Origin: Ignavibacteria bacterium
Lineage (GTDB): Bacteria; Bacteroidota; Ignavibacteria; Ignavibacteriales; SURF-24
Assembly (NCBI GenBank): GCA_025612245.1
Contig: JAAXKQ010000005.1
Coordinates: 70,009-134,008 of the forward strand
Length of the DNA stretch: 64,000 nt
Reading direction: 5' to 3'
Shown: one piece after another, positions 1 to 64,000 of the stretch
How positions within the stretch are numbered: the stretch's first letter is position 1
Layout: each line of letters opens with the position of its first letter
Notes under the pieces: model-generated
Database searches by the model: none
Seen by the model: only the letters and a program-made list of their open reading frames with translations
What the model was told of the DNA's origin: nothing
Made by a program: the position numbers and the translations under genes

Positions 1-60
1 TCTCCCGTGCTGAGAATAAATTATTAAGCCGGTCTTTCAGCACTGAAAGGCTTACTTTAA

Positions 61-99
61 GGAAAGTGTTACTTAAGTTTTAACACTTTCCTTTTTTTT
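61..99 (+). terminator. Rho-independent terminator of a gene ending upstream of the window
   Basis: Perfect 11-bp stem GGAAAGTGTTA (61-71) / TAACACTTTCC (81-91) with a 9-nt loop, followed by a T8 run (92-99). Confidence 0.7.
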
Positions 100-300
100 A
101 TCCCGAAGGCTCTTTCCGGTTTTAAGACGAGAGTTGCAGGCATTTGCATTATAGACCCCGGAAGCCTTAATTCCCCAAATCAGATTTTAACTAAAAATTC
201 TCACTTCCGGTGTGACTTAGAATAAAAATACACGACGTCTTATTATTAAATTATTTAGAAAGGAGTGGTTTTTCCGTTACAAGAATGAAAGGCTTTAAGC

Positions 301-759
301 GTGAGATCAGTAATATGCCCAATATCACCGGAACGGGTAAATGAGAACACAGTAAGAATAACAGGTTTTTTTGTCTCACTGCTCCTTGCAATATATCTCG
401 TTACAGGCAACATATACTTAATCTGGGTATTAGTGCCTGATTTTTATATCAGGACATTTACTCCCCTAAAATACAGTCCGCTTAGCGGTACAGCTTCCAT
501 TGTGGCACGTTTGTTCAGGCTCCCGGTAATAAAAATCCCAAAAGCGCCAAAGATTTTTGCCGCACGCTTGGGATTTCTTTTGTCACTTGTAATAGTGCTG
601 CTGCATTATTCGGGGATGAATCTGAGCAGTGACATAATTGCCATGCTTATGATGCTATTTGCACTGCTTGAAGCTGCACTTAATATTTGTGTGGGATGCC
701 AGGTATATACATACCTGATCCTGCCATTTTACAAGAAAGAGCTGGAAGCAGGCGACTGA
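301..759 (+). CDS. DUF4395-like small integral membrane protein
   Basis: 152-aa ORF with a GTG start. The N-terminal CPISPERVNENTVRITGFF motif is followed by several hydrophobic helices, the pattern I associate with DUF4395. The start codon is uncertain. Confidence 0.5.
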   Translation: MRSVICPISPERVNENTVRITGFFVSLLLAIYLVTGNIYLIWVLVPDFYIRTFTPLKYSPLSGTASIVARLFRLPVIKIPKAPKIFAARLGFLLSLVIVLLHYSGMNLSSDIIAMLMMLFALLEAALNICVGCQVYTYLILPFYKKELEAGD

Positions 760-771
760 CTCCCGGGCTAT

Positions 772-1854
772 TTAGTTTCTCAGTCTCAAAAGGTTTTTCC
801 AGCTAGCGGTAAGGGGCTGCATAATCTCATCCACCCTTTCATCCTGTTTTCTTACGAGTGGGATTTCCGGATTAAATGAGGCCGAGGTTCCGAAATCCTC
901 AACTGTTCCGCGTTCAATATAGAAAGCAATAAGGTCAGCGAGCCTGGAAAGGACAACCCTTGAAAAGTAAGGTCCAATCCACCATATATAGGGGCCCGGG
1001 TTGCAGTCAAGCAGATAAAGACTGTTATCCGGTGCAACAATGACGTCCCAGGCGGAGAAGTTTAAGCCCAGGAGCCTGTTTGCCCTGGCGATTAAGGCTT
1101 CGTGTTCGGGGCTGAGGCTTACGGCTTCAAATCCCTTTGCATCGCTGCGGCTGTCGATGTCCTCAGAAACAATCCTGAGAGCAAGAACAACACTGTTTCC
1201 AACCGTGTGGACCCTGATAGTGCTGCCTTTTATTTCCTCCTGGAATAAAGAAGGGCAGTATTGGAGTTCTTCTTTCTCCGGCACCATGTTTTTCAAAAGC
1301 CTCCTTGTTCCTCCGACGCCATAGCCGGCCTTGATGATAAATTCCTCATCATTATGGAGAATCTTTTTTTTATAAAACCTGAGGCTGCCGGTTGCAAATG
1401 TATATGGAACAGGCAGGCCTTCTTGTTCAAGCATGTAGAAAAACTGTGCCTTGGCGTTGTGATGGAAATACGCAGATGGAGGGTTGATTACGAGAGCGCC
1501 TCTTTTTTCAAGCAGGCCGATCATGCCTGAAAATACTTTCTGCCTTGACTCTTCCATTAAGTAGCGTGCCTGCCAGAGGCTGAATTCAGCCGCGTTCAGA
1601 AGAGGCGGAATTACCGGAGGAACGCCGGTATTGATGCACCTTATGTAGACTGCCTTTACCGCAGAGAGATCCTCGCCGTAGACAATTTTATCGTTCCCAA
1701 GTACAATGTTGCTGGTTTTTATCTTGCCGTCTTCCTTAAAAGCCAGCATATAGGGCTTTTTCCCGCGTGACGAAAGTTCTTCAAAAAGAGTTACCGACTG
1801 GGGATCGTTAGCCTCTGGGGCAATTATAAGGCAGTCGGGACTGAAGTGATTCAT
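772..1854 (-). CDS. ATP-grasp family enzyme (RimK/glutathione-synthetase-like fold)
   Basis: 360 aa. Central IIKAGYGVGGTRRL (nucleotide-binding Lys/Gly-rich loop), QEEIKGSTIRVHTVG, and a C-terminal LYLLDCNPGP (D-x-N metal-ligand motif). Overlaps the upstream gene by 4 nt (1851-1854). Last gene of the minus-strand operon. Confidence 0.7.
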   Translation of the reverse strand: MNHFSPDCLIIAPEANDPQSVTLFEELSSRGKKPYMLAFKEDGKIKTSNIVLGNDKIVYGEDLSAVKAVYIRCINTGVPPVIPPLLNAAEFSLWQARYLMEESRQKVFSGMIGLLEKRGALVINPPSAYFHHNAKAQFFYMLEQEGLPVPYTFATGSLRFYKKKILHNDEEFIIKAGYGVGGTRRLLKNMVPEKEELQYCPSLFQEEIKGSTIRVHTVGNSVVLALRIVSEDIDSRSDAKGFEAVSLSPEHEALIARANRLLGLNFSAWDVIVAPDNSLYLLDCNPGPYIWWIGPYFSRVVLSRLADLIAFYIERGTVEDFGTSASFNPEIPLVRKQDERVDEIMQPLTASWKNLLRLRN

Positions 1855-2885
1855 CGAAGCTCCTGATTCTGCTGGATTTCAAACAAGTGGACCAGCATTC
1901 TTTTTAAGAATATTGTCTTTCTTTTTCCCTGAATTACAGGCTTTCGGGGAATCTTTTTCTCCAGGCCTGACTTTTTCAGCATGCCTTCCAGGAGACACGA
2001 CAATGTATAAGTCTGTGCCGCCTGATCCATGTAGGAAATGTTGGGGTCAAATGATACGTCGTAGAACCAGAAATTCCCACTGTCATCCAGAACGCCGAAA
2101 GCCTCGTAAAAGCTCATTCCAAGCAGTCTAAAGAGGGTCTTACCCATATTCTTCAGCACTGGCTGAGGGATATAATGCGTAAATTTTTCCAGCTCCTCTT
2201 TGAAGGCCCCCCTTTCAGGCGGTGAAATCAGACTGATCAGAAGCGGGTTGTCCTCAAAAAATGTAAGCCTTAAAAGGCTTCCGCGCTTTGGTTCATACAT
2301 TAGGTGCGGAAGCGCTAAACTGCCCGCATTAAAAAGTTCTTCCAGCTTCTCGGAACCTATCTCCCTTACAGGCGTCATGGAATCGGGGCTGGACCAGAGA
2401 ATTCCCCCCAGGCGATTGAACATAAGCCTCGCTTCAGAAAGTGAGTTTGTAAGGCATAATTCCGGGACACTTAGCCCTGCATCCTTTAGTCTCATGAGCA
2501 CTTCATGCCTCGAAGTCAGGTTTAAGGACAAGCTGAAATCATTTATTACGGTATATTCATTTTTTTTTGACGAGAGTATGTAAAGCAGGCTGTAGAGCTG
2601 GCTTGTCTGCTGCTGCTGCGACAAGTGAAAGTCCTGAAAAAAGGTCCAGTCGGCAGAAGGTTTTAAGGCAGGGCCGAAGGGGAACCTATAATAGACTCCT
2701 GAAAGAAAAAATACGGATCCTTTTTCGGGCCTGGAGCCACACAGGAGTATTTCCTCCGGGGAAATTGATACTGTAAATTGAGGATCCTTCGGGCACAAAT
2801 TCCTACATTTGATTCCGTTTTTCCGTGCTATTTTCTTCAAGAGCTCCGTCTGAGGGTTATAGTCATCACTTATCAAATAGAGCAT
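1851..2885 (-). CDS. Divergent ATP-grasp-like protein
   Basis: 344 aa. The layout matches an ATP-grasp: RHEVLMRLKDAGLSVPE, then GGILWSSPDS, then LLRLTFFEDNPL, then GVLDDSGNFWFYDVSFDPN. The D-x-N metal motif reads D-V-S, so it is degenerate. Overlaps the TolC-like gene by 20 nt. Confidence 0.45.
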   Translation of the reverse strand: MLYLISDDYNPQTELLKKIARKNGIKCRNLCPKDPQFTVSISPEEILLCGSRPEKGSVFFLSGVYYRFPFGPALKPSADWTFFQDFHLSQQQQTSQLYSLLYILSSKKNEYTVINDFSLSLNLTSRHEVLMRLKDAGLSVPELCLTNSLSEARLMFNRLGGILWSSPDSMTPVREIGSEKLEELFNAGSLALPHLMYEPKRGSLLRLTFFEDNPLLISLISPPERGAFKEELEKFTHYIPQPVLKNMGKTLFRLLGMSFYEAFGVLDDSGNFWFYDVSFDPNISYMDQAAQTYTLSCLLEGMLKKSGLEKKIPRKPVIQGKRKTIFLKRMLVHLFEIQQNQELR

Positions 2886-4608
2886 GTTCCGCCTTCTGAT
2901 TGTCCGTATTATTTATGATTTCCAGGGCCGTCCGGGGTTTAATTCCCAGGTATTGCATAAACTGTATGAGCAGGTCTATCTGGCTGTCGTAAACATTAAG
3001 TATGGCCATTGTTTCCGACAGGCCGGTTTTTTTATACTCGCTGTAGTCAAAGCGTGAAATACGCTGTATTTTGAAGAGCTCCTCGCCTTCCTTCATTATT
3101 TTGTTTGCGTAGGAGAGGTTATTGCGCGCTGAATTAAGGCTGATGTTGGAGGATTTCAGCTTAAATAAAAATTCATTTACCTGCAGATTAATATTCTCCT
3201 TTGTACTTTTGAGGTTCTGTTCCTGCTGTTCGTAATCTTCAATTGCAATCTGCCTCTGTATCCCGGAAGGGGAGGAAAAAAGGCTGAACCTGTAGTTAAA
3301 GCCTACATTCCAGGCAATGCCGTCGGGTTTACGGAAAAGGTTTCCAAGTGAATTTGTAATGGTGGAATATCCAAGCTCATCTGACTCAAAGACAGCCATG
3401 TTGCCTGTAAGAGAAATATCCGGCTTATACTGGTTAAGTGAATAGGCTAAGTTTACCTTTGCCTGTTCGAGCGACTTACGGGAAATTTCTATTTCCGGGT
3501 GCATATCTATAATTTTATCAGTCCCATCCTGCAGGCAGTTATTTACAAGGAACTTTTCGAAAGCCTCAAGATAGGTGTGTACGGAGTCAATTTGTGGAAT
3601 AAAAAGGTACATGTCCTGTGAGTTGACTACACTAGCCGGGTTCAGCTTTGCTGAAAGTGATATATAGTCGAAGAGCATCTGGTCCTTATCAGAAAGCATT
3701 TGCCTGTGTTCTTTTTCTATACGCAGGCGGTCGTAAACCGAGATCAAGTTTTTTGCAGTCAGTACCTGCTGGTCCTGCAACTGAACTTCCGTAAGCGCAA
3801 TCATCTCATGAATCAGCTTGAGCTTGTTCCAGAGGAAATATATTTTGAAGTAGTTTTTAATGGTCTCGTAGGATATGCTGTTTACTGCAATCTGTGAATT
3901 AGTTTTTGCAATATCGATGCTGATTTTTGTAATCTTCTTCTCATTCTCAACAGAAGAGCCTTCCTGTCCGGCATTCTTAAATAGGGGAAGTTCAAAACTG
4001 TTAGACAGTATGGCGCTCCATGGATAGCCGTATGCCTGTGGGAGGACCCTGTTTTTTAAGGAAAGGTTAAGCGCGTTGATGGAAAGTCCGTATGAAGTCC
4101 TGTAGTTAAAGCCCATACTATAAGACTGAAGAAAGTCCCTGTAGTCTGTACTTGCGTGGAGCTCAATTTCTCTTTCCTCCCATCTCAGAGGCTGGGGGAT
4201 CCACATGACGCCGCGGCCGCCGTTGGGAAGCCTGTAATCTGACTTAATTGGGTTCCTGTTATCCCATTCGACGGGAACCCTTGCATTTACGTCAACCAGT
4301 CTGTCGTATGAGCGGTAACCCTGAAGGCCTGCAGAGAGGTTAAAAACGGGTTTATAAGTCTCATCCGACAAAGAAAGCTGAAGGTCGTACTTTTGGATCT
4401 GTGTCCTGATAGAGCCGATTGCATAGGAGCTGCTGACCTGGTGGCGGATAATATCCCCGAGGTCCCTTGCTTTAAGTGAATCAAATACGGCAGAGCGCCC
4501 GGGAAAGATCTTGTTAAAATTATCAAGTATATCGCTTTCCGTCTGGGCATGAGCCGTTGCGGCATAAACAGCTAATATAAACAGTATTCTAGCGAATGAT
4601 CTCAGCAT
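2866..4608 (-). CDS. TolC-like outer-membrane channel (outer membrane efflux protein family)
   Basis: Start reassigned to the ATG at 4606-4608, giving the signal peptide MLRSFARILFILAVYAATAHAQ. About 580 aa with two-fold coiled-coil/beta-barrel organisation typical of the OEP family. The 5' end overlaps the upstream gene by 20 nt. Confidence 0.8.
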   Translation of the reverse strand: MLRSFARILFILAVYAATAHAQTESDILDNFNKIFPGRSAVFDSLKARDLGDIIRHQVSSSYAIGSIRTQIQKYDLQLSLSDETYKPVFNLSAGLQGYRSYDRLVDVNARVPVEWDNRNPIKSDYRLPNGGRGVMWIPQPLRWEEREIELHASTDYRDFLQSYSMGFNYRTSYGLSINALNLSLKNRVLPQAYGYPWSAILSNSFELPLFKNAGQEGSSVENEKKITKISIDIAKTNSQIAVNSISYETIKNYFKIYFLWNKLKLIHEMIALTEVQLQDQQVLTAKNLISVYDRLRIEKEHRQMLSDKDQMLFDYISLSAKLNPASVVNSQDMYLFIPQIDSVHTYLEAFEKFLVNNCLQDGTDKIIDMHPEIEISRKSLEQAKVNLAYSLNQYKPDISLTGNMAVFESDELGYSTITNSLGNLFRKPDGIAWNVGFNYRFSLFSSPSGIQRQIAIEDYEQQEQNLKSTKENINLQVNEFLFKLKSSNISLNSARNNLSYANKIMKEGEELFKIQRISRFDYSEYKKTGLSETMAILNVYDSQIDLLIQFMQYLGIKPRTALEIINNTDNQKAEHALFDK

Positions 4609-6847
4609 AGTCTCCCGGTAAAATTTTATTTCTTGACTGTTCGGTGATCTGGACTGAAATGAGTCCGTCACGATTGGATAATATTTTTCCTTTCCCCGCA
4701 TAGGCCATTTCCTGTTCGCCAAGGAAATCCGACTTTGCGTTGCTGATCCTGGCAAACCTGACTTCCTTTCCGGCCTCAACAATCATGCTTGCCGGAAGCC
4801 TGAGCTGTGCAATTCCATTTTCAACTTTTACAACTTCCATGTAAAGCGGGACGTGCATCGTCACCTCAAAGACCATGCGGAACAAGTTAGGCGGATTGCT
4901 TTTTGCAACCATGCGGTTATAAAAGAGCTGCTTTTTTACTCCCGGTTTTTCCTTGAAGCAATTGAAAACATATTCATTAAGGCCGTCTTTCTGGTTAACC
5001 TGGCAATAGAGGGCTACCTTGGAAATCCTGTTCAGGTTAGCCTGTGAAAGCCTCAGGTTTTCGACATCCACGACTTCAAAGCCGCGTTGTGAAAGATTTG
5101 CCACCAGTGCACTTTTAAGCCTGCTGACGTCAAGTTTTCCATGAGCCTTGACAGGCATGAGAAATATCTTGTTCACCTTGGAGAGGCTTTCAGAATTGAA
5201 GCTCTGGAACATGGTTCTTAATTTACTCTCATCAACAGCTGCCCAGTCGCCATACGGGTGCAATGTAAAGGAGCTGCTGGAATAAATGACTGTCGGATCT
5301 GCCGTCCTGAGTATTGCCTGTATATTTGAAACGACGTTCTGCGAAATGTTATCTTTGCACCACATTAAAGACAAAGGCTCGCTGCCTACGGAGAAGTTCT
5401 CTATGAGATTTGCTCCAGGGTTGGCGTACTTGTAGTAGTAGGCCGCCTCTTCGCTCACGAAGGCCACGTCGCTTTTGCCAGCAATGACAGAGTCAATTGC
5501 ATTGTAGGACATTTTTGCGTAGCTGAGCCTTGAGAAGTATGTCTCGGGATCGACGCCGCTTTTATAGAGCGAGAGGAAGGGTGAAAGGTAAGCATTTTTT
5601 GAAAACACAGCCTTAGTTCCCCTGATGCCATAAATATTTTTGAAAGTCCTTCTGCTCGAAACGGCAACGACATTAACGTAATTTTTCTTGCTCCAGGTCC
5701 TAATCAGTATAGGATGCCCGGAATGCGAAGAGTACAGCCGGTCCGAGATAATATTGTTGAAAATTGCAATGCTTACCGCGCCACTGGTGTAAGCATCGTA
5801 GAGCTCTTCCTCGGAGCCGTAAATCTTGAGCTGGAACTCCACGCCGCAGTTTTTCTTCAGGAACTGCAGCACGGGTTGCCATTCGGCTGCCATGGTGGTG
5901 TTTCCCACCGGCAAGACTGAAGTGCTGCTGATGCCGATTACCACGTCGCCTATACCGGCTAAGCCCTGAAGAGAATTGTTCCCTATAATGGTGAGTTTCG
6001 GGAACTGCGACTGCAGGTCCTCCATTATGCTTGAGCGTTCCTCGGCATTTGTGGATTTCATGTACATGGAATACTTATCCCAGAATTTTTTCCATGCAAA
6101 AGCCTTGGGGTAAAGGTTATTGAATATATATTTAACAGTGCTGTACATGCCGGGAAATTTTTCCTTGAGAACAATGTCGTGAGCCTGAAGTATGTTTGTA
6201 ATGTTAGAGCCGTACGTAAAGAGCGAGTCTATCTTCCAGGATTCCGGCGCAACACTTGCAGCCTCCGGAGGGAGGGGATAATCGTTGTAAAACTTTACGA
6301 ATGGAACGACTTCACGGAACAGGTCGACCAGGAACAGCATGTCGGGATTGTTTTGTTTTACAAGCCTGAAATCCTCCTCATTCATAGCAGCCAGGCTGAC
6401 GTCGCCGTAGGTGGCAAACTCAATTTCAAGATTTATCACGTTCTTTCTGACAATCAGTTCACCGTAAATTTTCTTCAGCTCCTGCCTGGAAGGATATTTG
6501 TCAACTGCCAGCCTGAAGGTTTCTGTCAGGTCGTCAGTTTTTGTAAGAAGAGTATCGATCTGCTCCATTGTGGTGAAATTTCGTTCGGAATACTTAATGT
6601 AATTTTCAAACTCGCCCGTTATCTTTTTAACGTACAGGTTCTCCTCTCGGACGCCTCTGACATAAATAATAGCCGTAAGCAGGACGGAAAGGAATACAAC
6701 CAGGGTTACTCCGAGCATCGTTTTTCTTTTCTTTGAGAGCCTGAAAGCGTTGACCGGTTCTTCTTTAGGGGCTTCTTCTTTTGGAGTTTCTTCCTGTTCA
6801 AGGAAAAGCTTTATTCCCTCTTCATCTGTTATTTTATATTTATTCAC
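4589..6847 (-). CDS. Single-pass membrane protein with large extracytoplasmic region containing a PhnD-like (type-2 periplasmic binding protein) domain
   Basis: 752 aa. Charged N-terminus, then one TM helix (MLGVTLVVFLSVLLTAIIYV). The central segment EWQPVLQFLKKNCGVEFQLKIYGSEEELYDAYTSGAVSIAIF...GTKAVFSKNAYLSPFLSLYKSGVDPETYF...SDVAFVSEEA resembles phosphonate-binding (PhnD) folds. Its start codon directly abuts the upstream stop codon (6847/6848). Confidence 0.55.
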   Translation of the reverse strand: MNKYKITDEEGIKLFLEQEETPKEEAPKEEPVNAFRLSKKRKTMLGVTLVVFLSVLLTAIIYVRGVREENLYVKKITGEFENYIKYSERNFTTMEQIDTLLTKTDDLTETFRLAVDKYPSRQELKKIYGELIVRKNVINLEIEFATYGDVSLAAMNEEDFRLVKQNNPDMLFLVDLFREVVPFVKFYNDYPLPPEAASVAPESWKIDSLFTYGSNITNILQAHDIVLKEKFPGMYSTVKYIFNNLYPKAFAWKKFWDKYSMYMKSTNAEERSSIMEDLQSQFPKLTIIGNNSLQGLAGIGDVVIGISSTSVLPVGNTTMAAEWQPVLQFLKKNCGVEFQLKIYGSEEELYDAYTSGAVSIAIFNNIISDRLYSSHSGHPILIRTWSKKNYVNVVAVSSRRTFKNIYGIRGTKAVFSKNAYLSPFLSLYKSGVDPETYFSRLSYAKMSYNAIDSVIAGKSDVAFVSEEAAYYYKYANPGANLIENFSVGSEPLSLMWCKDNISQNVVSNIQAILRTADPTVIYSSSSFTLHPYGDWAAVDESKLRTMFQSFNSESLSKVNKIFLMPVKAHGKLDVSRLKSALVANLSQRGFEVVDVENLRLSQANLNRISKVALYCQVNQKDGLNEYVFNCFKEKPGVKKQLFYNRMVAKSNPPNLFRMVFEVTMHVPLYMEVVKVENGIAQLRLPASMIVEAGKEVRFARISNAKSDFLGEQEMAYAGKGKILSNRDGLISVQITEQSRNKILPGDYAEIIR

Positions 6848-8098
6848 TTATCTTTTCTCCTTAAATGAGGAAGGGTGGATGTTGTATTTTGTACAAAGCT
6901 GATAGATCCTTGAGAATGACAGACCGGCAGCCTTTGCCACCTGTTTGATTTCACCCTTGCATTCAGTCATCATTTTTTCCAGGGAGTCTTTGCTGTTAAC
7001 ACTTTTGGTGCCGTTTCCCATTGCAGGCACTTCCTCGGCAATAGGTTTATTTATTCCGTTAAACCTGTTCTGGTAAGTTTCCGTCAGGTGCTCAATTGAA
7101 GAAACGCTTCCTTCGGGTGTCAGTGCAATGATGAGTTTTGCAATGTTTTCAAGTTCCCTGATATTTCCCGGATAGTCGTACCTTGAGAACAGGAATTCCT
7201 TTAATTCTGCGCCCAGCTCCGGAACGGGCAGGTTCAGCTCCCTGGAAATGTTGCCCAGAAAATGTTCCAGCAGAAGCGGTATCTCGTCTTTTCTCTCCCT
7301 TAAAGGCGGCATATAGATCTCGCAGACCGAGAGCCTGTAATAAAGGTCCTCCCTGAACTTACCCTGCTCCATAAGGCGGCTTAAATTTTTATTCGTTGCG
7401 GCAATTACCCTTACATCAACGTTGACCGTTCTGTCCAATCCGATCTTTTGAATTTCGCCGAACTGAAGGACGCGCAAAAGTTTAACCTGAGTGCTTTCGT
7501 TGAGTTCACCTATTTCATCAAGAAATATGGTACCCCCGTCGGCTTCTTCGAACTTGCCGGGTCTGAAGCCTGAAGCTCCGGTAAAGGAGCCTTTCTGATA
7601 TCCGAAAAGCTCAGACTCAATCAGCTGCTCCGGTATGGCTCCGCAGTTTACTGGAAGGAATTTCTCTTTTTTGCTCAGCTGGTGAATTACCCTGGCAAAG
7701 ACTTCCTTGCCCGTACCGGTCTCACCAGTAATCAGTATCGGGTAGCCCGTTTTGGCAAAGCGAACGGCCATAGTAAGCAGCTTCATTATTTTGGGATTTT
7801 TACCGATAAAGTTCGGAAATTCGAACTCAGGAGCCCCGGTTCCTTCAGAAATGCCGTAGACATTACTTACCGGTGAGAACGATACGATCTGCCCACGAAG
7901 CATGTCCAGCTCGGTCAAAATCGAATGTCTTTCGGATTCCAGTAGCCTGCTGTTTGCAACCATCTGCCCCCGCAGGACTTCCACATGAAGGAGCATGTTA
8001 TTAATCCTGCTGCCCGAGCTGTAAAACGAAGCACTAACTTTGGCATCCAGTCTGTTGTTATCCTCAAGAGGAAGAATCTTCAGTTTAGTATTTTTCAT
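6848..8098 (-). CDS. Sigma-54-dependent transcriptional activator (bEBP) without a recognisable receiver or sensor domain
   Basis: 416 aa. AAA+ core with Walker [16 protein letters not shown], the GSFTGA loop (GAFTGA variant), Walker [19 protein letters not shown] and [11 protein letters not shown]-terminal Fis-type HTH (IKQVAKAAGLSFSRIYQLCTKY). Only about 95 aa of coiled-coil-like sequence lie N-terminal to the AAA+ core. Confidence 0.9.
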   Translation of the reverse strand: MKNTKLKILPLEDNNRLDAKVSASFYSSGSRINNMLLHVEVLRGQMVANSRLLESERHSILTELDMLRGQIVSFSPVSNVYGISEGTGAPEFEFPNFIGKNPKIMKLLTMAVRFAKTGYPILITGETGTGKEVFARVIHQLSKKEKFLPVNCGAIPEQLIESELFGYQKGSFTGASGFRPGKFEEADGGTIFLDEIGELNESTQVKLLRVLQFGEIQKIGLDRTVNVDVRVIAATNKNLSRLMEQGKFREDLYYRLSVCEIYMPPLRERKDEIPLLLEHFLGNISRELNLPVPELGAELKEFLFSRYDYPGNIRELENIAKLIIALTPEGSVSSIEHLTETYQNRFNGINKPIAEEVPAMGNGTKSVNSKDSLEKMMTECKGEIKQVAKAAGLSFSRIYQLCTKYNIHPSSFKEKR

Positions 8099-8118
8099 GT
8101 CTCTGTTTTTCTATGAAT

Positions 8119-11100
8119 TTACTCGACTCCAAGCTGATCCTTTGCCATTGCATAATAGAATCCTTTCTGACGGATCAGTTCATCGTGAGTGCCTTTCTCC
8201 AGGACAATTCCGTCGCCGAGGAAACAGATTATGTCTGCGTTTCTTACCGTGCTCAGTCTGTGGGCAATGATAAAGGCCGTACGGTTAACGAGAATATTAT
8301 TCAGGTTTTCCTGAATCTTTCTTTCCGATTCCGCGTCAAGGGCTGATGTAGCCTCGTCAAAAATGAATATCTTGGGATTTCTGTAAAGCGCCCTTGCAAT
8401 GCAAATCCTCTGTTTTTGCCCGCCCGAGACTGCAAGGCCTCTTTCGCCGACTATCGTTTTATACCCGGCCGGCAGCTGTGTGATGAATTCATGGGCCGCG
8501 GCCATTTCTGCTGCCTCGCGGACCCTCTTCTCATCGGGATTTATGTCGCCAAGTGCTATGTTTTCCATTACCGTTCCGCTGAAAAGAAAACTTTCCTGGA
8601 GCACCATTCCGATGTTCCGTCTCAAAGAAAGGAGGTTAATATTCTTTATGTCAACCCCGTCAATCAGCAGTGAGCCTCCCGTAGGCATAATGAATCCCGG
8701 GATAGTTTTAATTAAAGTTGATTTGCCGCAGCCCGACTTGCCGACAAAGGCAACAACCTGACCGGGTTCCACTTTAAGGCTTATGCTTTTAAGTACGAGC
8801 GGTGAATCTTCAGAGCCATACCTGAACTGGAGGTTATTAAATTCAATGCGGCCATCGCAGTGTGTCATTTCGCGTTTTATTTCGCCGGCTGATACAACAG
8901 GTTTTTCCTCCGGCTCGCATTCAAAGACGTCGTTCAGCCTGTCCATTGCAACAGAAACCGACTGGTAGTTATCCCACAGTCCTACGATGCTCATGATAGG
9001 GCCCATTACAGAGCCTATAAGTGCATTAAATGCCATTAGCTGTCCGATGGACATAGAGCCATTGATTACCTGGTTGGAGCCCACCCAGAGTATGGCTACC
9101 GTAGATGCCGTATTCAGTGTCTGACTTATGACACCCGAGACTAGTCCCAGCTTCTGTGACTTAAAGGACAAGTTTACGGATTTCAGGAATGATTCTTCCC
9201 AGCGGTTTCTGACATTCCATTCCGTTCCGTTTGCCTTGATGGTCTCGATGCCGTGTATGGCTTCTATGAGATAGGATGACTGGTCGGAGCTAACAATGAA
9301 CTGCTCGTTGCTGATCCTTTTGAAAATAGGCGTAAAGACGAAGGTCAGCGCGATAAAAAACGGAATAAATGCAAGAACCACGAGTGAGAGTGTAACGCTG
9401 TAGAGAAACATCATCTGCAGATATACAACCAGCATAATTACGTTAAGGACCGTAGAAATTGAGGCCTCGGTAAGTATGGCCCTGATCTTTGAGTTTTCGC
9501 CAAAGCGCGTTATCGTGTCGCCAAGTTTCCTGTTGTAAAAATAACTCATCGGGAGGCTGAGCACGTACTTGAAAAACTCAGCCAGCATGCGAAGGTCCAG
9601 CTTGGCTGAAATGGTTGCAATTATGAACTGCTGGGCGCTCGAAGTCAAAGTGGAAAAGAAAGCAACGAGCACCATTCCCATCAGCATCATGTTCAATAGA
9701 GACGTGTTTTTATAGACTATTACGTTATCAAGAATGGACTGAATAAAAAGAGGGCTGGCAAGGCCCAGAATATTCAGTATGAGTGCCCCTATAAAGACCT
9801 CAATCAAGAAAATCTTCATTGGTTTCAGGTAGTTTATGTACCTGAATATCGGGTTCTTCGCCGGCTTGAGCTCATTAAGGCGTTCTGTAGGCTCAAGCTC
9901 AATGGCATAACCGGTCCAGCTTTTTTTGAACTCGCCGTGTGAAATTTTTCTGATTCCGATTGCAGGGTCAGCCACCCACACGAATTCTTTGGATATCTTA
10001 AAAAGTACAATCCAGTGATAACCCTGCCAGTGAAGAATGGCAGGAAGGTTTACATCTTTTAATGCCGGGTATGTAAGCTTCAGCCCGCGCGTCCTGAAGC
10101 CGAGGTTTTCACCTGCCTTGCACACGGCAGCCATTGAGGCGCCTGCAACAGAGACGTTTGCCATTTCCCTTACCATACCCATGCTCAGCTTGTGTCCGTA
10201 GAACTTGGAGACCATCGTAAGGCAGGCAGCACCGCAATCCATTTCGTCGTGCTGCCTGAGCCAGGGGAATTTCTTTATTTTCTTTCCCTCGTCGAAAGCA
10301 GGGAATTCATCCTCAGTTTCGCTTGTGTGAGAGCTGAGTTCTTTCTGGCGCTTCTCTTCAGTTTCGTAGCTGTTGATTTTCTCTAAAAGGGCCTCCCTCA
10401 GTGCTCCGTTCAAGGAAAATATTTCCTGGACAAAATTATTAGGGATTTCGAGCAATGTTGCGGCCGTCTTGGTCCTGGCTTCATAGCCCTGCTTCCGGCC
10501 AGTAATTGCTCCGTACTCGCCCAAAAAGTCGCCATTATGGGCCAGCCCGACGGAGAACTTGCCTTCGGGCATATCCCTGAGAATTTCTATAGAGCCCTTT
10601 ACGACGTAATAAAGGGAGTTGCTCATTTCGTCCTGTTTGAAGATGGTTTCGGCTTCTTCGTAGCCGGAAATCCAGACACTCTCAGAAAGCTGGCCTAGCC
10701 AGGCTTCGTCCGGCTTTTTGACTGCAACTATTTTTGAAAGCAATCTCTTAAATTCGGAGCATGCAATTTCTTTTTTCAGCTTGGAGGCAACACTGGCAAG
10801 CTCTGGCTTCCCGGCATTTATTTCATATACAAGGGTTTCATCGGCCGAAGAAATGGAATAATCCCAGCAGCCGGGCCTGATGAAAGACATCTCGCCCGTA
10901 AAGTCGCCGGCATTTAATTTCCCGACGCTTCTGAGTTTATCGTCAATCTTTTTTTTGAGGCGGAGGCTTCCTGAAACGACGGAAATAAAGGTATTCTGCT
11001 CATCGCCCTCGTTATAAAGCTCTTCGCCAAGAGTGAGCTTTCGTGTTGAGGTATTAGCCGAGAGAGCCTCCATCTCCTCAGCTGTAAGGCCGGAGAAGAG

Positions 11101-11148
11101 TGACACAGAATTTAATTTTTCTAAAACCGCATCTTCTTTAAAATACAT
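8119..11148 (-). CDS. C39 peptidase-domain ABC exporter with two N-terminal cyclic-nucleotide-binding-like domains
   Basis: 1009 aa. Two cNMP-like modules lie at about aa 15-125 and 150-250 (LFSGLTAEEMEAL...GDFTGEMSFI; YYVVKGSIEIL...GDFLGEYGAITG). The C39 domain has Gln299, Cys305 (RQHDEMDCGAACL), His378 (GYHWIVL) and Asp394 (VADPA). A six-helix TMD follows, then an NBD with GKSGCGKST, VSGGQKQR, IFIFDEATSALD and IIAHRLS. Confidence 0.9.
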   Translation of the reverse strand: MYFKEDAVLEKLNSVSLFSGLTAEEMEALSANTSTRKLTLGEELYNEGDEQNTFISVVSGSLRLKKKIDDKLRSVGKLNAGDFTGEMSFIRPGCWDYSISSADETLVYEINAGKPELASVASKLKKEIACSEFKRLLSKIVAVKKPDEAWLGQLSESVWISGYEEAETIFKQDEMSNSLYYVVKGSIEILRDMPEGKFSVGLAHNGDFLGEYGAITGRKQGYEARTKTAATLLEIPNNFVQEIFSLNGALREALLEKINSYETEEKRQKELSSHTSETEDEFPAFDEGKKIKKFPWLRQHDEMDCGAACLTMVSKFYGHKLSMGMVREMANVSVAGASMAAVCKAGENLGFRTRGLKLTYPALKDVNLPAILHWQGYHWIVLFKISKEFVWVADPAIGIRKISHGEFKKSWTGYAIELEPTERLNELKPAKNPIFRYINYLKPMKIFLIEVFIGALILNILGLASPLFIQSILDNVIVYKNTSLLNMMLMGMVLVAFFSTLTSSAQQFIIATISAKLDLRMLAEFFKYVLSLPMSYFYNRKLGDTITRFGENSKIRAILTEASISTVLNVIMLVVYLQMMFLYSVTLSLVVLAFIPFFIALTFVFTPIFKRISNEQFIVSSDQSSYLIEAIHGIETIKANGTEWNVRNRWEESFLKSVNLSFKSQKLGLVSGVISQTLNTASTVAILWVGSNQVINGSMSIGQLMAFNALIGSVMGPIMSIVGLWDNYQSVSVAMDRLNDVFECEPEEKPVVSAGEIKREMTHCDGRIEFNNLQFRYGSEDSPLVLKSISLKVEPGQVVAFVGKSGCGKSTLIKTIPGFIMPTGGSLLIDGVDIKNINLLSLRRNIGMVLQESFLFSGTVMENIALGDINPDEKRVREAAEMAAAHEFITQLPAGYKTIVGERGLAVSGGQKQRICIARALYRNPKIFIFDEATSALDAESERKIQENLNNILVNRTAFIIAHRLSTVRNADIICFLGDGIVLEKGTHDELIRQKGFYYAMAKDQLGVE

Positions 11149-11150
11149 AT

Positions 11151-12569
11151 CTATTTCCTTTCATCCTCACCGCTCAGGTAATCAAAGAACTTTCCTATAG
11201 GGGCAAAGACCAGTTCAATAATCCGTTTTTTACCTACAACAACTTCAGCCAGGCCGTTAGCCCCGTAAATCAGGTTTATTCTGGGGTTCTTTTTCGTAAA
11301 TCCCACCTGTGCTTCATAGACATATCCCAGGCCCTCGACGAGCTTTGTATCCTTTGCCAGGCTGACCAGCTGTCCTTCCTGGACCCCGTACTCCTGGTAG
11401 GGGAATGCGTGGAATTTTACGAATACCGGCTGACCAACTTTGACTTTTGAAATATCCTTGTTCTCAATGTATATCATTCCGTATCTTGGAAAATCGTTCC
11501 TGATTATCCGGCAGACAACCTCGCCCTGGTTGATCATTTGAGACGACTTTACGAAAAGCTGGCTTACGACGCCGGGGAACTGCGCTTTTACGATGGCCTG
11601 GCTTTGTGTTATTTCAACTCCCTCGGTCCTGCTGTTTACATTTTTTATCTGCAGGTTATAGTCCGAAAGCTGCGTGGCAAGGCTCTGCCTGAGTGAGCTC
11701 ATCTGTTTTAAGGCATTAAGGATGTCCGACTTGAATGAGCTGACATAGTTGTCTATTGTTGAAGAGACAGAGTAGTATTCTCTTTCCGAATTCATCAAAT
11801 CGGGACTGGAGATAATGCCTTGATTTAAGAGAGTCTTATTTTCATTATAAATTTTTGCGCGCTTTGAAAGAAGAATATCCGATTTCCTGACTTCATTAAG
11901 AAGATTGTTCGCACGCACCTTTAAGTCGGAGACCATCAGCCTGTATTCGTTGAGGCCGTTATATTGACTTACGTCATAAGCCGAGGAATCAAAACTGAAG
12001 TCATTCAGCTCTGCGATAACCTCGCCTGGAATAGGGACGCTGAATCTTTTATCTTTTTTCCCGTAGTATTCCCCGATTCCCTTTGTCTGCCTGATGAAGT
12101 CGCCCAGTTTTATTATCTTTTTAATTATTTCGTCGCGCTTATCTGTGAGATCCTTTTTTTCGAGTCCTGTCACGTTAATATTGGGGGAATAAATGGACAG
12201 GATTTCGTCATTAAAGGTGACGATGTCATTTTCATTGATCCCGAGTGAGGATACAATTCCGGAGAATGGCGCCTGCACGACGTATTCCTCGCCCCTTACG
12301 ATAAGGGGTGAACTGACCGTGTCGTCGACCTGCACAATTGTCGAATAGATGATGGCTCCGATTACAATTACAAAGACGAGATAGACCGGTCCCCTTAAAA
12401 CCCAGCTTGGAGGCGTATCCAGGAAAGTAGCTACAGAGACGGAAAATTCCTGCCTTGTTGTGTGCTCAAAGAGGTTTAGTGCCTTGTACTTTACGGGCTC
12501 ATTGTCTTTGGGGCTATCCTTTTTAAATTTTTTTCTGAAAAGAGAATAGAGTTTTTTTATTTTATCCAT
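11151..12569 (-). CDS. HlyD-family periplasmic adaptor (membrane fusion protein)
   Basis: 472 aa. N-terminal TM helix (VYLVFVIVIGAIIYSTIV), a lipoyl-like hairpin (VVQAPFSGIVSSL...ILSIYSP), a long coiled-coil, and a C-terminal beta-barrel (IVKAQFPGVVSQL...GEVVCRII). Ends 2 nt before the ABC gene. Confidence 0.8.
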   Translation of the reverse strand: MDKIKKLYSLFRKKFKKDSPKDNEPVKYKALNLFEHTTRQEFSVSVATFLDTPPSWVLRGPVYLVFVIVIGAIIYSTIVQVDDTVSSPLIVRGEEYVVQAPFSGIVSSLGINENDIVTFNDEILSIYSPNINVTGLEKKDLTDKRDEIIKKIIKLGDFIRQTKGIGEYYGKKDKRFSVPIPGEVIAELNDFSFDSSAYDVSQYNGLNEYRLMVSDLKVRANNLLNEVRKSDILLSKRAKIYNENKTLLNQGIISSPDLMNSEREYYSVSSTIDNYVSSFKSDILNALKQMSSLRQSLATQLSDYNLQIKNVNSRTEGVEITQSQAIVKAQFPGVVSQLFVKSSQMINQGEVVCRIIRNDFPRYGMIYIENKDISKVKVGQPVFVKFHAFPYQEYGVQEGQLVSLAKDTKLVEGLGYVYEAQVGFTKKNPRINLIYGANGLAEVVVGKKRIIELVFAPIGKFFDYLSGEDERK

Positions 12570-12640
12570 CTTTTGAAATCTGTCCGTTAAATAAATGACT
12601 GCTGTATTTTGGGAAAAACTAAACTAAAGGCTTAGAGAAT

Positions 12641-14761
12641 CTATTTTAAGATCATGATCTTTTGTGCCTGAGTAAAACTTCCACACCTCATCATCACAAA
12701 GTATGTGCCGCTTGGAAGATATTTTCTCCCCCATGAAAGCTTATGGTAACCTTTGGTCATCAGTCCTTTTAATATGTCTTCCACCTTTCTGCCCGTTACG
12801 TCATATAGTCCGATCTCGACATAGCCTTCCTTCGGGATGGAAAAGTGCAGAGTGGTAGATGGATTAAAGGGATTAGGATAAGGTTCATATAAAGCGTAAG
12901 CGCCTTTTTTAATCATGTCATTCGGAGTCTGGCAGTGCTGGTGAAACAGCCCCGTCACGGCTACGGGAAAAGGATTCGGATGCAGCAGGAATAACGGTAT
13001 TTCATCGGGGTTCTGCATGCCGTCATCTTCACAATAAAGGTAGTTATTTGTTACTTCAAGGTTTACCACTTTGAGGCTTTTCATCGTATCAGGTATTGTC
13101 TTGAGGAAGTTGTCTGATATGTTTATGGTTGCAACCGGGTTTTTGAGCTTTGTCAGGACAAGTGGCATTGAAGTAAACTTGTTGTTGTCGAGAGTTAAGT
13201 TAGCCAGGCTGTCAAGTCCGGAGAAACTCTCCGGAAGGTCCGTTAGCTCGTTATAAGACAGTGTAATGTTTACGAGCCTCATTTTTCCGAAATTCTCCGG
13301 GAGTCTGGCCAGTTTGTTGTTCTTAAGGCTGAGTACCCTGATCTCCGGGAGGTTGCAGAAGCTCTCCGGCAATTCCACCAGTTTATTATTCTCAAGGTTC
13401 TGCACCACAATACCCTTCAGATTTCCGTAGTTTTGCGGAAGGCGGGTAAGTTCGCAATTTTGCAGTGCAATTACGCGGAGCTGGGTCCCTATCTGCCCGA
13501 ATGTTTCGGGCAACGTTTCCAGGGGGTTGTCATTCAGATAAATTTCCTTCAGAGTGTGAAGGTTTCCTATGGAGCCCGGAATACTTGTAAGTGAATTGCC
13601 GTATAAAAAGACAGATTCAATGGATGGGAAGCTTCCGAAGGCAGAAGGCAGCAAAGAAAGGCTGTTGCTCGAAAGGTCCAGCATCTTTAGCTGCGGCATC
13701 AGTCCAATGTCATCCGGCAGAGATGATATCTTATTAACTGAGGCATTGAATGATTCAAGGCTATCCATCTGCCACATGTTTATGGGCAGCGTCTTTAAGG
13801 CATTTTTTGAAACGTTAAGAGACTTTAGCCCCTTCAGGCTTGTAATTCCGCCGGGAAGGACCTCAAAATTATTATCCGCAAGTATGAGCGTCTTCAGGCT
13901 AGTCTTCAGGCTAAAGAGCCCTTCAGGAAGCGTTTTCAGGTAATTTTTCTCAAGGTTGAGCAAATTTAGTTTCTTCAGGCCTCCAAGAGTTCCGGGGAGG
14001 CTTAAAAGAGAGTCATAAGTAAGAGATAATGTTTCGAGTCTGGACAAGCTCCCCGTGCTGTTCGGGAGCTTATAGAGCGAACGGTTGTTATCCAGGTAAA
14101 GTTCTGTAAGAGGTAGCCCATCCAGGTCTTCTTCTTTTATTTCTTTAATTATATTCCCGGCAAGGTTCAGATACTTCAGCTTACCAAGCCTGTTAAAGAA
14201 TTTGATGTCGGAGCCAAAGCCCGGGATGCAGAACAGTGTGTCTGCAGGCAGCCTCTGAAGTCCGTTTGCCGACAGGTCCAGATAGCTCAGTGAATTAAGA
14301 TACACAAACTTTTTCGGCAGGGCGGTAAGCCTGTTGCCGGAAAGGCTCAGGAACTGAAGGCCGGAAAAAGCAGTGATCTCATCGTCGAGGCTTTTAACGG
14401 CATTGTTATTCAGAATCAGTGTGTCTAAATTTGTGAGCTTGTAAAAATTTACGGGCAGGAAGGTAATCTTGTTATAGCTCAGGTCCAGATAGTGCAGTGC
14501 CGTAAGGTTTTCAATTGTTTCGGGAATATTTTCCAGGTCGTAATTGCTTACGATAAGTTTCTCGAGTCTCCCAGTAAAATAATTCCATTTTTGATAACCT
14601 ATCGATCCCGGGGCTTCACCATACAGGCTGTTTGCCGCACACAGATCCCTTATAAATTGAACGTCATCCTCATTAAGCGATAACTGAGCAAAGGTTGTCT
14701 GAAGGAAAATGCACTGAAAAGCTGCAACTAATACTAAATTTCTCAGCCAATTTATTTTCAT
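12641..14761 (-). CDS. Leucine-rich-repeat protein with T9SS C-terminal sorting domain
   Basis: 706 aa. Signal peptide (LVLVAAFQCIFLQTTFAQ). Roughly twenty 23-24-aa LxxLxLxxNxLxxLP repeats by hand estimate. C-terminus is YPNPFNPSTTLHFSIPKEGYVEIGLYDVTGRKV...KIMILK. The 71-nt gap to the HlyD gene has no evident hairpin. Confidence 0.85.
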   Translation of the reverse strand: MKINWLRNLVLVAAFQCIFLQTTFAQLSLNEDDVQFIRDLCAANSLYGEAPGSIGYQKWNYFTGRLEKLIVSNYDLENIPETIENLTALHYLDLSYNKITFLPVNFYKLTNLDTLILNNNAVKSLDDEITAFSGLQFLSLSGNRLTALPKKFVYLNSLSYLDLSANGLQRLPADTLFCIPGFGSDIKFFNRLGKLKYLNLAGNIIKEIKEEDLDGLPLTELYLDNNRSLYKLPNSTGSLSRLETLSLTYDSLLSLPGTLGGLKKLNLLNLEKNYLKTLPEGLFSLKTSLKTLILADNNFEVLPGGITSLKGLKSLNVSKNALKTLPINMWQMDSLESFNASVNKISSLPDDIGLMPQLKMLDLSSNSLSLLPSAFGSFPSIESVFLYGNSLTSIPGSIGNLHTLKEIYLNDNPLETLPETFGQIGTQLRVIALQNCELTRLPQNYGNLKGIVVQNLENNKLVELPESFCNLPEIRVLSLKNNKLARLPENFGKMRLVNITLSYNELTDLPESFSGLDSLANLTLDNNKFTSMPLVLTKLKNPVATINISDNFLKTIPDTMKSLKVVNLEVTNNYLYCEDDGMQNPDEIPLFLLHPNPFPVAVTGLFHQHCQTPNDMIKKGAYALYEPYPNPFNPSTTLHFSIPKEGYVEIGLYDVTGRKVEDILKGLMTKGYHKLSWGRKYLPSGTYFVMMRCGSFTQAQKIMILK

Positions 14762-14903
14762 CTTTTAAGATTCGTTTCGAAGGTTCTTAAAGTAACAAAA
14801 TTTGATTATAAACGAAAGCGTACATAAAAGAAAATTCCTTTAGATTTATTTTCGTATTTTTGCGTAAATTTTTTAATCGAAATTCAAATTATCTTCAGGC
14901 TGA

Positions 14904-16472
14904 ATGATGCCAGTGAAAGTTATAGCTTTAATTTCCTCCATGTTTGTACTTTCGTCCTTACTTACATTTGCAGGGGGAATCCGGGTTAAAAACGCCGTAA
15001 TTGATGAAATAAACCTGCAAAAGAAATATGCCTATGTGAGTTTTGACCTGAGCTGGGAAAACTCATGGCGGAGTGATCTGCCCGGAACGGGCCATGTTGA
15101 CCCTTTTAACCACGATGCCGCCTGGGTATTTGTGAAATATAAGGACCAGGCGGGCTACTTCAGGCATGCATTGCTTTCGAGCATAAGCCGGAGCCACGTT
15201 TCGGACGGGAAAGCTGCAATTAGTGCATCCCCGGATGGCAAGGGGGTCTTTATTTATTCCGGGAGCAATTTTTCGGGGCGCGCTGAATACAGGGGAATTA
15301 GGCTCAAATGGAATTTTGGTTCTGAAAATGCGGAAATTAAGAAAAGTACGGAGATCAGGGTCCTTGCTGTTGAAATGGTCTATGTTCCTGAAGGCTCCTT
15401 TTATGCCGGCGACGGCGCTTCCTATGGAAGCCTCTACGGCAAAACTCAGGATGTGCCATCGCTAATCGGCGAAGGCGAGAGCCTGGTTAGGGCTTCCAGG
15501 AACAGTTTTGATGATGAAGCTCTCATTCAGGAAGGATTTTGGATTTCGGGTAAATCGGGCATAAGATCCAAAGACGGCTCATTTGAAAATCCGGAATACC
15601 CGTGCGGATACGGAGCCTTCTATATTATGAAGTATGAAATATCACAGGGAGAGTATTCCGGGTTTTTGAACCTGATTTCGGTAAAACAGTCATACAGGCG
15701 TGAAGCAAAGGCCTATGGTGAATACAGGAATACGATCAGATTTGACGGAAATAAGTTTATTGCAGAACGCCCTTCAAGGGCCTGCAACTTTTTAAGCTGG
15801 ATGGATGGCGCTGCGTATGCAGACTGGACGGGGCTGCGCCCGATGAGTGAGCTTGAGTTTGAAAAAGCTGCCAGGGGTTTTAACTCCGGGGCAGGTCTTC
15901 CAAATGCCGCAAAAAAGAATGAATTTGCGTGGAATGATGATAGCATCAGTCCCGCACTGTCAATTGGGGGAAAGGAAGACGGTTCTGAGGTGGCCGAAGG
16001 TAATGCTGCATTTGGCAATGTAACCTATAAAGGAGGCGACGGTATGTCCGGTCCCTTGAGGTGCGGGATCTTTGAAAATCCGGGACAGGGGAAACTTTCA
16101 GGCCGAAGCTACTATGGGGTCCTGGACCTAAGCGGCAACCTTGCCGAACAGTGTGTTACAATCGGCAACCAGGCAGGCCGTTCATTTACAGGTAATGAAG
16201 GTGACGGCATGTTGAATGAAGCCGGGGACGCCGACGTAAGCTACTGGCCGGGCATTAATGGCAATTCAGATCAGGAGAAGTCAAGCCTGGCCTATGTGGG
16301 AAATGTTGTTGAAGGGCCCGGGGTTACTGCTGCAGCCGGAAGCGGGCAGAAAGGAGGCAGCTGGTATACGAAAAAGAGTTTCCTCATGATCAGCGACCGC
16401 TCGTACGCTTCACATCCGCTTGACTATAGATCCGAGTCCGCCGGTTTCAGATGCGTAAGAAGTGCCAGATAA
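14904..16472 (+). CDS. Exported FGE-sulfatase (SUMF1/GldK-like) domain protein
   Basis: 522 aa. Signal peptide (VIALISSMFVLSSLLTFAGG). The C-terminal half has SWMDGAAYADWTGLRPMSELEFEKAARG, YGVLDLSGNLAEQC, KGGSW and a terminal GFRCVRS, matching the formylglycine-generating-enzyme fold signature. Confidence 0.75.
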   Translation: MMPVKVIALISSMFVLSSLLTFAGGIRVKNAVIDEINLQKKYAYVSFDLSWENSWRSDLPGTGHVDPFNHDAAWVFVKYKDQAGYFRHALLSSISRSHVSDGKAAISASPDGKGVFIYSGSNFSGRAEYRGIRLKWNFGSENAEIKKSTEIRVLAVEMVYVPEGSFYAGDGASYGSLYGKTQDVPSLIGEGESLVRASRNSFDDEALIQEGFWISGKSGIRSKDGSFENPEYPCGYGAFYIMKYEISQGEYSGFLNLISVKQSYRREAKAYGEYRNTIRFDGNKFIAERPSRACNFLSWMDGAAYADWTGLRPMSELEFEKAARGFNSGAGLPNAAKKNEFAWNDDSISPALSIGGKEDGSEVAEGNAAFGNVTYKGGDGMSGPLRCGIFENPGQGKLSGRSYYGVLDLSGNLAEQCVTIGNQAGRSFTGNEGDGMLNEAGDADVSYWPGINGNSDQEKSSLAYVGNVVEGPGVTAAAGSGQKGGSWYTKKSFLMISDRSYASHPLDYRSESAGFRCVRSAR

Positions 16473-16535
16473 GGGCTTACCTTTTTGGGAGCCCATTTGG
16501 GTTAAAGTTTATATCTATAATTATAATATTCCAGC

Positions 16536-16574
16536 GCCGGACTATAATATTATAATTTATATCAGGCCGGACTA
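16536..16574. repeat. Direct repeat GCCGGACTA x2 with a 30-bp period, each embedded in an AT-rich palindromic context
   Basis: GCCGGACTA occurs at 16536-16544 and 16566-16574, flanked by TATAATTATAATATT / TATAATATTATAATTT. Lies about 65-120 bp upstream of the candidate -24/-12 element. Confidence 0.5.
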
Positions 16575-16639
16575 CGAATATGAAACTTCAATTCCTTAAA
16601 AATCGTTCCAAAAAGCCAAATAGTAGCCTTCAGGGAATC

Positions 16640-16655
16640 AGGCATAAAACTTGTT
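16640..16655 (+). promoter_or_regulatory. Weak sigma-54 -24/-12-like element upstream of the precursor genes
   Basis: AGGCAT-N5-TTGT compared with the consensus TGGCAC-N5-TTGC. GG is at the correct -24 position but the -12 GC reads GT. Lies 55 nt upstream of the ATG at 16711. Confidence 0.25.
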
Positions 16656-16710
16656 CAAGAAATAACAGATATTTATTTATGCTTACTCAAAATTTAACAG
16701 GAGGCCCTAC

Positions 16711-17157
16711 ATGGCAAGAATTAAATTAAATGATCTGGAAGTTAACCAGCAGCTTGATGCTGAGGCACTGAAGAATGTAACCGGCGGCGCCGGGACATAT
16801 ACAAATGCTGCTAATACCGGGACGAAAACCGGAGGAAATTCATCAAACTATGGTACACAGTCCGGCGGAACGGGTGGTTCGGGCGGTTATGCAAGCGGCG
16901 GCTCTACAAGCGGCGGAAGCGGCTTTGGAGGCCAGGGTATAGGCGGCGGAGCATCTTCAGGCGGATGGGGCTTCTTAAATTTTGGCGGCGGAAATAAAGG
17001 CGGCGCTGGCTATGGCGGCAATGCGTCGGCTTCGACCATTGGAGCAGTCGGTGGCGCCGGTGGCGCAGGCGGGTCAGCCGTGGGTGTCATGAATTCCGGC
17101 AATGTTACCGACAACATGTCTGAATCAGTTTCAATTCCTGTTACACTAAGCTTATAA
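16711..17157 (+). CDS. Double-glycine-leader, glycine-rich secreted protein precursor 1
   Basis: 148 aa. AGGAGG Shine-Dalgarno sequence 7 nt upstream. The leader MARIKLNDLEVNQQLDAEALKNVTGG has hydrophobic residues at -4, -7 and -12 and Glu at -9 relative to the GG. The 122-aa core has no Cys and 42 Gly by hand count. Conserved C-terminal tail SGNVTDNMSESVSIPVTLSL. Confidence 0.85.
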   Translation: MARIKLNDLEVNQQLDAEALKNVTGGAGTYTNAANTGTKTGGNSSNYGTQSGGTGGSGGYASGGSTSGGSGFGGQGIGGGASSGGWGFLNFGGGNKGGAGYGGNASASTIGAVGGAGGAGGSAVGVMNSGNVTDNMSESVSIPVTLSL

Positions 17158-17167
17158 GGAGAATAAT

Positions 17168-17620
17168 ATGTCGAGAATAAAATTAAATGACCTCGAAGAA
17201 AATCAGCAGCTTGATGCTGAAGCATTAAAACAGGTTACAGGCGGAAACAATATCACAAACTCAGCAAATACCGGAACCAAGACCGGAGGAAACTCAACCA
17301 ACTACGGCACACAGTCCGGCGGAACGGGTGGTTCGGGCGGCGGATCATACGGCGGATGGACCTCAGGCGGCAGCGCAGGCGGTGGAACAGGTTTTGGCGG
17401 CAGTGCTACGGGCGGAGCCGGAAGCTGGGGCTTCCTGAACTTCGGCAGCACTGGTAATAAAGGCGGCGCTGGCTATGGCGGCAATGCATCGGCTTCGACC
17501 ATTGGAGCAGTCGGTGGCGCCGGTGGCGCAGGCGGGTCAGCCGTGGGTGTAATGGGTTCAGGAAACGTTTCCGACAACGTTTCAGAATCTGTTTCCATTC
17601 CAATTACCATGTCATTATGA
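17168..17620 (+). CDS. Double-glycine-leader, glycine-rich secreted protein precursor 2
   Basis: 150 aa. AAGGAG Shine-Dalgarno sequence. Leader MSRIKLNDLEENQQLDAEALKQVTGG. The core is collinear with precursor 1 (GTKTGGNS.NYGTQSGGTGGSGG, WGFLNFG, NKGGAGYGGNASASTIGAVGGAGGAGGSAVGVM, SESVSIP). Confidence 0.85.
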   Translation: MSRIKLNDLEENQQLDAEALKQVTGGNNITNSANTGTKTGGNSTNYGTQSGGTGGSGGGSYGGWTSGGSAGGGTGFGGSATGGAGSWGFLNFGSTGNKGGAGYGGNASASTIGAVGGAGGAGGSAVGVMGSGNVSDNVSESVSIPITMSL

Positions 17621-17630
17621 TTTTCAAAAA

Positions 17631-17658
17631 GATCCCGGAATATCCGGGATCTTTTTTC
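17631..17658 (+). terminator. Rho-independent terminator after the precursor pair
   Basis: GATCCCGG(A)-loop-(T)CCGGGATC stem (17631-17651) followed by T6 (17652-17657). Begins 11 nt after the stop codon. Confidence 0.8.
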
Positions 17659-17803
17659 TTCAGCTGCATCTCAATGCTGAAAAATAAAAAATGTTCGATG
17701 ATAATTTGTGAATGAATTTTTACTGAGTTTTCGTTAACTTGTTCCCCGATTTTTGTTCCCAAGACCATTGGGAATTTAACTGTTTATCTTGCAAGGAGGA
17801 TTC

Positions 17804-19120
17804 ATGGAAAAATATTTCTTTAATGTTCGTAATTCCCGGATATACTGTTCTGACGTCCTGAACTTCATGAAATTAACCGGCCTTTATCATACAGCTCATA
17901 CCTATACGGCAATGAACTCGGTCCTGAAAGAATTTGCAAAAAAGCTTGGCGTAGCAGTTAGCGATGAGATGCTCCAGAATTATGCTGATTATAAAAGAAA
18001 GCAGCTTGGACTTCTGAAGGCAGAGCAGATGCAGAAATACCTCGATACGCTGGAAGTCTCACTTGAGGACTGGGAGACTTCGCTGGAAGATGAACTCTAC
18101 CGTATTGAGCTCAGGAATAAATTGGGAGGTTCCATTTATGTCGGTGACGCCTGGAACATACTCAAGACGATTCCGGAGATCAGAAACAGCATAAATGAAA
18201 TTATAGCAGAAAAAGCTGGCAGCTGCAAATTGGACTTAAGCGACGAAGAGCTTCAAAAGGAATCGGATGTTTTAAGACGAGCCCTTAACCTCCACAAGAA
18301 AAGTGATCTCTCGGTATACCTGAACAGCCTCAACATGAATGAAGAGGACTGGGAGAAAAACGTAACAGCGAGCGTTTTTTCGAGAAAGTTAAAAGAAAAG
18401 AATATTTCTCCTTTAACCAAAAATGAAGTAGCCAGCATATTAAACCGCTACCCCGTAATAAAGGATCTCCTGAGTAAACTTGTCTTCGGCAATATTATAA
18501 GGGCCAAAGCTTCAGAACTGAATATTTCGGTTAGCGATGAAGAGCTCAACTCCTACGCCGAAAACTTCCGCAGGGCTTTAGGTCTCCATAAAACAGAGCA
18601 TTTTAACATCTGGCTGAATGCCGCCGGATTAAATATAGAAGATTTTGAAATTATGGCTGAAACGGCCATACTGGCAAAGAAGGTAATTCAAAACTCAGAT
18701 GAACTACAGTACAAGGGCGACATTGAAAAAAGCGTAAAGTGCAGTTCATTTTTCAGCGATGCTCTCCTGGAAGTAATCTCGCAGGAGCTCATCGCCTCCG
18801 AAGCAAGGCAGAAAGGAATGAAGGTCAGTGACGCTGAACTGCAGGAACTTTCCGATGCTTTAAGGCGCGTCAACGGATATCACAAGGCTTCAGTATTCGA
18901 AAAACACCTGGAATTCTACGGCCTGCCTGCTGAATGCTGGGAAGAGTACGTTGAAAGACAATCTTTGATTAAAAAGATGAAAGAGGCCCAGACCACTGAT
19001 GAGAGGGTTCTGGAGTATCTCCATGATAATAAAGAAGCTTTAGATTCAATGAAAGCTGAAGCATTCAGGGACTACGCTTATAAGCTGTCTTCAAAGTCTC
19101 AACTTGAATGGTTCAACTAA
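17804..19120 (+). CDS. Cytoplasmic protein built from four SurA-N-terminal-like repeats
   Basis: Start moved to the ATG at 17804, which has an AAGGAGGA Shine-Dalgarno sequence upstream. 438 aa with no signal peptide. A module of about 95 aa recurs four times: x(V/L)SDxELQxxxDxxRRxLGLHKxxxFxxxLxxxGLxxEDWE, with the SD(E/A)E cores encoded near 17957, 18236, 18530 and 18824. Confidence 0.6.
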   Translation: MEKYFFNVRNSRIYCSDVLNFMKLTGLYHTAHTYTAMNSVLKEFAKKLGVAVSDEMLQNYADYKRKQLGLLKAEQMQKYLDTLEVSLEDWETSLEDELYRIELRNKLGGSIYVGDAWNILKTIPEIRNSINEIIAEKAGSCKLDLSDEELQKESDVLRRALNLHKKSDLSVYLNSLNMNEEDWEKNVTASVFSRKLKEKNISPLTKNEVASILNRYPVIKDLLSKLVFGNIIRAKASELNISVSDEELNSYAENFRRALGLHKTEHFNIWLNAAGLNIEDFEIMAETAILAKKVIQNSDELQYKGDIEKSVKCSSFFSDALLEVISQELIASEARQKGMKVSDAELQELSDALRRVNGYHKASVFEKHLEFYGLPAECWEEYVERQSLIKKMKEAQTTDERVLEYLHDNKEALDSMKAEAFRDYAYKLSSKSQLEWFN

Positions 19121-19159
19121 TCAGTTTCATTTTTTCAATAATTTAACCGGATAACTTAC

Positions 19160-19918
19160 ATGGACGAAGTAGTTTTATTAAATGTCAATGATAACCCTGT
19201 TACAAATTCCCAGATCATGATCAGGCTGAAAGCGAAAGGCGAATATAAAAAAGCCTTATCAGAACAGATGATGAATGTTGCATTGAAGGACTATGCCCAG
19301 AAAAACGGCATATCGGTTTCAGATTCAGAACTGCAGGAATATGCCGATAAAAAAAGAAAGGAACTGGGTCTTTTCTCGGTGACCGCTACGGAAAAATATT
19401 TTTCCAACCTGGGAATTAACATAGACCAGTGGAGTGACGGGCTAGAAGAAGAGCTCTTAAAAGAAAAGGTCAAAAAAACAGTTGCTACAGAAGAAAAAGT
19501 AAAAGAGTATTTTGAAGCCAACAGGCTGCGCTTTATTTGTGTGCCGCTGCACAGAATAGTAGTAAAAGAAAAATCCATGGCAGAAGAAATCAGGATGCAG
19601 ATAGAAGACGAGGACGAGGACTTTTCCGCACTGGCCAAAAAGTACTCTATCGACAGCTCTACAGCCCCAACGGGCGGCTATATGGGGGTAATCAGGCGGG
19701 GTGCTCTTCCGGTTGAAGTTGAAGCAAAAGTATTCAGCGCAGCCGAAAATGAACTCTGCGGCGTTTTTGAAGATGCTGATGGATATTCCCTGTACAAGCC
19801 CGGGAAAGTCGTATATCCCGAACTTGACGAGGCCATGAAGGAGAATATAATAAAAGGATTGTTTGACCTATGGACAAATAACCTTCTTAATTCGGCAACC
19901 ATAAAATTCCCTAACTAA
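19160..19918 (+). CDS. Parvulin-type peptidyl-prolyl isomerase with one SurA-N-like module, no signal peptide
   Basis: 252 aa. The N-terminal half is homologous to the repeats of the upstream gene (NGISVSDSELQEYADKKRKELGLFSVTATEKYFSNLGINIDQWSD). The C-terminal rotamase-like segment is HRIVVKEKSMAEEI...FSALAKKYSIDSSTAPTGGYMGVIRRGALPVEVEAKVFS. Confidence 0.7.
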   Translation: MDEVVLLNVNDNPVTNSQIMIRLKAKGEYKKALSEQMMNVALKDYAQKNGISVSDSELQEYADKKRKELGLFSVTATEKYFSNLGINIDQWSDGLEEELLKEKVKKTVATEEKVKEYFEANRLRFICVPLHRIVVKEKSMAEEIRMQIEDEDEDFSALAKKYSIDSSTAPTGGYMGVIRRGALPVEVEAKVFSAAENELCGVFEDADGYSLYKPGKVVYPELDEAMKENIIKGLFDLWTNNLLNSATIKFPN

Positions 19919-19943
19919 CAAAATTTAGTGTGTAACTTTTGAT

Positions 19944-19981
19944 CCGGGGGACAGGGCTGTTTTTTAGTTTTGTCTCCCCGG
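19944..19981 (+). terminator. Possible terminator hairpin after the parvulin gene
   Basis: Imperfect inverted repeat CCGGGGGACA (19944-19953) / TGTCTCCCCGG (19971-19981) with a T-rich loop. No clean downstream U-tract. Confidence 0.3.
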
Positions 19982-20240
19982 TGACCTGTATAAGGCATTA
20001 CAGGAATCCATCTTTATTCTCCATGAAAAACCCTCTTTAAGCCGGTGCCCAAAATCAAAAGCGGTTATTTCTAAGAAAAACCGGTCGTATGGCGCCTCTT
20101 GAAACCTCTCAAAGCCTTTGTCCAGAGAGGCAAGAAGAGATCATTTTCTCCCGCAGCGGCCTTTTTTGCGCTAATTTATGCGGAAATTACTATATTTACG
20201 CAGAACACCACAGTTTCTCAAATCAACGAGGGCGCACAAA

Positions 20241-21959
20241 ATGAAAAAAATCTTCCTTACTGTCTTAATATTCCTCTTGGGAGTACCTTTATTTGCCCAG
20301 GATGCGGCAAAGAAAATTGACGATCTGGTTTCCACTTACAATGAATATGGCTATTTCGACGGGAGTCTTCTTGTCTCGGATAAGGGGAGCGTTGTCCTTA
20401 AGAAAGGATACGGAATGGCAAATATAGAGTGGAATATCCCTAATACGCCGGATACAAAATTCCGTCTAGGATCCATTACAAAGCAGTTCACTTCCATGCT
20501 GATAATGCAGCTGGTTGAAAAAGGGAAGATCAACCTTGATGGCAAAATTACGGACTACCTTCCCTATTACAGGAAAGATACCGGGGACAGAATAACCATA
20601 CACATGCTTCTTACACATACCTCCGGCATACCAAGTTACACCAGCCAGCCGGATTTCGGAAAGACGAGCAGGATGTATTACAAGCCTGACGACTTCATAA
20701 AGGAAAAATGCTCAGGTGACCTGGAATTTGAACCGGGTTCAAAAATTGAATACGACAATTCCGGCTATTTTATTCTTGGCGCCATAATTGAACACGTGAC
20801 GGGTATGAGCTATGAGGAAGCACTCAAGGAAAATATTCTCGGTCCGCTTGGAATGAAGAACACGGGTTACGACCATCCTGAAAGAATCATTCCCAAAAGG
20901 GCCTCAGGATACGACAGGAGAGCCGGAAATTTTAAGAACACAGAGTTCATAGATATGTCGCTTCCTTATGCTGCCGGGGCGCTTTATTCGACGGTGGAAG
21001 ACCTCCTCGTATGGGATAAGGCGCTTCAGACAGATAAGCTGCTTTCTCCGGAGCTGAAGAAAAAGATGTTTCATGGATACATGAAAATGGGGGATATGTA
21101 TTACGGCTACGGCTGGATGATAGGTAAAAAAATCCATGGCAGGGACTCTCTCGGAGTTATTGTGCACGGTGGCGGAATAAACGGATTTAACACGCTTAAC
21201 CTGATGATACCGGAGGCCGGGCAGTACGTGATTCTTTTCAGCAATGCAGGAGGTGCACCCCTGGAAAAAATGGCTGACCAGATCATAGACATACTTGAAG
21301 GCAAAAAGGTATTTGAACCCAGGAAGTCACTTGTTTTAACAATGCGCAGGACACTTGACAATGAAGGAATAGAAAGCGCCATCGCGAAATTCAAAGAGCT
21401 CAAGGATAAAAAGGACGAATATGCATTTGACGAAGGTGAACTTAACCTCCTGGGCTATGACCTGCTGCAAGAGGGAAAAACAGAATACGCCCTGGAAATA
21501 TTCAAACTGAATACACAGGAGTTCCCAAAATCGGCAAATGCGTACGATAGCTATGGCGAAGCCCTGCTTAAAAAGGGACTTAAAGAGGATGCAGAGAAGA
21601 ACTACAGAAAATCTCTTGAACTAAACCCGGGAAATGAAAATGCAATTAAGGTGCTTAAGGAGATGGGGGCTGCTGACATTAAGACTTCAGAGGTCTCTTT
21701 GACTGAGGAGGAACTTAAGGCTTATGCGGGCACTTATCAGCTTGCCCCGACATTCAGTATTACGGTTACAGTTGAAGGCAACAGAATTTTCGGGCAGGGT
21801 TCAGGTCAGCCCAGGTTTGAACTTTTCGCGGCCTCACCCGACAAGTTTTATCTTAAAGTGGTAAATGCACAGATAAGTTTCCAGAGAAAAGATGGGAAGG
21901 TTACAGGCATGGTACTATTCCAGAACAGGCATGAGCTACCGGGTAAAAAGATTGAGTGA
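20241..21959 (+). CDS. Beta-lactamase-family serine hydrolase (class C/PBP-like) with C-terminal TPR-like region
   Basis: Start moved to the ATG at 20241, giving the signal peptide MKKIFLTVLIFLLGVPLFAQ. SxxK motif in GSITKQFTS and YSNSGY-like YDNSGYFIL. The C-terminal part has TPR-like helices (NAYDSYGEALLKKGLKEDAEKNYRKSLELNPGN). Confidence 0.75.
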   Translation: MKKIFLTVLIFLLGVPLFAQDAAKKIDDLVSTYNEYGYFDGSLLVSDKGSVVLKKGYGMANIEWNIPNTPDTKFRLGSITKQFTSMLIMQLVEKGKINLDGKITDYLPYYRKDTGDRITIHMLLTHTSGIPSYTSQPDFGKTSRMYYKPDDFIKEKCSGDLEFEPGSKIEYDNSGYFILGAIIEHVTGMSYEEALKENILGPLGMKNTGYDHPERIIPKRASGYDRRAGNFKNTEFIDMSLPYAAGALYSTVEDLLVWDKALQTDKLLSPELKKKMFHGYMKMGDMYYGYGWMIGKKIHGRDSLGVIVHGGGINGFNTLNLMIPEAGQYVILFSNAGGAPLEKMADQIIDILEGKKVFEPRKSLVLTMRRTLDNEGIESAIAKFKELKDKKDEYAFDEGELNLLGYDLLQEGKTEYALEIFKLNTQEFPKSANAYDSYGEALLKKGLKEDAEKNYRKSLELNPGNENAIKVLKEMGAADIKTSEVSLTEEELKAYAGTYQLAPTFSITVTVEGNRIFGQGSGQPRFELFAASPDKFYLKVVNAQISFQRKDGKVTGMVLFQNRHELPGKKIE

Positions 21960-21975
21960 CGTTTTATTTTACATG

Positions 21976-22004
21976 GAGTCAGTTTTCCAAAAGAAAACTG
22001 ACTC
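21976..22004. terminator. Shared hairpin between convergent genes
   Basis: 12-bp perfect stem GAGTCAGTTTTC (21976-21987) / GAAAACTGACTC (21993-22004) with a 5-nt loop. U-tracts are weak on both strands. Confidence 0.5.
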
Positions 22005-22010
22005 ACATAA

Positions 22011-22790
22011 TTATTTAACAGATATAACGTAAAAGCATGTTGTTACCAGAAAGTCTCTCAGAAATGGAATCTTTGAGATCAGGTCCAGCTGTTTTCTCGG
22101 CTTCAGATTAAACTTCACTTCATAGTTCGGGTTAATAAAGTAAAACAGTTTTTTATCTATCTTGTAGTTCAGCCCTTTAATTATACTTTCAAACCTTTCG
22201 ATCGTAATCCTGGTTTCCTTTATCTCCAGGAGGTGGTCAATCATTCCCTCGTTCTCATGGAACATCCTTAAAAGTCCTATATAAAGAGGATTCGGCAGAA
22301 GATGAATAAAAGGAGCCAGGGACATGAATTTGTTTCTGCACATCTGCTGGTGGCCCCCGAAAGGCATCTGCCACGGTGGGAATGCAAGGAACACTTTTCC
22401 CCCGGGATTTAAGAGGCTCTGAATCTTCTCAAGAATTTTTTCATGCCCGTGGATATGCTCGAGGGCGTCTTTTAGTATGATCAGGTCAAACTTTTCGCTG
22501 CAGAAGTTATAAATGTCATCGCAAATAAAACGGGCTTTGCTTTCTGCAATCTCTTTGGCAAATATTCTTTTTCCCGTTTCAATTTTCGCCTCAACCAGGT
22601 CAACGCCCGTTATGCGGCATCCCTTTTCGCTGAATACCTTTAAGACTCCGCCTTCACCGCTCCCGATCTCAAGGACGCTTTTGCCCTCAAGGTTTATTAT
22701 GCCGTTCAAAAAGGGGAAAATGTATTTCTTTGCATTTGTATATTGCTGTTCGAAGTAAACCTCAGGATTCGTATGGAATTCGAACGCCAT
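22011..22790 (-). CDS. Class I SAM-dependent methyltransferase
   Basis: 259 aa. Motif I VLEIGSGEGGVL, then ITGVDL, then DLIILKDALEH. Confidence 0.75.
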   Translation of the reverse strand: MAFEFHTNPEVYFEQQYTNAKKYIFPFLNGIINLEGKSVLEIGSGEGGVLKVFSEKGCRITGVDLVEAKIETGKRIFAKEIAESKARFICDDIYNFCSEKFDLIILKDALEHIHGHEKILEKIQSLLNPGGKVFLAFPPWQMPFGGHQQMCRNKFMSLAPFIHLLPNPLYIGLLRMFHENEGMIDHLLEIKETRITIERFESIIKGLNYKIDKKLFYFINPNYEVKFNLKPRKQLDLISKIPFLRDFLVTTCFYVISVK

Positions 22791-22976
22791 TGTCAGAAGC
22801 TCCTGTTTCTCAATTTTTTATTATTTATTCAACTCGCATTTGCAACGCAGCAAGTCATTATAATTTATAAAAATAGGTAAAATCCGCGTAAATCCAAAGG
22901 GTTCATTTTTTATCTTTTTTCGTTATTATTACGGGTACATTTTTGAAATTTCTGAAAAACAATTCTATGGTGGAAT

Positions 22977-23780
22977 ATGAAAAAATTTGCTTCTATTTTT
23001 TTGCTTGTAATCATCTTTTCAAGTGCATCATTATTTGCCCAGGACATAAAAAGCTTAAGGGTTATGACATACAATATCCATCACGGGCAGGGAACCGACG
23101 GCAAAATTGACATAGAAAGGATAGGCAATTTGGTTAAAGATAACAAGGCCGGGCTGGTTGCCCTGCAGGAAGTTGACCGGGGCGTGTTGCGCTCGAATAA
23201 AATCGACATAATGCAGTTGCTTAAAAGCCAGACCGGCATGTATACGGCCTTCGGAAAGAACCTGGATTTTCAGGGCGGGGAGTATGGAAACGGGATTCTC
23301 TCCAAATTTCCGGTAGATACGATAAGCAACTATCATTATAAAATGCTGCGTGAAGGTGAACAAAGAGGGCTTCTTCAGACAATTGTTGAAGTAAACGGTG
23401 AAAAAATGGTTTTTCTTGCCACGCATACGGGAGACAAAAATACAGAGGCTGAAAAGCTGGTAAATGCAGAGGAAATGAAAACTATACTGAAAAGCTACCG
23501 GGGAATGCCTGTTATCTTATGCGGGGATTTTAACGACAGGCCTGAGAAAAGCACAATGCACGACAGTCTTACGACTTATTTTGTGGACGTCTGGCAGTAT
23601 CTCCATAAGGACGAAGGCTATTCTTTCCCCTCGGATAAGCCGGATAGAAGGATTGACTATATTTACCTTTCAAAGGATGCATTAAAGAAACTCAAGCCGG
23701 TATCAATAACGGTGCTGAAGTCCGAAGCTTCAGATCATCTGCCTTTAATTGCTGAGTTTGAGCTGTTGGACAATAAATAA
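22977..23780 (+). CDS. Secreted endonuclease/exonuclease/phosphatase (EEP) family protein
   Basis: 267 aa. Signal peptide. EEP motifs MTYNIHHG, ALQEVD, CGDFND and SDHLPL. Confidence 0.8.
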   Translation: MKKFASIFLLVIIFSSASLFAQDIKSLRVMTYNIHHGQGTDGKIDIERIGNLVKDNKAGLVALQEVDRGVLRSNKIDIMQLLKSQTGMYTAFGKNLDFQGGEYGNGILSKFPVDTISNYHYKMLREGEQRGLLQTIVEVNGEKMVFLATHTGDKNTEAEKLVNAEEMKTILKSYRGMPVILCGDFNDRPEKSTMHDSLTTYFVDVWQYLHKDEGYSFPSDKPDRRIDYIYLSKDALKKLKPVSITVLKSEASDHLPLIAEFELLDNK

Positions 23781-23839
23781 TGCTGCACAAAAGCACTGGC
23801 AGTATTTCCATGGATTAAGATAAAAGAGAAGGTAACCGG

Positions 23840-24988
23840 ATGAATAAAAGGGAATTCTTAAAAATACTTGGTTTGGGCAGTATCGGTATTCTTGGCGGCA
23901 ACGCCCTGTCTATATTTGCAAAATCACCTTTAACGGGCAGGGCGGAAAAAAGGAAAATGAAAAACTGGGCATGGATAATGACCGACACGAAAAAATCTAC
24001 GGACGAATGGAAGAGGATTTTTGCTCAGATGCGCGGGTCGGGAATAGATGCCATTTTGCCCGAGATCTACGACAGCAGCTATGCATACTATAAAAGCCGT
24101 CACTTGCCGGTCAAGGAAGCCTGGCTTGAAAAGCTTCTGCCCGTTGCAAAGTCTGAAGGGCTGGAGGTTCATGCGTGGATGAGAACGATGATGTGTAACA
24201 TCAGTGAAATAAGGCAAAAGCATCCCGACTGGTTTGCCATCAACAGGAAGGGTGAGTCTGCGGCCTTTAAGCCGGCTTATGTTCCCTACTATAGGTTTAT
24301 GTGCCCTTCCCATCCGGAAGTGCAGGAATTTGTCAGGGAAAACGTGGAAGAGCTTTCTCAGTTTGAACATCTTGACGGGGTTCACCTGGACTATACGCGT
24401 TTTCCTGATGTGATACTGGCCGAAAAGCTACAGCCAAAGTACAACATAAAGCAGGATAAAGAATATCCGGAGTATGATTACTGCTACTGCGAGTTATGCC
24501 AGAGTAATTTCAAGAAGCAGACGGGCATTGACATAATGAAGCTGGAAGATCCTGCATCAAGCCCGGAATGGAGACAGTTCCGTTACGACAGAATAACAAA
24601 CCTGGTCAACAGCAAGCTGGTTAGGGCAGCGCATAAGCATAAAAGGTCGATAACAGCGGCCGTTTTCCCGAACTGGGAGGCGGTACGCCAGGAGTGGCAT
24701 AAATGGGAGCTTGACGCGTTTCTTCCGATGCTTTATCACGGCTATTACGGAAAAGGCATCGAATGGATAGGGGAAAAGACGGCTGAAGAAATTAAAAGGC
24801 TAAAAAGCCGTGTGCCTTTGTATAGCGGAGTTTTTATTCCCCAGCTTAATCCCGAAGAGCTGGCAAGAGCTGTTGAGGTCTCGGTTTCCGGTGGCGCCTC
24901 AGGAGTTTCGCTTTTCCTTTCAAATTCAATGACAGATGAACACTGGAAGAGTTTCAGTCAAGCCGTTGAAAAAGCTAAAAGCCTTTAA
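23840..24988 (+). CDS. Glycoside-hydrolase-like family 10 (GHL10/DUF187-type) protein with Tat-like signal
   Basis: 382 aa. N-terminus MNKREFLKILGLGSIGILGG (KR variant of the twin-arginine motif). Also GLEVHAWM, HPDWF, CPSHPEVQEFV and LDGVHLDYTRFP. Confidence 0.6.
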   Translation: MNKREFLKILGLGSIGILGGNALSIFAKSPLTGRAEKRKMKNWAWIMTDTKKSTDEWKRIFAQMRGSGIDAILPEIYDSSYAYYKSRHLPVKEAWLEKLLPVAKSEGLEVHAWMRTMMCNISEIRQKHPDWFAINRKGESAAFKPAYVPYYRFMCPSHPEVQEFVRENVEELSQFEHLDGVHLDYTRFPDVILAEKLQPKYNIKQDKEYPEYDYCYCELCQSNFKKQTGIDIMKLEDPASSPEWRQFRYDRITNLVNSKLVRAAHKHKRSITAAVFPNWEAVRQEWHKWELDAFLPMLYHGYYGKGIEWIGEKTAEEIKRLKSRVPLYSGVFIPQLNPEELARAVEVSVSGGASGVSLFLSNSMTDEHWKSFSQAVEKAKSL

Positions 24989-24995
24989 CTTTGTG

Positions 24996-25030
24996 GCTGC
25001 CATGAGTTTTTTACATGGCAGCCTTTAATA
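24996..25030 (+). terminator. Rho-independent terminator
   Basis: 10-bp stem GGCTGCCATG (24996-25005) / CATGGCAGCC (25015-25024), then TTTAATAA. Confidence 0.55.
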
Positions 25031-25094
25031 AGAACATGGTAGAATCATTTGGCCTCACAGAGGTGCTATGTGAATTGCATGACGGGGATAATTC

Positions 25095-26105
25095 TTATTT
25101 CCTGATGCTTTTGCGTTCACTGTCTAGCATGGCCATCTGGTGTTCGTTGTATCGGCTGCCTTTTGCGGCTCCCATGGGAATGGCGCGTTCTATTTCCTCC
25201 AGGTCACTTTTACTGAGTTTAATATCGAGCGCCTTCAGTGCCTCATGCAGCCGTTCTTTCCTGCGGGCTCCTACAAGGGGTACTATGTCAGCGCCGCGTG
25301 AGAGGACCCAGGCAATTGCAATCTGTGCAACCGTAACATTTTTTCTTTCCGCAACTTTTCTTAAAGCCTCGACAAGCAAGAGGTTATGTTCCAGGTTTTC
25401 TTCATTGAAACGGGGACTGAACCTCCGGAAATCATTCTGTTCAACGTTACGTTCTTTCGACCAGTGCCCGCTTATCAATCCGCGCGACAAAACCCCATAG
25501 GCCGTTATTCCGATCCCAAGTTCCCGGCAGGCCGGAAGTATTTCATCTTCAATTCCCCGTGAGATAAGTGAATACTCGATCTGAAGGTCGCTGATCGGGT
25601 GGGTTGAATTTGCACGTCGGATGGTATCTGCACCGACTTCGGAAAGGCCTGCATATCTTACATAGCCTGCCTTAATCATGTCTGCAATTGCGCCGATTGT
25701 CTCTTCTACAGGAACGTTTGGGTCCATTCTTGCAGGGCGGTAGATATCTATGTATTCCGTCCTGAGCCTTTTAAGAGAATATGCCAGGAAATTTTTAACC
25801 GCCTGAGGCCGTGCGTCATAACCCATCCAGTTACCTTTGGGGTCTCTCATCCCGCCGAACTTAACGCTAAGAAAAACCTTTTCGCGCTTGTGGCCTTTTA
25901 GCGCCTCTGCTAAAAGCATTTCATTATGCCCCATACCGTAAAAATCCCCAGTGTCAAGGATGTTAATCCCTCTTTCAAGTGCCTCGTGGATTGTTGAAAT
26001 ACTCTCCTTCTCGTCAGCAGGGCCGTACAGGTCAGACATCCCCATTAAGCCAAGTCCCATTGCCGAGACTTCTGGTCCCTGTGGGCCAAGTTTTCGCGTG
26101 TTCAT
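25095..26105 (-). CDS. Aldo/keto reductase
   Basis: 336 aa. GLGLMGMS, INILDTGDFYG (catalytic Asp/Tyr region), FLSVKFG, YIDIYRPARMDP, and a C-terminal AQIAIAWVL...VPLVGAR. Confidence 0.85.
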   Translation of the reverse strand: MNTRKLGPQGPEVSAMGLGLMGMSDLYGPADEKESISTIHEALERGINILDTGDFYGMGHNEMLLAEALKGHKREKVFLSVKFGGMRDPKGNWMGYDARPQAVKNFLAYSLKRLRTEYIDIYRPARMDPNVPVEETIGAIADMIKAGYVRYAGLSEVGADTIRRANSTHPISDLQIEYSLISRGIEDEILPACRELGIGITAYGVLSRGLISGHWSKERNVEQNDFRRFSPRFNEENLEHNLLLVEALRKVAERKNVTVAQIAIAWVLSRGADIVPLVGARRKERLHEALKALDIKLSKSDLEEIERAIPMGAAKGSRYNEHQMAMLDSERKSIRK

Positions 26106-26496
26106 TTAACTCCTCTCCTTCTCTCTATATATATATCTGACTTAATGAAGTATTTTACTTCATCCTGAGGCTATTATCAAGGGAAAGAAAATAATCCTTG
26201 CCGGTTTTCCAGGCCTTGAAACAGACGCAATTGCAAGCAAGTTTCCTTTTCATACTAAAGCAGCCTTATCCGGGAAGGTTAAGCTTAGAGGAAATCACCT
26301 AAATAAACTTAAAAACGGCGCGCAGAAAATGAATTATTAAATATCGTACCGTCTTAAAGTCCAATTTATCTCTTGCCGTAGTGATCCGGATTGTGTATGT
26401 TGACCCGGTATAAATATATACGGATATGCCGTAATTAAGTTAGTATTTTGCCCGGATTCGGGGTAAGTATAATAAAGTTATTTAGTTGGGGAAATT

Positions 26497-27894
26497 TTGA
26501 AGCCGAAAATATGCACCATACTGATTTTGGCAAGCATTCTTTTTGCCGTTCCTTTTTCATGCCTTCATCCGCAGTTCATAAAGGTAAGGGACAACCACTT
26601 CATATTAAACGAAAAGCCGTATTACTTTGTCGGAACAAACTTATGGTACGGGTTCTATTTGGGGGCCCCTGAACCGAAAGGAAACAGGGAAAGGCTAGTC
26701 AGGGAGCTCGATCGCCTGAAGGCAATGGGCATCGATAATCTGAGGATACTCGGGGGCTCTGAAAAGTCGGACATAAAGAATTCAATAAAACCTTCTATAC
26801 AGCTTTCCCCGGGAGTCTACGACTCCACCTTACTCGAAGGTCTGGACTATTTCCTCTCCGAAATGAAAAAACGGGATATGCACGCAGTTGTAATTCTGAA
26901 CAACTACTGGGAGTGGTCGGGCGGTATGGCACAGTATCATTCGTGGAATGGTGGCGGAAAAGTGCCGGATCCGGAAGAGGATGGCTATGAGGATTTTATG
27001 GACTATTCGGCAGCCTTCTACAGGAATGAAGATGCCAACAGGAGTTTTATGAATTTTATAAAGTACCTCATTAACCGCAAAAACAGGTTTACGGGGCTGC
27101 GTTATTTTGAGGAGCCTGCCATCATGGCCTGGGAACTTGCAAATGAACCCCGCCCTGGAGGCAGCACCAGGAATGCAGGATATTATTATAAGTGGATCGA
27201 CACAACAGCCCAGTACATTCACTCAATTGATCAGAACCACCTCGTTACTACTGGAAGCGAAGGCACAATGGGTACCATGAATTCAGAGGATATTTACCTG
27301 AGGGCGCATCAGAGCAGGAATATCGATTATGTGACCTTTCACGTTTGGGCAAAGAATTCCAACTGGTTTAATGCCAGGCGCTACAAGGAAACGTACAGAC
27401 ATGCCCTGAGGAAGGCAGAAGAGTATATACAGGATCACATTGAGCTTGCCCGCAGGTTAAATAAACCTGTAGTAATGGAGGAATTCGGGCTGCCGAGGGA
27501 CCTCGAACTCTATAGGCCCGGAAGCGCAACCGCATCACGGGATAAATATTTTGCCATGCTTCTGGACCTGGTCTATCAGAGCGCCAGGGCAGGCTCACCC
27601 ATAGCAGGCTCGAATTTCTGGGGCTGGGGAGGTGAGGGCCGTTCAACAAACAGCGACTTTACCTGGAGACAAGGCGATCCTTTTGTCTGTGATCCTCCAA
27701 TGGAAGCCCAGGGGCTTAATTCGGTCTATGACACCGATTCTTCTACAATTAAGGTATTGATGGAAAAGGCGCTACTAATGAAAAGTCTGAGAGAAAATGG
27801 CACTATGGAGGAAGAAAATACTTCATTAGAAAATGATACTTTGCCGCAGAACATCCAGGATCCTACCCAACACAAGCCAAGGATCAGATACTGA
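26497..27894 (+). CDS. Glycoside hydrolase family 5 (mannanase-like)
   Basis: 465 aa with a TTG start and signal peptide. FVGTNLWYG, NYWEWSGGMAQY, acid/base WELANEPR and nucleophile region VVMEEFG. The start codon is uncertain. Confidence 0.75.
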   Translation: MKPKICTILILASILFAVPFSCLHPQFIKVRDNHFILNEKPYYFVGTNLWYGFYLGAPEPKGNRERLVRELDRLKAMGIDNLRILGGSEKSDIKNSIKPSIQLSPGVYDSTLLEGLDYFLSEMKKRDMHAVVILNNYWEWSGGMAQYHSWNGGGKVPDPEEDGYEDFMDYSAAFYRNEDANRSFMNFIKYLINRKNRFTGLRYFEEPAIMAWELANEPRPGGSTRNAGYYYKWIDTTAQYIHSIDQNHLVTTGSEGTMGTMNSEDIYLRAHQSRNIDYVTFHVWAKNSNWFNARRYKETYRHALRKAEEYIQDHIELARRLNKPVVMEEFGLPRDLELYRPGSATASRDKYFAMLLDLVYQSARAGSPIAGSNFWGWGGEGRSTNSDFTWRQGDPFVCDPPMEAQGLNSVYDTDSSTIKVLMEKALLMKSLRENGTMEEENTSLENDTLPQNIQDPTQHKPRIRY

Positions 27895-28171
27895 CTTCCT
27901 GCACCTTCCAGCAGCTAAATTTCCGGTTTATCCACGGGGGAAAAGCTGATAATGGGGAAAAAAGTACGCTGTAATTGATGTCCGTATTTTTTAATTAATT
28001 ATGTCCCCGAAATAAATTCAAGTAAAAGAAATTCGCGCAAGAACTGCCGATTTGCAGCAGTTTTTCTTCCGACACTGCCTTTCTTAAAAATCTATTGCCA
28101 GTGCTATAAATGTTTTTTGCCCTTTGAAAAATCCATTTGATATAAATAAATATTTAATCTATGGAGGGCCA

Positions 28172-31100
28172 ATGAAAAAAGCATTACTATGCCTGCTTTT
28201 ATGTGCATTTGTGCTGCCGGAGGTTTTTCCGGCAACCGGATTTGCGCAAGTTTCCCGGACGCCAGGGTCGGCAGGCACGACTCCGGAGTTTGAAGTGGAC
28301 AGCCTTGCTCCAGGCAGCGGGCCTACAACCGGGGGAACTGCTGTAAAGATTTTCGGGAAAAAGTTCTTACCCAATTCAGCCTATGAGGTTAACTTTGGCG
28401 GAATTCCGGGCAGCAACGTAACCCGAATTGACAACCGGACCTTAAGCGTCATTTCACCGCGCCATCCCTTTGATACTGCTGAGGTAAGTGTAGTAGATAA
28501 AACGGAAAACCCGTATGTGATAAAAATTGCTCCGGATAGTTTCAGATTTTTTCGTGTAGGCACAAAGCTGAGTGTACTTCCGGCCTCGGCCTATTACAAC
28601 GGAAGCGTTGAACTTAGTGCAACTCTAACCGATTCATCGGACTTGCCAATAGACAGCCAGAGTGTCACTTTCACTTTGAACGGAATTCCGGCCGGAACAG
28701 CGCTGACAGACAAGAACGGTCTTGCAAAGTTAAGCGTAAACCTAAACGGAGTCAGCATCGGCCTGCATCCGGGTTACATCGGAGCCGGCTTTGCCGCTAC
28801 TCCTTATTATAATTATTCTATGGCCGAGCCAAAAGACCTGACGGTTAATCCATCCTCAACGAGCTTAGTTGTAAAAGACGCTATTGGCACTTATGGGGGC
28901 ACTGTAACCCTGGAGGCAACACTGACGTTTGCAGGTGCCCCGCTTCAGGATAAGATGGTTAAGTTTACATTTAACAACTCAACATATCAGGCACAGACAA
29001 ACCCGGGCGGCCTTGCACAGGTCAACGGTGTCGGCATTGCCGGCTTTGAAACGGGAACGCACCCTGGCGTAATTATGGCAGAGTTTGCCGCAGCCGATGG
29101 TTATGAGTACAGTTCAGGAAGCGCAGGCCTTACAATTGAGCAGGCCCAGGCAGTAATCAGTGTCGACAACCTGCAGGCGGATTACGGCGCTACGCTTACG
29201 CTTAAGGCTGTACTTTCCTCAACCCCGGGTTTTCTTAAAGGGGAGACAATAAGCTTTACGATTGATGGCATAAGCCCCCAAAATAACATCGCCATTACAG
29301 ATGACAACGGGGTGGCATCCATAGCTGGTATTGATCCCATTCTTCTTGGCATCGGTGCCGGCAGCCACACAATTGCTGCCGGCTTTGCGGGCAATACCAA
29401 CTACAAGGCCGCCTCAGCTTCAGGCAGCCTGACCTTAAAACAGGCTTTAACAAATCTCAGCCTTGAGAACGTTGAGGCGGGCTATGGAAGCACAATTATG
29501 CTTAAGGCAAAACTTGTTTCATCTGTAACCGGGCTTGGGATAAAAGGTGTACAAATCGGTTTTTCAATTGAGGGAGGTCCTGCTATTGAGGCTGCCACGA
29601 CCAATGAAAGCGGTGAAGCCAGTAAGAGCGTCGAACTTGGTACAACTGTCGCCGGGAGCCATAATATTCTGGCAAGTTTTCAGGGGAATAACAACTATGC
29701 CCAAAGCCAGGCCTCAGCCGTTCTTAACGTTAAATTAGAACAGATCCCTACAACCATCACTTTCAATAAAGCTACGGGGGATTATGGTGGCAAAGTAACA
29801 CTTTCGGCCAAACTTACCACTTCACAGGGTTTACCCTTAAGCAATATGACGCTCCATTTCAAACTTAACGGGATAGACAAAGGTGATGCCCTGACCAATG
29901 CACAAGGAGTAGCTGAACTTCCTGAGGTTGGAGTTTCCGGGATTGATGCAGGGATGCATGAAAACTATGTTGAAGTCAGCTTTTCACCGCAGACAAGTAT
30001 TTATGCCCCAAGTGCAGTAAAAGGAAATCTTGAAATTATGCCGGCCGCAACAAAAATTGAGGTTACAAATGTAGAGAGCATCTATAGGGGCACGGTAACA
30101 CTTTCAGCCAAGCTTACCTCAAAGGTTACCGGGCTTGCCATTCAGGGCGAGACAGTTAATTTCTCCTTCAGCGGAGCCGGTCCTACGGGTTCAGGCCTTA
30201 CGGATGAAAATGGTATTGCAACAGTTTCCGGAGTTTCAGTGCCCGGTAATTTGGGCCCGGGCCTTCATTCGGGGGCTATTTGGGCCAGTTTCCCCGGGAG
30301 CCACAACTATAAGTTAAGCACCGGTGCCGGTGACCTTTCGATAAAGAAAACTTCAAGCCAGATTACCGTTTTAAGCGCAGCCGGCTTTTATGGCGCTATG
30401 GTAAGCCTTAGTGCAAACCTTAAATCGGGAAATTCAAATCTGTCCGGGCAGGTAATCAAATTTTACTTAAATGATATTTTCTCAGGCGAAGGCACAACCG
30501 GCAGTGACGGTGTGGCAAGCATAAATGCATCGCTGGGTTCAATAAATGCAGGAGTGTATCCTTCCGGCCTCAGGGCTCAGTATGATGGCTCGGAGACTTA
30601 TGCCTCTGCTTCAGCTTCAAACAGCCTTACCGTGGAGCGGGCCCCAACGAGCATTAGTGTAGAGGACGAAGAGCCTGAAAATATTGGAGACGTAACACTT
30701 AAGGCACGGCTTACTTCCGGAACAAAACCATTGCAGGGTGAGTTAGTTTCTTTTACGATAGATGAAAAGAGCCCCGTACTTAATACTGCAATGACCGATG
30801 AAAACGGACTGGCAAGCTTAAAAGGTATTGATCTTTCTTTATTGGGCATCACTTCGGGGACGCATGTAATTAAGGCTGCATTCGCCCCTTCAAGCGGAAA
30901 TTACTCAGGCAGCAGCGGAACAGGAACGCTGAAAATCCATTCCAACGGGACGAGCCTCACCGTAAATAGTCCTTCAGCTCCTTATGGCGGCAGTGTCATG
31001 CTTCGGGCAACACTAAGTTCATCGGGAAAAGCCATTAGCGGCAAGACGGTTTATTTCACCGTAAATAGCGTTGATGCGGGAAGCGCAACAACCAACGTGG

Positions 31101-34100
31101 ATGGGCTTGTAACAAAAGAGTTTAATTTGAGCGGCCTTAATGCAGGTAACTATCCAATTAAAGCAATATTCAACCCTATAGAAGGCTATGGCTACAGTGA
31201 AGCTGCTGGTACCCTTACCGTCACGCAGGCCGTAAGCAGGATTGCTGTAAATAAGTCAACAGGAACCTATGGCGGGAAAGTCACGCTTTCGGCAAAACTT
31301 ACCACACTTCAGGATGAGCCCTTAAGCAACGCGACTCTCCATTTCAGGCTTAATAATGAGGATATAGGCAATGCAGCAACCGATGCCTCCGGCGTGGCCA
31401 GAATAGCTGAAGTCGCCCTGCCATTAACGATAAACGCCGGGACATACAACGATTATATTGAGGCCGGCTTTTCGCCTCAAGGTGGCAATTATGCTCCAAG
31501 TGCGGCCAAAGGTCAGCTTGAAGTAATGCCCTTAGCAACAAGCCTTAGTGTGGATAATGCCGATGCCGGCTATGGAAGTACCGTTACGCTTACGGCCAGA
31601 CTTACCATACCAGGCGGGACGGGGCTTGGTAGCAAGACAATAGTTTTTAAGATCGACGGAAATGAGGTCGGAAGCGGAATAACGGCTTCAGACGGAAAAG
31701 CAATTGTGAATTATTCTCTGGGCAGTACAACTTCCGGTGAACACGTTATCAGTGCATTTTTCTCACCAGCTGCACCTGGCAATTACTCTTCAAGCACGGG
31801 AACGGCAAAGCTTACCGTAAGAAATCAGGCCACGAGCCTGAGCGTTAATAGTCCAACAGGCATCTTTGGAGGCAGCCTCACGCTGACTGCGGTATTAAAA
31901 AATTCTTCGGGTGCGGGTCTTGACGGCATGAGGGTTAATTTTTTCGTAAACGGGATTGCCGCCGGAACTGCAAAGACCGCCTCGGGAGGTATGGCAAACC
32001 TGTTATTCAGCCTGGCTGGTCTTAATGCCGGGATATACCCCATAAAAGCAGAATTTAATGGCGAAGGAGGCTATGGATACAGCTCGGCAACGGGGGATCT
32101 CAAAGTCCAGCCGGCAATTACGTTTATTGCTGTTACATCTGTCAGCGGCACGTATGGCGGAAATGCAGACCTTTCAGCGGCGCTGAGTTCACTGGGGGCT
32201 CCGTTAAGCGGAAGGACTCTCAGTTTCAAACTGAACGGGAAAGAGGTTGGAAGTGCCTTAACCGGTTCAAACGGAATTGCAATACTTCAGGGAGTAAGCC
32301 TGTCCGGCATTGATGCCGGGTTTTACAGCAACATAATCGTTGCCAGCTTTGCTGCCTCGGGCAATTATAATTCAAGCGTGGGGTCAGGCAATCTGACCAT
32401 AAAACAGGCCGCAACAAAAATTACGGTCTCCAAGGCTTTCGGAACCTATAACGGTTACGTCAGTCTTAGTGCAACTCTTAATGCCGCCTCATCAGGCCTA
32501 GCGCTTAGCGGCAGAACGGTTTACTTCAGGTTTAATGGAGTCGATAAAGGCAGCGCCCTGACGGATAATAATGGCGTGGCGACATTATCCGGGGTAAGCA
32601 TTGCCGGACTTGCTGCAGGCATGTATTACGATTATATTGAAGCCGCATTCTCTCCTTCAGGAGGTAACTACGCCCCGAGCAATGCTAAAGGCCACCTGGA
32701 AATTGGACCGGCTGCAACGAGTATTGCTTTGGATAAAGTTACCTCAGTCTACGGCAGTAAAGTCACTCTCAGTGCCAGGCTTACATCACAAGGAGTGCCC
32801 TTGGGTGGTAGAACAATAGAATTTATGCTCGGCAATGTATTTCTTGGCACTGCTCTAACAGACATAAACGGCCTGGCTACCAGGCAGGAAGTGGATTTAT
32901 CCGGAACTAATGCCGGCCTGTATCCGGGCTTTATCAGTGCAAGTTTTTCAGGAACAGACCTGTACAAGGCTTGCAGCAGTAAGGCTGACCTTGAAATAAA
33001 AAAGGCTGCAAGCGCGGTTACGGTGTTACCCGTAAGAGTGCAGTACTCAGACCAGGTTACTCTTACTGCAATAGTCACCTCACCGGCACAGGTAAACCTT
33101 AACTCGTCCGGAGGAAGGATTGAGCTTAAGTACCAGCTGGGAAGTGAGCCGGAAAAATTCCTGGCAAGTGTTACGTACTACAGCGTCATAAATGGCCGCC
33201 TGAACTTCTTATATACATTTACCTGCACGCTTGCACCCTGCAGCTATAAGATCCTTGCATTGTTTATTCCTTCAGACAACGTTAACTTTGACGGCTCGTG
33301 CAGCCAGTCTCCCTGGGGTCCGCTTACAGTTGAGAAAGAAAATGCACTCTCAGAATACAGAGGTTCGAGATACTTTCTGACACCTGCTTTGACTCCTTAT
33401 AACGCTTCCTTAAGTTTTAGTGCCACGCTTACCGATATGCCGGATGCTTTCCGTGGTGACATCTCAAAGGCTAAGGTTGAGTTTAAGGAAGTGCAGTCTG
33501 ACGGGCTTTTCGAAGAAGGAATTTCCCGCGGAAAGGATCTCCCGGTTCTGCTGACAAATCCTTCCGATCAGACCGTGGGAACTGCGGCAGGCCCGGTGTT
33601 TAACCGCGACTTAAGTCAGGGTGAAATAAATAATGAAGGTACTACTTTTCAACTCTACACTTTGCCAGACGGCTATTACTGCGGGCTGAGTGATCCGGTG
33701 CTTATTACGGTTTGTCTCCCGGGAAAAGACAATATTTCGGGCGGGGGATTTATAGTTCCTAATTCATCGTCGGGTGTGTACCGCAGTCAGACCGGCTCAA
33801 AAGCAGATTTCGGCTTTACGATGAAGTATACGCAGTCGGGAAGCAGTTCCTCTGGGCAGGCCAATATGGTTATACGCGGAGAAAACAATAAGATTTACCT
33901 CATAAAAAGCAGCCTCATTAGTACAGTTGCAGCCTATCTGATTCCTGATATGCCGGGCAAGGCTGCCAGTTTCAGCGCAAAGGCCAGTCTAACGGATATT
34001 ACGGATCCAAGGAAACCGGTTCTTTTGGCCGGGGATCTATGGCTAACGGTTGAAATGTACGACGAAGGCAAGGATAGGCAGAAAGATGCCGTTGCAATAA

Positions 34101-34549
34101 CACTTAAGGATGCAAATTCAGTGCTTTTGTATTCCAGCAACTGGGACGGAACAAGGACCTTCTCTCAGGCACTTTCAGAGCCTTTGGGGAGCGGGAACAT
34201 CAGGGTACTCAGTACAGAGGGTTCGGTAAGCGTGGAAGGGGGAAAAGCTATTCCCAAAGAATATGCCCTGTCCCAGAATTATCCGAATCCTTTTAACCCG
34301 AGTACCAATATAGAATTTGAGCTTCCGGAAGAAAGCAGGGTCGATATAGTAATTTATAACATACTTGGTAAGGAAGTGGCAAGACTTGCTGACAAGGAAT
34401 TCCCGGCCGGAAGGCATCAGGCGGTCTGGAATACTCAGAACAACGGTACTACAGTTTCATCGGGGATGTATATATTGCGACTTACGGCTAAATCCCTCAC
34501 AAGTCAGAGGAGTCTGATATCTACAAAGAAAATGATGCTGTTGAAGTGA
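28172..34549 (+). CDS. Giant surface protein: IPT/TIG domain, 16 tandem Ig-like repeats, C-terminal region and T9SS sorting domain
   Basis: Start moved to the ATG at 28172 (GGAGGG Shine-Dalgarno; signal peptide MKKALLCLLLCAFVLPEVFPATGFAQ). 2125 aa. Sixteen modules of about 95-100 aa with the pattern xYGGxVTLSAxLTS...GxAxTDxNGxA...AGxH...A.F.G..NY..S. C-terminus NYPNPFNPSTNIEFELPEESRVDIVIYNILGKEV. Confidence 0.9.
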   Translation: MKKALLCLLLCAFVLPEVFPATGFAQVSRTPGSAGTTPEFEVDSLAPGSGPTTGGTAVKIFGKKFLPNSAYEVNFGGIPGSNVTRIDNRTLSVISPRHPFDTAEVSVVDKTENPYVIKIAPDSFRFFRVGTKLSVLPASAYYNGSVELSATLTDSSDLPIDSQSVTFTLNGIPAGTALTDKNGLAKLSVNLNGVSIGLHPGYIGAGFAATPYYNYSMAEPKDLTVNPSSTSLVVKDAIGTYGGTVTLEATLTFAGAPLQDKMVKFTFNNSTYQAQTNPGGLAQVNGVGIAGFETGTHPGVIMAEFAAADGYEYSSGSAGLTIEQAQAVISVDNLQADYGATLTLKAVLSSTPGFLKGETISFTIDGISPQNNIAITDDNGVASIAGIDPILLGIGAGSHTIAAGFAGNTNYKAASASGSLTLKQALTNLSLENVEAGYGSTIMLKAKLVSSVTGLGIKGVQIGFSIEGGPAIEAATTNESGEASKSVELGTTVAGSHNILASFQGNNNYAQSQASAVLNVKLEQIPTTITFNKATGDYGGKVTLSAKLTTSQGLPLSNMTLHFKLNGIDKGDALTNAQGVAELPEVGVSGIDAGMHENYVEVSFSPQTSIYAPSAVKGNLEIMPAATKIEVTNVESIYRGTVTLSAKLTSKVTGLAIQGETVNFSFSGAGPTGSGLTDENGIATVSGVSVPGNLGPGLHSGAIWASFPGSHNYKLSTGAGDLSIKKTSSQITVLSAAGFYGAMVSLSANLKSGNSNLSGQVIKFYLNDIFSGEGTTGSDGVASINASLGSINAGVYPSGLRAQYDGSETYASASASNSLTVERAPTSISVEDEEPENIGDVTLKARLTSGTKPLQGELVSFTIDEKSPVLNTAMTDENGLASLKGIDLSLLGITSGTHVIKAAFAPSSGNYSGSSGTGTLKIHSNGTSLTVNSPSAPYGGSVMLRATLSSSGKAISGKTVYFTVNSVDAGSATTNVDGLVTKEFNLSGLNAGNYPIKAIFNPIEGYGYSEAAGTLTVTQAVSRIAVNKSTGTYGGKVTLSAKLTTLQDEPLSNATLHFRLNNEDIGNAATDASGVARIAEVALPLTINAGTYNDYIEAGFSPQGGNYAPSAAKGQLEVMPLATSLSVDNADAGYGSTVTLTARLTIPGGTGLGSKTIVFKIDGNEVGSGITASDGKAIVNYSLGSTTSGEHVISAFFSPAAPGNYSSSTGTAKLTVRNQATSLSVNSPTGIFGGSLTLTAVLKNSSGAGLDGMRVNFFVNGIAAGTAKTASGGMANLLFSLAGLNAGIYPIKAEFNGEGGYGYSSATGDLKVQPAITFIAVTSVSGTYGGNADLSAALSSLGAPLSGRTLSFKLNGKEVGSALTGSNGIAILQGVSLSGIDAGFYSNIIVASFAASGNYNSSVGSGNLTIKQAATKITVSKAFGTYNGYVSLSATLNAASSGLALSGRTVYFRFNGVDKGSALTDNNGVATLSGVSIAGLAAGMYYDYIEAAFSPSGGNYAPSNAKGHLEIGPAATSIALDKVTSVYGSKVTLSARLTSQGVPLGGRTIEFMLGNVFLGTALTDINGLATRQEVDLSGTNAGLYPGFISASFSGTDLYKACSSKADLEIKKAASAVTVLPVRVQYSDQVTLTAIVTSPAQVNLNSSGGRIELKYQLGSEPEKFLASVTYYSVINGRLNFLYTFTCTLAPCSYKILALFIPSDNVNFDGSCSQSPWGPLTVEKENALSEYRGSRYFLTPALTPYNASLSFSATLTDMPDAFRGDISKAKVEFKEVQSDGLFEEGISRGKDLPVLLTNPSDQTVGTAAGPVFNRDLSQGEINNEGTTFQLYTLPDGYYCGLSDPVLITVCLPGKDNISGGGFIVPNSSSGVYRSQTGSKADFGFTMKYTQSGSSSSGQANMVIRGENNKIYLIKSSLISTVAAYLIPDMPGKAASFSAKASLTDITDPRKPVLLAGDLWLTVEMYDEGKDRQKDAVAITLKDANSVLLYSSNWDGTRTFSQALSEPLGSGNIRVLSTEGSVSVEGGKAIPKEYALSQNYPNPFNPSTNIEFELPEESRVDIVIYNILGKEVARLADKEFPAGRHQAVWNTQNNGTTVSSGMYILRLTAKSLTSQRSLISTKKMMLLK
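28556..33335 (+). repeat. Array of 16 Ig-like coding repeats (about 290-nt period)
   Basis: Repeats were recognised in the translation. Some units are close at the DNA level (for example around 29790-29870 vs 31275-31355, both encoding GGKVTLSAKLTT...PLSN.TLHF). Confidence 0.85.
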
Positions 34550-34576
34550 AAGCGCGAGAAAAGATGGGGTATGCAT

Positions 34577-34625
34577 AAAAAAGCCCCCGGGAAAGATGTC
34601 AACACTACCCGGGGGCTTAAATTTA
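34577..34625. terminator. Bidirectional terminator between convergent genes
   Basis: 11-bp GC-rich stem AAGCCCCCGGG (34581-34591) / CCCGGGGGCTT (34608-34618). Preceded by an A6 run (a T-run on the minus strand) and followed by AAATTTATTT. Confidence 0.75.
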
Positions 34626-34644
34626 TTTGAGGTCTAAAGTGCAA

Positions 34645-36219
34645 TTAAACTTCTTCTGAAACAGCCTCTTCTTCAACTTTTGCTTTATTTTCAACCTCTG
34701 CGATGTATCTCTTTGTAGCCTCCGGAAGTTCATTCCAACCCTTCATGGCCAGAAACATTCCGATTAAGGCAAATGGCATTAAGAATACTGGCCACCAGTG
34801 CCAGTCAAGAGCAGTTAAATAACCAACGCCCAGAGACTGAATGCCTGAACCAAGATAGACAAAGCCGTCGACGATTCCCGAACAGGTAGCCGTGGCCTTT
34901 CTGCCTCCAAAGTCAGCAGCAGCGGTTCCTGACATGAGTGAGTGGCAGCCGGTTACAGCCGTAACGATCAGCACTGCCGAAATTCCAACTATTACGGGGG
35001 ACGAAGTTAAGAACAGTGCCATTACGCCTGAAAGTATAAACATTGCTCCGGAGAGGAATACCACCGGGGGAGTTCTCCTTGACTGGAAGAAGTTATCTGA
35101 AATAAGTCCTCCCATAAAGCCGCCAATAATGCCGAAAATGCAGAGCAGAAGTCCCCAGTTATCCATGAAGAATTCGCCGCCGGGTTGTTTAACTTCCTTG
35201 GCAAAGATAGTGTACCACTGCATAATTCCGTTTCTGAGCGCACCGGAGGTCAGTTCGATAAAAGCAAATGTAAGCATGAGTGAGCTTCCAAAGACCATCT
35301 TGAGCAGGTCTTTTGTGGTATAATTCTCATCCATTTTGCCCGATGATGCGTCATGCGTATCGAAGGCCGGGAAACCTGCTTCCTCGGGAGTGTCCTTAAT
35401 CAAGATCCAGTCCAGGATTGCCCAGAAAACCATTATAATGGCAGGGACAAAAAATACTGCCCAGACAGCATTAACCGATCCGGTTTTAAGTGCAAAGACG
35501 CTTTGAAGCAAAGAGCTTAACCAGTTTGTCGGGCCTCCCGGGGTTACTTTGACCATATCAACTACAGCCTGTCCCCAGTCAAATGCAAAATAAACACCAA
35601 TTGAAATTAAAGAGCCGAAAATTGCGCCGAAGACACCGCGTTCCCTGACGTGGAACCAGTAAGCTTTAACTTTAATAATAGAAACGGCGCCGTAGCTCTG
35701 GAAATACATGTTCAGTGCGTAGAGCACAGAGAATATCGTTACCAGGCTGCCCGTGTAGCGCCCGGTTAATACCAGGTAAGTTACTATACCGAGCAAGATG
35801 TTGGCAATAGAAGCACCAATGGAGGAAATAATTATTCCGGCCTTACCACCGATCTTATCGACCAGGGGACCGTTGACGAGAAATGAGCATGCGTAAGTAA
35901 TTGTTCCAGCTGCAAAGATTATTCCGAAATCTTCCTTGGACATGAGTGAGCCCAGTGCATTTTTGGAAACATTCAGGTTGTAACGCCCCATGTAAAGAAA
36001 AGCGTAGGACATGCCGAGAGGGAACCAGTTGATGAACCTTCGGATTAAAAACCATTTGCCGTGTTTTAGAGGGTTATTATAAAAATACAAAAATATTATA
36101 AGCGCAATACTCAACGTAACAATAATGACACCCATATAGATATCCGTCCTGTTGAATTGTTTTAGGGGAAACTTGATGTAACTGTGTGGCTTTAAATTGG
36201 CCAAGTAAAAATATGGCAT
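34645..36219 (-). CDS. MFS transporter (organophosphate:phosphate antiporter GlpT/UhpC-like)
   Basis: 524 aa, about 12 TM helices. N-terminal YAFLYMGRYNLNVS and VDKIGGKAG motifs resemble the OPA family. The start is uncertain; an alternative ATG lies at 36135. Confidence 0.7.
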   Translation of the reverse strand: MPYFYLANLKPHSYIKFPLKQFNRTDIYMGVIIVTLSIALIIFLYFYNNPLKHGKWFLIRRFINWFPLGMSYAFLYMGRYNLNVSKNALGSLMSKEDFGIIFAAGTITYACSFLVNGPLVDKIGGKAGIIISSIGASIANILLGIVTYLVLTGRYTGSLVTIFSVLYALNMYFQSYGAVSIIKVKAYWFHVRERGVFGAIFGSLISIGVYFAFDWGQAVVDMVKVTPGGPTNWLSSLLQSVFALKTGSVNAVWAVFFVPAIIMVFWAILDWILIKDTPEEAGFPAFDTHDASSGKMDENYTTKDLLKMVFGSSLMLTFAFIELTSGALRNGIMQWYTIFAKEVKQPGGEFFMDNWGLLLCIFGIIGGFMGGLISDNFFQSRRTPPVVFLSGAMFILSGVMALFLTSSPVIVGISAVLIVTAVTGCHSLMSGTAAADFGGRKATATCSGIVDGFVYLGSGIQSLGVGYLTALDWHWWPVFLMPFALIGMFLAMKGWNELPEATKRYIAEVENKAKVEEEAVSEEV

Positions 36220-36571
36220 TAAATAATTATTAGCAACTTTTTCCTCGGACTATTAATGCCTCTTCTCTCTTATAATGGGCTTTATGCTGCTCCTCTTCCA
36301 CTGCGCCCGGAATTACCTGTAAAATGAGTGTTTGGGGAGCAAAATGGCTTAAAAAGGGTGAGAAAAATGGAAATGTGGCTATCCTCAAATGCCCACTTAA
36401 GGCCCCGGGAAAATTTTTAAGCATCCGGGGCATAAAATTTTGCACTAAAGAGGGTCACTGAGGCGGGGTATTACTCATCCATAAAATAGGCTTGGAGAAA
36501 TCCGGATTTATTTTATAAATTTAGTCCCTGATAAATAATACTGTTTTTACTTTATTTAGGGGCTTTTTCCA

Positions 36572-37675
36572 ATGCAGATCGAGAAAATTCTGTACAGATT
36601 TATTTTAACATCCATTCTTTACTTAAGTATTCATTCCACGGCACACCCGCAGGCAATACCTGAGCCCAAAATTGATTTTTCCCCGAGGCACTACGTCTGC
36701 TACAGGGCGGATGGGAAGATAAATATTGACGGAAAAATGGATGAGGAAAGCTGGCAGAGCGCTCCATGGAGCGACGCCTTTGTTGACGTTGCAGGCGGAA
36801 AAAAGCCAGCGCCCGAATTTAACAGCAGGGTAAAAATGCTCTGGGACGACAATTTCCTCTATATTGCAGCCCGGCTTGAAGAGCCCGACGTATGGGCAAC
36901 ACTCAGAGAGCGGGATACCACAATTTACGAGGACAATAATTTTGAGGTATTTATTGATCCGGACGGCGATTCGCAGAATTACTATGAGTTTGAAATAAAT
37001 GCATTAAATACTTTCTGGGACCTCCTGATGACTAAGCCCTACCGCGTGGGAGGCTTTCCTGTAAGCGCATGGGATATGCGCGGCATCAAGACGGAGGTTG
37101 GAATTCAGGGGACAATAAATAACCCCGGTGACAGGGATAGCAGCTGGACGGTTGAACTTGCTTTCCCGTTAAAAGTCCTGATGCAGTCTTCAGGGCACAA
37201 AGGGCTTCCCAAGGACAACGAGCAGTGGAGGGTGAACTTTACAAGGGTCGAGTGGGGAGTATCCTCTATTGAAGGCAAGTATAAAAGAAAGGATGACCAG
37301 ACCAGTTACTGGGCCTGGTCGCCAATTGGCAGAGTTGATTACCATTACCCTGAAATGTACGGGTACGTCCAGTTCTCCCGGAATATAGCAGGAACAAAAG
37401 AGGATAATTTCATACAAAGGAAAGAAGAATATGCCAAGTGGGTCTTAAGGCAGATATTCTATAAGGAAAGGGCTTACTATTCAGATCATGGCACTTACAC
37501 AAACAGTTTAGGGGAGCTCAAGTTTCCAAAGAAGGATATCCCCGGATATGAGTGGCCCCCGGTAATTGAGACCGCATCGGATTTCTTTGAAATATCCATA
37601 CTGAGCTCAGACAATGAGACAAAGGCATATATTTATAGCGACGGGAAGACCGGGCAAATCCGGAAGGACAAATAG
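36572..37675 (+). CDS. Carbohydrate-binding family 9-like (CBM9/DOMON-like) secreted protein
   Basis: 367 aa. Signal peptide. WQSAPWSDAFVDV, VKMLWDDNFLYIAARLEEPDVWA, NNFEVFIDPDGDSQNYYEFEINALNT. Confidence 0.7.
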   Translation: MQIEKILYRFILTSILYLSIHSTAHPQAIPEPKIDFSPRHYVCYRADGKINIDGKMDEESWQSAPWSDAFVDVAGGKKPAPEFNSRVKMLWDDNFLYIAARLEEPDVWATLRERDTTIYEDNNFEVFIDPDGDSQNYYEFEINALNTFWDLLMTKPYRVGGFPVSAWDMRGIKTEVGIQGTINNPGDRDSSWTVELAFPLKVLMQSSGHKGLPKDNEQWRVNFTRVEWGVSSIEGKYKRKDDQTSYWAWSPIGRVDYHYPEMYGYVQFSRNIAGTKEDNFIQRKEEYAKWVLRQIFYKERAYYSDHGTYTNSLGELKFPKKDIPGYEWPPVIETASDFFEISILSSDNETKAYIYSDGKTGQIRKDK

Positions 37676-38006
37676 CTATTGGGGTTTTCTAAGTGGGAAA
37701 GATTACCGGGTCAGAATGAGTAAAGCACAACAAAGTTTTCAATATCCGAGCCGGTTTCTTGAATTCCCGAGATAAAGATGTGCATTTTGGCGTCGGAAAA
37801 TTGATTGTAAAAAGTTAAATCAGTAAGTTTTAGCACCTGAATTTCCTGAACTTTGGGCTTTTTGTGGCTGTGTAATATACTTTGGGGTCCGCCACAGAGC
37901 TCAAACCTGGCCTCGAACCGGCCTCTGCCAGGGAAATTCCGGTCTTTTGAGAGGCAATAAACGGTTACAAATTGCATGATTAGATAAAATTTCCAGGAGA
38001 ATTTTT

Positions 38007-38915
38007 ATGCTAGGGTATCTTTATGGATCTTTGCTCGCAATTATCCAGATAATAGTGGGATTAGTGGTATTATATCTATTTGGTTCAAGACTTCAGAAAG
38101 TTGAAGACAAAAGCTTTAAGGCGCGTTTTAAGAACGTTTTTCAGCAGTTTAAGTCTGCCAAAAAGGGGATTTTAATTATCCCGTGTTTATTAATGCTGGC
38201 ACTTTTTGCATTTGACGGTTTTATAGCCGTTAAACTCATTGAGCAAAGAGATGCTGCACAGATAATGGATTTCCTGCTTCTGGACAAGATGCACAGGAAT
38301 GCAGATGACCTTCTGACGGACCTTTCAAAAGAGGTAAAGAACTTTACGGACCAGCATCCGGAGTTTAATGTACAGTATAAGGTTGAAAAGCAGTCAAATC
38401 CGTCTTACGAGGATATGGTAGTCGACCAGGCCTTCCAGGTGGTTTTATATGCCGAACGCAAAGATATGGGGCAGGATCCAGAATTAAAGAAAATTAACGT
38501 GATGCTGGATAACATAGAGGATCTGAGGAAGGAAATGGCAAGAATTGAGGGCTCATTGTCTAACCCAATTAAAGTCCAGAAAGGAGAGACTCACCGTTCA
38601 ATTTGCCAGCATTACCTGAAAGACGAGATGAAACTTGACGACAAGCAGGTTAAATCGATACTTAACAGGACCGCCTTGTTCCCGAACCTGCTGCCTAAGT
38701 TTTATGTATATAACCTGTATAAAGACGGCGTATTTCTGACGACCGTTACGCAGGGAGAGGCTAAACTCTCGCCTATGACCGTAAGCAGGCTTTCGCAGAG
38801 GAGAATGATGAGCGGCGTTCTAAAAGAGAACAATGAACTTAAGGTTTCTCTGGATTCGCTGAGATCCGCCTACAAGATTGGTTCTGAAACGCCCGAACAA
38901 CAACAGGATAATTAA
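38007..38915 (+). CDS. Hypothetical membrane protein
   Basis: 302 aa. AGGAG Shine-Dalgarno sequence. Two N-terminal TM helices. No motif recognised. Confidence 0.5.
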   Translation: MLGYLYGSLLAIIQIIVGLVVLYLFGSRLQKVEDKSFKARFKNVFQQFKSAKKGILIIPCLLMLALFAFDGFIAVKLIEQRDAAQIMDFLLLDKMHRNADDLLTDLSKEVKNFTDQHPEFNVQYKVEKQSNPSYEDMVVDQAFQVVLYAERKDMGQDPELKKINVMLDNIEDLRKEMARIEGSLSNPIKVQKGETHRSICQHYLKDEMKLDDKQVKSILNRTALFPNLLPKFYVYNLYKDGVFLTTVTQGEAKLSPMTVSRLSQRRMMSGVLKENNELKVSLDSLRSAYKIGSETPEQQQDN

Positions 38916-38927
38916 AAAGGAATAAAA

Positions 38928-38962
38928 AAGCCCGGACCTTATAAGCCCGGGCTTTTCTTTTT
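38928..38962. terminator. Bidirectional terminator between convergent genes
   Basis: AAGCCCGG (38928-38935) / CCGGGCTT (38946-38953), flanked by an A-run upstream and TTCTTTTT downstream. Confidence 0.7.
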
Positions 38963-38974
38963 ATAGGCTTCAGT

Positions 38975-39727
38975 TTATCTTACAACGTCTGCCGTAATTA
39001 TCAGTATCTGCGTGGGCTCGTCAGGGTCGTTGCTGCCGATCTTAATATTTTTGGCTACTTTGCCCTTGAGGTTTGAGGTATCAAATTCAACCTTCAGTGT
39101 CCCGTTCTTTCCCGGTTCAATTTTCCTGCTGCTAAGGCGCGTTGCAATGCCCCCGCCCGAAGTAACGACAAAACCTATGTCCAGAGTAGAGCCGCCGGTA
39201 TTTGTAAAATTAAAAGTATACCGTGTAACTTTGCCTTCGTTCAATTTTCCGAAATCGTGCACCTTTTCATTAAATGCAAGTTTAGGGCTTTTTAAGGATA
39301 CCCTTTTTGCCAGCAGATCAGAACTACTCGGGATATTGGAGTTTTTTAAGCTATTAGTTAAAACATTGGCAGTAAAAGTAACGCGTGCGCTGCTGCTGGA
39401 GAGGTCATTCGACAATATCATTACGGTTTTACTCTGTTTACCCTCGCGTCCCGATGAATTAAACGTTACCGTCAGTTCGGTGGATTCGCCGGGCTGCAGG
39501 TCGTTCGTCTTTAATTTTGCTACGGTGCAGCCGCATGAAACGCTGACATTCCTAATGTTCAGAACGGCGGAGCCTTCATTTTTGACCGTATAGACCTTTG
39601 TGACCACATCACCCTCTTTAATGTCACCCATGTCATAGGTCAGGGGGGAGACCGAAATTTTAGGCCCCGTCTGTGCGAGTGCCAGCCCGGAAATAAAAAG
39701 CAAAGCAAATACGGATTTTCTTAACAT
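38975..39727 (-). CDS. Secreted protein with two DUF1573 domains
   Basis: 250 aa. Signal peptide. First module YDMGDIKEGDVVTKVYTVKNEGSAVLNIRNVSVSCGCTVAK. Second module HDFGKLNEGKVTRYTFNFTNTGGSTLDI. Confidence 0.8.
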   Translation of the reverse strand: MLRKSVFALLFISGLALAQTGPKISVSPLTYDMGDIKEGDVVTKVYTVKNEGSAVLNIRNVSVSCGCTVAKLKTNDLQPGESTELTVTFNSSGREGKQSKTVMILSNDLSSSSARVTFTANVLTNSLKNSNIPSSSDLLAKRVSLKSPKLAFNEKVHDFGKLNEGKVTRYTFNFTNTGGSTLDIGFVVTSGGGIATRLSSRKIEPGKNGTLKVEFDTSNLKGKVAKNIKIGSNDPDEPTQILIITADVVR

Positions 39728-39730
39728 TTT

Positions 39731-40174
39731 TTACTCCAGCTTTAGTGATCCTTTCTCAAAATAGATTATGTAAAAGCCTAAGAGGGCAAGAGCTGAATTC
39801 TCAAGGACCTTTTGCCAGCCGGTCCTGAGCACTGAAGAGGTTCCGAAACAGCCGCATTCAATATTCAGGCCGCGTGCGATACTGATTGCAACAAGAATTA
39901 TAAACAAGAAAAGCAGGGAATTGAGAATTGCCGCATTTTCACGCACGAGTATGCCGAATAAAAGAAGTAAACCTGAGACCAGTTCGAGCCAGGGGAGCGT
40001 AACGGCAAAAAAGTTGATAATTGCTTCAGGGAATATCCTGTAGTCATATATAGCCTTGGCAAAGCCGGACGGATCGGAGATCTTTTGCATTCCGGCAAAG
40101 ATAAAAACTCCTCCCAGGGCAATTCTTGCCATAAGGAGCAGGTATTCATTTGATATAATATTTTTTAGCTTCAT
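39731..40174 (-). CDS. MauE/DoxX-family membrane protein
   Basis: 147 aa, four TM helices, ECGCFG motif near the C-terminal end. Confidence 0.7.
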   Translation of the reverse strand: MKLKNIISNEYLLLMARIALGGVFIFAGMQKISDPSGFAKAIYDYRIFPEAIINFFAVTLPWLELVSGLLLLFGILVRENAAILNSLLFLFIILVAISIARGLNIECGCFGTSSVLRTGWQKVLENSALALLGFYIIYFEKGSLKLE

Positions 40175-40669
40175 CTATTTTCCAATTGGATATTTGGCAT
40201 CGGCCCAGGCATTCCAGCCGCCGAAGAAAATAAAAACCTTATTGTAGCCCATGGAAGCCAGTTTATTTCCAAGCATAATGCTAAGTTCACAATCGGATCC
40301 TCCGCAGTAAGAGACTACGGGCTCGTCTTTGGGAATGCTCTTCAGTATCTCCTGATATTTATTAAACCGGTCATAAGGAATATTTATGGCGTGCCCGATG
40401 TGCCCCGCCTGGAAGTCGGGTTCTTCACGGGCGTCAATAAAGGTAACGTGTGCCTCGTAAAGGCGGAGTGCCTCCTTGAGGGAGATGTGCCTTGGCTCAG
40501 CCTCTGGAAGCATGCTTCCCTCACTTCTTAGCAGCTCGTCCGATACGTATTTTTTAATGCTGAAGCCGAATAAGGGCAGAGCTTCAGGTGAAAAATAATT
40601 GTACGTGAGGCCAAGCAAGAGGCTGGCGCATACAATAATTAGAACTTTTTTGAAATCTGGTTTTGCCAT
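40175..40669 (-). CDS. Membrane-anchored rhodanese-domain protein
   Basis: 164 aa. N-terminal TM anchor. FIDAREEPDFQAGHIGHAINIP and the active-site loop region VVSYCGGSDCELS. Its stop codon abuts the start codon of the downstream gene (40174/40175). Confidence 0.75.
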   Translation of the reverse strand: MAKPDFKKVLIIVCASLLLGLTYNYFSPEALPLFGFSIKKYVSDELLRSEGSMLPEAEPRHISLKEALRLYEAHVTFIDAREEPDFQAGHIGHAINIPYDRFNKYQEILKSIPKDEPVVSYCGGSDCELSIMLGNKLASMGYNKVFIFFGGWNAWADAKYPIGK

Positions 40670-40795
40670 TGGATTTTACCAGGCTTGTGTGAGCTGCTTT
40701 AAAGATAAAATACATCCCTGAATGTTAAGAAGCAAACGGGTTTTGTGCCGTGAGTCTACTTTGGGATAAATGATGGGAAAGGAAGATCTGATTGT

Positions 40796-40833
40796 CCAAA
40801 GAATAAAGCCCGGCATCAACAGGTGCCGGGCCT
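40796..40833 (-). terminator. Rho-independent terminator of the beta-lactamase gene
   Basis: GCCCGGCA (40808-40815) / TGCCGGGC (40824-40831). On the minus strand the hairpin is followed by TTATTCTTTGG. Confidence 0.6.
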
Positions 40834-40878
40834 TAAACTTTAGCAAAAATTTAGCAGCGGATGTGGAGAAAACGAGCC

Positions 40879-41787
40879 CTATTTATCACTCTCATTGGCG
40901 GTCCATTTATCCCAGCCCAGCTTAGCAATTTTTGCAATCACGCCTTCGCGCACGCTTTCGGGTGCCTTAGAGTCGGAGACAAAGACTGCCACAAGAAGGT
41001 GGCGGCCGTTTGGAAGAGTTATTATTCCTATGTCGTTCGTTGCCGGTGCAACTCCGTTCCTGCTGCCTGATGTTCCGGTCTTGTGGGCCACTTCTGTACC
41101 TTTGGGCAGGAGGCCTTTAATGCGTTTAGTGCCGGTAACGGTCCCGGTCATAATCTCCAGAAGAACTTTTTGAGTCTCGGGCTTAAAGATCCCGCCTTTG
41201 CCAATTAGGCTCAGAAGTTTTATTGCATCACGGGGTGTGGAATAATTCTTATACTGTGCGGAAAAATCCTTTCCCATTTCGTTTTCTGTATTTACTACAT
41301 GTATATCTTTAAGCCCAAGGCCCGAGAGGTATTTCATTACGCCATGGCTACTTCCGGAGAGGCGCATGAGCACGTCACTTGCGGTGCCGTCACTTTCTGC
41401 AATTGCGTAGCGGATGAGTTCGCGGAGTTTAATGGTGAAATTTCCTTCAGGATGCTGGTCCCTGATCGGGCTATAGCCGTTTTTATCCAATAGGTCAGAC
41501 TTTTTTACCAGTATCATGCTGTCGAGGCTGAATAAGCCGGAGTCGACCTTAGAAAGCATAGCCATTGCAATGGGTAATTTATAAACGCTCTGCATTGGGA
41601 AGTGCCTTTGTGGATTTAGCCATGCCGTCTCCCCGGTTTCCAGTAGCATAATACCAGCACCTACCTTGCCCTTTGCCTCAGAGGAGATTTCTGCCATTCT
41701 TTTTTCAATGCCGTTACTTAGGTCGTTCTGTGCGGCAAGCAGGCTGCTAAATAAAAGAATAAAAAGTAAAATATTCAGTTTTTTCAT
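40879..41787 (-). CDS. Class A beta-lactamase-like protein
   Basis: Start moved to the ATG at 41787 (signal peptide MKKLNILLFILLFSSLLAAQ). SxxK in MQSVYKL, an SDN-like ESDGTASD, and KTG in HKTGTSG. Confidence 0.7.
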   Translation of the reverse strand: MKKLNILLFILLFSSLLAAQNDLSNGIEKRMAEISSEAKGKVGAGIMLLETGETAWLNPQRHFPMQSVYKLPIAMAMLSKVDSGLFSLDSMILVKKSDLLDKNGYSPIRDQHPEGNFTIKLRELIRYAIAESDGTASDVLMRLSGSSHGVMKYLSGLGLKDIHVVNTENEMGKDFSAQYKNYSTPRDAIKLLSLIGKGGIFKPETQKVLLEIMTGTVTGTKRIKGLLPKGTEVAHKTGTSGSRNGVAPATNDIGIITLPNGRHLLVAVFVSDSKAPESVREGVIAKIAKLGWDKWTANESDK

Positions 41788-41825
41788 TTTGATGAACTCA
41801 GATTTTAACAAGTTATTTAAATGTA

Positions 41826-43139
41826 CTACATCAATGCTTCAGGAGTCTGCGGAGTAGATAATATTTTCTTAAAGATCTCCCAGCGTTTTTCTGGGTCAGC
41901 TTCAGTGCCGCCATTTTTCTCAATATAATTTTTAATTATGTCCTGCCCCAGCGTATAATTTATGTCATAGCTCCTGTAATGCTCGAAGAATCTTAAAAGT
42001 CTCTCTGCGCGTTCTTTTGACATAAGGTTATATTTCATAAGCCAGTCAATTGTTTCCTCTTTTGTGAACTTCCCGTCCAGATAATTGCGTGCTGCTTCTG
42101 TTCCGGCATACTGGAGGTTGTTTATGAGTAACCTCAGCTGGTAGTAAAGCCCGGCTTTGGAGGTATCAAGTCCGGCAAGTGGGAACAGGACATTCTTTTC
42201 GAAGCTGAGTCTTTCATCTCCCGGGAAAATCATCTCTATGCCGAAATTTGCGCTGCCTTCTGCTATGAGCGACTGCGGGCTGTAAAGGGGGTAGACCGTA
42301 AACTCGATCCAGCCTTTGCCTTTTGCCAGTTTCTCTTCCAGGAGGGCATTATATACGTGATGCCCCGGGTAGCCCTCGTGCGAGGCGAGGCCGAGCGGTC
42401 CGTCAATATATGTCGGGAGCTCTGTGTTTACTTCAATGAGGCTGAATGCATTTCCCTTATACCAGTTGTAAGCGCCCCAGGGTTTATCTTTTACATATTC
42501 CACCTTGAAATTTTCACCTTCGGGCAGCTTAATATGTTCAAGGGTTCTCCTTCTGCATTCATTTATTGCGGCCGTAAATACGGCATCCAGTTTGTCTTTT
42601 GGAATTATGAACTGGTTTCTGAACTTTTCGTATCTTTCCAGGATGTCACCTTCTCCCGGAAGGAGGCTCTGAAATTCCTTCATGCGGCTCTCAAAATATT
42701 GCCTGTCGTGCACGGGAGCTACGGCATCATAAAGTGCCCTGGATTCCTGGTCGAAAGTCATTTTCTTTCCGTGCAGGATTTCAATCCTGGCCCTTACAGC
42801 CGAGATTTGTGCCTTCAGAAAATCACGGCGGAGTTTCTCAATTTCACTTAAGTCCTTATCCGGAATTTTCGATAGGCCGCTAAGAAGCCTGTCGGCCTCA
42901 CGGGTCAGCTTTTCGTAGGGAAAATTCTTTTTTGCGCTGTCGTTTAATTCAGCCGGTTTCCACTCCCGTGGTCCGTAATAGGCGTCAACATACCCATCGT
43001 CGTACTGCCCTACGTTTAATACCAGCCTGACATAAGTCTCGGCTATCCGGTTCATCTTTTTATCCCTGGCAAAATCTGTTGAAGAAGAAATAATTAGCGT
43101 AAAAGCAGTTAAAAGCCAAATGGCGCTTTTGGTATTCAT
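41826..43139 (-). CDS. DUF885-family secreted protein (putative metallopeptidase-like)
   Basis: Start moved to the ATG at 43139 (signal peptide). HEGYPGHHV motif typical of DUF885. Confidence 0.6.
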   Translation of the reverse strand: MNTKSAIWLLTAFTLIISSSTDFARDKKMNRIAETYVRLVLNVGQYDDGYVDAYYGPREWKPAELNDSAKKNFPYEKLTREADRLLSGLSKIPDKDLSEIEKLRRDFLKAQISAVRARIEILHGKKMTFDQESRALYDAVAPVHDRQYFESRMKEFQSLLPGEGDILERYEKFRNQFIIPKDKLDAVFTAAINECRRRTLEHIKLPEGENFKVEYVKDKPWGAYNWYKGNAFSLIEVNTELPTYIDGPLGLASHEGYPGHHVYNALLEEKLAKGKGWIEFTVYPLYSPQSLIAEGSANFGIEMIFPGDERLSFEKNVLFPLAGLDTSKAGLYYQLRLLINNLQYAGTEAARNYLDGKFTKEETIDWLMKYNLMSKERAERLLRFFEHYRSYDINYTLGQDIIKNYIEKNGGTEADPEKRWEIFKKILSTPQTPEALM

Positions 43140-43390
43140 GGCAAGCCTCAATTTTATAAAGGATACTGCAATATAAATCCCTTAAGCGAGATTGAAAAGA
43201 GCGTGCATAGGCTTGTGTGGAAAAATATTTTATAAAATGCCCCCGGCAAAGGGAAAAAAGAGTCACCCGTGGCGCATGGATTCATCAGCGCTATATTTTA
43301 ATAATAAATCATTTGATGTGACTTTGAACGTGCAATTTATTAACTTCTCTCATTACATTATGACATATTAAGATAATAAAGGAGTGCAAA

Positions 43391-44662
43391 ATGAAAATTC
43401 GTTTTATTCTGCTCATTTCGTTGTCCTTGTTGTTGTCTTCAGAACGCGCTTACTGCCAGATAGGTGCGGCAGCTCTAGAGTTCCTGCAGTTACCCACGAG
43501 TGCAGAGATGTTTGCCATGGGCTGGAGCTCAGTTGCTCTTCCTTCCAGCGATCCTGTAATGGCCTCCTACAACCCCGCTCAGCTTGGGGTGCAGAGTTTC
43601 AATAATAACCTTTCGGCCAGTTTCGTATCAACTGACTGGCTTCCTTCCTATGACCGAATTGAAATGTCAAGTACGTCTATTAATGGCGGAATCAACCTAG
43701 GAAAATATTTAGGGAATGTTCCTCCAATCAGCCTTGGTTTTGGCTATTCAAGGCTGAAAGTGACTTATCCCGAGTATTGGAACTCTACACCCCCAGGTAA
43801 CAAATATGACAAGGCAGACAATTTTACCCTAAGTGCTGCGGTAGATTACTATGTTAAAGCCTCTGTAGGTTTTACATACAAACATGTGGATTCCAATCCT
43901 TTTGGCTCTGTTACACTAGGTGATCAGCTGATGCATCCTTCGGCTACGGCAAATTTATTTGACTGGGGCATTTTTCTTCAGGTCCCTGTCTTTCCAATTA
44001 TGGAAAAATCAATGGCAAGGCCGCTTAGGGTGTATGATAATTTTTCTCCCGTTCTGGACCTGAGCTTCGGGTTTTCCAACAGCAACCTGGGGCAGAATTC
44101 AATTTCCTACATATCCAATGCTTTTGCTGATGCACTTCCAAGGCTTGCCCGTACGGGAATAGGCCTAACGGCTGGAATTCAGTACGAAAAAAACGGCGTT
44201 TCTATTATGCCCTTATCGGGAAGATGGACAGTGGAAGCAACAGACCTTCTGGTCAAGGAAGACGCATCAACCGGATATAAGTGGGTGTACCAATCGGGAT
44301 TTGGAGACATTAAGTTCTTCAAGGATGTAATTGGAGGTAAATCGAACGGTCTTACAGAAAAGCAGAAAGGCTGGGAGTTAAACCTTCTTGAGACAGTGAG
44401 CCTTTACTGGGGGCGTTTCGAGGAGGCATACGACATGCGCAGCCGGTATTTCAAGACTAGCGGATGGGGTTTGAGGAGCGCGGGCTTATTCAAGGTTCTA
44501 CAGATATTGACACCTGAACTTTTGGGCCACAATGTTTTGAGCTATGCCTTTAGCCACCTGGATTTCCGGTATACAATAGGCAAGGTGAAAACCGATATCC
44601 CCAGTTTAGCGCTGGATAATCAGAAATTCAGCTCGTTCAGTGTCATATTCTACGGCTTGTAA
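43391..44662 (+). CDS. PorV/PorQ-like outer-membrane beta-barrel protein
   Basis: 423 aa. Signal peptide. The N-terminal GAAALEFLQLPTSAEMFAMGWSSVALPSSDPVMASYNPAQLG matches the conserved PorV/PorQ-family N-terminal strand region. Confidence 0.6.
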   Translation: MKIRFILLISLSLLLSSERAYCQIGAAALEFLQLPTSAEMFAMGWSSVALPSSDPVMASYNPAQLGVQSFNNNLSASFVSTDWLPSYDRIEMSSTSINGGINLGKYLGNVPPISLGFGYSRLKVTYPEYWNSTPPGNKYDKADNFTLSAAVDYYVKASVGFTYKHVDSNPFGSVTLGDQLMHPSATANLFDWGIFLQVPVFPIMEKSMARPLRVYDNFSPVLDLSFGFSNSNLGQNSISYISNAFADALPRLARTGIGLTAGIQYEKNGVSIMPLSGRWTVEATDLLVKEDASTGYKWVYQSGFGDIKFFKDVIGGKSNGLTEKQKGWELNLLETVSLYWGRFEEAYDMRSRYFKTSGWGLRSAGLFKVLQILTPELLGHNVLSYAFSHLDFRYTIGKVKTDIPSLALDNQKFSSFSVIFYGL

Positions 44663-44687
44663 AGCTTTTGAGTTGGAGCAATGGTTT

Positions 44688-44720
44688 GCCTGGCGGTTGT
44701 TTTAATCATAGCCGCCAGGC
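44688..44720. terminator. Hairpin between convergent genes
   Basis: 9-bp stem GCCTGGCGG (44688-44696) / CCGCCAGGC (44712-44720) with a 15-nt loop. Confidence 0.45.
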
Positions 44721-44737
44721 TTGAAATTAAATAAAAA

Positions 44738-45346
44738 TTATTTGCGCCTTCTGTCCAGATAAATAATTCCGTTCAGGTGATCTATCTCATGCTGAAATAT
44801 CACGGCAGTAAAGCCTTCAACCATTTCCAGGTTATGTGACTTATCCGGCCTATCATATTCAAGAAGTATTGCGAAAGAGCGCGTCCTGGTGGTATCTTTC
44901 ATCCCGGGCACGGAAAGGCAGCCCTCGACCCATTGAATCTTCTGTTTTGTATACTGTTTAATCCTGGGGTTAAAATAGACTTCAAAAGGGTAACCGGGTT
45001 TGTCGTAGCGCTGGACCCAGATTATGTTTTTCAGTATACCAACCTGTGGAGCCGCGATGCCGACTCCGGCGTTAAGGCTATCGTTAACCGTGGCATACAT
45101 CCTTTTAACCAGGTTTTGCAGTGCCGCGTCATTTGTTCCGGCAATGACGTCCTGGCTTTTGGACCTTAAAAGGAGTGAATCTTTCCTGTTGAATATGCTG
45201 AGCACACGCATTACAGTTGAGGAATCGGCCGACATGATTAAGTTTTTCTGTTCGTCTGAGAACTGGCTTTCTTTATTGACATTTCCGGCGCCGGCGCAAC
45301 CGGAAATAAATAAAATGCATGTAAAGAGAATAAATAGTTTTTTCAT
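44738..45346 (-). CDS. def: Peptide deformylase homologue with lipoprotein signal peptide
   Basis: 202 aa. All three PDF motifs are present: GIAAPQVG, EGCLSVPG and QHEIDHLNG. The N-terminus MKKLFILFTCILFISGCAG has a lipobox (ISG-C). Confidence 0.8.
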   Translation of the reverse strand: MKKLFILFTCILFISGCAGAGNVNKESQFSDEQKNLIMSADSSTVMRVLSIFNRKDSLLLRSKSQDVIAGTNDAALQNLVKRMYATVNDSLNAGVGIAAPQVGILKNIIWVQRYDKPGYPFEVYFNPRIKQYTKQKIQWVEGCLSVPGMKDTTRTRSFAILLEYDRPDKSHNLEMVEGFTAVIFQHEIDHLNGIIYLDRRRK

Positions 45347-45451
45347 GCTCCAAAAATGCAGGAATTTTTCTATAATTCAAACAATAATGAAGATGAAATT
45401 GGTGATTTTACCTGGCCAGTCTACAAGTGTAATTCATTATGGAAAGATTAA

Positions 45452-45478
45452 AGCCTTAAGAGTGCCTTTCTTAAGGCT
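45452..45478 (-). terminator. Probable terminator of the MFS gene
   Basis: 9-bp stem AGCCTTAAG (45452-45460) / CTTAAGGCT (45470-45478). On the minus strand it is followed by TTAATCTTTCC. Confidence 0.5.
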
Positions 45479-45527
45479 AAAAACTATGGAATAAAAAGCA
45501 GAGCCCGGTATAGAACTCCGGGAGCGC

Positions 45528-46811
45528 TTATTCTGTCTGCCCGAGCGGCAAGGACTCAGAAGCCCTTAATTTTTGTGAAAGCGCAGGATCAGTACCGGTA
45601 GGCTTTTTAATCCAGCGGCGGAAGAATACGGCTATAAACAAAATTAACATGCATACGGCACAAAGCGCGAAAATAAAGACCGTCCAGCCGAACTGGTGCA
45701 TGATGACTCCTGAACTTGTACCAAGGAGGCTTGACCCGGCGTAATAAAACAGGAAGAAAAGTGAAATGGAAACGGGCCTTGCCGTAAAAGAATGCTGGGC
45801 TACAATTTTACTTGCTGTAGTGTGAGTTCCGAAAAAGCTGGCCGTAAAGATTCCGAGTCCCAGCATGACAAGTATAAGATTTTGTGCAAGCATGAGCAGG
45901 AGTCCCAAGAGAAGGAAAGCTACAATTGCAGGCATCACTTTCTGTGAGCTGAATTTATCGGTCAAAGCTCCGGCAGTTATGGACCCGGCAGAGCCGGCAA
46001 GGTACATGAGGTAAAGAGCCGCAAGTATTTCGTGCGGCAGAAAGAACGGTGCGGACTGCATTCTGAAAGCAAGATAATTATAGATGCTGACGAAGCTTCC
46101 GAGGTTAAGTCCTGCAAGAATGTACATCGACAGCAGCAGCGGATTACGCAAATGTGTACCCATTGCCTTAAGGTTTTTAATGGCGTCGGTCCTATAGGGC
46201 TTAAAGTGTTTTGAGGAGGGCACTTCCATTGTAAAAAGGAGCCCGAAAATAAAGCACAATATTCCAATTATGCCGGCAGCCCACCTCCATGAAAGCCATC
46301 CTGTAATTAGCGTTGCAATTATTCGCCCGCTCATGCCGCCAATGGCATTGCCGGTTATATAAAGACTTGTTGCTTTACCCAGAGCCGAAGGGTGAATTTC
46401 CTCTGCAATATAAGTCATTGCAACAGAAGCGGAGCCGGAAAGGAAAAAGCCTTTCAGCATATTGATGCAAATGAGCACGGGAAAGAGGGTCACAAAAGAA
46501 GATAAAACCGTAAGGACGGATGAGCAAACGAGTGCAAGTCCAATTAGGTGCTTGCGCGAAAGTCTGTCTGCAAACAGTGCTCCTGCAAACAACCCGGCTG
46601 CAATGCCGATTGTAGAAAATGAAACCGTAAGGCTGCTTTCAGCAGGGTTGATTGAAAATTCCCGGCCTATTGAGGGAAGTATGGGCTGAAACAGGTAGAG
46701 CTGCATGAAACAGGAAAGTCCTGAAAGGAATATTCCTCTGGCGATCTTATTAAATTCTTTGCTATCTCTTTTTACTCTGTTGTCTTTAGGGGTATCAGAA
46801 TCCTTAATCAT
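45528..46811 (-). CDS. MFS transporter
   Basis: About 12 TM helices with an ADRLSRKH-type loop motif between TM2 and TM3. The start is ambiguous: ATG at 46811 or 46871. Confidence 0.75.
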   Translation of the reverse strand: MIKDSDTPKDNRVKRDSKEFNKIARGIFLSGLSCFMQLYLFQPILPSIGREFSINPAESSLTVSFSTIGIAAGLFAGALFADRLSRKHLIGLALVCSSVLTVLSSFVTLFPVLICINMLKGFFLSGSASVAMTYIAEEIHPSALGKATSLYITGNAIGGMSGRIIATLITGWLSWRWAAGIIGILCFIFGLLFTMEVPSSKHFKPYRTDAIKNLKAMGTHLRNPLLLSMYILAGLNLGSFVSIYNYLAFRMQSAPFFLPHEILAALYLMYLAGSAGSITAGALTDKFSSQKVMPAIVAFLLLGLLLMLAQNLILVMLGLGIFTASFFGTHTTASKIVAQHSFTARPVSISLFFLFYYAGSSLLGTSSGVIMHQFGWTVFIFALCAVCMLILFIAVFFRRWIKKPTGTDPALSQKLRASESLPLGQTE

Positions 46812-47066
46812 CAAAACTAACTTACTTTTCTTAAAAACCAAAAATACAATTTTAAGCAGCAGGTCATGCACACTTAAATAATTTGAATTACAAACCTACG
46901 TTATTTTTGCCAAAATGACAATCCAATGTTACGGTATAAGCCCTTTATGGGATAGAAAATCCTAATATGTGACATATAAATTTTCCGGTTGTTGGGGCTG
47001 AAGTGCATCCCCGGAGCTTACATGGGCTCCGGGGATGCACTTCTGTAAGTTTCCGGATAGGGAAGT

Positions 47067-49751
47067 TTATTTAAGGATTATCATTTTTTTAATTTGCCTG
47101 AATTCTTTTGTGCCATCATCTGCCCTGGCTTCAAATATGTAGAAATATGCTCCGGATGCGATGCCTTTTGCATCGAAACTTATCTCGTGAGCGCCGGAGG
47201 CCTGGTTCTTAAATACGAATTCCTTTAATATTTTCCCGAGCGGGTTATATACGGCAAGCCTGACTGAGCTTTCCAGGGGAAGATTATACCTGATCAAGGT
47301 AACAGGATTAAAGGGGTTCGGGTAGTTTTGAAAGAGAAAATACTCAGTGGGGCCCGTTCTTGCGCTTTCGGTATAAGTCAGTATAATTGAAGCCGTGTCG
47401 CTGTAAGAGGAGACGGCAAACTGATTGAATGATTTTATCCGGTAGTGATAGTAATCGGGCTGCACTGCAGTAGAATCGAGGTAAGTGACAGCATTGGCCT
47501 TTACAGTATCCAAAGCGGAGAAGTTTTCAGAAAGCATTCTTTCAATTATAAAGCCAGTTTCGTTGCTGGAATTATCCTTCCAGGTAATCTTAATTCCTTT
47601 TGTCATTGCTGAAAGACTTAAGCTGTCGGGCCTGTTTAGAACGGTGGTAAAGTTCCACACTTCCGACCATGGGCTTACTCCCACGCCGTTTCCGGCACGA
47701 AGTCTCCAGAAGTAAATCCGGCCTTCGTTGAGTTCAGTAATGTCTTTCGTCAATAAAGTAATAGCCGAGTCTTCGAGTGCAACATCCTTAAACAAGCTGT
47801 CCTTTGAAAGCTGCAGATGGTACCATTCGGCATTCTCAGCCTTTTGCCATGAGAGCCTTATCAGGCTTAAAGGCTGGTTCTTTGAGTTATTTTCTACTGA
47901 AAGAAGTTTCGGTACAGACGGAAGAAGAAGGGGGGCAATTTCTGAAATTGCGGCGCGCCACAATGTAGTTTCACTTGCGGCAAAAAGATACTCTCCGTTT
48001 TTTTCGATCCATATAATGTTTTTTTGCGGCAAATTTGAACCTGCTTGCTGCCAGCTTAAGCCGTTGTCTGTGGAAACGTAGACTCCGTTGCCGTAAGTGC
48101 CGGCAAAAACAATGCTGCTTGCCCAAAAAGCAAAAGAAGTAGCCTGCTTTCCCGCCAGCTCACCCGTTACAGATGTCCAGCTGCTGCCTTTATCAGTTGA
48201 CCTGAAGGCCCCATCTCTTAGTGTAGCTATGAAGGCCACATTGTCTTTGGCTTTAATCCTTGTCACCTCTTTTCCTTCCAGTCCGCTATTTGTCAGGTGC
48301 CAGACTTTGCCGTCATCAGTAGAGAGATAGACCCTTCCTTGGGCAACGGCAAAAATGTCACTTCCGTTTGATGCCATTGAAACGGTTGCCGGGAAATCCG
48401 AGGTTTCAAAGGCAACTTTTTGCCAGGAACTTCCATTGTTAGTGGAATAGTATAGCTTTCCCGGGAAACCGGGAGAAGCGTATGTTGCAGCAAACATTTT
48501 ATCCTTGTGTGCGTGAATTGCGCTAATTCCTTCGCTGAAGCGGTCAATTCCATTGTTAGCCGTTTCCCAGCTCAAGCCGTTGTCAGTTGACCTGAGTATG
48601 CCGTCCTGTCCGGCTGCCACATAAATATTTTTTGAATCAAAGGCTATATCGCCAAAGTAGTACTGGTTGAATCCGGGAACATTCAGGAATTTCCAGTTCA
48701 TGAGGCTGGCTTCTGCAAAGTATATTCCGCAGTAGCTTGTGCCAATAAAAATGCTGTCACCCCTGGATGCCGTAGAAGAGATCCAAAAGCCGCTTAGACC
48801 ATCGTTTGATTTTGACCATGTAGATCCCCCGTCAGTAGAAAGGAAGACTCCCAGGCCGTATGTCCCGGCATAGATGTTACTTCCGGAACTGGCCATGCTG
48901 TTTACCGCAATTTTCTCCGGCAGCCCTTTATTTGCAGACTGCCAGGCTGAAGCGTTATTAGTCCATTTAAAGACTCCTTCTGAGCCCGTTGCTGCAAGCA
49001 CTATATTATCAAAAGAAATGATGCTGTTAAAATACGGCTGAGACGTCAGCCCGTTATTTTCTCCGTTCCATGTCAAGCCGCTGTCGGCAGAAATATAAAT
49101 GCCGTAACCATTTATGGCGGCAAAAAGAATGCTTCCGTTAATTGCGACTTTAGCGGTAGCTTTTTCGGGTAATCCGTTCGTACTGTGCCTCCAGGTCAGG
49201 CCTTTATCGGGGGAGACATAGATGCCGGATTCAGTTCCCAGTATCAGCAAGCTATCCCTTGCCGCAATTGACAGTACAGGGCTTCCAGGGGAGTCAACCT
49301 CAATTTTTGTCCAGTCCGATCCATCATCCATTGACTGGAAGAGGCCCATATTGCCTCCGGCGAAAATTGTTGTGCCGTTTTCAGCTAAAGCTTCGATGCC
49401 AGTGTAAGTATCCAGCCCGCTGAAATATTTTCCCCAGCTAGAGCCATTATTTGTGGAAATAAAAAGCCCCGCATCTGATTCTCCAAGGAGGATCCTGTCG
49501 CCATGGATGAGGATTGAAGTAATCCAGTTTGAAAGTTGTTCATTGCTAAGGGCGTTCCAGTTTTTGGCTTCGTCAGATGAAAGGAAGAGACCGATGTTAT
49601 TAGAATGGGCAGCCACCGTATTGCCGCTTGCGGCAACCACATTAATTACGCCACTAAAAGGACCGTTAGCGCGGATCCACTGTGCCTTGAGGCCGTTGTG
49701 GAAAGCAGAGGAAAAAAATACGAGAAACAAAAAAAGTAAGGAATGTTTCAT
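47067..49751 (-). CDS. BNR/Asp-box beta-propeller protein with FN3 domains and T9SS sorting domain
   Basis: Start moved to the ATG at 49751 (signal peptide MKHSLLFLFLVFFSSAF). About ten S-x-D-x-G-x-x-W boxes (STDGGSTW, STDNGLSW, STNNGSSW and others). Two FN3-like modules. C-terminus NYPNPFNPVTLIRYNLPLESSVRLAVYNPLGKIL. Confidence 0.85.
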   Translation of the reverse strand: MKHSLLFLFLVFFSSAFHNGLKAQWIRANGPFSGVINVVAASGNTVAAHSNNIGLFLSSDEAKNWNALSNEQLSNWITSILIHGDRILLGESDAGLFISTNNGSSWGKYFSGLDTYTGIEALAENGTTIFAGGNMGLFQSMDDGSDWTKIEVDSPGSPVLSIAARDSLLILGTESGIYVSPDKGLTWRHSTNGLPEKATAKVAINGSILFAAINGYGIYISADSGLTWNGENNGLTSQPYFNSIISFDNIVLAATGSEGVFKWTNNASAWQSANKGLPEKIAVNSMASSGSNIYAGTYGLGVFLSTDGGSTWSKSNDGLSGFWISSTASRGDSIFIGTSYCGIYFAEASLMNWKFLNVPGFNQYYFGDIAFDSKNIYVAAGQDGILRSTDNGLSWETANNGIDRFSEGISAIHAHKDKMFAATYASPGFPGKLYYSTNNGSSWQKVAFETSDFPATVSMASNGSDIFAVAQGRVYLSTDDGKVWHLTNSGLEGKEVTRIKAKDNVAFIATLRDGAFRSTDKGSSWTSVTGELAGKQATSFAFWASSIVFAGTYGNGVYVSTDNGLSWQQAGSNLPQKNIIWIEKNGEYLFAASETTLWRAAISEIAPLLLPSVPKLLSVENNSKNQPLSLIRLSWQKAENAEWYHLQLSKDSLFKDVALEDSAITLLTKDITELNEGRIYFWRLRAGNGVGVSPWSEVWNFTTVLNRPDSLSLSAMTKGIKITWKDNSSNETGFIIERMLSENFSALDTVKANAVTYLDSTAVQPDYYHYRIKSFNQFAVSSYSDTASIILTYTESARTGPTEYFLFQNYPNPFNPVTLIRYNLPLESSVRLAVYNPLGKILKEFVFKNQASGAHEISFDAKGIASGAYFYIFEARADDGTKEFRQIKKMIILK

Positions 49752-49893
49752 GATTCCCTCCATTTATTTATGCCTGATGCACAATGCCTTATTTTTGTGC
49801 CAAAGTAAATGGAGAAATTCAGTGGCGCAGGAAATGAGGACCGAATGTTCAGGCAAACTAAGCCGTCTCCGGCAATACCGGGGGCTTAGGATG

Positions 49894-50772
49894 CTATGGA
49901 ATGGTTTTACCGTTAATGCCTGTCTTACCGAAAATTTCCAGGTAATTTGAATACCCTTCCTCTCTTGCAAGCCGGGTAAGGGCTATATGGGCGGCAAAGT
50001 AAAATGGAATTGCCCATCCGAATCTGAAGGCAGGAGTATTAAAGAAACCGGCAAAGAGAAGCAAAGCCATATCCCTGCAGAAATCGTATTGAAAGTGCAG
50101 CCATCCGGCAAGCGCGATACTCCTGGTTTTATGCCAGGCGTAGCCAAACAAAGCGCTCATGAAGATGTTGGAAACGGACAGCTGAACTGCGAAGGTTGTT
50201 CCAAGCAGGAGAAGCTGAAGCAATGAAATTTTTCCATTGAGGAATTTAAAACTTATCGGGATAACAAGCAGGGGCAGGTGCCACAGCCCTCTTAAGATGC
50301 CGGAGGCAACAACTGCCCTACTCGTCCCGATTTTTTCTGAGAGCTCTGTCAATATGAAGCCTGTCCATCCATATTCTTCACCTATTCCGGCAAACCATCC
50401 AATCATTAAGTAGGAGAGAATAAAGACCAGGTCATAACTGTCAATGGACAAATTTAAATGCATGAACTTATCGAACTGTAGCCATATGATGGCAGGAACG
50501 AACCATATCAGAAAGAAGAAATAAAGCCCATAGCGGTAGTACTTATTTAACTTCCAGTCCATTTTTAACAGAGTCTTTCTGCTTGAGCACTTCAGCACAA
50601 AGATGCCCGCCAGTAAAGGTCCCATCATTGCAGCTGCGTGCCCATAAAAAGCAATTAGCTTTGCAATGCCGGCATTGTGCTGACGGGGAATGAGGAATCC
50701 GTCGACAGCAATAAATATGGACCATGAAAATGCAATAGTTAACAAGTAGTAAAAAGTAAGCCTGGTTTTCAT
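49894..50772 (-). CDS. CPBP-family intramembrane protease-like protein
   Basis: 292 aa, polytopic. GIGEEYGWTGF (EE motif), LRGLWHLP and WLHFQYDF. The Arg of the EExxxR motif is not present. Confidence 0.55.
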   Translation of the reverse strand: MKTRLTFYYLLTIAFSWSIFIAVDGFLIPRQHNAGIAKLIAFYGHAAAMMGPLLAGIFVLKCSSRKTLLKMDWKLNKYYRYGLYFFFLIWFVPAIIWLQFDKFMHLNLSIDSYDLVFILSYLMIGWFAGIGEEYGWTGFILTELSEKIGTSRAVVASGILRGLWHLPLLVIPISFKFLNGKISLLQLLLLGTTFAVQLSVSNIFMSALFGYAWHKTRSIALAGWLHFQYDFCRDMALLLFAGFFNTPAFRFGWAIPFYFAAHIALTRLAREEGYSNYLEIFGKTGINGKTIP

Positions 50773-51044
50773 ACCGATTCCTTTGCCGCATGGAAAAGTC
50801 AGACAATTTCAGGAATTAAAATACGAAAGATAACCAGAATTATAAAGAATCCCGGTTTGAACTGACGAATTCGCTTTCGGCTGGTTTGCGCTTTCAAGTT
50901 AAACAATCGCACAGGAGGGCTTGCAGTAAGAAGTAACGGAACACTGATTGAAGCATTCGGATAATCAGCAGAGCAAAGCCGGATAAAAAATGCCGCACGC
51001 CACTTTTAAGCATAAAAGGTCGCTATATTAGGAACAAAGAAGTA

Positions 51045-51085
51045 GAAAAAATGAAAGCCCGGGAAACTAACATTCCCGGACTTTC
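51045..51085 (-). terminator. Rho-independent terminator ending the inositol operon
   Basis: On the minus strand: GAAAGTCCGGGA-loop-TCCCGGGCTTTC (51085-51053, one mismatch), followed by ATTTTTTC (51052-51045). Confidence 0.7.
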
Positions 51086-51184
51086 TGTCGTCGTCGTGGA
51101 GAGTGCAGGGGAGAACTGCTGAATAAAATATACTGTGTAATTATATTCCATAGAAGAACCCGCCTGCCGGAATAGACTGTCCAA

Positions 51185-52495
51185 TTAGCTCAAAGCCTCT
51201 TCCAGGTGAGTAACAGGCTCTTCATTCATGATTTTTCTGAGTGTATTCTTAAATTTCATCTGCTGAATGAAAAGGTCGTGTTCAGGAACTGTACCCGCAG
51301 AGTGCATAGGGCTCTTGAAATAAAACGAGAGCCAGTCCTGAATTCCCTTAAAGCCGCAGCGCTGTGCGAGGTCCATCAAAAGGACCAGATCCAGCACTAT
51401 TGGTGCAGCCAGGATTGAATCGCGGCAGAGGAAATCTACCTTAAGCTGCATTGGGTAGCCAAGCCATCCGAAGATGTCTATATTATCCCAGCCTTCTTTA
51501 TTATCTCCTCTCGGGGGATAATAGTTAATTCTTACCTTGTGGTAGTACTTCCCGTAAAGGTCAGGATAGAGTTCGGGCTGAAGAATGCCGTCAAGAACTG
51601 AAAGCTTGCTTTCTTCCTTTGTCTTGAATGAATCGGGGTCGTCCAGAACGGCGCCGTCGCGGTTACCGAGTATGTTGGTTGAAAACCATCCCGATAGTCC
51701 AAGCACGCGGGCTTTTAACATCGGGGCAAGCACGGTTTTCATCAGTGTTTGTCCCGTCTTGAAATCCTTACCGGCAATCGGCAGTCCTTTCTGCAGTGCC
51801 AGGTCGGTCAGTGCCTTAATGTCGGTAGTGAGGTTTGGAGCGCCGTTGATGAAGGGGAAGCCTTCCTGCAGTGCGGCGTAAGCATAGATCATGCTTGGAG
51901 AAATGTCGGGGTGATTGGATTTCATTGCCTCTTCAAACATACTGAGGCTTGAGTGAACGCCGTTCATGGTAAGAAATATTTCAGTACTGCCGCACCAGAT
52001 TACAACCAGTCTATCGAGTTTGTTTTCATTCTTGAAATTTCTGATGTCGCTTCGGAGCTGCTCAGCCAGTTCAAATTTGTTTGCAGCTTTTTTCACGTAT
52101 TCACCATTAAGATTAACGACAAAGCGTTTTTCGAATACGCCGGGCATGGGCTGGATTTCCTCGAGTTCTTCCTGGACGAGTTCGAGGTCACTTCTATCCA
52201 GTACGCGGGCTTCCATTGCCGATTCAAAGCAGTTTTCATTTCTGATGTCCCAGCCGCCGAAGACGAGGTCGTTTAGTCCGGCAAGGGGGACAAAGTCCTT
52301 GATGAACGGGAAATTATTCTCGGAGCGGTTCCCCAGCCTTATTGTCCCCATTTGTGTAACCGAGCCGAACGGCTTGCCAAGTCCCTTTCTTACAGAGAGC
52401 ACGCCTGCAATAAACGTAGTGGAGACTGCACCGTTAAGTCCGGCAATAAGGACGCCTAATTTGCCTTTGGGTTTACTGATTTCTGAATTATTCAT
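51185..52495 (-). CDS. ino1: myo-Inositol-1-phosphate synthase
   Basis: 436 aa. GVLIAGLNGAVSTTFIAG (NAD-binding N-terminus), INGAPNLT, GKDFKTGQTLMKTVLAPMLKARVLGLSGWFSTNILGNRDG and SILAAPIVLDL. All are characteristic of bacterial/archaeal MIPS. Confidence 0.9.
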   Translation of the reverse strand: MNNSEISKPKGKLGVLIAGLNGAVSTTFIAGVLSVRKGLGKPFGSVTQMGTIRLGNRSENNFPFIKDFVPLAGLNDLVFGGWDIRNENCFESAMEARVLDRSDLELVQEELEEIQPMPGVFEKRFVVNLNGEYVKKAANKFELAEQLRSDIRNFKNENKLDRLVVIWCGSTEIFLTMNGVHSSLSMFEEAMKSNHPDISPSMIYAYAALQEGFPFINGAPNLTTDIKALTDLALQKGLPIAGKDFKTGQTLMKTVLAPMLKARVLGLSGWFSTNILGNRDGAVLDDPDSFKTKEESKLSVLDGILQPELYPDLYGKYYHKVRINYYPPRGDNKEGWDNIDIFGWLGYPMQLKVDFLCRDSILAAPIVLDLVLLMDLAQRCGFKGIQDWLSFYFKSPMHSAGTVPEHDLFIQQMKFKNTLRKIMNEEPVTHLEEALS

Positions 52496-52548
52496 TTCAA
52501 AACTCCTGTTATGTTTTAAGGTTTAATTCTGTTTAAGTCTATGAAAAA

Positions 52549-53250
52549 TTATTGATAAATGACTATGTTTTTAATTTCAGAAAGTTCACGGACGACATAA
52601 TCTGCCTTTTGTTCTTCATTGTTTTCCTGCCAGCCTTTCAGCTTCAGCCATATCGTCCGGCAGCCCAGCGTATGTGCAGGAAGAATGTCATTGCCGTATG
52701 AATCGCCAATTACAAAAGCATCTTTCGGCTCACAATTTGCCTTGCGAAGGGCAAGGCTAAAAATAGCCGGATCCGGTTTTCTGATCCCGGCAAGCGTTGA
52801 ATCCACAATGAAATCAAAGCAGCAGTCGATGCCGAATTCATTACATATAAGCGATAAGTTCCCGTAGTAATTTGAAACAACTCCCATGGTAAAAAACTTC
52901 CTGAGAGAAGCTAATAGTTCGGTATTCCTTTTAATGTGCTTTTCTACTTCCTGGCGGCATATGTGGGCGAGGTTATATGAAAACCTTACGATGTCATCTA
53001 TGTAGGAAAGCGAGCCGAGCTTTTTCATATATTCAACCTGAAAGGTGATCTTTTTTGCGTATGTCTCCAGAAAATTTAATTTCCTGACATCCGTACGGCT
53101 CATCTGCTGCTCTGAATACTTAAATGCCTCCCTGAAGGCCTCCCTGTCCATGATGATTCCGATAGATGAATATAGGTCCCAGAATTTCTCAAACCAGTGA
53201 ATTCCCCCGGTGTCGATGGTGCCACCGAAATCAAATAGCAATGCTTTCAT
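52549..53250 (-). CDS. HAD-superfamily hydrolase (putative phosphatase)
   Basis: 233 aa. Motif I LLFDFGGTID, motif II VVSN, motif IV VIGDSYGNDI. Confidence 0.7.
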   Translation of the reverse strand: MKALLFDFGGTIDTGGIHWFEKFWDLYSSIGIIMDREAFREAFKYSEQQMSRTDVRKLNFLETYAKKITFQVEYMKKLGSLSYIDDIVRFSYNLAHICRQEVEKHIKRNTELLASLRKFFTMGVVSNYYGNLSLICNEFGIDCCFDFIVDSTLAGIRKPDPAIFSLALRKANCEPKDAFVIGDSYGNDILPAHTLGCRTIWLKLKGWQENNEEQKADYVVRELSEIKNIVIYQ

Positions 53251-54274
53251 CTTTAACTCCGCGTTTTAGGGTTTGAAGAGTTGCCGTAAGACTATCTTTG
53301 CCGATAAACCGGATAAGAACGAGCCCCGTTATGATCCAGAAGAGCTCTCTTATCCTGTTTATGACTGCAATAAAAATTCCTATTCCCGCCGTGATATTTA
53401 TGGACTTCATTATAAACAGCAGACTGCCTTCGCGTATTCCGAGTTCGAGCGGGACGAAAAAGAAAATATTCATGAACAGTGATGAAACGCTGTTAATATA
53501 TATTGCCTGCAGAACCGATGCATCGAGGCCGATGGATCTGAGAATGAAGTAAAACTCAAGCGAAGAGACTATCCGCGCCAAAAATTCAAATGAGAGCGCC
53601 AGGTAAAAAGCCTCTTTCCTTCGGTTATAGAGTTCCTTAATGTTTTCGTCAGCTTCATATATGCTGCGCTCGCGTTTTTCAAAGAACTGAACGAGAGGCT
53701 TTATCCTGAGCTTTTTGACTCCGGAATAAACATATCCTATAAGTCCGTTCTTGTGGCTGCTTATGAAAAGCTGGCTAAATGCAAGTATCAAGGAGAACAA
53801 AATTGCCAAAATCAGCCTGCTGTTCTCTGAGAGCGGCAGTATCAAAAACATGATCAGAATGGTTACAAGCCAGAGAATAAAGTGAGAGAAAAGCTGTACC
53901 ATTTTGCAAAGCACTACCTTTGAGACAGCCGACGGGGTGGAAATATAATTCCTGAGCTTAAATATCCTGAAGGGCTCCCCGCCTACACTGGCAAAGGGGG
54001 TTATGTAATTTATGGCAAATCCGCTGATGGTAATAAGCATGGAATTCCTGAAGCCGACGGAATATCTATCCTTTCCAAGTATAACCCAGAAGGACAGCGA
54101 ATTAAGCAGATAAACTACGGCCCATATGCCAATTATGGGAATCAGCCACCAGCCCGTCCTGGAAAGATTAGTTAATATATTATTTATTCCAAAGTCATGT
54201 ATGAGTCCAAGAAACACTCCAAGGCCTAAGAGAAAGAAAACAAACTTCGAATATTTGGCGGCAGCTTTTAACAT
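53231..54274 (-). CDS. Flippase-like membrane protein (LPG-synthase TM-domain family)
   Basis: 347 aa, about 8 TM helices. GFAINYITPFASVGGEPFRIFKL matches the conserved GGEPxR region of the lysyl-PG-synthase transmembrane/flippase-like domain. Confidence 0.6.
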   Translation of the reverse strand: MLKAAAKYSKFVFFLLGLGVFLGLIHDFGINNILTNLSRTGWWLIPIIGIWAVVYLLNSLSFWVILGKDRYSVGFRNSMLITISGFAINYITPFASVGGEPFRIFKLRNYISTPSAVSKVVLCKMVQLFSHFILWLVTILIMFLILPLSENSRLILAILFSLILAFSQLFISSHKNGLIGYVYSGVKKLRIKPLVQFFEKRERSIYEADENIKELYNRRKEAFYLALSFEFLARIVSSLEFYFILRSIGLDASVLQAIYINSVSSLFMNIFFFVPLELGIREGSLLFIMKSINITAGIGIFIAVINRIRELFWIITGLVLIRFIGKDSLTATLQTLKRGVKDESIAI

Positions 54275-54297
54275 GTTTTATATTAATTCAAAAGTTC

Positions 54298-55308
54298 TTA
54301 AAGTATTACTGTCCTGCTTTCAAGGGCTGAAGTGTAGCAGGCATCCAGAAGCCTGATGGTTTCATAAGCCTCGGTTATGGACTGATAATTTTCCTTTCCC
54401 GCAAGTATCTTTTCAAAAAAGTCCACGAGCAGCCTTTCGTATAAGACAATGTATGAGCTTTTGTCGGAGGCATCGGGTACCTCAATGTTCTGCACTTTGT
54501 CCGCGTCATACCTTGTAAGGCACTTGCCGTTATAAACCAGGCTTGAGCTGCCGGAGGATATCCTGGCAAGATTCTCCCGGTGGTCGGAAGCCCACGTAAG
54601 GTTGAGTTCAACGATCCCCTTTTCGTATTCAAGCAGTACGAATGAGGAATCCTCTACATTGAGGTACGAATTCCCAAGGTTCTTATTTACCGTAGTGACC
54701 TTAACAGGAGCGCCCATGAGCCAGCTGGCAAGGTATAAGTAGTGAACGCCGGTATCCGAGAGGATTCCGCCGCCGCTGACTTTCCTGTCTGTGCGCCAGC
54801 CCGGGTTGGATCTGAAGTATCCGTTGTCGGCACCGGTTCTATAGACGTTAAACTGAATGAAGATTCCGCCATTCCCATTGTGGCATTCCGTGAAATCCTT
54901 GAACTTCATCCATATAGGCGAATATTTATACTGATGGCATATCGAAAAAGCAAGGCTGCTGTTTTTAATCATCAGCTCAATTCGCTTGGAGTCCGAAACA
55001 TTTTGTGCAAGAGGTTTTTCACAGAGAATGTGCTTATTATTCGTCAGGGCTTTTTCAACGGCTAAGCGGTGAAACGATGGAGGAAGGCAGACGTCGACAA
55101 AGTCGATTGCTTCTTCCTCTAACATGAGGTCAACGTCGTTATAGAACTTAATACCGGGAAATTCCGCATTGACAACTTCCCTCAGGCTTTCATCCATGTC
55201 GCAGACTGCCGTAATTTTTGCCTTTGAGCGGATGTCTGGCCTCAGGTATGCGGGCATGTGTCCCGTCCTGGCAATTTTGCCGAAACCAATAAAAGCGCCA
55301 TTTAACAT
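54298..55308 (-). CDS. Gfo/Idh/MocA-family NAD(P)-dependent oxidoreductase
   Basis: 336 aa. N-terminal Rossmann segment GFGKIARTGHMPAY and the LCEKPLA motif. Confidence 0.8.
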   Translation of the reverse strand: MLNGAFIGFGKIARTGHMPAYLRPDIRSKAKITAVCDMDESLREVVNAEFPGIKFYNDVDLMLEEEAIDFVDVCLPPSFHRLAVEKALTNNKHILCEKPLAQNVSDSKRIELMIKNSSLAFSICHQYKYSPIWMKFKDFTECHNGNGGIFIQFNVYRTGADNGYFRSNPGWRTDRKVSGGGILSDTGVHYLYLASWLMGAPVKVTTVNKNLGNSYLNVEDSSFVLLEYEKGIVELNLTWASDHRENLARISSGSSSLVYNGKCLTRYDADKVQNIEVPDASDKSSYIVLYERLLVDFFEKILAGKENYQSITEAYETIRLLDACYTSALESRTVIL

Positions 55309-56234
55309 ACAGTTATCTCTTCTTCTTGTTTTTCTTTTTCAAACAGTTTTATCTTTTTTAGTACTGAGTCGCTTGCCATTTCATGATAAATGACCACGTG
55401 CAAAAGCAAGCCGTTTAGAACCAGGATTTCAAAAGCAAAGTATATCCATGGAATTCCAATAATAAGCGAAACAAAGAGGCAGATCATTCTGGTATTTGTA
55501 GTAAGGATGTTGTAGAATTTAATTTGCCTGAAAGTATATTCACTGTACATTTGTGACAATCTCTGGGGGAGAATGCCGTCAAAGAATTCCTCTGTTTTTT
55601 GCCTCAGTTCGGAGAATTTTGGCGAGATCATTTCCTGTTCTCTTGTATAGTTAAGGTACAAGAGGGTCCAGAACTTCTGAAACGGTTCTTTCTTCCACTT
55701 AAGTCTTCTGTACTGAGAGCCGATCCTTTCCGCCATATCCAGTTCACTTTTACCGGGTGAAACCACAAAGTGCAGGTAGCCGTTGCGGTAGTGGTCGGCT
55801 ACGGCACTTTGAAGCGAATGGCTTAAGGCAGAGAGCAGGGCAACTAGCCAGACCAACTGACTGCCTTCTAAAGCCGTTCTGAGACATAAGCTGATGTATA
55901 TGCTGAGGAAGATAATGTTTGTTACAAAGCCATCAAGCACTCTTCCAAAGCGGGACTTCCTGTTGGTCATTCTTGCAAGCTGCCCGTCAGCACTATCCAT
56001 TGCTTCTGAAACGATGAGCAGGAGAATACCTGCCAAAGTTAACCTGAATTCGCTGTAATAGAAAAGCCAGCCGGCCAGTACTCCTAGAAACATACCTGTG
56101 AATGATATGGCATTCGGAGTGACTTTAATTTTTTTGCAGGCCCTGGCAATCAGGTAGCCTAAGGGCCTGTAAAACTTAATGTCGAGCCACTCTTCTGTTT
56201 CCCTGGCTTTATATGTTGATTCTATCAGCGACAT
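55302..56234 (-). CDS. CDP-alcohol phosphatidyltransferase-family membrane protein (non-canonical motif)
   Basis: 310 aa, polytopic. D80-SA-D83-G-QL-A-R-(x8)-G97-RVL-D101-GFV-T105. The last Asp of the canonical D(x2)DG(x2)AR(x8)G(x3)D(x3)D motif is Thr (ACA codon checked in the DNA). Confidence 0.75.
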   Translation of the reverse strand: MSLIESTYKARETEEWLDIKFYRPLGYLIARACKKIKVTPNAISFTGMFLGVLAGWLFYYSEFRLTLAGILLLIVSEAMDSADGQLARMTNRKSRFGRVLDGFVTNIIFLSIYISLCLRTALEGSQLVWLVALLSALSHSLQSAVADHYRNGYLHFVVSPGKSELDMAERIGSQYRRLKWKKEPFQKFWTLLYLNYTREQEMISPKFSELRQKTEEFFDGILPQRLSQMYSEYTFRQIKFYNILTTNTRMICLFVSLIIGIPWIYFAFEILVLNGLLLHVVIYHEMASDSVLKKIKLFEKEKQEEEITVC

Positions 56235-57570
56235 CAGTAAATACTTCCTCCATTATTTCAAGACCTTCCTCTGCAACTTCCTCTGAAATGACAAGGGGAG
56301 GATTAATTCTAATGTTAGGGTTATATCCCATCGTGATTAAACCACGCTTCAGGCATTCCTTAAATATAATCTTTGCGGTTTCCTTGTCGAGCTTTTCCTT
56401 GGTATCCCTGTTCTTAACCAGTTCCACGCCAATCATAAGGCCTCTTCCGCGCACTTCACCTATGAAGGGGAATTTTTCCTGCATTTTCTTTAGTCTTTCA
56501 ATCATAAAAGCGCCTACGCGCGCTGAATTTTCTACCAGTCCTTCTTCCAGAATGGTGCTGATTGCAGCGTATGCTCCTGTTGAAGCCAGCGGGTTTCCGC
56601 CATAGCTGGAAGAACTGCCTGAAGGATTTGCAAACGGTTTAGCATTTATTATTTCATCGCGCGACATGAGCCCTGTCATCGGGAAGCCGCCGCCAAAACC
56701 CTTGCCTATGGTCATAATGTCCGGTACAACGCCTTCGTGCTGAACGCCGAACATTTTGCCCGTTCTGCCGAATCCCGTTATCATTTCGTCTGCAATGAGT
56801 AAGGCGCCGATTTCATGGGCGAGATCCTTAAGGCCCTGCAGAAATCCCGGCGGGGGCACTATGTTACCGGCTGTACCCTGAATAGGTTCAACAATAATTG
56901 CGGCAACGTTGTTGGTGGTTTCGTACCTGACTTTGTTTCTTATAAAGTCAATGCAGGCGAACTTGCAGCCCGGGAGCGAATTGTTGAAAGGGCAATGCCT
57001 GCAGTCGGCATAGGGAGTCAAATACCGTCCGGCGGGTAAAGGTCCCATTTCGTTTTTGAAGGTATCGCCAAGGAGTCCAAGCACGCCGGCAGTCTTTCCG
57101 TGGAAGCCGTTCCAGAAGCCGATAAATTCGGTTTTCCTGGTGTAAGATTTTGCGAGCCTCAGGGCCGCCTCTACGGCCTCGGCGCCGGAGCTGTAGAACT
57201 GCGTCCTGCAGAGGTCCCCGACTGCAATTGAGGCAAGGAGTTTGGAGAGTTTTGCCCTGTTCTCGGAGGTGAAGCTTCCCACGTGGATCCTGGATACCTG
57301 TTCCTGCATCATCTTTACGTATTTGGGATGATTATAGCCCAGGCTGGCAACTCCAACTCCCGCAAAGAAGTCGATGTAGCGGTTGCCGTCGACGTCCTCA
57401 ATTATGGCACCTTCTCCCTTTTTTACCACAATTTGGGATAATGTCGCAATTGTCTGTGTGCCCGGAGCAATATATTTTTGCTCCTCTTCGAAAATTTCCA
57501 GGGACTTTTTGCCTGGTACTTCAGTAACGATTGAGGAAAATTTCCTCTTGTTTTCAGTATTGGTATACAT
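56209..57570 (-). CDS. Class-III (GABA-AT/acetylornithine-AT-like) PLP aminotransferase
   Basis: 453 aa. SGAEAVEAALRLA, LIADEMITGFGRTGKMFG, and the PLP-Lys region DIMTIGKGFGGGFP. Confidence 0.85.
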   Translation of the reverse strand: MYTNTENKRKFSSIVTEVPGKKSLEIFEEEQKYIAPGTQTIATLSQIVVKKGEGAIIEDVDGNRYIDFFAGVGVASLGYNHPKYVKMMQEQVSRIHVGSFTSENRAKLSKLLASIAVGDLCRTQFYSSGAEAVEAALRLAKSYTRKTEFIGFWNGFHGKTAGVLGLLGDTFKNEMGPLPAGRYLTPYADCRHCPFNNSLPGCKFACIDFIRNKVRYETTNNVAAIIVEPIQGTAGNIVPPPGFLQGLKDLAHEIGALLIADEMITGFGRTGKMFGVQHEGVVPDIMTIGKGFGGGFPMTGLMSRDEIINAKPFANPSGSSSSYGGNPLASTGAYAAISTILEEGLVENSARVGAFMIERLKKMQEKFPFIGEVRGRGLMIGVELVKNRDTKEKLDKETAKIIFKECLKRGLITMGYNPNIRINPPLVISEEVAEEGLEIMEEVFTDVADRINI

Positions 57571-58375
57571 TTTCTAACGCCTTTTTATGAATGAGTTGTG
57601 CAATATTTTTAGCTGCATCATCCCTGACCGGGGCGAAGCTTGGCCAGTCATTTACGTCGATTACAGACATACTGCCGTCCGGGGAAACAATAACGTCGCC
57701 CCCGAAAATCTCTACGCCAAGGACTTCTGCCGACAAGAATGCGAGGCTTTTTAATTCGTTTTGGTCAAATTTTATGTTCTGGTTCCCGCTGGTAAAATAC
57801 CAGTGGAAGAACCCGGTGCCCTGAATGCCGTAATATTTAATTGTGCTGCCCGGGAGGTGCTCTTGAATTACGGCTTCATAAATTCCGCGCCTTTCAAAAT
57901 CCCTGAGTGTAGACTGAAGTTCGGGTAGGGAACTGATAAGCGTGACATCTTCCTTGTGCTCGGCGTGAACGTCGCCGCGTTTAAGCCATAGCTGTTTTGC
58001 GTTAAACAGCCTGAAATAATCTACATCCCTGTTAGTAATGTCAAGTACGAGACTTTTGGGGAACGGTATGTCTGCATTTGTCAAAAGGTAAGTCATCTGA
58101 ATCCTGTAGGTATTTAGCGCCGAGGACGGCGTATTTACAACAGCAGCACCCCTGCTTTCGAATTCCTGAACCCTTTTGATTCCGGCAAGGCCCTGGGCCA
58201 TTGAAAATATGAGCTCTTCACTGATGTCGTTAGTTTCAATAAATCCTTCATCATAAATTGTTACCTCATGCCCGAGCTTTCTTAGAATTTCTGCCGTTTT
58301 AACGATAATTTGTGCGTCATTTGTAATATGATTCGGAGAATATGTTTCTTTTCTGCTTATGCCTGCAATTTTCAC
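57554..58375 (-). CDS. ATP-grasp protein (ligase- or inositol-phosphate-kinase-like)
   Basis: 273 aa. LWLKRGDVHAEHKEDV, VIQEHLPGSTIKYYG, and a C-terminal FGGDVIVSPDGSMSVIDVNDWPSF resembling the xIDxNxFP motif of ATP-grasp kinases and ligases. Confidence 0.65.
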   Translation of the reverse strand: MKIAGISRKETYSPNHITNDAQIIVKTAEILRKLGHEVTIYDEGFIETNDISEELIFSMAQGLAGIKRVQEFESRGAAVVNTPSSALNTYRIQMTYLLTNADIPFPKSLVLDITNRDVDYFRLFNAKQLWLKRGDVHAEHKEDVTLISSLPELQSTLRDFERRGIYEAVIQEHLPGSTIKYYGIQGTGFFHWYFTSGNQNIKFDQNELKSLAFLSAEVLGVEIFGGDVIVSPDGSMSVIDVNDWPSFAPVRDDAAKNIAQLIHKKALENVYQY

Positions 58376-58426
58376 TTTTCAATCTTCCTGTTGTTGATTC
58401 CGGGTTATGATAAATTTGAAGTTTTT

Positions 58427-59389
58427 CTAAAAGACAGACACCTTAAGGTACCTGCTGGGGTTTTCCCTGATGTCATTTGTCAGAGAATTCAGGTTTTCAA
58501 TTGCATTATTTAATTTTTTGTAAAGGTTCTTGTCCGACATGAGTCCGTTAATGACAGAGCTGTCCTGGTCGGCTTTGGCAATTATGCTGTTAAACTTTGC
58601 AGCGGCAGTATTGATCCTCCTGTAAAGGGAGTCGCTTGCGGCAAGCTGTCCCAGGGTTCCTTTGCCGTTATTAATGCCGGCGGCAAGTCTGGAAATGTTT
58701 TCAGAAGCTGAAGTAAGATTTGTATAAAGCTGCTTATCATAAAGCAGGCTGCCGAGTGAGCCTTTAGTGCTTTTGATGTCACTGATGAGCATGTTTATGT
58801 TATTCAATGCACCCGAAACCTCGTTTGCAGTCCTTTTTGTTTTAATGAGTTCACCGATTGTGCCCTTACCGGCATTGATGGAATCTGTCATGTCTGAAAC
58901 GTTATTCAGTATATTGTTCAGTTTGTCGATGCCGGGTACAATTTTGCCTGCAACGTTTTCGAGGTTAAGCCCTTCGGAAAGGGGGATTGTTGCGTTATCG
59001 GCCAATGCCTGTTCACCGGGATTGCCGAGCGTGATATTGATAAACTTATCTCCAAGAATTCCAATGCTGCTGATGCTGGCAACTGAGTTCACGGTTATGC
59101 GGCCCTGGTATTCCTTTAATATCCTGAGCCTGATCTTAATTGCGTCGCGGCTATTTGATGGAACAAAATCCATGCTCTCGACATCACCGATCTTGAAGCC
59201 GCCTAAAGTAACGGGAGCTCCTTTGACCAGGCCGATGGTATTATCTGTATAAATAAACAGCGAGTACGTCTTTGAAAAGAAATAGTCATCTGTCCCAATT
59301 AAAATGATAAAGATCATCAAAACTGCGATGCCGCTAAAGACAGTCAATCCGACCTTCAGGTTTACTTTTTTCTCATTTTGTTCCGGCAT
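58427..59389 (-). CDS. mlaD: MlaD/MCE-domain protein
   Basis: 320 aa. N-terminal TM helix, an MCE domain (GLVKGAPVTLGGFKIGDVESM), and a long helical C-terminal extension. Confidence 0.8.
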   Translation of the reverse strand: MPEQNEKKVNLKVGLTVFSGIAVLMIFIILIGTDDYFFSKTYSLFIYTDNTIGLVKGAPVTLGGFKIGDVESMDFVPSNSRDAIKIRLRILKEYQGRITVNSVASISSIGILGDKFINITLGNPGEQALADNATIPLSEGLNLENVAGKIVPGIDKLNNILNNVSDMTDSINAGKGTIGELIKTKRTANEVSGALNNINMLISDIKSTKGSLGSLLYDKQLYTNLTSASENISRLAAGINNGKGTLGQLAASDSLYRRINTAAAKFNSIIAKADQDSSVINGLMSDKNLYKKLNNAIENLNSLTNDIRENPSRYLKVSVF

Positions 59390-59398
59390 ATGATTCCA

Positions 59399-60151
59399 CT
59401 ACTGATTATTTTGGATTAATGTTGCATCCTGGAAGATTTCATAAAAGAATTCTTGAACGAAGACGTTTTTGGACTGCAGAATTTCCCTGGTTTTGCCCGA
59501 GGCAACAATTCTGCCATCCTTAATGACAGTCAGGGCGTCGCCAATTGAAATAGCGTCGTTAAGAATGTGAGTGACTATTACGGATGTTGTTCCTGCCGCC
59601 CTGAGTTTATTTATAAGGTCGAGTATTGCCTTTGAATTTATGGGGTCCAGCCCCGTCGTCGGTTCATCGAACAAAATAATTTCCGGCCTTGTGGCAAGAG
59701 CCCGGGCAATAGCAAGGCGCTTTTTCATCCCCCCGCTTAACTGATCGGGATACAGGCTTTCAGTCCCGCTGAGATTTACAAAAGAAAGCATCTCGCGCAC
59801 TCTCTCCCTGAGGTCCTTCTTTGAAATATCCGAATTATAGGCTAAAAAGTATGCTACGTTGTCCTCAACATTAAGTGAATCGAAGAGAGCGTTGGCCTGG
59901 AAGACCATTGAAATATTTCTTCTTACCTTAAGGAGGTCGTCACTTTTTAGCTCAAAAATGTTTTTCCCGTTAATATTAACAGAGCCGGCGTTGATCTTTT
60001 CCAAGCCAAGAATGACTTTAAGAATAGTGCTTTTACCGGCGCCGCTGGGCCCCAGGATTACGGAGGTTGTTCCCTTGTCTATCTTAAGAGAAACATCTTT
60101 AAGAATGTCTCTACCATCTATATTCAGGTCTACATTTATTATTTCGATCAT
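59399..60151 (-). CDS. mlaF: MlaF-like ABC ATPase
   Basis: 250 aa. Walker A GPSGAGKST, signature LSGGMKKRLAIARAL, Walker B IILFDEPTTGLD, H-loop VTHIL. Confidence 0.85.
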   Translation of the reverse strand: MIEIINVDLNIDGRDILKDVSLKIDKGTTSVILGPSGAGKSTILKVILGLEKINAGSVNINGKNIFELKSDDLLKVRRNISMVFQANALFDSLNVEDNVAYFLAYNSDISKKDLRERVREMLSFVNLSGTESLYPDQLSGGMKKRLAIARALATRPEIILFDEPTTGLDPINSKAILDLINKLRAAGTTSVIVTHILNDAISIGDALTVIKDGRIVASGKTREILQSKNVFVQEFFYEIFQDATLIQNNQ

Positions 60152-60157
60152 GGCTTA

Positions 60158-60928
60158 TTACATTATCTCCCAGACAACTTTCGTAAAGATAAAATCGAGC
60201 ATTAGTACGACAGTAGATGAAACGACTACCGAACTGATTGCGTTTTTACCAAGGTTTACTGTACCTCCTTTTGTATTAAGTCCGTAGTAGCAGCTGATGC
60301 ATCCGATAAAGAAAGAAAAGAAAACGGGTTTCATTACGCCAACAAACAGGTCTTTAAATTCAAGAACCTTTATGGCCGTACTCCAGAAATAACTCAGGTC
60401 TATGTGGAAAGTAGTATTTGTAATAAACATTCCACCAATAATTCCTGTGACGTCGGCAATCAGTGTCAGTGGCAAAAACATAATTACGGCCGCAGCCACG
60501 CGCGGGAGAACAAGCTTTTCGACTGGGTTAATTCCATAAGCCCTTAGGGCATCCACCTGTTCTGAGAGCTGCATGGCACCAATTTCTGAAGTGTTTTTGG
60601 CTCCTGTCCTTGCGGCAAGCAGAATGCCGCAGATAGCAGGACCCAGTTCCCTAACAATTCCCAGTGAGACTGTACGGCTTACGAGCAGCGTAGCACCGAA
60701 TTTTTCCAGGTTATGTCCGCTTTCAATTGCAAGAATTACTCCTGAGAAGAGTCCCCCGAGAATTGCAAGCAGAAGTGCCTGGCTTCCGATTACGTACATC
60801 TCCCATACTGTCTCCTTTCGGTTTTTCTTCAGCGTGCCGAAAGATCTGAAAATCTCCAGCGTAAGAAGCGAAAAATCCTGCAGGTGTTTTATCAGGTTAA
60901 CAAATGACCCGCTTTTGGAAAGCCTCAT
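60158..60928 (-). CDS. mlaE: MlaE-family ABC permease
   Basis: 256 aa. IVRELGPAICGILLAARTGAKNTSEIGAMQLSEQVDALRAYGINP is the MlaE/YrbE signature region. Confidence 0.85.
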   Translation of the reverse strand: MRLSKSGSFVNLIKHLQDFSLLTLEIFRSFGTLKKNRKETVWEMYVIGSQALLLAILGGLFSGVILAIESGHNLEKFGATLLVSRTVSLGIVRELGPAICGILLAARTGAKNTSEIGAMQLSEQVDALRAYGINPVEKLVLPRVAAAVIMFLPLTLIADVTGIIGGMFITNTTFHIDLSYFWSTAIKVLEFKDLFVGVMKPVFFSFFIGCISCYYGLNTKGGTVNLGKNAISSVVVSSTVVLMLDFIFTKVVWEIM

Positions 60929-61650
60929 ATAATCCTGCCAGAGTGTTTATCTTTAATTTCACTCAAGAACAGCTCGGCCTGCTTTATGTCCGAGATATGG
61001 TCTATGTCAATCATTTTTGAAAAAGAGAATCCTTTCAGCACATAGCCTTCGGAGACCAGAAGGCGCAGGAAGTTTCTCAGCCTTTCAATTCTGTATTTAA
61101 GGGCTCTTTGCACCTCGTTAAAAATTTCAGGCGTAAAATAATAAAGGCCGCCTGTAGCCCAGCTGTAGCCTTCCTTGTTGTCACTGAATTTCAGTATCCT
61201 GTCGTTATCATCCAGTGCAACGCATAAAGGTTTTTCATCATCGATAAAGTTGGTAATGGCAAGCACGCCGTCGGTGTCATTTTGAATCTTGGCATAGCTT
61301 ATATAATCTGAAAATTCCGATTCATCAAAGACTGAATCCACCGTAGCCATGCAGAAAGGTTCCCCCTTAAGCAAAGGTGAGAGCTCGAAGAGGCTGTGCA
61401 TAGAGCTGGGGGTGGATTTGACGATCAGTTGCAGTGGAATGCCAAAATCAGCCTCGGTGAGATACTGCCTCAGCAAATGCTCCTTTTCATTTATTATGCA
61501 GCACGCCCTGTCAATCCCGTTTTCCCTGGCAATGCGGAGTGTCCTTTCAATCAGGTATTCCCCGTTAAGTGAGATCAGATGTTTCGGAACCTGGAGGCCT
61601 TCACTTCTGAGCCTTGAGCTTTCGCCTGCGCCGATAATTGCCAAATTCAT
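60925..61650 (-). CDS. Nucleotidyltransferase (NTP_transferase fold; candidate inositol-phosphate cytidylyltransferase)
   Basis: 241 aa. N-terminal IIGAGESSRL (GxGxRL-type nucleotide-binding loop) and PKHLISLNGEYLIERTL. First gene of the operon. The substrate assignment comes from context only. Confidence 0.65.
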   Translation of the reverse strand: MNLAIIGAGESSRLRSEGLQVPKHLISLNGEYLIERTLRIARENGIDRACCIINEKEHLLRQYLTEADFGIPLQLIVKSTPSSMHSLFELSPLLKGEPFCMATVDSVFDESEFSDYISYAKIQNDTDGVLAITNFIDDEKPLCVALDDNDRILKFSDNKEGYSWATGGLYYFTPEIFNEVQRALKYRIERLRNFLRLLVSEGYVLKGFSFSKMIDIDHISDIKQAELFLSEIKDKHSGRII

Positions 61651-61702
61651 TTTTCGGAATCTGCCTTTTATTATATTTATGTTAATTGTTTTTGAATTAA
61701 TA

Positions 61703-61717
61703 GCTAAAGGCGTGCCA
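61703..61717 (-). promoter_or_regulatory. Sigma-54 (-24/-12) promoter of the inositol operon
   Basis: The minus strand reads TGGCACG-CCTT-TAGC (61717 to 61703), compared with the consensus TGGCACG-N4-TTGC. The GG and GC dinucleotides have correct spacing. The -12 GC lies about 53 nt upstream of the ATG at 61650. Confidence 0.65.
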
Positions 61718-61740
61718 TAACGAGGCAGCAGGAAGATGGC

Positions 61741-61770
61741 CCAAAGGGGGCGAAATTCCCCTGGCTTTGG
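61741..61770. promoter_or_regulatory. Imperfect palindrome in the divergent intergenic region
   Basis: CCAAAGGGGG-cgaaatt-CCCCtggCTTTGG. Lies 25-55 bp upstream of the -24 element (minus-strand sense) and about 80 bp upstream of the activator gene. Confidence 0.4.
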
Positions 61771-61851
61771 AAAACGGTTGCTTAAATAAAAGCACTCCCT
61801 TATTTTAGTTTCTTAAATACAAGCATTCAGGTAAAAATCGGGAAATGCAGC

Positions 61852-63999
61852 ATGTTAAACAGAGATCTTTCAGTAATCATTTCAATTAATGAGACTATCG
61901 CTTCCATTAAGGAGCCGTACAAGCTTTTTGAAAAGATTTTCGATCAGATGCAGGATTTACTTCAGTTTCAGATTGGTGGCATGGCTTTGCTCGATAAAAC
62001 AGGAACCGGGCTGGAGTTTTTTGCAGCTGCGAGCGATGGAATGGGAAAGCCTTTGTCGCAGGTCTTATGGTACAACAGGGTATCCATAAGCGGAACTGTT
62101 TTTTCTCAGATGGTTGCCAATCCGAAAATCAGCATAGCCGACCTGGAAATATTAAGGTCATTTAAGAAATCATCTGACCAGGAACCACTGCTCGAAGAAT
62201 CGATAAAAAATGCCGGCATAAAAAATATCTTACAGATCCCAATGCAGACTGGCGGGGAACTGATGGGGTTTTTGTTCATCCCTTATAATGACTGTGAGCT
62301 TAATGCCGATGACAACAACTACCTCCTGAAAATATCCAATGTTATAGCCACTGCCGTAAGCAACGTAAGAGCTTTCGAGGAAATGAAACAGCACAAGGAA
62401 GTAAACGAGATCCAGCTTCGCCTGATGAATGCGCTGGTTTCCCTAAAAGACAGGAATACGCTTGTAGAAAAATGTGCTGAAGAGCTTACTGAACTCATTC
62501 CCTGTGAGTATATTTCATTCTGGGCCGGTAACCTGGAGGTTGCCAGCAGGCGTTTGGCCTTCAGCCTTATAATGAATGAGGAAAACAGGCTTGTTCCACT
62601 GGCAATTCCGGGAAATGCAGTCCAGGCGGCAGTTATGCTCAGGTCCAAAGAGATCAACGGAAACTATCTTGAGATTGCGGGCGAGGAGTTTAACAGCCTT
62701 TGTGCACAGTCCAAGTATTTTCTGCAGCTTAAGGAAAAACATTCCATAACTTCACTTTTGATGATCCGTTATGCCGCAGAAAACGTGGGGGAACTAATTC
62801 TGATACTTGGAAGAGGCAAAAATATGTATTTTGTGCAGAAAAGAAACAGGAAGCTGGGCATACCCCCAAACACAAGCAATATTTCTTTCATGGACAATGA
62901 GATTGAGGCTGCAATGCACATACTTCCACAGCTTGGGCTCGTGCTTTCAAACTTCTTTGCATTTGAGCAGATAAACCTGCTTAAAAATAAGCTGGAACAG
63001 GAGAAGAACTATCTCCTGGACGAAATCAACCTTTCGAACAGTTTCCAGGAGATCATTGGCAACAGCCCTGCTATTCAGTCCGTAATGAATAAGATTAAGC
63101 AGGTTGCCCCTATCAATGCCACTGTTCTGATACAGGGAGAGACGGGTACTGGAAAAGAGCTTGTTGCACGGGCGATTCATAATTTATCCGAAAGAAAAGA
63201 CAGCGCTTTCGTGAAAATCAATTGCGCGGCGCTCCCGGTCAGTCTGATTGAATCCGAACTCTTTGGACACGAAAAAGGAAGCTTTACAGGAGCAATAGAA
63301 AAAAGGATCGGGAAATTTGAGCTTGCAGACGGCGGTACGATATTCCTGGATGAGATAGGTGAGCTTCCGCTGGAAATTCAGTCCAGACTTTTAAGGATAC
63401 TGCAGGAAAAGGAGTTCGAAAGAATAGGCGGGAAGGGCACAATTAAGGTTGACGTAAGGATAATTGCTGCAACAAACCGAGAACTTGCCGTGGAGGTAGA
63501 CAAGGGGAGGTTCAGGGCTGATCTGTTCTTCAGGCTGAACGTTTTTCCAATTACCGTCCCCCCTTTAAGGGAAAGGACCGAGGATATTCCACTGCTGCTT
63601 AAATTTTTTATTGAAAAGTATTCCAAGCAGGCAGGGCGTGAAAAAAAGATTGTAAGAAAAAGCGACCTCGATATGCTCCTGCAGTATAACTGGCCCGGGA
63701 ATATACGCGAGCTGGAGCATCTGATAGAACGCTCGGTAATAATTTCCGAAGGAGCCGTCCTCAACTTCAACGACGTTATTCATCTAAACATGAAAAATGA
63801 CGCGGAAGCTGAGAAGCTGAAGACACTAAGGGAGATGGAAAAAGAACACATTATTCATGCACTGCAGATTGCAAAAGGAAAAGTAACGGGCGAGAACAGC
63901 GCTTCAAGCATACTTGGAATTAACGGCAAGACGCTTGGCTCCAAGATGAAAAAGCTCGGAATTGCCAGGGAAATTGTAATAAGGACCCAGCTAAACTGA
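61852..63999 (+). CDS. Sigma-54-dependent activator with N-terminal GAF-type sensory region
   Basis: 715 aa. About 390 aa of GAF-like sensory sequence precede an AAA+ core with [42 protein letters not shown] and [11 protein letters not shown]-terminal HTH ([21 protein letters not shown]). Confidence 0.9.
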
Positions 64000-64000
64000 G

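What the first reader, a model, noticed from the sequence alone, without database searches (positions are those of the whole stretch)
772..19918. 19-kb two-armed locus for double-glycine-leader, glycine-rich proteins, combining a cNMP-domain C39 exporter with sigma-54 control, twin ATP-grasp proteins and cytoplasmic SurA/parvulin-like proteins
Seen directly: seven minus-strand genes from 12569 down to 772 are packed with junctions ranging from a 20-nt overlap to a 20-nt gap. In order they are a HlyD adaptor, a cNMP-cNMP-C39-ABC exporter, a bEBP, a TM-anchored PhnD-like protein, a TolC-like channel and two ATP-grasp proteins. They are preceded by an LRR/T9SS gene across a 71-nt gap with no hairpin. 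Divergently, an exported FGE-domain gene, two GG-leader precursor genes, a terminator, a 4x SurA-N-like gene and a parvulin gene follow on the plus strand.

Established: a C39-ABC transporter with a HlyD-type adaptor and TolC is the dedicated type-I route for double-glycine-leader peptides, as in colicin V CvaAB-TolC and class II bacteriocin/competence-peptide exporters.

What does not fit those paradigms: the cargo core is 122-124 aa, cysteine-free and about one third Gly. No small immunity-like membrane ORF is visible. The exporter operon also carries its own sigma-54 activator, a candidate extracytoplasmic ligand-binding protein and two ATP-grasp proteins.

Inference: this is a regulated maturation and export system for a glycine-rich extracellular protein (toxin, signal or matrix/fibre component). 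I do not recognise it as a described system.
Basis: partly seen in the sequence, partly recalled or inferred. Interest (0 to 1): 0.9.

Follow-up and report, generated by a model that had tools for sequence, protein, structure and literature searches.

The report
Glycine-rich protein maturation and export cluster
This Ignavibacteria gene cluster encodes two glycine-rich secreted proteins together with a peptide-crosslinking (ATP-grasp) enzyme pair, chaperone-like helpers, a leader-cleaving exporter and its own regulator; the same gene set recurs in about 40 uncultured bacteria from many phyla and looks like an undescribed branch of the 'graspetide' modified-peptide systems.

Summary

It is not a chance juxtaposition. 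About 40 loci from MAGs and metagenomes of at least 8 phyla carry the same core:
- glycine-rich precursors;
- an ATP-grasp ligase plus a degenerate paralogue;
- one to three long TolC-like proteins;
- a cNMP-cNMP-C39-ABC exporter and a HlyD adaptor;
- a cytoplasmic parvulin/SurA-like protein;
- a receiver-less sigma-54 activator.

The ATP-grasp enzyme is a graspetide-macrocyclase relative. Its best solved match is PsnB (E 3e-31), with Arg72 and Arg213 kept and the DFR loop changed to DSR. The parvulin-like proteins are closest to TIGR04500, the partner protein needed for rosaritide (group 21 graspetide) synthesis. This explains the "odd" cytoplasmic SurA/parvulin and twin ATP-grasp genes.

The precursors form an unannotated family of more than 100 clusters, with one invariant Lys (K-x-G-G) and one invariant Asp (D-N). 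Most homologues are short and lack a leader.

The FGE gene and the 4x SurA-N gene are not conserved elsewhere. The LRR gene recurs only in L043.

No convincing sigma-54 promoter precedes the window's own precursor genes, although relatives have near-consensus ones.

Verdict: a new variant of a known kind. The chemistry and the biological role are still unknown.

The parts
772..1854 (-). ATPg1: ATP-grasp ligase of the graspetide-macrocyclase type, the predicted catalytic subunit.
   Evidence: The profile hits PsnB (7DRM) at E 3e-31 over nearly the full length, then CdnC, MdnC, AMdnB and MdnB. R72, R214, K175 and D283-x-N285 are kept, and DFR is replaced by D234-S235-R236. It belongs to a small distinct clade: 16 representatives at E<1e-30 among 1.84 billion.
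1851..2885 (-). ATPg2: a divergent ATP-grasp paralogue, probably non-catalytic and acting as a partner subunit.
   Evidence: hhalign against ATPg1 gives 97% probability, E 1e-11. It hits PsnB at E 7e-10. The AF2 model (pLDDT 57) matches PsnB, CdnC and MdnC best by Foldseek. It keeps the Arg213 equivalent (R206) but lacks the Arg72, ATP-lysine, DxR and ExN asparagine equivalents. It co-occurs with ATPg1 in about 20 loci.
2866..4608 (-). Long TolC-like outer-membrane channel (about 580 aa) with a signal peptide.
   Evidence: Pfam OEP, E 4e-23. The N-terminal signal peptide follows the Met at 4608. Homologues sit in the same position in L007, L009, L011-L014 and L043, and three tandem paralogues occur in many other loci.
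4589..6847 (-). Single-pass membrane protein whose large periplasmic part includes a PhnD-like solute-binding domain.
   Evidence: Pfam Phosphonate-bd, E 7e-18, at residues 317-475. A TM helix lies at about residues 44-63. Full-length homologues occur in L007, L014 and L043. Its N-terminal periplasmic part resembles the FHA-domain membrane proteins that follow the PCAT gene in other phyla.
6848..8098 (-). Sigma-54 enhancer-binding protein without a receiver domain.
   Evidence: Sigma54_activat, E 6e-66, plus AAA_lid_14. It carries a GSFTGA loop and a C-terminal HTH, and its 95-aa N-terminus has no REC hit. Homologues occur in L009, L017, L021, L022, L026, L034 and L043.
8119..11148 (-). PCAT exporter with the architecture cNMP-binding x2, C39 peptidase, ABC membrane domain and ABC ATPase.
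   Evidence: Pfam. TIGR03796 (NHLM type) scores 550 bits, below its cut-off. The catalytic Cys (DEMDCGAACL) and His (GYHWIV) align with PCAT1. The full-length architecture is conserved in 11 other loci.
11151..12569 (-). HlyD-type periplasmic adaptor.
   Evidence: HlyD_3 and HlyD_D23; TIGR01843, E 3e-28. It lies next to the PCAT gene in 11 related loci.
12641..14761 (-). LRR protein with a T9SS sorting tail; membership in the system is uncertain.
   Evidence: LRR_8 and Por_Secre_tail. An LRR protein also abuts the cluster in L043 but in no other locus. T9SS cargo genes are common in this window.
14904..16472 (+). Exported FGE-sulfatase-domain protein, probably not part of the conserved system.
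   Evidence: Pfam FGE-sulfatase, E 1e-14, with a signal peptide. It has no homologue in any related locus.
16536..16574 (+). Two copies of GCCGGACTA, 30 bp apart, in the AT-rich region upstream of the precursors; a candidate activator-binding site (inference).
   Evidence: There are 3 matches in the window against 0.16 expected, and two of them lie here.
16640..16655 (+). Weak sigma-54-like element AGGCATAAAACTTGTT, 71 nt upstream of precursor 1.
   Evidence: It matches 8 of 11 consensus positions. About 0.19 such sites are expected by chance in this spacer. On its own it is not convincing.
16711..17157 (+). Precursor 1: a 26-aa GG leader followed by a 122-aa Gly-rich, Cys-free core.
   Evidence: Translation. 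The family alignment shows invariant K39 (TGTKTGG) and D134 (VTDN). The core has only four charged residues: K39, K96, D134 and E138. AF2 predicts a helical leader and a disordered core.
17168..17620 (+). Precursor 2: a paralogue 82% identical to precursor 1, lying 10 nt after it.
17626..17656 (+). Intrinsic terminator hairpin after the precursor genes.
   Evidence: A 14-bp stem followed by a U run; dG -20.9 kcal/mol, z -4.9.
17804..19120 (+). Cytoplasmic protein built of about four SurA-N/TIGR04500-like chaperone modules; specific to this lineage.
   Evidence: SurA_N_3, SurA_N_2 and SurA_N hits. TIGR04500 scores 100 bits in 3 stretches. Internal repeats match the N-terminus of the parvulin protein. 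It has no signal peptide and no separate counterpart in other loci.
19160..19918 (+). Cytoplasmic SurA-N plus parvulin protein, the likely partner/chaperone of the ATP-grasp enzyme.
   Evidence: Rotamase and SurA_N_3. TIGR04500 is the best NCBIfam hit here and in 7 of 7 homologues from other loci, always covering profile positions about 87-330 and so lacking the N-domain. It has no signal peptide.

Best explanation
This is a graspetide-type maturation and dedicated export system for small glycine-rich proteins.

Proposed sequence of events:
1. The receiver-less sigma-54 activator switches on the tandem precursor genes.
2. In the cytoplasm the unfolded, Gly-rich precursor is bound by an ATP-grasp pair. 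ATPg1 is catalytic. ATPg2 is a degenerate paralogue that still has the carboxylate-binding arginine.
3. TIGR04500-like SurA-N/parvulin partner proteins assist this step.
4. ATPg1 activates a side-chain carboxylate. The best candidate is the one invariant Asp in the C-terminal ..[ST]-D-N.. motif. It joins this Asp to a nucleophile, and the best candidate is the one invariant Lys in the N-proximal K-x-G-G motif. The result would be a large isopeptide-closed loop of 24-105 residues, or possibly an intermolecular link.
5. The cNMP-gated C39-ABC transporter removes the GG leader. Together with HlyD and the long TolC-like channel it expels the product across both membranes.

Shown by sequence and comparison: the gene set, its conservation, the family relationships, the intact C39 catalytic dyad, the leader, and the invariant Lys and Asp.

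Inferred: that the ATP-grasp acts on these precursors, which residues are joined, the heterodimer, the partner role of the parvulin-like proteins, the sigma-54 dependence in this particular genome, and the biological role of the product.
For: **Conservation**
- ATPg1 relatives occur in 29 species genomes and 8 metagenome contigs across Kapabacteria, Fibrobacter, Planctomycetota, Magnetococcales, alpha-, beta- and gammaproteobacteria, Hydrogenedentes and Syntrophobacteraceae.
- They recur next to ATPg2, OEP, cNMP-PCAT, HlyD, the parvulin-like protein and the bEBP.
- L043 repeats the window's operon almost gene for gene, with a precursor co-transcribed after ATPg2.

**Enzyme**
- ATPg1 hits PsnB at E 3e-31, then CdnC, MdnC, AMdnB and MdnB.
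- The equivalents of Arg72, Arg213, the ATP-binding Lys and D-x-N are kept.
- The ATPg2 model is closest to the same macrocyclases.
[quoted passage not shown] That makes an active/inactive heterodimer plausible.

**Partner**
- TIGR04500 is the top hit for the parvulin-like protein in 8 of 8 cases.
- The TIGR04500 protein MirC is required for, and co-purifies with, the graspetide synthetase MirB, in a cluster that also has an NHLM-type PCAT.

**Precursors**
- All 108 database homologues have K-x-G-[GA] and D-[NQ] near the C-terminus.
- They occur as 1-5 tandem copies next to ATPg1.

**Export**
- The C39 Cys and His align with PCAT1, and the leader is a canonical GG leader.

**Regulation**
- A TGGCAC-N5-TTGC site matching at least 10 of 11 positions lies 80-130 nt (205 nt in L038) upstream of the first precursor gene in 10 loci.
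- The background is 19 such sites in 984 kb of scanned sequence, both strands counted.
Against: - There is no chemical evidence, so the modification and the linked residues are guesses.
- ATPg1 scores far below the NCBIfam cut-offs of all named graspetide maturases (50 bits against 350-475). It has Ser where the D(F/W)R loop has Phe or Trp.
- Classical graspetides have several donor/acceptor pairs and a leader that activates the enzyme. Here only one Lys and one Asp are invariant, and most family members have no leader.
- The invariance of Lys and Asp is partly circular, because the homologues were found with profiles that contain those motifs.
- The conserved C-terminal motif could instead be a type-I secretion signal.
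- The parvulin-like proteins lack the N-domain that MirC needs.
- The window's own sigma-54 site is weak, although the genome uses a canonical site elsewhere, at 61717.
- L001 has precursors with no ATP-grasp within 10 kb. L014 has the ATP-grasp/OEP module with no precursor nearby. The parts can therefore be unlinked in the genome.
Confidence: 0.6

Rival explanations
1. The precursors are class II microcin-like bacteriocins: Gly-rich, Cys-free, GG-leader toxins exported by PCAT-HlyD-TolC. The peptide is essentially unmodified or only modified at its C-terminus. The ATP-grasp proteins would serve immunity, a tail addition or an unrelated task.
For: The GG leader, the intact C39-ABC, HlyD and the TolC-like protein match the ColV/MccE492 export route; that comparison rests on my own knowledge and on the review PMC10233263 listed. 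In L001 the precursors sit next to a CPBP/Rce1-like protease, and in L001, L007 and L042 next to a small lipoprotein. Either could be an immunity factor.
Against: - No immunity-like gene is conserved across the family, and none is present in the window.
- Tandem precursor copies are nearly identical rather than diversified (for example L026 and L030).
- Most homologues lack a leader, and 5 of 12 exporters have lost the catalytic Cys.
- The ATP-grasp pair is the gene most tightly linked to the precursors, often flanking them directly.
Confidence: 0.12
2. The product is a structural extracellular material such as matrix, fibre or coat. The ATP-grasp, or a spontaneous reaction, links the Lys of one monomer to the Asp of another, so the secreted units polymerise.
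For: - The cores are very Gly/Ala/Ser-rich and predicted to be disordered.
- Gene dosage is raised by near-identical tandem copies.
- There are up to three dedicated OEP paralogues.
- There is one Lys and one Asp per monomer, at opposite ends.
Against: A cytoplasmic ATP-grasp would have to make polymers before passage through a type-I channel, which is hard to reconcile with export. No anchoring or assembly genes are conserved. This rival concerns the product's role more than the maturation mechanism, and it overlaps with the main explanation.
Confidence: 0.15
3. The ATP-grasp enzyme does not cross-link. Like RimK or LysX it ligates an amino acid or small amine onto the invariant Asp or onto the C-terminus.
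For: ATPg1 also gives weak hits to the RimK and LysX families. The DFR loop is altered to DSR. Only one acidic residue is invariant.
Against: The similarity to RiPP macrocyclases is much stronger: PsnB at 111 bits against RimK at about 18 bits. Arg72 and Arg213, typical of macrocyclases, are kept. The extreme C-terminal residue is not conserved across the family.
Confidence: 0.1
4. The genes are a chance neighbourhood with no functional relationship.
For: FGE and the 4x SurA-N gene are found only in this window, and the LRR gene recurs only in L043.
Against: The core gene set recurs in about 40 loci from at least 8 phyla, with conserved order within lineages.
Confidence: 0.01

Closest known systems
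Rosaritide (group 21 graspetide) cluster mirABCD of Micromonospora rosaria (PMC13097080)
   Same: Both have a precursor with a PCAT cut site, a graspetide-type ATP-grasp ligase, a cytoplasmic SurA-like 'PpiC' protein of the TIGR04500 lineage and an NHLM-type PCAT. In that system the SurA-like protein is an obligatory partner of the ligase.
   Different: - The partner here lacks the N-domain of TIGR04500, keeps a recognisable parvulin domain and scores below the family cut-off.
- There is an extra degenerate ATP-grasp paralogue.
- The precursor core is 70-125 aa and Gly-rich, with a single invariant Lys and Asp, rather than a short core with three rings.
- This is a Gram-negative export set (HlyD, TolC-like) with sigma-54 control.
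- The taxa are different.
Plesiocin synthetase PsnB (group 2 graspetide; PDB 7DRM)
   Same: PsnB is the best solved relative of both ATPg1 (E 3e-31) and ATPg2. The equivalents of Arg72, Arg213, the ATP-binding Lys and the Mg ligands are kept in ATPg1. PsnB acts as an asymmetric dimer.
   Different: - The DFR loop reads DSR here.
- The plesiocin core has repeated TTxxxxEE motifs, which are absent here.
- PsnB is a homodimer that depends on a leader Phe; many precursors here have no leader.
Microviridin pathway (MdnA with the twin ATP-grasp ligases MdnB and MdnC)
   Same: Two ATP-grasp genes sit in one cluster with a GG-type precursor and an ABC exporter. MdnC and MdnB are significant hits of ATPg1.
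   Different: In microviridin both ligases are active, one making esters and one making the amide. Here the second copy lacks ATP-binding signature residues. The microviridin core is 13-14 aa.
Class II microcin and colicin V export (CvaAB-TolC; MccE492, MccH47)
   Same: A GG-leader, Gly-rich, Cys-poor cargo is cleaved and exported by C39-ABC, HlyD and TolC in a Gram-negative cell.
   Different: - There is no conserved immunity gene.
- The cargo is linked to an ATP-grasp/partner maturation module.
- The exporter carries two cNMP-binding domains.
- The OEP genes are dedicated and long.
- The system is not enterobacterial.
HetC of Nostoc PCC 7120 (a PCAT with a cNMP domain; PMC10986499)
   Same: Both have an N-terminal cyclic-nucleotide-binding domain fused to C39-ABC. 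In HetC that domain binds ppGpp in vitro and is needed for function.
   Different: The HetC cargo is unknown and is not encoded nearby. Here there are two cNMP domains, and the cargo genes are adjacent.
HlyB-type T1SS with a C39-like domain (CLD) and C-terminal secretion signals
   Same: In 5 of 12 exporters of this family the catalytic Cys is lost, and the cargo has no leader but a conserved C-terminal motif. This resembles CLD-dependent export of substrates with C-terminal signals.
   Different: The window's own exporter keeps the catalytic dyad, and its cargo has a canonical N-terminal GG leader. The cargo is far smaller than RTX proteins.

Membership tests
Graspetide (omega-ester/amide peptide) ATP-grasp macrocyclases | Full-length sequence similarity to solved RiPP macrocyclases that is stronger than to RimK, LysX or GshB. 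| tested here: met
   ATPg1 profile: PsnB 111 bits (E 3e-31), CdnC 43, MdnC 43, AMdnB 35 and MdnB 34, against RimK at about 18.
Graspetide (omega-ester/amide peptide) ATP-grasp macrocyclases | Conserved Arg72 and Arg213 (PsnB numbering), which bind the core and the ring-forming carboxylate. | tested here: met
   R72 and R214 are invariant in the ATPg1 alignment and align with PsnB chain residues R92 and R233 (chain numbering is offset by 20). ATPg2 keeps only the Arg213 equivalent.
Graspetide (omega-ester/amide peptide) ATP-grasp macrocyclases | The D(F/W)R loop. | tested here: inconclusive
   ATPg1 has an invariant D234-S235-R236. Asp and Arg are kept, and the aromatic residue is replaced by Ser. 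ATPg2 has no DxR.
Graspetide (omega-ester/amide peptide) ATP-grasp macrocyclases | Score above the curated cut-off of a named maturase family (TIGR04184 MvdD, TIGR04185 MvdC or TIGR04187). | tested here: not met
   ATPg1 scores 50, 31 and 50 bits against cut-offs of 475, 425 and 350.
Graspetide precursors | Conserved donor (Ser/Thr/Lys) and acceptor (Asp/Glu) residues in the core. | tested here: met
   There is one invariant Lys (K-x-G-G) and one invariant Asp (D-N) in all 108 homologues. This is only one pair, and the homologues were selected with profiles containing these motifs.
Graspetide precursors | Side-chain macrolactone or macrolactam actually installed. | not testable with these tools
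   This needs mass spectrometry or NMR of the co-expressed or native product.
Graspetide precursors | A leader peptide that binds and activates the ligase. | tested here: inconclusive
   The window and six other loci have a 26-aa helical GG leader. Most family members start 3-20 residues before the invariant Lys.
TIGR04500 peptide-maturation partner proteins (MirC-like) | Score above the family cut-off of 180 bits, covering both the N-domain and the SurA-like C-domain. | tested here: not met
   TIGR04500 is the best hit in 8 of 8 parvulin-like proteins, but at 40-92 bits, and only profile positions about 87-330 are covered. These are relatives, not members.
Peptidase-containing ABC transporters (PCAT/AMS) | A C39 domain with catalytic Cys and His, followed by six-helix ABC_membrane and ABC_tran domains. 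| tested here: met
   Pfam E-values are 8.5e-35, 3.7e-46 and 2.3e-34. The Cys in DCGAACL and the His in GYHWIV align with PCAT1.
Peptidase-containing ABC transporters (PCAT/AMS) | Cargo with a double-glycine leader encoded nearby. | tested here: met
   The leaders read MARIKLNDLEVNQQLDAEALKNVTGG and MSRIKLNDLEENQQLDAEALKQVTGG, with hydrophobic residues at -4, -7 and -12.
Class II microcin systems | A dedicated immunity gene next to the structural gene. | tested here: not met
   There is no small membrane ORF or conserved candidate in the window. The lipoprotein seen in L001, L007 and L042 is absent here.
Sigma-54-dependent operons | A bEBP with an AAA+ sigma-54 interaction domain and a GAFTGA-type loop. 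| tested here: met
   Sigma54_activat, E 6e-66; the loop reads GSFTGA.
Sigma-54-dependent operons | A -24/-12 promoter (TGGCAC-N5-TTGC) upstream of the target genes. | tested here: inconclusive
   The window has only an 8/11 match at 16640, with about 0.19 expected by chance. In related loci, 10 have a match of at least 10/11 upstream of the first precursor gene, against a background of 19 sites in 984 kb of scanned sequence, both strands counted.

The most novel reading that the evidence does not exclude
This would be a previously unrecognised class of ATP-grasp-modified secreted proteins with these properties:
- An obligate heterodimer of an active and a pseudo ATP-grasp subunit, helped by a leader-independent SurA/parvulin-type partner.
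- A single Lys-Asp isopeptide that closes a 24-105-residue glycine-rich macrocycle, or links monomers head to tail. Either product lies far outside the size and topology range of known graspetides.
- Secretion through a cNMP-gated PCAT and, in many lineages, a heterotrimeric TolC-like channel.
Probability: 0.3. Interest if true: 0.8.

Novelty: new variant of a known kind. Interest (0 to 1): 0.65.

Why it matters
**New branch of graspetide biology.** If the inference holds, graspetide chemistry extends from short multi-ring peptides to 7-12 kDa glycine-rich proteins. It would also add a second, independent case of partner-protein-dependent ATP-grasp maturation, and it introduces a pseudo-enzyme subunit.

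**Missed by existing surveys.**
- The ligase falls below all curated family thresholds.
- The precursors have no Pfam or NCBIfam model.
- Every occurrence found is in an uncultured organism, which probably explains why graspetide surveys did not report it.
- The precursor motifs are absent from the text and held supplements of the two large surveys and from the searchable literature.

**A rare cargo assignment for a cNMP-domain exporter.** The cluster pairs a cNMP-domain PCAT with an identifiable cargo, which is still missing for HetC.

**A natural series in the exporter.** Within one family the C39 domain runs from catalytic to degenerate, alongside cargo that runs from leader-bearing to leaderless.

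**Open question.** The biological role (toxin, signal or matrix) is unknown, and that limits the immediate impact.

Tried and rejected
- **AF2 on precursor 1.** With an 8-sequence alignment only the leader helix was predicted and the core was disordered (pLDDT 41). No structural clue to Lys-Asp proximity came out of it.
- **Metagenome scans with precursor alignments.** One alignment had no usable conserved stretch. The leader-based patterns found no relatives.
- **Exact look-up of the window's precursor.** It is not on record.
- **Sigma-54 promoter in the window's intergenic regions.** Only one 8/11 site was found, so I do not claim it.
- **Does loss of the C39 catalytic Cys track the leaderless cargo?** The Cys is lost in 5 of 12 exporters, and every known cargo of those is short-form. 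Several Cys-retaining exporters also have short-form cargo, so there is no clean covariation.
- **Homologue of the lipoprotein interleaved with precursors in L001, L007 and L042.** None was found in the window.
- **Motif searches of the graspetide surveys and the paper library.** There were no hits. One supplement was truncated when stored, so absence is not proven.
- **N-glycosylation sequon reading of D-N-x-S/T.** I considered this and dropped it because several long-form members have D-N-I-I or D-Q.
- **FGE, LRR and 4x SurA-N as core parts.** FGE and the 4x SurA-N gene are rejected for lack of conservation. The LRR gene remains uncertain because of L043.

Full report
**1. What is in the window**

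Minus strand, listed in operon order (descending coordinates):

| Coordinates | Product |
|---|---|
| 12641-14761 | LRR protein with a T9SS tail |
| 11151-12569 | HlyD adaptor |
| 8119-11148 | cNMP x2 - C39 - ABC exporter |
| 6848-8098 | sigma-54 activator |
| 4589-6847 | single-pass membrane protein with a PhnD-like domain |
| 2866-4608 | long TolC-like protein |
| 1851-2885 | 344-aa protein without a Pfam hit |
| 772-1854 | ATP-grasp protein |

Plus strand:

| Coordinates | Product |
|---|---|
| 14904-16472 | exported FGE-domain protein |
| 16711-17157 and 17168-17620 | two precursor genes |
| 17626-17656 | hairpin terminator (dG -20.9, z -4.9) |
| 17804-19120 | protein of repeated SurA-N modules |
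| 19160-19918 | SurA-N plus parvulin protein |

- The last two proteins have no signal peptide.
- The precursors carry textbook double-glycine leaders.
- Their cores are 122 and 124 aa, contain no Cys and are 34% Gly. Each has only four charged residues (K39, K96, D134 and E138 in precursor 1).
- The C39 domain keeps the catalytic Cys and His of PCAT1.
- The window comes from an Ignavibacteria MAG: NCBI locus tag HF314_07380 is identical to the 344-aa protein.

**2. The juxtaposition is not chance**

Direct homologues of the precursor are rare. Only 6 clusters were found among 5.8 billion proteins, but their contexts are informative.
- L007 repeats the order precursor / ATP-grasp / 344-aa protein / TolC-like / PhnD-like / exporter.
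- L009 comes from a high-GC organism. It has the parvulin-like gene, a precursor, both ATP-grasp genes, a TolC-like gene and the end of a sigma-54 activator.
- L001 has two precursors with a lipoprotein and a CPBP protease, but no ATP-grasp within 10 kb.

A profile of the first ATP-grasp protein (ATPg1) found relatives in many lineages.
- It found 29 loci in species-representative genomes and 8 in metagenomes.
- The lineages are Kapabacteria, Fibrobacter, Planctomycetota, Magnetococcales, several classes of Pseudomonadota, Hydrogenedentes and Syntrophobacteraceae.
- All are MAGs or metagenome contigs.

BLAST and iterated HMM searches with the window's proteins against all ORFs of these loci show a recurring set.
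- It consists of ATPg1, the 344-aa paralogue (ATPg2), one to three TolC-like proteins, a full-length cNMP-cNMP-C39-ABC exporter, HlyD, a protein of about 250 aa like the window's parvulin protein, and a sigma-54 activator of about 425 aa.
- L043 mirrors the window nearly gene for gene. It has three long-form precursors, one directly after ATPg2 in the same operon.
- FGE and the 4x SurA-N gene have no counterpart elsewhere.
- An LRR gene abuts the cluster only in the window and in L043. T9SS cargo genes are frequent in this genome anyway.

**3. The ATP-grasp pair**
- The ATPg1 profile matches the plesiocin macrocyclase PsnB at E 3e-31 over almost its whole length. CdnC, MdnC, AMdnB and MdnB follow, and RimK scores about 18 bits.
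- Using the PsnB study as the yardstick, ATPg1 keeps the equivalents of Arg72 (R72) and Arg213 (R214, which binds the ring-forming carboxylate). It also keeps the ATP lysine (K175) and the D-x-N metal site.
- The D(F/W)R loop reads D-S-R, and this is invariant in the family.
- ATPg1 is far below the cut-offs of the named maturase families.
- It belongs to a small, separate clade: 16 representatives at E<1e-30 among 1.84 billion, followed by a score gap.
- ATPg2 is a paralogue (hhalign 97%). It still matches PsnB (E 7e-10). Even from a modest model (pLDDT 57), its fold is closest to PsnB, CdnC, AMdnB, MdnC and PruB.
- ATPg2 retains the Arg213 equivalent but lacks the equivalents of Arg72, the ATP lysine, DxR and the asparagine of ExN.
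- PsnB works as an asymmetric dimer with only one subunit fully engaged. I therefore infer an active/inactive heterodimer. This is an inference, not a result.

**4. The cytoplasmic SurA/parvulin proteins**
- Their best NCBIfam match is TIGR04500, described as a 'putative peptide maturation system protein'. This holds in the window and in 7 of 7 homologues from other phyla.
- The match always covers profile positions about 87-330 and is always below the cut-off.
- A 2026 study showed that the TIGR04500 protein MirC is a SurA-like partner. The graspetide synthetase MirB is inactive without it, the two proteins co-purify, and their cluster also contains an NHLM-type PCAT.
- An earlier survey had listed TIGR04500 among the families associated with graspetide ATP-grasp loci.
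- Two differences stand out. The proteins here lack the RRE-like N-domain of MirC, and they keep a recognisable parvulin domain.

**5. The precursor family**

In most related loci, 1-5 tandem small genes lie beside ATPg1, often between ATPg2 and ATPg1.
- They encode 67-107-aa Gly/Ala/Ser-rich proteins.
- They share two motifs with the window's precursors.
  - N-proximal: (S/T)-G-K-(S/T)-G-G-(D/E/N).
  - C-terminal: (S/T)-D-N-T-S-I-G-x-I-x-(I/V)-x-S in short forms, and V-(T/S)-D-N-(I/V)-S-x-x-I-S-I-P-V-T-M-x-L in long forms.
- Most short forms begin 3-20 residues before the Lys, so they have no leader or only a stub.
- A profile of 18 short forms retrieves 102 further clusters. All are 'hypothetical', none has a Pfam hit, and all come from MAGs or metagenomes.
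- All 108 database members have K-x-G-[GA] and a D-[NQ] within the last 22 residues, spaced 24-105 residues apart. There is some circularity, because those motifs helped to find them.
- AF2 predicts only the leader helix, and the core is disordered.

**6. Exporter variation**
- The cNMP-cNMP-C39-ABC architecture is conserved full-length in 12 loci.
- The catalytic Cys is replaced in 5 of them: L021, L034, L038, L040 and L046. Where the cargo of these is known, it is the short form.
- Some Cys-retaining exporters also serve short forms, so the correlation is incomplete.
- Many proteobacterial and planctomycete loci carry three tandem OEP paralogues of 615-700 aa. They also have an FHA-domain membrane protein after the exporter gene, whose periplasmic part resembles the N-terminal part of the window's PhnD-like protein.
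- HetC of Nostoc is the known precedent for a cNMP-domain PCAT.

**7. Regulation**
- The activator lacks a receiver domain and has a GSFTGA loop.
- In 10 related loci a site matching TGGCAC-N5-TTGC at 10 or more of 11 positions lies 80-130 nt upstream of the first precursor gene (205 nt in L038). L031 has a perfect site.
- The background is 19 such sites in 984 kb of scanned sequence, counting both strands.
- In the window the only candidate is AGGCATAAAACTTGTT at 16640. It matches 8 of 11 positions, and about 0.19 such sites are expected by chance.
- This genome does use a canonical site elsewhere, at 61717.
- A GCCGGACTA direct repeat lies 66-104 nt upstream of the candidate.
- Sigma-54 control is therefore well supported for the family and only plausible for this locus.

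**8. Interpretation**

The best-supported model is a graspetide-type maturation system coupled to a dedicated PCAT/HlyD/OEP export route.
- I propose that ATPg1 activates the invariant Asp and joins it to the invariant Lys. ATPg2 and the parvulin/SurA-N proteins would act as substrate-handling partners.
- The exporter then removes the GG leader after G26 and secretes the product.
- The identity of the linkage, the complex and the product's role are inferences.

Rival explanations:
- an essentially unmodified microcin-like toxin;
- a polymerising matrix protein;
- RimK-like ligation instead of cross-linking;
- chance juxtaposition, which the synteny data exclude.

**9. Novelty**
- The kind of system is known: an ATP-grasp RiPP cluster with a SurA-like partner and PCAT export.
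- The family is not. Its ligase clade is separate, its precursors are unannotated, and its motifs were not found in the two large graspetide surveys or in the paper library.
- Unusual features:
  - the size and composition of the core;
  - a single invariant donor/acceptor pair;
  - mostly leaderless precursors;
  - a degenerate ligase paralogue;
  - sigma-54 control;
  - dedicated long OEPs, up to three per locus.
- I classify it as a new variant of a known kind.

Noticed in passing
window 53231-63999: A second sigma-54-type unit. A near-consensus promoter (TGGCACGCCTTTAGCT, at 61717 on the minus strand) precedes an operon encoding an NTP-transferase, MlaE, an ABC ATPase, MlaD, a 273-aa ATP-grasp-like protein (57554-58375; 24% identical to ATPg1, no Pfam hit), a class-III aminotransferase, a CDP-alcohol phosphatidyltransferase, a GFO/IDH/MocA oxidoreductase and an LPG_synthase_TM protein. 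A divergent 715-aa sigma-54 activator lies at 61852-63999. It looks like a lipid head-group modification and transport operon.
   Followed up: partly
L021 12033-18005; L031 1794-7632 (also L016, L020, L023, L028, L032, L033, L035, L039): Three tandem paralogous OEP (TolC-like) genes of 615-700 aa occur in most proteobacterial and planctomycete versions of the system. This suggests a heterotrimeric outer-membrane channel. The window, L007, L009, L014 and L043 have a single copy.
   Followed up: partly
L001 9446-9982; L007 140-640; L042 4729-5214: A 166-178-aa lipoprotein gene is interleaved with long-form precursor genes in three independent loci. It is a candidate immunity or accessory factor and is absent from the window.
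   Followed up: partly
L001 3582-8378: In the one precursor locus without ATP-grasp or exporter genes within 10 kb, the precursors sit next to a CPBP/Rce1-like intramembrane protease and a 1319-aa protein with no Pfam hit.
   Followed up: no
L021 8514-9875; L031 413-1789; L040 7593-8858; L022 8781-9623: An FHA-domain membrane protein follows the exporter gene in several loci, and L022 has a PP2C-like phosphatase after ATPg1. This hints at Ser/Thr-phosphorylation input into the system. The window has a PhnD-like periplasmic domain in the equivalent protein instead.
   Followed up: no
L014 5008-14365: In a complete Kapabacteria chromosome the PhnD-like, TolC-like, ATPg2 and ATPg1 genes form a stand-alone operon followed by two histidine kinases. 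No exporter or precursor lies within 10 kb, so the system can be split across the genome.
   Followed up: partly
L031 11063-12967: An ExeA/GspA-like protein (AAA_22, a GspA C39-like domain and a peptidoglycan-binding domain) lies directly after ATPg1 in a Magnetococcales locus.
   Followed up: no
window 28124-34549 and 47067-49763: Two more large genes whose products end in a C-terminal segment similar to the T9SS sorting tail of the LRR protein (tblastn). The 2141-aa Ig-repeat protein also has a Pfam Por_Secre_tail hit; the 898-aa BNR/sortilin-like protein has no such Pfam hit at E<=1e-5. T9SS-type tails therefore seem common here, which weakens any specific link of the LRR/T9SS gene to the cluster.
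   Followed up: partly
window 16536-16574: GCCGGACTA is repeated twice, 30 bp apart, in the AT-rich spacer upstream of the precursors. The whole window has 3 copies against 0.16 expected. This is a possible activator-binding site.
   Followed up: partly

Follow-up and report, generated by a model that had tools for sequence, protein, structure and literature searches.

A sigma-54 enhancer-binding protein (bEBP) gene in an uncultured Ignavibacteria genome lies within a peptide-export operon, where it adjoins the gene of a rare envelope-spanning membrane protein, here denoted X. Although the two genes are often adjacent in related loci, each is also found without the other, and they therefore probably belong to one system as separate modules, as opposed to forming a dedicated sensor-regulator pair. 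The explanation that we favor, with somewhat less than even confidence, is that bEBP activates the operon encoding the exported precursors and that X is an exporter-coupled subunit of the envelope. Direct signaling from X to bEBP is possible, if rather unlikely, and is not required by this explanation.

Organization of the Locus

In the window (the whole stretch of 64,000 nucleotides that was analyzed), the operon is ordered HlyD, cNMP-C39-ABC exporter, bEBP, X, TolC-like outer-membrane protein (OMP), and two ATP-grasp-like genes. The features of the locus, with the basis for each call in parentheses, are:

772–1854, minus strand: ATP-grasp-like gene, 360 aa, weakly MvdD/TIGR04187-like
1851–2885, minus strand: ATP-grasp-like gene, 344 aa, divergent paralogue (both genes, 772–2885: profile matches and synteny with X and OMP)
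2866–4608, minus strand: TolC-like OMP (Pfam OEP, E 4e-23)
4589–6847, minus strand: protein X, 752 aa (Pfam, family alignment, AF2 models, Foldseek)
6848–8098, minus strand: bEBP, 416 aa (Pfam, motif coordinates, orthologue alignment)
8119–11148, minus strand: peptidase-containing ABC exporter (PCAT), cNMP-cNMP-C39-ABC with two N-terminal cNMP-binding domains (Pfam/NCBIfam)
11151–12569, minus strand: HlyD-type adaptor, upstream of bEBP (Pfam/NCBIfam)
12641–14761, minus strand: LRR protein with T9SS sorting tail (Pfam/NCBIfam)
14904–16472, plus strand: FGE-sulfatase-domain protein (Pfam/NCBIfam)
16522–16655, plus strand: candidate control region of the precursor operon (conservation in L001)
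16711–17620, plus strand: two double-glycine-leader precursors, 148 and 150 aa (leader HMM, sequence)
17789–19918, plus strand: SurA-like (443 aa) and PpiC-like (252 aa) proteins, downstream of the precursors (related to the TIGR04500 ‘peptide maturation system protein’ family)

A previous reading made from the sequence alone (hereafter, the sequence-only reading) had placed bEBP and X inside an export operon, and Pfam matches to HlyD, the C39-ABC exporter, and the TolC-like OMP bear this out. The bEBP gene begins 20 nt downstream of the end of the exporter gene, and its TAA stop codon (6848–6850) directly abuts the GTG start codon of X (6847), as had been claimed, with AAGGAG positioned 9 nt upstream. 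The likely OMP start, inferred at 4608 (MLRSFARILF..., with a signal peptide), yields a 20-nt overlap with X. Pfam revealed no HisKA or HATPase_c gene in the operon, and Pfam and NCBIfam yielded no PspA or HrpV family match among the neighboring genes.

All four PCAT/graspetide-like gene types (C39-ABC exporter, GG-leader precursors, ATP-grasp, and PpiC-type partner) are present at the locus, with scores that fall below the family cut-offs, and far below for the ATP-grasp and PpiC-related proteins: 550 versus 853 bits for the exporter against NHLP-type TIGR03796, 50 versus 350–475 bits for ATP-grasp, and 99.9 and 71.7 versus 180 bits for the SurA-like and PpiC-like proteins against TIGR04500.

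The bEBP and Its Subfamily

The bEBP comprises an N-domain followed by AAA+, lid, and DNA-binding regions:

7808–8098, minus strand: N-domain, aa 1–97 (conserved in orthologue alignment)
aa 98–344, minus strand: AAA+ domain and lid (Pfam)

The AAA+ domain matches Pfam Sigma54_activat (PF00158; aa 98–261; E 6e-66), the lid matches AAA_lid_14 (aa 267–344), and both the Walker A (GETGTGKE, aa 125–132) and Walker B (FLDEIGE, aa 192–198) motifs are intact. The sigma-54 contact loop reads GSFTGA (aa 170–175; nt 7574–7591), confirming the earlier observation that it replaces GAFTGA; orthologues carry either form. GSFTGA is among the activity-compatible variants of GAFTGA and is present in Desulfovibrio bEBPs with assigned regulons (PMC4641369). 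The motif of a Fis-type HTH is conserved at aa 384–407 (nt 6878–6949), with Pfam HTH_8 called only in orthologues, and an identical protein in the database is named ‘MAG: sigma-54-dependent Fis family transcriptional regulator [Ignavibacteria bacterium]’.

About 95 aa of coiled-coil-like sequence, free of REC, GAF, or PAS, had been described ahead of the AAA+ domain. This region is indeed short (~97 aa), and no Pfam or NCBIfam domain, including REC, GAF, or PAS, was found in aa 1–97; however, it is not mere filler but a conserved domain, comprising an N-terminal KIKILPLE motif and a helical hairpin, that is common to a cross-phylum bEBP subfamily. Orthologues with the same N-domain are encoded after the cNMP-PCAT gene in the window and in L001, L008, L009, L012, L013, L015, and L016. 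Members of the subfamily were also identified without X in two Proteobacteria, a member of the Gammaproteobacteria and Massilia (the two X-less contexts examined), where they accompany cNMP-PCATs and canonical sigma-54 promoters that precede precursor arrays, and homology of the N-domain extends to the X-less loci with E-values of 6e-7 (P0068) and 0.003 (P0126). The subfamily spans Ignavibacteria, Delongbacteria, Gammaproteobacteria, and Betaproteobacteria. Short sigma-54 activators with this private N-domain appear to constitute a subfamily dedicated to cNMP-domain PCAT peptide-export systems; the literature searched contained no account of double-glycine-leader peptide loci under sigma-54 control.

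Precursors and Candidate Promoter

The precursors share the leader M[AS]RIKLNDLE..QLDAEALK.VTGG, a glycine-rich core, and a conserved C-terminus, SESVSIP(V/I)T(L/M)SL. A leader HMM built from 10 sequences retrieved all precursors (E 1e-10 to 1e-14), those in L007, L012, and L016 among them. Possible mimicry of the leader start (RIKLNDLE) by the X tail (KYKITDEEG) or the bEBP N-terminus (KLKILPLE) was rejected, since neither X tails nor bEBP N-termini matched this HMM at E ≤ 10. The KYK..LFE motif of the HlyD tail in the window was likewise set aside, as other loci do not conserve it.

Candidate control elements upstream of the precursors are:

16522–16533, plus strand: candidate palindrome TATAATATTCCA (21-bp spacing to the second palindrome)
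16543–16554, plus strand: candidate palindrome TATAATATTATA (21-bp spacing to the first palindrome)
16640–16655, plus strand: -24/-12-like element AGGCATAAAACTTGTT (AGGCAT-N5-TTGT), 55 nt upstream of the ATG

The element and both palindromes are kept in the orthologous locus L001 with the same 21-bp spacing, while the spacer sequences diverge. The exact palindrome is unique within the window, and no GG-N10-G[CT] element other than AGGCATAAAACTTGTT occurs in the operon-flanking intergenic regions. In the window as in L001, the -12 portion reads TTGT in place of TTGC, and our confidence in the precursor-promoter call is therefore only moderate; a near-consensus site elsewhere in the window (61702–61717) has GC at -12. 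The Massilia locus (L016) carries three identical canonical sigma-54 promoters, TGGCACGCATCCTGCT, 74–78 nt upstream of each precursor sub-array, and its canonical TGGCAC-N5-CTGC is at the same position as the element in the window. In L012, TGGTATTATTTTTGCC is located upstream of a precursor.

No -24/-12-like element was detected upstream of hlyD, upstream of the LRR gene, or between PCAT and bEBP. A second match, GGCACATACTTTGT (12696–12709), upstream of hlyD, was rejected, as it is inside coding sequence and is not kept in L001. The sequence-only reading had suggested autoregulation of the locus; with such an element at the precursor operon only, and the exporter operon lacking a sigma-54-like promoter, autoregulation of the whole locus is not indicated.

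Architecture of Protein X

The sequence-only reading had described X as a 752-aa protein with a short cytoplasmic N-terminus, one TM helix, and a large outside region with a PhnD-like fold, and Kyte-Doolittle hydropathy, Pfam, and AF2 agree with this description. The type-2 fold was correctly recognized; the outside region is, however, not a single domain but three (AF2, Foldseek):

6719–6847, minus strand: cytoplasmic tail, 43 aa, ending in KKRKT (hydropathy, positive cluster before TM)
6800–6841, minus strand: conserved tail motif KYKITDEEGIKLFL (family alignment)
6656–6718, minus strand: TM helix, aa 44–64 (sole hydrophobic segment, Kyte-Doolittle maximum 2.6)
5960–6655, minus strand: alpha-helical domain (AF2 model and homology)
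5198–5950, minus strand: PhnD/AioX-like PBP (Pfam, AF2, Foldseek)
4592–5182, minus strand: FlgT/TolB-N-like module and beta-barrel (second AF2 model, Foldseek)

KKRKT precedes the TM helix, giving an N-in topology with a large periplasmic part. The 15-residue tail motif, KYKITDxEGxxLFL, is strongly conserved in the family alignment at 16–34% overall identity, which implies that X has a cytoplasmic partner. This topology is shared with HlyD-family membrane-fusion proteins (MFPs); however, X lacks the lipoyl, beta-barrel, and alpha-hairpin MFP domains, no member of the X family has a HlyD or biotin-lipoyl Pfam match, and the fold matches of X are to PBPs and FlgT, not MFPs.

The PBP matches Pfam Phosphonate-bd (aa 317–475; E 7e-18), and an AF2 model (pLDDT 83) contains a complete type-2 PBP at ~aa 300–550, with AioX, ArrX, PtxB, and PhnD as the best PDB matches in Foldseek (TMt 0.64–0.82). 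The anion-binding S/T-x-S-G loop is absent: in the profile alignment, MSFSG of ArrX and STSS of PtxB correspond in X to a gap or to residues that are not conserved, and this stretch is not conserved across the X family. The C-terminus matches FlgT (E 7e-8 to 1.5e-7), the TolB N-domain, LpoB, and PqiC. The TolB-N-like plus F1/FliI-type beta-barrel arrangement of FlgT, from the Vibrio flagellar H-ring, corresponds to the last two domains of X in Foldseek, with low TM-scores (~0.25) and no flagellar context, such that the similarity is at the fold level only.

Homologues of the alpha-helical domain (alpha-domain), a new domain, occupy the periplasmic segment next to the TM helix in two other proteins: an FHA protein (probability 97%, E 1e-10) and a Ser/Thr kinase that also has FGE-sulfatase domains (96%, E 5e-9). 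An alignment of the alpha-domain gave no matches when used as a profile query. The X family is undescribed in Pfam except for its PBP core. A Massilia Ser/Thr kinase adjoining bEBP was rejected as a carrier of the alpha-domain (hhalign probability 0.1%). An X-like protein, P0020, carries a 171-aa cytoplasmic extension with no meaningful sequence match in the PDB. Another protein, P0026, combines a PhnD-like domain, TM segments, and a Sigma54_activat AAA+ domain in a single chain, with a degenerate GAFTGA loop and likeness to X at the PBP level only; fusion of a PhnD-like domain to a sigma-54-type AAA+ domain counts against a two-module view.

Distribution of X and Co-Occurrence With bEBP

The X family is rare, comprising ~15–25 clusters among 1.8 billion representatives; narrower alignments used as queries yielded only one locus each in genome and metagenome collections. 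bEBP and X are adjacent in eight lineages (the window, L001-4 with the closely related L010, L005, L008, L009, L012, L013, and L015) at X identities of 16–76%. In these lineages the genes abut, overlap, or have only a small SBP_bac_3 lipoprotein, a second periplasmic PBP, between them; this lipoprotein is present in three lineages and is translationally coupled to bEBP. Adjacency with abutment or overlap across eight lineages also fits a functional pair and, as such, counts against a two-module view.

X was identified without an adjacent bEBP in four Kapabacteria-type loci (L006/7, L011, L017, and L018), always adjoining OMP and ATP-grasp genes, and conservation of the tail motif is as strong there as in loci where bEBP adjoins X. 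The co-occurrence check suggested with the sequence-only reading is thus mixed in outcome: bEBP and X adjoin in eight lineages, X has no adjacent bEBP in these four loci, and two Proteobacteria encode the bEBP N-domain subfamily without X. The Kapabacteria-type genomes may encode bEBP elsewhere, and this possibility counts against a two-module view. The invariant neighbor of X is not bEBP but the OMP gene, which follows X in every locus examined and is adjacent to it, mostly overlapping, in 12/12 loci. The four-gene cassette of X, OMP, and two ATP-grasp-like genes is invariant and in L018 stands alone, without an adjacent exporter; two kinases follow the cassette at that locus.

Proposed Function and Alternatives

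According to the favored explanation, the system would export glycine-rich ~120-aa proteins with double-glycine leaders. A first module, (SurA/PpiC-like)-HlyD-cNMP-PCAT-bEBP, would include bEBP as its dedicated sigma-54 activator, cotranscribed with the exporter and switching on the putative -24/-12 promoter (16640–16655, with two upstream palindromes) of the precursor and chaperone operon, which we infer to be its target. With bEBP transcribed together with the exporter and driving the precursor promoter, precursors would be made only when the exporter is present. The private 97-aa N-domain may be a regulatory or oligomerization handle, and because X-less systems also have it, the most likely input is a component found in all of these systems: plausibly the cNMP-domain PCAT, whose gene is usually directly before that of bEBP, or simply the bEBP expression level. 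The second module would comprise X, OMP, and the two ATP-grasp-like proteins. Here, the FlgT/TolB-N-like end of X probably docks near the outer-membrane channel, the degenerate PhnD-like clamp and signaling-type alpha-domain probably report periplasmic state, and the conserved peptide is predicted to contact a cytoplasmic partner, all of these protein-protein contacts being putative.

The sequence-only reading had instead proposed that the pair could form a transmembrane ligand-sensing switch, perhaps sensing the exported product. In such a switch, the PBP of X would bind a periplasmic signal and the 43-aa tail would bind or release the bEBP N-domain, coupling the periplasm to sigma-54 transcription of the locus without a kinase. 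We consider this explanation unlikely, although the adjacency in eight lineages (down to 16–20% X identity), the conserved tail motif, the coupled SBP_bac_3 lipoprotein in three lineages, the occurrence of the alpha-domain in FHA and Ser/Thr-kinase membrane proteins, and the top structural matches to AioX and ArrX, which are sensor PBPs feeding a sigma-54 regulator (PMC5908839), all argue for it. So does P0026, despite its degenerate loop and its PBP-level similarity to X. Set against these are the unchanged tail motif in four loci without an adjacent bEBP (one without any adjacent exporter), a bEBP N-domain that is conserved in systems without X, the loss of the pocket-forming loop of PhnD/AioX in a stretch that varies within the X family, the OMP gene as invariant neighbor, and the lack of a sigma-54-like promoter at the exporter operon. 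In a variant that we regard as less probable again, X is a kinase-free trans-envelope transducer whose periplasmic stack (alpha-domain, degenerate clamp, and FlgT-like OM-proximal module) would sense the engaged export conduit or exported product, with KYKITDxEGxxLFL directly sequestering or releasing the bEBP N-domain. If true, whether precursors are transcribed would depend on the physical state of the secretion machinery, and envelope information would reach sigma-54 by a new route.

X may also have no signaling role and instead be structural or act as a chaperone: it would form a ring in the periplasm or a second adaptor surrounding the HlyD/TolC-like conduit, or pass the glycine-rich product on to the surface, and bEBP would be constitutive and set only by the amount made from the exporter operon. 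A C-terminal module of the FlgT/TolB-N/LpoB type typical of periplasmic scaffold proteins, HlyD-like topology, invariable coupling to the OMP gene, a degenerate binding loop, and cassettes without bEBP are consistent with this role, which we nonetheless judge improbable: the cytoplasmic motif implies a partner, alpha-domain homologues carry FHA or kinase domains, and the conserved bEBP N-domain would be superfluous for a constitutive activator such as the PspF AAA+ core. The alternative that X is simply the phosphonate/phosphite-binding component of an ABC importer, located here by chance, follows its Pfam match and its JGI and NCBI name (phosphate/phosphonate substrate-binding protein) and is effectively refuted. 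X shares the type-2 PBP fold with PhnD and PtxB; however, it lacks the S-x-S-G anion loop, is anchored by an N-in TM helix, and has three other domains that add ~500 residues. Its scores of 28.7 and 21.2 bits fall far below the NCBIfam phosph(on)ate-binding cut-offs of 112 and 261 bits, respectively, and importer permease or ATPase genes were found in 0/12 loci and synteny with OMP and ATP-grasp genes in 12/12.

If confirmed, the favored explanation would define a cross-phylum bEBP subfamily tied to cNMP-PCAT export, with sigma-54 promoters before precursor arrays. With an architecture that extends from the conserved cytoplasmic peptide to the OM-proximal FlgT-like module, X is a candidate for an additional subunit or a sensor of a type I secretion machine. 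Its alpha-domain would link export loci to FHA, Ser/Thr-kinase, and FGE-sulfatase proteins, suggesting alternative signaling front-ends for the same kind of export system. Control of a sensor-less bEBP becomes a question that is testable with a handful of constructs.

Comparison With Characterized Systems

Membrane proteins of the Psp system relay envelope state. Like PspF-PspA(-PspBC) and HrpRS-HrpV, the locus encodes an activator without REC, GAF, or PAS, making control by a partner protein the obvious option; unlike PspF, which has no N-domain, bEBP has a conserved one of 97 aa, and no PspA or HrpV homologue is encoded here. AioXSR and ArrXSR (AioX PBP, AioS kinase, AioR sigma-54 response regulator) likewise encode a PhnD-fold periplasmic protein together with a sigma-54 activator (PMC5908839), and AioX/ArrX are the best structural and profile matches of the X PBP domain. 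In contrast to those systems, there is no histidine kinase, bEBP lacks REC, X is a 752-aa membrane-anchored multi-domain protein missing the oxyanion pocket loop, and the putative target is a peptide-precursor operon and not a molybdoenzyme.

In its cNMP-C39-ABC architecture and its pairing with HlyD, the exporter resembles HetC of Nostoc and NHLP-type TIGR03796 exporters; further components of the operon here are a sigma-54 activator, X, a dedicated TolC-like OMP, and ATP-grasp-like genes. The cNMP domain of HetC binds ppGpp and is required for HetC function (PMC10986499). Rosaritide-type PPIase-associated graspetide clusters have the same four gene types (ATP-grasp TIGR04187, PpiC TIGR04500, PCAT, and precursor; PMC13097080); however, matches here are below family cut-offs, the cores are ~120-aa glycine-rich proteins and not short peptides, and HlyD, OMP, X, and bEBP are Gram-negative additions absent from the characterized cluster. 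The LRR protein recurs at related loci L008, L012, and L015, and the FGE-sulfatase protein recurs at L008, L015, and L016.

Organization of the Export Operon

The export operon of the window encodes, in order, HlyD, a cNMP-PCAT (a C39 peptidase-containing ABC exporter with N-terminal cNMP-binding domains), the sigma-54 activator (bEBP), the membrane protein X, a TolC-like outer-membrane protein (OMP), a 344-aa ATP-grasp paralogue, and a 360-aa ATP-grasp protein.

12569-11151, minus strand: HlyD, first gene of the operon
11148-8119, minus strand: ABC exporter (PCAT) containing a C39 peptidase and two N-terminal cNMP-binding domains
8098-6848, minus strand: bEBP, 416 aa
6847-4589, minus strand: X, 752 aa
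4608 (signal-peptide start), minus strand: TolC-like OMP, overlapping X by 20 nt
1851-2885, minus strand: 344-aa divergent ATP-grasp paralogue, without a Pfam match

The TAA stop codon of the bEBP gene is followed without a gap by the GTG start codon of X, with AAGGAG 9 nt upstream of the GTG. The 344-aa protein is colinear with the adjoining ATP-grasp protein over 262 residues (19% identity; pairwise E 0.06) and is probably, judging from this alignment, a degenerate ATP-grasp partner.

Pfam placed a Sigma54_activat domain at aa 98-261 (E 6e-66) and an AAA lid at aa 267-344 of the bEBP. The protein also has both Walker motifs (A and B), GSFTGA at aa 170-175, and, at its C-terminus, an HTH of Fis type. 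No domain in Pfam or NCBIfam matched aa 1-97. The same protein sequence has been deposited from an Ignavibacteria MAG, an origin with which T9SS sorting tails elsewhere in the window agree. GSFTGA is a natural variant documented in working activators (PMC4641369), and the sigma-54 contact loop of the bEBP orthologues found was either GSFTGA or GAFTGA. The sequence-only reading had described an N-terminus of ~95 aa (97 aa) without a REC, GAF, or PAS signature, the GSFTGA motif, an abutting gene junction, and a single TM helix and PhnD-like binding fold in X, all of which were borne out.

Distribution of the bEBP and X

The bEBP gene lies directly 5' of X in the window and in related loci L001-L004 (76% identity), L005 (34%), and L008 and L012 (22%); the identity of X from L008 was 22% in the family alignment and 23% by phmmer. 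L010 is a close relative of L001-L004. In L009, L013, and L015 (Delongbacteria), a small SBP_bac_3 protein (245-267 aa), whose gene overlaps the end of the bEBP gene, sits between bEBP and X. It carries a lipoprotein-type signal sequence in two of the three lineages and adds another periplasmic binding-protein module where bEBP and X meet.

L009, 4830-5633: SBP_bac_3 protein
L013, 2602-3360: SBP_bac_3 protein
L015, 10902-11639: SBP_bac_3 protein

The expectation that the two genes co-occur in other genomes was upheld by adjacency in eight lineages but failed in both directions elsewhere. X with the same tail motif occurs without an adjacent bEBP in four Kapabacteria-type loci, ordered HlyD-PCAT-X-OMP-ATP-grasp x2 in L006/7 and L011 and PCAT-X in L017, while in L018 (a 5.46-Mb genome) an X-OMP-346-362 cassette stands alone. 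The OMP gene follows X in all loci, and therefore the invariant unit is X, OMP, and the two ATP-grasp-like proteins.

The 97-aa N-domain of the bEBP combines the motif K(I/L)KILPLE at its N-terminus with a hairpin of helices, LL.(V/L)E.LRG...ELD.LRG, and is conserved across X-containing loci. Many activators of 400-445 aa have N-termini that can be aligned with this domain; they come from Gammaproteobacteria, Planctomycetota, Magnetococcales, Massilia, and Dechloromonas, with pairwise matches to proteins P0068 (E 6e-7) and P0126 (E 0.003). Two contexts of this subfamily without X were inspected, and both represent the same kind of system as the window. The gammaproteobacterial L014 encodes a cNMP-PCAT, HlyD, three OMP genes, bEBP, and a PpiC-like gene; L016, from Massilia aerilata, encodes a PpiC-like protein, cNMP-PCAT, bEBP, PP2C, 14 tandem precursors, a Ser/Thr kinase, and an FGE-sulfatase protein. 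This gene content argues that the bEBP is independent of X and goes with the PCAT as one module. Collectively, the data are best fit by a window operon that joins two separable modules.

Among GTDB representatives, only L010 (JBLMYS010000327.1) matched X. This 2.7-kb contig had been assigned to an Acidobacteriota bin, but with 75% identity to the Ignavibacteria locus it has probably been mis-binned. Directly 3' of the X cassette of L018 are two ~525-aa histidine kinases (16169-19358), which may be an alternative signalling output.

Architecture of X

X comprises a 43-aa tail with KKRKT at its end, a single hydrophobic helix (aa 44-64), and a Phosphonate-bd domain (aa 317-475; E 7e-18, Pfam), with no other Pfam family covering any part of the X family. 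An exhaustive HMMER search of 1.84 billion representative proteins recovered only ~15 full-length relatives (736-772 aa; 20-34% identity) and fragments. In the family alignment, the cytoplasmic motif KYKITDxEGxxLFL is strikingly conserved, and the first periplasmic domain has invariant aromatic and proline residues.

An AF2 model (pLDDT 83, pTM 0.72) comprised a disordered tail, the TM helix, an all-alpha domain to ~aa 281, a complete type-2 periplasmic binding-protein fold (PBP; ~aa 300-550), and a C-terminal alpha/beta-plus-barrel module. Foldseek matched the PBP to AioX and ArrX most closely (E 7e-14), followed by PtxB, HtxB, and PhnD; its profile matched the PDB sequences of ArrX (5e-7) and PtxB (7.5e-7), and in that profile alignment the S-x-S-G anion-binding loop was absent from X. 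A role as an ordinary phosphonate-uptake protein was excluded. In a second model with the PBP left out (pLDDT 82.6), the C-terminal module matched FlgT (E 7e-8 and 1.5e-7), the TolB N-domain, LpoB, and PqiC, and the alpha-domain had no structural match. By hhalign, the alpha-domain is a homologue of the TM-proximal periplasmic domains of P0041, an FHA-domain protein (probability 97%, E 1e-10), and P0043, a Ser/Thr kinase that carries two FGE-sulfatase domains (probability 96%, E 5e-9). These relatives point to signalling.

The window region 12641-16472 encodes an LRR protein that ends in a T9SS sorting tail and an FGE-sulfatase-domain protein that bears a signal peptide. Both kinds of protein are found again beside related export loci, the LRR protein in L008, L012, and L015 and the FGE-sulfatase protein in L008, L015, and L016. 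X and the FGE-sulfatase protein may be functionally connected, as hinted by P0043, in which an X-type alpha-domain is fused to a kinase and two FGE-sulfatase domains.

Precursors and Candidate Sigma-54 Promoters

16711-17157, plus strand: precursor, ~150 aa
17168-17620, plus strand: precursor, ~150 aa, in tandem with the first

In each window precursor, a double-glycine leader (MARIKLNDLEVNQQLDAEALKNVTGG) is followed by a core rich in Gly (GGxGG runs, WGFLNFG), and the C-terminus, SESVSIP(V/I)T(L/M)SL, is conserved (C-terminal peptide SESVSIPVTLSL). No NCBIfam family matched them; the same precursor type is present in L007 and L012. The genes 3' of the precursors encode a SurA-like and a PpiC-like protein, both with a relationship to TIGR04500. 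The 14 precursors of L016 (GCA_042656905.1, 12088-16977; ~64-96 aa) share the leader type (MKTLIITDLARTETLDRSAMRSLRGG), form three sub-arrays, and are flanked by the PP2C, Ser/Thr kinase, and FGE-sulfatase genes.

Each of the three L016 sub-arrays is preceded by a hairpin that resembles a terminator and by the canonical sigma-54 promoter TGGCACGCATCCTGCT, which is identical in all three and lies at -74 to -78 of the first gene, with inverted repeats further upstream. In L012, TGGTATTATTTTTGCC precedes one precursor, with AT-rich palindromes. The window candidate, AGGCATAAAACTTGTT (16640-16655), lies 55 nt before the ATG of the first precursor, and its L001 counterpart is AGGCACAATACTTGTA. Palindromes TATAATATTCCA and TATAATATTATA lie ~90-120 nt upstream of AGGCATAAAACTTGTT; the L001 versions, TGTAATATTACA and TATAATATTACA, have the same 21-bp centre-to-centre spacing, with a spacer sequence that is not conserved. 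The intergenic stretches that precede hlyD and the LRR gene, and the one between PCAT and bEBP, have no GG-N10-G[CT] element. A weakness of the window candidate is GT at -12, where a near-consensus site at 61702-61717 has GC.

Of the sigma-54 promoter matches in the window, that site (TGGCACGCCTTTAGCT, minus strand) is the best; it lies 52 nt upstream of a minus-strand gene ending at 61650. Divergent from it is a second sigma-54 activator (61852-63999, plus strand) with a long N-terminal region and Sigma54_activat at aa 401-567, indicating that the organism uses sigma-54 elsewhere too. A 2141-aa protein (28124-34549, plus strand) with many Ig-like domains (Big_3_5, Big_1) and a T9SS sorting tail appears unconnected with the bEBP and X.

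Proposed Mechanism and Known Systems

In the two-module reading, the bEBP would be dedicated to activating the operon of precursors and chaperones, in a machinery-first cascade where precursors would be transcribed only after the exporter operon is expressed. X would span the envelope as a subunit that belongs with the OMP and the ATP-grasp-like proteins. The conserved tail of X would have to touch a cytoplasmic partner, for which the bEBP is just one candidate receiver. The sequence-only reading had instead suggested that X and the bEBP could form a ligand-sensing switch across the membrane. Such direct signalling is consistent with their adjacency in eight lineages, with the interposed SBP_bac_3 genes, and with P0026, a single chain that joins a PhnD-like domain to a Sigma54_activat domain, albeit with a degenerate GAFTGA loop; the phyletic pattern speaks against an obligate pair, and we consider direct signalling unlikely.

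AioXSR is similar in that a PhnD-fold sensor feeds a sigma-54 regulator but differs in acting via a kinase (PMC5908839). PspF-PspA is analogous in its partner-type control of an activator, HetC as a cNMP-PCAT, and the rosaritide PPIase-associated graspetide cluster is a further analogue of the locus (PMC13097080); none of the four combines all components of the window system. In our literature searches, neither X nor control of double-glycine peptide loci by sigma-54 turned up in any publication.

For the two-module arrangement, the input to the bEBP N-domain would probably be a component common to all such systems, with the cNMP-domain PCAT as the favoured candidate. The cNMP domain of HetC is needed for HetC function and binds ppGpp (PMC10986499). 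The first cNMP-binding domain of the window PCAT has no usual phosphate-binding-cassette Arg (FTGEMSFIRPGCWDYSISSA), so that, by analogy with ppGpp and HetC, it possibly binds a ligand other than a cyclic nucleotide.

Follow-up and report, generated by a model that had tools for sequence, protein, structure and literature searches.

A predicted long-type peptidase-containing ABC exporter with a PKA-R-like tandem of cNMP-binding-fold domains from Ignavibacteria

Described relatives of the exporter

A 2011 study described a "long type" of bacteriocin transporter that carries a CAP_ED domain; cyanobacterial bacteriocin clusters also hold free-standing double-CAP_ED proteins as well as CAP_ED-ABC proteins devoid of C39 (PMC3140520). 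HetC of Nostoc (Nostoc/Anabaena sp. PCC 7120), characterised in 2024, has a cNMP-fold region before an active C39 domain, a six-helix transmembrane domain and an ATPase, and deletion of its cNMP-domain region abolished function (PMC10986499). This region bound neither cAMP nor 2-oxoglutarate; for ppGpp the Kd was 59 uM, a weak affinity whose physiological relevance the authors call uncertain (PMC10986499). Loss of hetC changes the transcription of several genes; the protein has a role in heterocyst differentiation, its substrate is not known and no adaptor gene lies alongside (PMC10986499). PteB of Synechococcus elongatus (Synpcc7942_1133), the domain organisation of which is described as that of HetC, secretes EbfG1-4, a set of proteins with a GG motif (PMC4997328). 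The rosaritide cluster (MirA-D) comprises a precursor, a graspetide ATP-grasp, a TIGR04500 PpiC-like partner and a peptidase-containing ABC transporter, or PCAT (PMC13097080).

Here we analysed a stretch of 64,000 nucleotides of Ignavibacteria DNA (the window), which encodes an exporter of the same architecture. The earlier note on this DNA had taken the architecture to be recorded already but to lack a mechanistic description. The former holds, and the latter is partly outdated by the work on HetC (PMC10986499) and on the long type (PMC3140520). The architecture is not new: of the best 120 homologues, which come from many phyla, nearly all have it.

Domain architecture and gene cassette

The exporter gene lies on the minus strand, a point absent from the earlier note, has an ATG start and encodes 1009 aa (ORF list, translation; Table 1), and an identical protein occurs in Ignavibacteria MAGs (MCU7494100.1). 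From N- to C-terminus, the protein has two cNMP-binding-fold domains, a C39 peptidase, a transmembrane domain and an ATPase, an arrangement far above chance expectation. The Pfam cNMP_binding model scored 94.8 bits over two stretches, the best covering residues 163-245 (cutoff 27.5 bits), and was followed by Peptidase_C39 (E 8.5e-35), ABC_membrane (E 3.7e-46, 158.5 bits) and ABC_tran (E 2.3e-34, 119.4 bits). The C39 catalytic set is intact, with Q299 in QHDEMDCGAACL, C305, H378 in HWIVL and D394 in VADPA. So are all of the ATPase motifs, namely Walker A (GKSGCGKST), signature (VSGGQ), Walker B (IFIFDEATSALD) and H-loop (AHRLST). The earlier note had named the two N-terminal modules, the four C39 residues and the TMD-NBD part after them. 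Pfam, the AlphaFold2 model and Foldseek agreed on the modules, the residue numbering was exact, and the general function that it had assigned, cleavage of GG leaders coupled to export, was judged right.

Residues 292-1003 aligned with residues 11-722 of PCAT1 from Clostridium thermocellum (4ry2, E 8.7e-137), the C39-TMD-NBD cores matching end to end with comparable Cys/His/Asp catalytic spacing. PCAT1 (PDB 4ry2, 6v9z, 7t54 and others), however, is without an N-terminal extension and, coming from a Gram-positive source, has no adaptor or outer-membrane partner. The combination of tandem, C39 and ABC core was absent from the solved structures when the exporter was compared with the PDB. Whole-protein scores of two NCBIfam PCAT models were under their curated cutoffs (TIGR01193, 498.8 vs 523.85; TIGR03796, 550 vs 853), which counts against our classing of the protein as a long-type PCAT. 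The homology matches included a probable orthologue of HetC (P0097, with its Cys at 347) as well as other cyanobacterial long-type relatives, although in the cyanobacterial relatives, including the HetC type, only the C39-ABC part aligned (41-44% identity, about 71-77% of the query).

The AlphaFold2 model of residues 1-290 (mean pLDDT 88.7, pTM 0.74) predicted two domains of beta-barrel fold and, behind each, a long helix, the second of which runs into the C39 domain. In Foldseek, this model best matched the regulatory subunits of PKA and PKG, over their tandem CNB-A/CNB-B regions (about 260 columns, E from 3e-20 to 1e-16), and CNB2 also aligned with E. coli CRP (E 1e-08). In the model, two cNMP-binding-fold domains are paired as in PKA-R: the tandem shares two CNB barrels and a long connecting helix with the regulatory subunits (PDB 2qcs, 5j3u, 6flo, 6hyq). 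However, the identity is 13-18%, TM-scores of 0.35-0.44 indicate another relative orientation of the domains, and the tandem of the subunits is kinase-bound whereas that of the exporter is fused to a transporter. The matches include a Trypanosoma PKA-R that is cAMP-independent and nucleoside-binding according to PDB titles; such tandems can thus exchange cAMP binding for nucleoside binding.

Table 1. Position, strand and basis of the features described in the window.
Feature	Position	Strand	Description	Basis
ATP-grasp ligase, graspetide (RiPP maturase) type	772..1854	-	360 aa	PDB matches, NCBIfam
344-aa conserved protein	1851..2885	-	collinear with ATP-grasp neighbour	19% identity, E 0.06
Outer-membrane factor (TolC-like)	2866..4608	-		Pfam OEP E 4.1e-23
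752-aa bitopic protein	4589..6847	-	TM helix 41-67, large periplasmic part	Pfam, TM prediction
Sigma-54 enhancer-binding protein	6848..8098	-	416 aa, starts 20 nt downstream of exporter	Pfam Sigma54_activat E 6e-66
CNB-PCAT gene	8119..11148	-	1009-aa peptidase-containing ABC exporter with N-terminal cNMP-binding-fold tandem	ORF, translation, Pfam
Nucleotide-binding (ATPase) domain	8344..8793	-	residues 786-935	Pfam PF00005, sequence
ABC exporter transmembrane domain	8998..9807	-	residues 448-717	Pfam PF00664, hydropathy peaks
C39 peptidase domain	9883..10272	-	residues 293-422; Q299, C305, H378, D394	Pfam PF03412, motif positions
CNB2	10318..10707	-	residues about 148-277; beta-barrel 159-235, long helix 248-277	Pfam, CRP alignment, AF2
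CNB2 phosphate-binding cassette	10480..10521	-	residues 210-223, GEYGAITGRKQGYE	CRP alignment, family alignments
CNB1	10726..11115	-	residues about 12-141; beta-barrel 33-111, long helix 115-141	Pfam, AF2, Foldseek
CNB1 phosphate-binding cassette	10855..10896	-	residues 85-98, GEMSFIRPGCWDYS	family alignments
HlyD/AprE-type periplasmic adaptor	11151..12569	-	472 aa, one N-terminal TM helix	Pfam, TIGR01843, TM prediction
Sigma-54-promoter-like site, weak	16640..16654	+	AGGCATAAAACTTGT, 57 nt upstream of cargo 1	
Probable cargo 1	16711..17157	+	148 aa; leader MARIKLNDLEVNQQLDAEALKNVTGG at nt 16711-16788	six-frame leader scan, homologue P0273
Probable cargo 2	17168..17620	+	150 aa, cargo 1 paralogue, leader MSRIKLNDLEENQQLDAEALKQVTGG	leader scan, homology
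SurA-N-like / PpiC-related protein	17789..19120	+	443 aa as listed	Pfam SurA_N_3
PpiC-type peptidyl-prolyl isomerase	19160..19918	+	252 aa	Pfam Rotamase E 3.4e-13

The exporter belongs to a conserved cassette with HlyD, outer-membrane factor, ATP-grasp and PpiC-like partners, whose genes are kept around exporter homologues, and a sigma-54 activator. The adaptor gene (Pfam HlyD_3 and HlyD_D23; TIGR01843, E 2.9e-28) ends 3 nt before the exporter start, and a HlyD gene is kept directly upstream in most related loci having an upstream flank. Translation of the outer-membrane factor probably begins at M59 of the ORF as listed, with the signal peptide MLRSFARILFILAVYAATAHA coming next; in L001, an orthologous locus, the gene call gives 582 aa. 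The periplasmic part of the 752-aa protein, a conserved cassette member (L001-L004, L008, L011, L012), has a PhnD-like substrate-binding fold (Phosphonate-bd, E 6.7e-18). In the sigma-54 activator, about 50 N-terminal residues are helical and conserved by alignment, and no domain, neither receiver nor sensor, was found in residues 1-95. The ATP-grasp protein matched 7drm (E 5.6e-21), CdnC (7mgv, E 2.9e-08) and the ATP-grasp ligase 5ig9 (E 4.9e-07), and scored about 50 bits, under the cutoffs, with each of TIGR04184 and TIGR04187. Its 344-aa neighbour, conserved in L001-L004, L007, L008, L011 and L012, gave no match in Pfam or NCBIfam and is possibly a degenerate ATP-grasp paralogue or partner. 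The SurA-N-like protein resembles TIGR04500, a putative peptide maturation system (E 1.6e-28, 99.9 bits vs cutoff 180), and has no signal peptide or hydrophobic N-terminus. The PpiC-type isomerase, homologues of which adjoin HlyD and exporter genes in many related loci, likewise has no signal peptide.

By gene set, relatives of all four rosaritide genes are present in the window, as in PPIase-associated graspetide clusters. The window differs in that its matches to TIGR04187 and TIGR04500 lie well under the curated cutoffs, in that its cargo is glycine-rich and of about 122 aa rather than a short core peptide, and in that it adds the adaptor, the outer-membrane factor, the 752-aa periplasmic protein and the sigma-54 activator. 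Adaptor, outer-membrane factor, ATP-grasp, activator and clear GG-leader cargo genes also set the locus apart from that of HetC.

Phosphate-binding cassettes of the tandem

The Arg of the phosphate-binding cassette is the chief determinant of cNMP affinity, as established for PKA, CRP and Epac. In the same ungapped columns, canonical family members read FGEAAL..TRNATV in CNB1 and FGELSVL..SRAASV in CNB2. Family alignments showed that CNB1 (GEMSFIRPGCW95DY) keeps G85-E86 and has W95 in place of the Arg; the PDB alignments of CNB1 end at the cassette helix. CNB2 (GEYGAITGRKQ220GY) keeps G210-E211, with Q220 for Arg and G221-Y222 for Ser/Ala, and R82 of CRP aligned residue by residue with Q220. 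The [ST]-A following the Arg is absent too (W95-D-Y, Q220-G-Y). Among 98 homologues, cassettes of the W/Q class were found in 35, R/R in 16 and H/Q in 10, and HetC-like proteins were also non-canonical. HetC shares with the exporter its non-canonical residues but lacks even the Glu (FGGDRLF..VL-PY), whereas the exporter keeps Gly-Glu and has Trp/Gln.

The earlier note had suggested that a cyclic nucleotide gates leader cleavage or export, and had proposed structure modelling and inspection of the cassettes for the Arg and Glu. These were done: Arg is missing from both cassettes, while Gly-Glu is kept in both, and the suggestion is weakened. With another residue at the phosphate-binding Arg position of CNB1 as well as of CNB2, canonical gating of this exporter by cAMP or cGMP appears unlikely. 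That the tandem binds either nucleotide and so controls cleavage or export would agree with its passing the Pfam threshold, its PKA-R fold, the ribose-contacting Gly-Glu pairs and the naming of one homologue in an NCBI record. The 16 of 98 homologues that are fully canonical in both domains make such control plausible in cousins and perhaps in an ancestor. Set against the lost Arg and [ST]-A, and the failure of HetC, the characterised relative, to bind cAMP (PMC10986499), we regard it as highly improbable here. R218 and K219, which adjoin Q220, could in principle stand in for the lost Arg after a loop shift.

Within 33 non-redundant sequences of the W/Q clade, G85, E86, G210, E211, G213, A214, R63 and K65 were at least 88% conserved, whereas the remaining N-terminal region was just 23-35% identical. 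With the Gly-Glu half kept and conserved, the pockets look re-purposed rather than decayed, for which the trypanosome PKA-R may serve as a precedent; Gly-Glu conservation could, however, serve fold stability only. As the rest of the cassette and the substitute residues are conserved across phyla, our inference is that the tandem still works as a regulatory module.

Probable cargo and possible roles of the tandem

Two tandem glycine-rich proteins are the probable cargo, a pairing based on synteny and leader type. Their genes lie 5.5 kb from the exporter on the opposite strand, and the exporter operon is without a precursor gene. Both leaders follow M-x-R-I-K-L-N-D-L-E-x-N-Q-Q-L-D-A-E-A-L-K-x-V-T-G-G, with hydrophobic residues at -4, -7 and -12, and an equal leader type adjoins CNB-PCAT homologues of Gammaproteobacteria and other Pseudomonadota. 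In cargo 1, the double-glycine leader precedes a body rich in Gly, Ser and Asn, and the C-terminus (...NVTDNMSESVSIPVTLSL) is conserved; orthologues of cargo 2 are present in L001. The promoter-like site AGGCATAAAACTTGT has GT rather than GC as its -12 element and, with 3 mismatches, is alone not significant; L001, an 89% orthologous locus, has a similar site, AGGCACAATACTTGTA, at the equivalent position.

The RIxLNDLE segment of the leader sits upstream of the usual C39 contact region. The tandem could be a ligand-free dock for this segment, or for the ATP-grasp/PpiC complex, so that only matured cargo reaches the peptidase. Leader positions -24 to -17 are conserved from Ignavibacteria to Pseudomonadota even where no ATP-grasp gene lies within 10 kb, so a universally present component is probably their reader. 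Aromatic residues occupy the Arg site (W95, Y97, Y212, Y222), and free-standing double-CAP_ED and C39-less CAP_ED-ABC proteins fit a modular adaptor (PMC3140520). However, C39 alone could read the entire leader and the ribose-binding Glu conserved in both cassettes points to a small-molecule pocket, and docking of this kind seems to us rather unlikely.

It is also conceivable, though improbable, that the tandem regulates the adjacent sigma-54 activator in trans, an idle or engaged exporter binding or releasing the activator and so tying cargo transcription to export capacity. PspA-PspF and MalK-MalT are precedents. The CNB-PCAT loci with usable flanks number 24 and come from several phyla; 14 distinct loci among them have the activator directly after the exporter gene, often with a 4-nt overlap, and 3 further loci have it within 2.5-4.7 kb; among tandem-less PCAT loci it was found in 6 of about 49, all from Myxococcota. 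Such activators are without a sensor domain and have a common conserved helical N-terminus. In four loci (L005, L017, L018, L020), cargo genes are preceded, at a distance of about 48-85 nt, by canonical TGGCAC-N5-xTGCA promoters, against a background of 4 sites in 205,740 positions, and the transcriptional shifts upon hetC loss would fit as well. Adjacency, however, may mean no more than that the genes form an operon or are co-regulated, the association holds for the clade and not demonstrably for the tandem, some CNB-PCAT loci (L004, L007, L008) are without the activator, and the promoter match of the window itself is weak.

We lean towards a long-type PCAT that exports the two GG-leader proteins and in which the tandem is a regulatory module for a signal other than cAMP or cGMP. 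The exporter dimer, the HlyD-type adaptor and the outer-membrane factor would most likely form a one-step envelope-spanning exporter. The cargo would probably be modified or chaperoned before export by the graspetide-type ATP-grasp and PpiC-like partners; C39 would then remove the 26-residue double-glycine leader from the two ~150-aa proteins, and the transmembrane and ATPase domains would expel products of about 122 aa. The tandem may bind its signal and couple it to cleavage or transport; this signal could be a non-cyclic nucleotide, for instance (p)ppGpp or GTP (cf. HetC), but also a nucleoside, a segment of a peptide or a partner protein.

PteB differs from the exporter in phylum, in its unrelated cargo sequences and in that no ATP-grasp/PpiC/sigma-54 context is reported for it. 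By published description it is likewise a C39 exporter of tandem-encoded small GG-motif proteins that are not classical antibiotics (PMC4997328), and this tandem-encoded cargo parallels the two glycine-rich cargo genes of the exporter locus.

Domain architecture of the exporter and its known relatives

The open reading frame of the exporter, a peptidase-containing ABC transporter (PCAT), was found to be real, and its strand, which the earlier note had left unstated, is the minus strand. Pfam analysis of the exporter revealed cNMP_binding (PF00027) in two stretches (94.8 bits against a cutoff of 27.5), Peptidase_C39 (PF03412) at residues 293-422 (E 8.5e-35, above the cutoff), ABC_membrane (PF00664) at residues 448-717 (158.5 bits) and ABC_tran (PF00005) at residues 786-935 (119.4 bits). 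The C39 domain is intact, its oxyanion Gln and its Cys, His and Asp being located at Q299, C305, H378 and D394, exactly the residues that had been named. The full TMD-NBD claimed to follow the C39 domain was likewise borne out by PF00664 and PF00005, by the Walker A/B, signature and H-loop motifs, all of which read intact, and by the solved transporter PCAT1, which aligned end to end with residues 292-1003 (E 8.7e-137). Judged by its sequence, the exporter is most likely a working PCAT. It scored below the curated NCBIfam PCAT cutoffs (TIGR01193, 498.8 against 523.85; TIGR03796, 550.3 against 853.3), and its whole-protein score with TIGR01846 was 617.7 against a cutoff of 725.55; it is thus near the NCBIfam PCAT models without belonging to the particular equivalogs or subfamilies that they define. 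MCU7494100.1, from Ignavibacteria MAGs, is identical to the exporter. No PDB entry combines the tandem of cNMP-binding domains with a C39 domain and an ABC core.

Almost all of the 120 best homologues, cyanobacterial ones among them, combine PF00027, PF03412, PF00664 and PF00005; the set spans Ignavibacteria, Kapaibacteria, Delongbacteria, Cloacimonadota, Fibrobacterota, Gamma- and Deltaproteobacteria, Planctomycetes and cyanobacteria. Wang et al. (2011) described C39 ABC transporters of a "long type", extended at the N-terminus by a CAP_ED domain, and noted, with reference to Dirix et al. (2004), that the same clusters also contain double-CAP_ED proteins that stand alone (PMC3140520). With CAP_ED domains fused N-terminally to a C39-ABC exporter, our protein is of this long type (HetC/PteB type). 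It is an ordinary representative of a widespread, already named architecture, and therefore the exporter alone changes little. PteB of Synechococcus elongatus, the organisation of which is described as the same as that of HetC, secretes the GG-motif proteins EbfG1-4 (PMC4997328). The view that such proteins lack a mechanistic description is partly outdated, since a characterisation of HetC from Nostoc PCC 7120 appeared in 2024. HetC cannot function without its peptidase and ATPase residues, removal of residues 2-278 abolished function, and its N-terminal domain was not stabilised by cAMP or 2-oxoglutarate but was stabilised by GDP, GTP and ppGpp, the Kd for ppGpp being 59 μM and its physiological relevance uncertain according to the authors (PMC10986499).

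Phosphate-binding cassettes of the N-terminal tandem

Residues 1-290 were modelled with AlphaFold2 from a 26-sequence family alignment (mean pLDDT 88.7, pTM 0.74). The model has two beta-barrels with a long helix behind each (115-141 and 248-277), and its best Foldseek matches in the PDB are the tandem CNB-A/CNB-B domains of PKA and PKG regulatory subunits (E 3e-20 to 1e-16, about 260 aligned columns, 13-18% identity). Together with the two Pfam stretches, these results agree with the two cNMP-binding-like modules (CNB1 and CNB2) reported for the N-terminus and with the eight-stranded beta-barrel of the CNB fold. The TM-scores of 0.35-0.44 indicate that the two domains are oriented differently from those of the PKA and PKG subunits. 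The match list also includes a cAMP-independent trypanosome PKA-R crystallised with guanosine or inosine, showing that CNB tandems can be re-purposed.

In cNMP-binding domains the Gly-Glu of the cassette contacts the ribose 2'-OH and the cassette Arg clamps the cyclic phosphate, the Arg being the main determinant of cNMP affinity in PKA, CRP and Epac. The Gly-Glu opening both cassettes is present in the exporter (G85-E86 and G210-E211) and is at least 94% conserved in the W/Q clade, named after the residues W95 and Q220 of the exporter. HMMER alignment of CNB2 with E. coli CRP (G-E-Y-G-A-I-.-T-G-R-K-Q-G-Y-E-A-R / G-E-L-G-L-F-E-E-G-Q-E-R-S-A-W-V-R) matches R82-S83-A84 of CRP to Q220-G221-Y222, and alignments of CNB1 to solved CNB domains end within the cassette helix. 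The clearest comparison is within the family, where the cassettes of one subgroup of homologues are of textbook form in CNB1 and CNB2 alike (SFGEAALSQGGTRNATV and FFGELSVLNGSSRAASV), their Arg falling on W95 and Q220 in ungapped columns; the exporter has W95-D96-Y97 in CNB1 and Q220-G221-Y222 in CNB2 where canonical members have R-N-A and R-A-A. In the family and CRP alignments the invariant Arg and the Ser/Thr-Ala are absent from both CNB1 and CNB2. With the Arg replaced in both cassettes, the cyclic-phosphate-clamping half of the cassette is gone. Inspection of the cassettes for the Arg and Glu, proposed in the earlier note, thus found the Glu (E86, E211) but not the Arg, and by that criterion gating by a cyclic nucleotide is unlikely.

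Counting of the CNB1/CNB2 combinations at the two Arg positions in 98 full-length homologues gave W/Q in 35 (the exporter and relatives in several phyla), canonical R/R in 16, a cyanobacterial F/gap in 13 and H/Q in 10; the other 24 carry various combinations, including L/T in the homologue P0097, which has its Cys at position 347 and is probably a HetC orthologue. Among 33 non-redundant W/Q-clade sequences, the top-conserved positions of the 290-residue region include G85, E86, G210, E211, G213 and A214 of the cassettes and R63 and K65 of strands beta4/5 of CNB1; identity across the region is only 23-35% overall. A word-indexed search with the N-terminal 290 aa returned no matches because the tandem diverges fast, and an exhaustive search found only three representatives below E 1e-30. 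To judge from this conservation, selection acts on the half that contacts the ribose as well as on the replacement residues. The pocket looks used, canonical cAMP or cGMP sensing by the tandem appears unlikely, and the tandem is most likely a conserved regulatory or adaptor module that lost canonical cNMP binding.

Probable cargo genes and putative maturation partners

The exporter lies in a row of minus-strand genes encoding, in order, an LRR/T9SS protein, an HlyD-type adaptor, the exporter, a sigma-54 activator, a 752-aa single-pass protein, an outer-membrane factor, a 344-aa protein and an ATP-grasp ligase. The HlyD gene stops 3 nt before the exporter start, and the activator gene follows 20 nt downstream of the exporter.

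Features of the window and of loci around exporter homologues
Sequence	Feature	Position	Strand	Details
Window	ATP-grasp ligase, graspetide type	772-1854	-	360 aa; 7drm, E 5.6e-21
Window	Conserved 344-aa protein	1851-2885	-	4-nt overlap with ATP-grasp gene
Window	752-aa single-pass membrane protein	4589-6847	-	Large periplasmic part with PhnD-like substrate-binding fold
Window	Sigma-54 activator	6848-8098	-	Without receiver or sensor domain
Window	Exporter	8119-11148	-	1009 aa; ATG start
Window	LRR protein	12641-14761	-	706 aa; T9SS C-terminal sorting domain; directly upstream of HlyD gene
Window	FGE-sulfatase-like protein	14904-16472	+	522 aa; signal peptide; divergent, adjoins cargo genes
Window	Probable cargo 1	16711-17157	+	148 aa
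Window	Probable cargo 2	17168-17620	+	150 aa; paralogue in tandem
Window	SurA-N-like protein	17789-19120	+	Without signal peptide; adjoins cargo genes
Window	PpiC rotamase	19160-19918	+	Without signal peptide; near cargo genes
Window	Very large ORF	28124-34549	+	2141 aa; TTG start
L005	Sigma-54 promoter site	14971	+	
L005	Sigma-54 promoter site	14714	-	
L017	Sigma-54 promoter site	1691	-	
L017	Sigma-54 promoter site	326	-	
L018	Sigma-54 promoter site	15212	-	
L018	Sigma-54 promoter site	3217	-	
L020	Sigma-54 promoter site	3319	-	
L007	Gly/Ala/Ser-rich gene array	2648-4025	+	86-92-aa proteins; Desulfobacterota relative
L024	Gly/Ala/Ser-rich gene array	2135-2395	-	86-92-aa proteins; Desulfobacterota relative

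Two proteins with classical double-glycine (GG) leaders, encoded on the strand opposite the exporter and 5.5 kb away, are its probable cargo by leader type and synteny. Their N-termini read M-x-R-I-K-L-N-D-L-E-x-N-Q-Q-L-D-A-E-A-L-K-x-V-T-G-G, with hydrophobic residues at -4, -7 and -12, and the leader is followed by some 122 residues with a high content of Gly, Ser and Asn, which end in a conserved C-terminus (...NVTDNMSESVSIPVTLSL; ..NVxDNxSESVSIPxTxSL in common to both proteins). A strict regular expression for GG-leader ORFs missed these genes, and a looser scan recovered them. Neither protein had a match in Pfam or NCBIfam, and their exact sequences were absent from a large protein collection. 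Homologue search with cargo 2 gave only two matches, probably because of its low-complexity sequence; one homologue of the cargo from elsewhere has the same layout. The LRR/T9SS protein was also considered as cargo and was rejected, as it has a secretion-sorting domain of its own and as L004, among other loci around exporter homologues, lacks it. The T9SS domain of this protein is in keeping with the FCB group. Its gene and that of the FGE-sulfatase-like protein are shared with the nearest loci (L001-L003) and missing from more distant ones.

Some of the neighbouring proteins resemble those of graspetide biosynthesis. Among solved graspetide ligases, the ATP-grasp ligase is significantly similar to 7drm, to CdnC and to the enzymes of 5ig9 and 5ig8, but it scored only about 50 bits with each of TIGR04184 and TIGR04187, the cutoffs of which are 475 and 350. 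The 344-aa protein, which gave no significant Pfam or PDB match, is weakly collinear with the ligase (19% identity, E 0.06); it is possibly a partner protein or an ATP-grasp paralogue that has degenerated. The SurA-N-like protein matched TIGR04500 ("putative peptide maturation system protein") with 99.9 bits (E 1.6e-28; cutoff 180). Rosaritide, a graspetide, is made by a cluster in which a PCAT gene accompanies those of the precursor, of a TIGR04187 ATP-grasp ligase and of a TIGR04500 partner; activity depends on that partner, as was shown in 2026 (PMC13097080). According to Makarova et al., graspetide ATP-grasp genes have C39-ABC, HlyD and TIGR04500 among their most frequent associates (PMC8939145). 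Taken with these gene sets, the window probably contains a relative of the PPIase-associated graspetide-type systems, the probable cargo of which is unusually large and rich in glycine. The conserved C-terminal T-D-N-x-S-E-S of the cargo hints at donor and acceptor residues for side-chain ester or amide cross-links. The exporter, together with the HlyD adaptor and the outer-membrane factor, would process and export the two glycine-rich proteins, which the ATP-grasp and PpiC-like proteins would handle before export.

Recurrent loci, the sigma-54 activator and possible roles of the tandem

Loci were drawn from close homologues, distant homologues and 80 species-representative genomes, and each was scanned with the proteins of the window. 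The tandem alignment, being without conserved stretches, was unusable for the locus search, and an alignment spanning CNB2 and C39 was used. HlyD lies directly before the exporter in most loci with an upstream flank, and a PpiC rotamase is often adjacent. The cassette of 752-aa protein, outer-membrane factor, 344-aa protein and ATP-grasp ligase recurs in Ignavibacteria, Kapaibacteria and, partly, Fibrobacterota. In loci of all three groups, the conserved gene of the 752-aa protein comes right after that of the exporter or of the activator. The sigma-54 activator gene is found directly 3' of the exporter, often with a 4-nt overlap, in 14 of the 24 tandem loci with usable flanks and within 2.5-4.7 kb in three more, as compared to 6 of about 49 PCAT loci without the tandem, all from Myxococcota, counts that are not phylogenetically independent. 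Loci with an activator, which span many phyla, are L001-L003, L005, L006, L011-L013, L015-L018, L020-L022 and L028-L030. None of these activators has a receiver or sensor domain; what they have in common is a conserved helical stretch of about 50 aa at the N-terminus. In the activator of the window, the N-terminal 95-100 residues gave no significant Pfam or PDB match.

GG-leader genes with the leader type of the window cargo were found beside the Pseudomonadota homologues (for example, MARITFNDIERNETLEQEAMAAAMGG, MARIELNTIEQNVSLGREQLADAKGG and MLNITDLAVSRELAQGEMATVVGG). Near-perfect sigma-54 promoters (TGGCAC-N5-xTGCA) precede GG-leader genes in L005, L017, L018 and L020, the 16-nt match starting 64-101 nt upstream of the start codon. 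On both strands of five loci, only four TGGCAC-N5-xTGCA sites were present in 205,740 positions, and three of the four lie upstream of cargo genes. Some of the cargo near these promoters is aromatic-rich and not glycine-rich (...GG/WFFYYNVFNPY...NNFISFLRS). No sigma-54 site with one mismatch or none was found near the operon in the window. The best site there (AGGCATAAAACTTGT, 16640-16654) is weak and non-significant alone, and it is only a weak lead, since matches with three mismatches numbered 468 against 460 expected by chance; L001, a locus 89% identical, has a similar site in the corresponding place. The exporter, sigma-54 activator, sigma-54 promoters and conserved GG leader point to a multi-phylum secretion module for glycine- or aromatic-rich small proteins, a description of which was not found in the literature searched. 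This module is a more interesting by-product than the exporter itself.

What a tandem that lost canonical cNMP binding does in such a module may be read in several ways. It may bind a non-cyclic nucleotide, as the N-terminal domain of HetC does; however, the cassettes of HetC-like proteins differ from those of the exporter, so that neither the ppGpp/GTP binding of HetC nor its requirement for the N-terminal region is transferable. Alternatively, the tandem may dock an extended leader or a maturation complex. The synteny, with the activator encoded directly after the exporter, and the lack of a receiver or sensor domain in the activator speak for a further role, which we nevertheless consider improbable, in which the tandem is not a small-molecule sensor but a membrane-anchored partner of the adjacent activator. 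The exporter would then bind or release the helical N-terminus of the activator according to cargo load, and in this way exert feedback on the sigma-54-dependent transcription of the GG-leader genes for its cargo. If true, this partnership would be a secretion-coupled transcription checkpoint ranging from Ignavibacteriota and Fibrobacterota to Gammaproteobacteria.

The family of these exporters is split between fully canonical cAMP/cGMP cassettes (16 of the 98 sampled) and conserved non-canonical ones, here with Trp and Gln. Paired experiments on both cassette types could reveal what the domain senses and how the PCAT is gated. To our knowledge, HetC is the only family member studied so far. 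The exporter is more tractable than HetC, the substrate of which is unknown, because it comes with a probable cargo and a complete gene cassette.

The gene arrays of the Desulfobacterota relatives encode proteins of the form MSFDDAxANVGVNQxGKSGG...DATDNTSIGSINISS, and an ATP-grasp gene stands directly after the array in L007. The C-terminal T-D-N-T-S of these proteins resembles that of the window cargo, which suggests one cargo superfamily with variable leaders.
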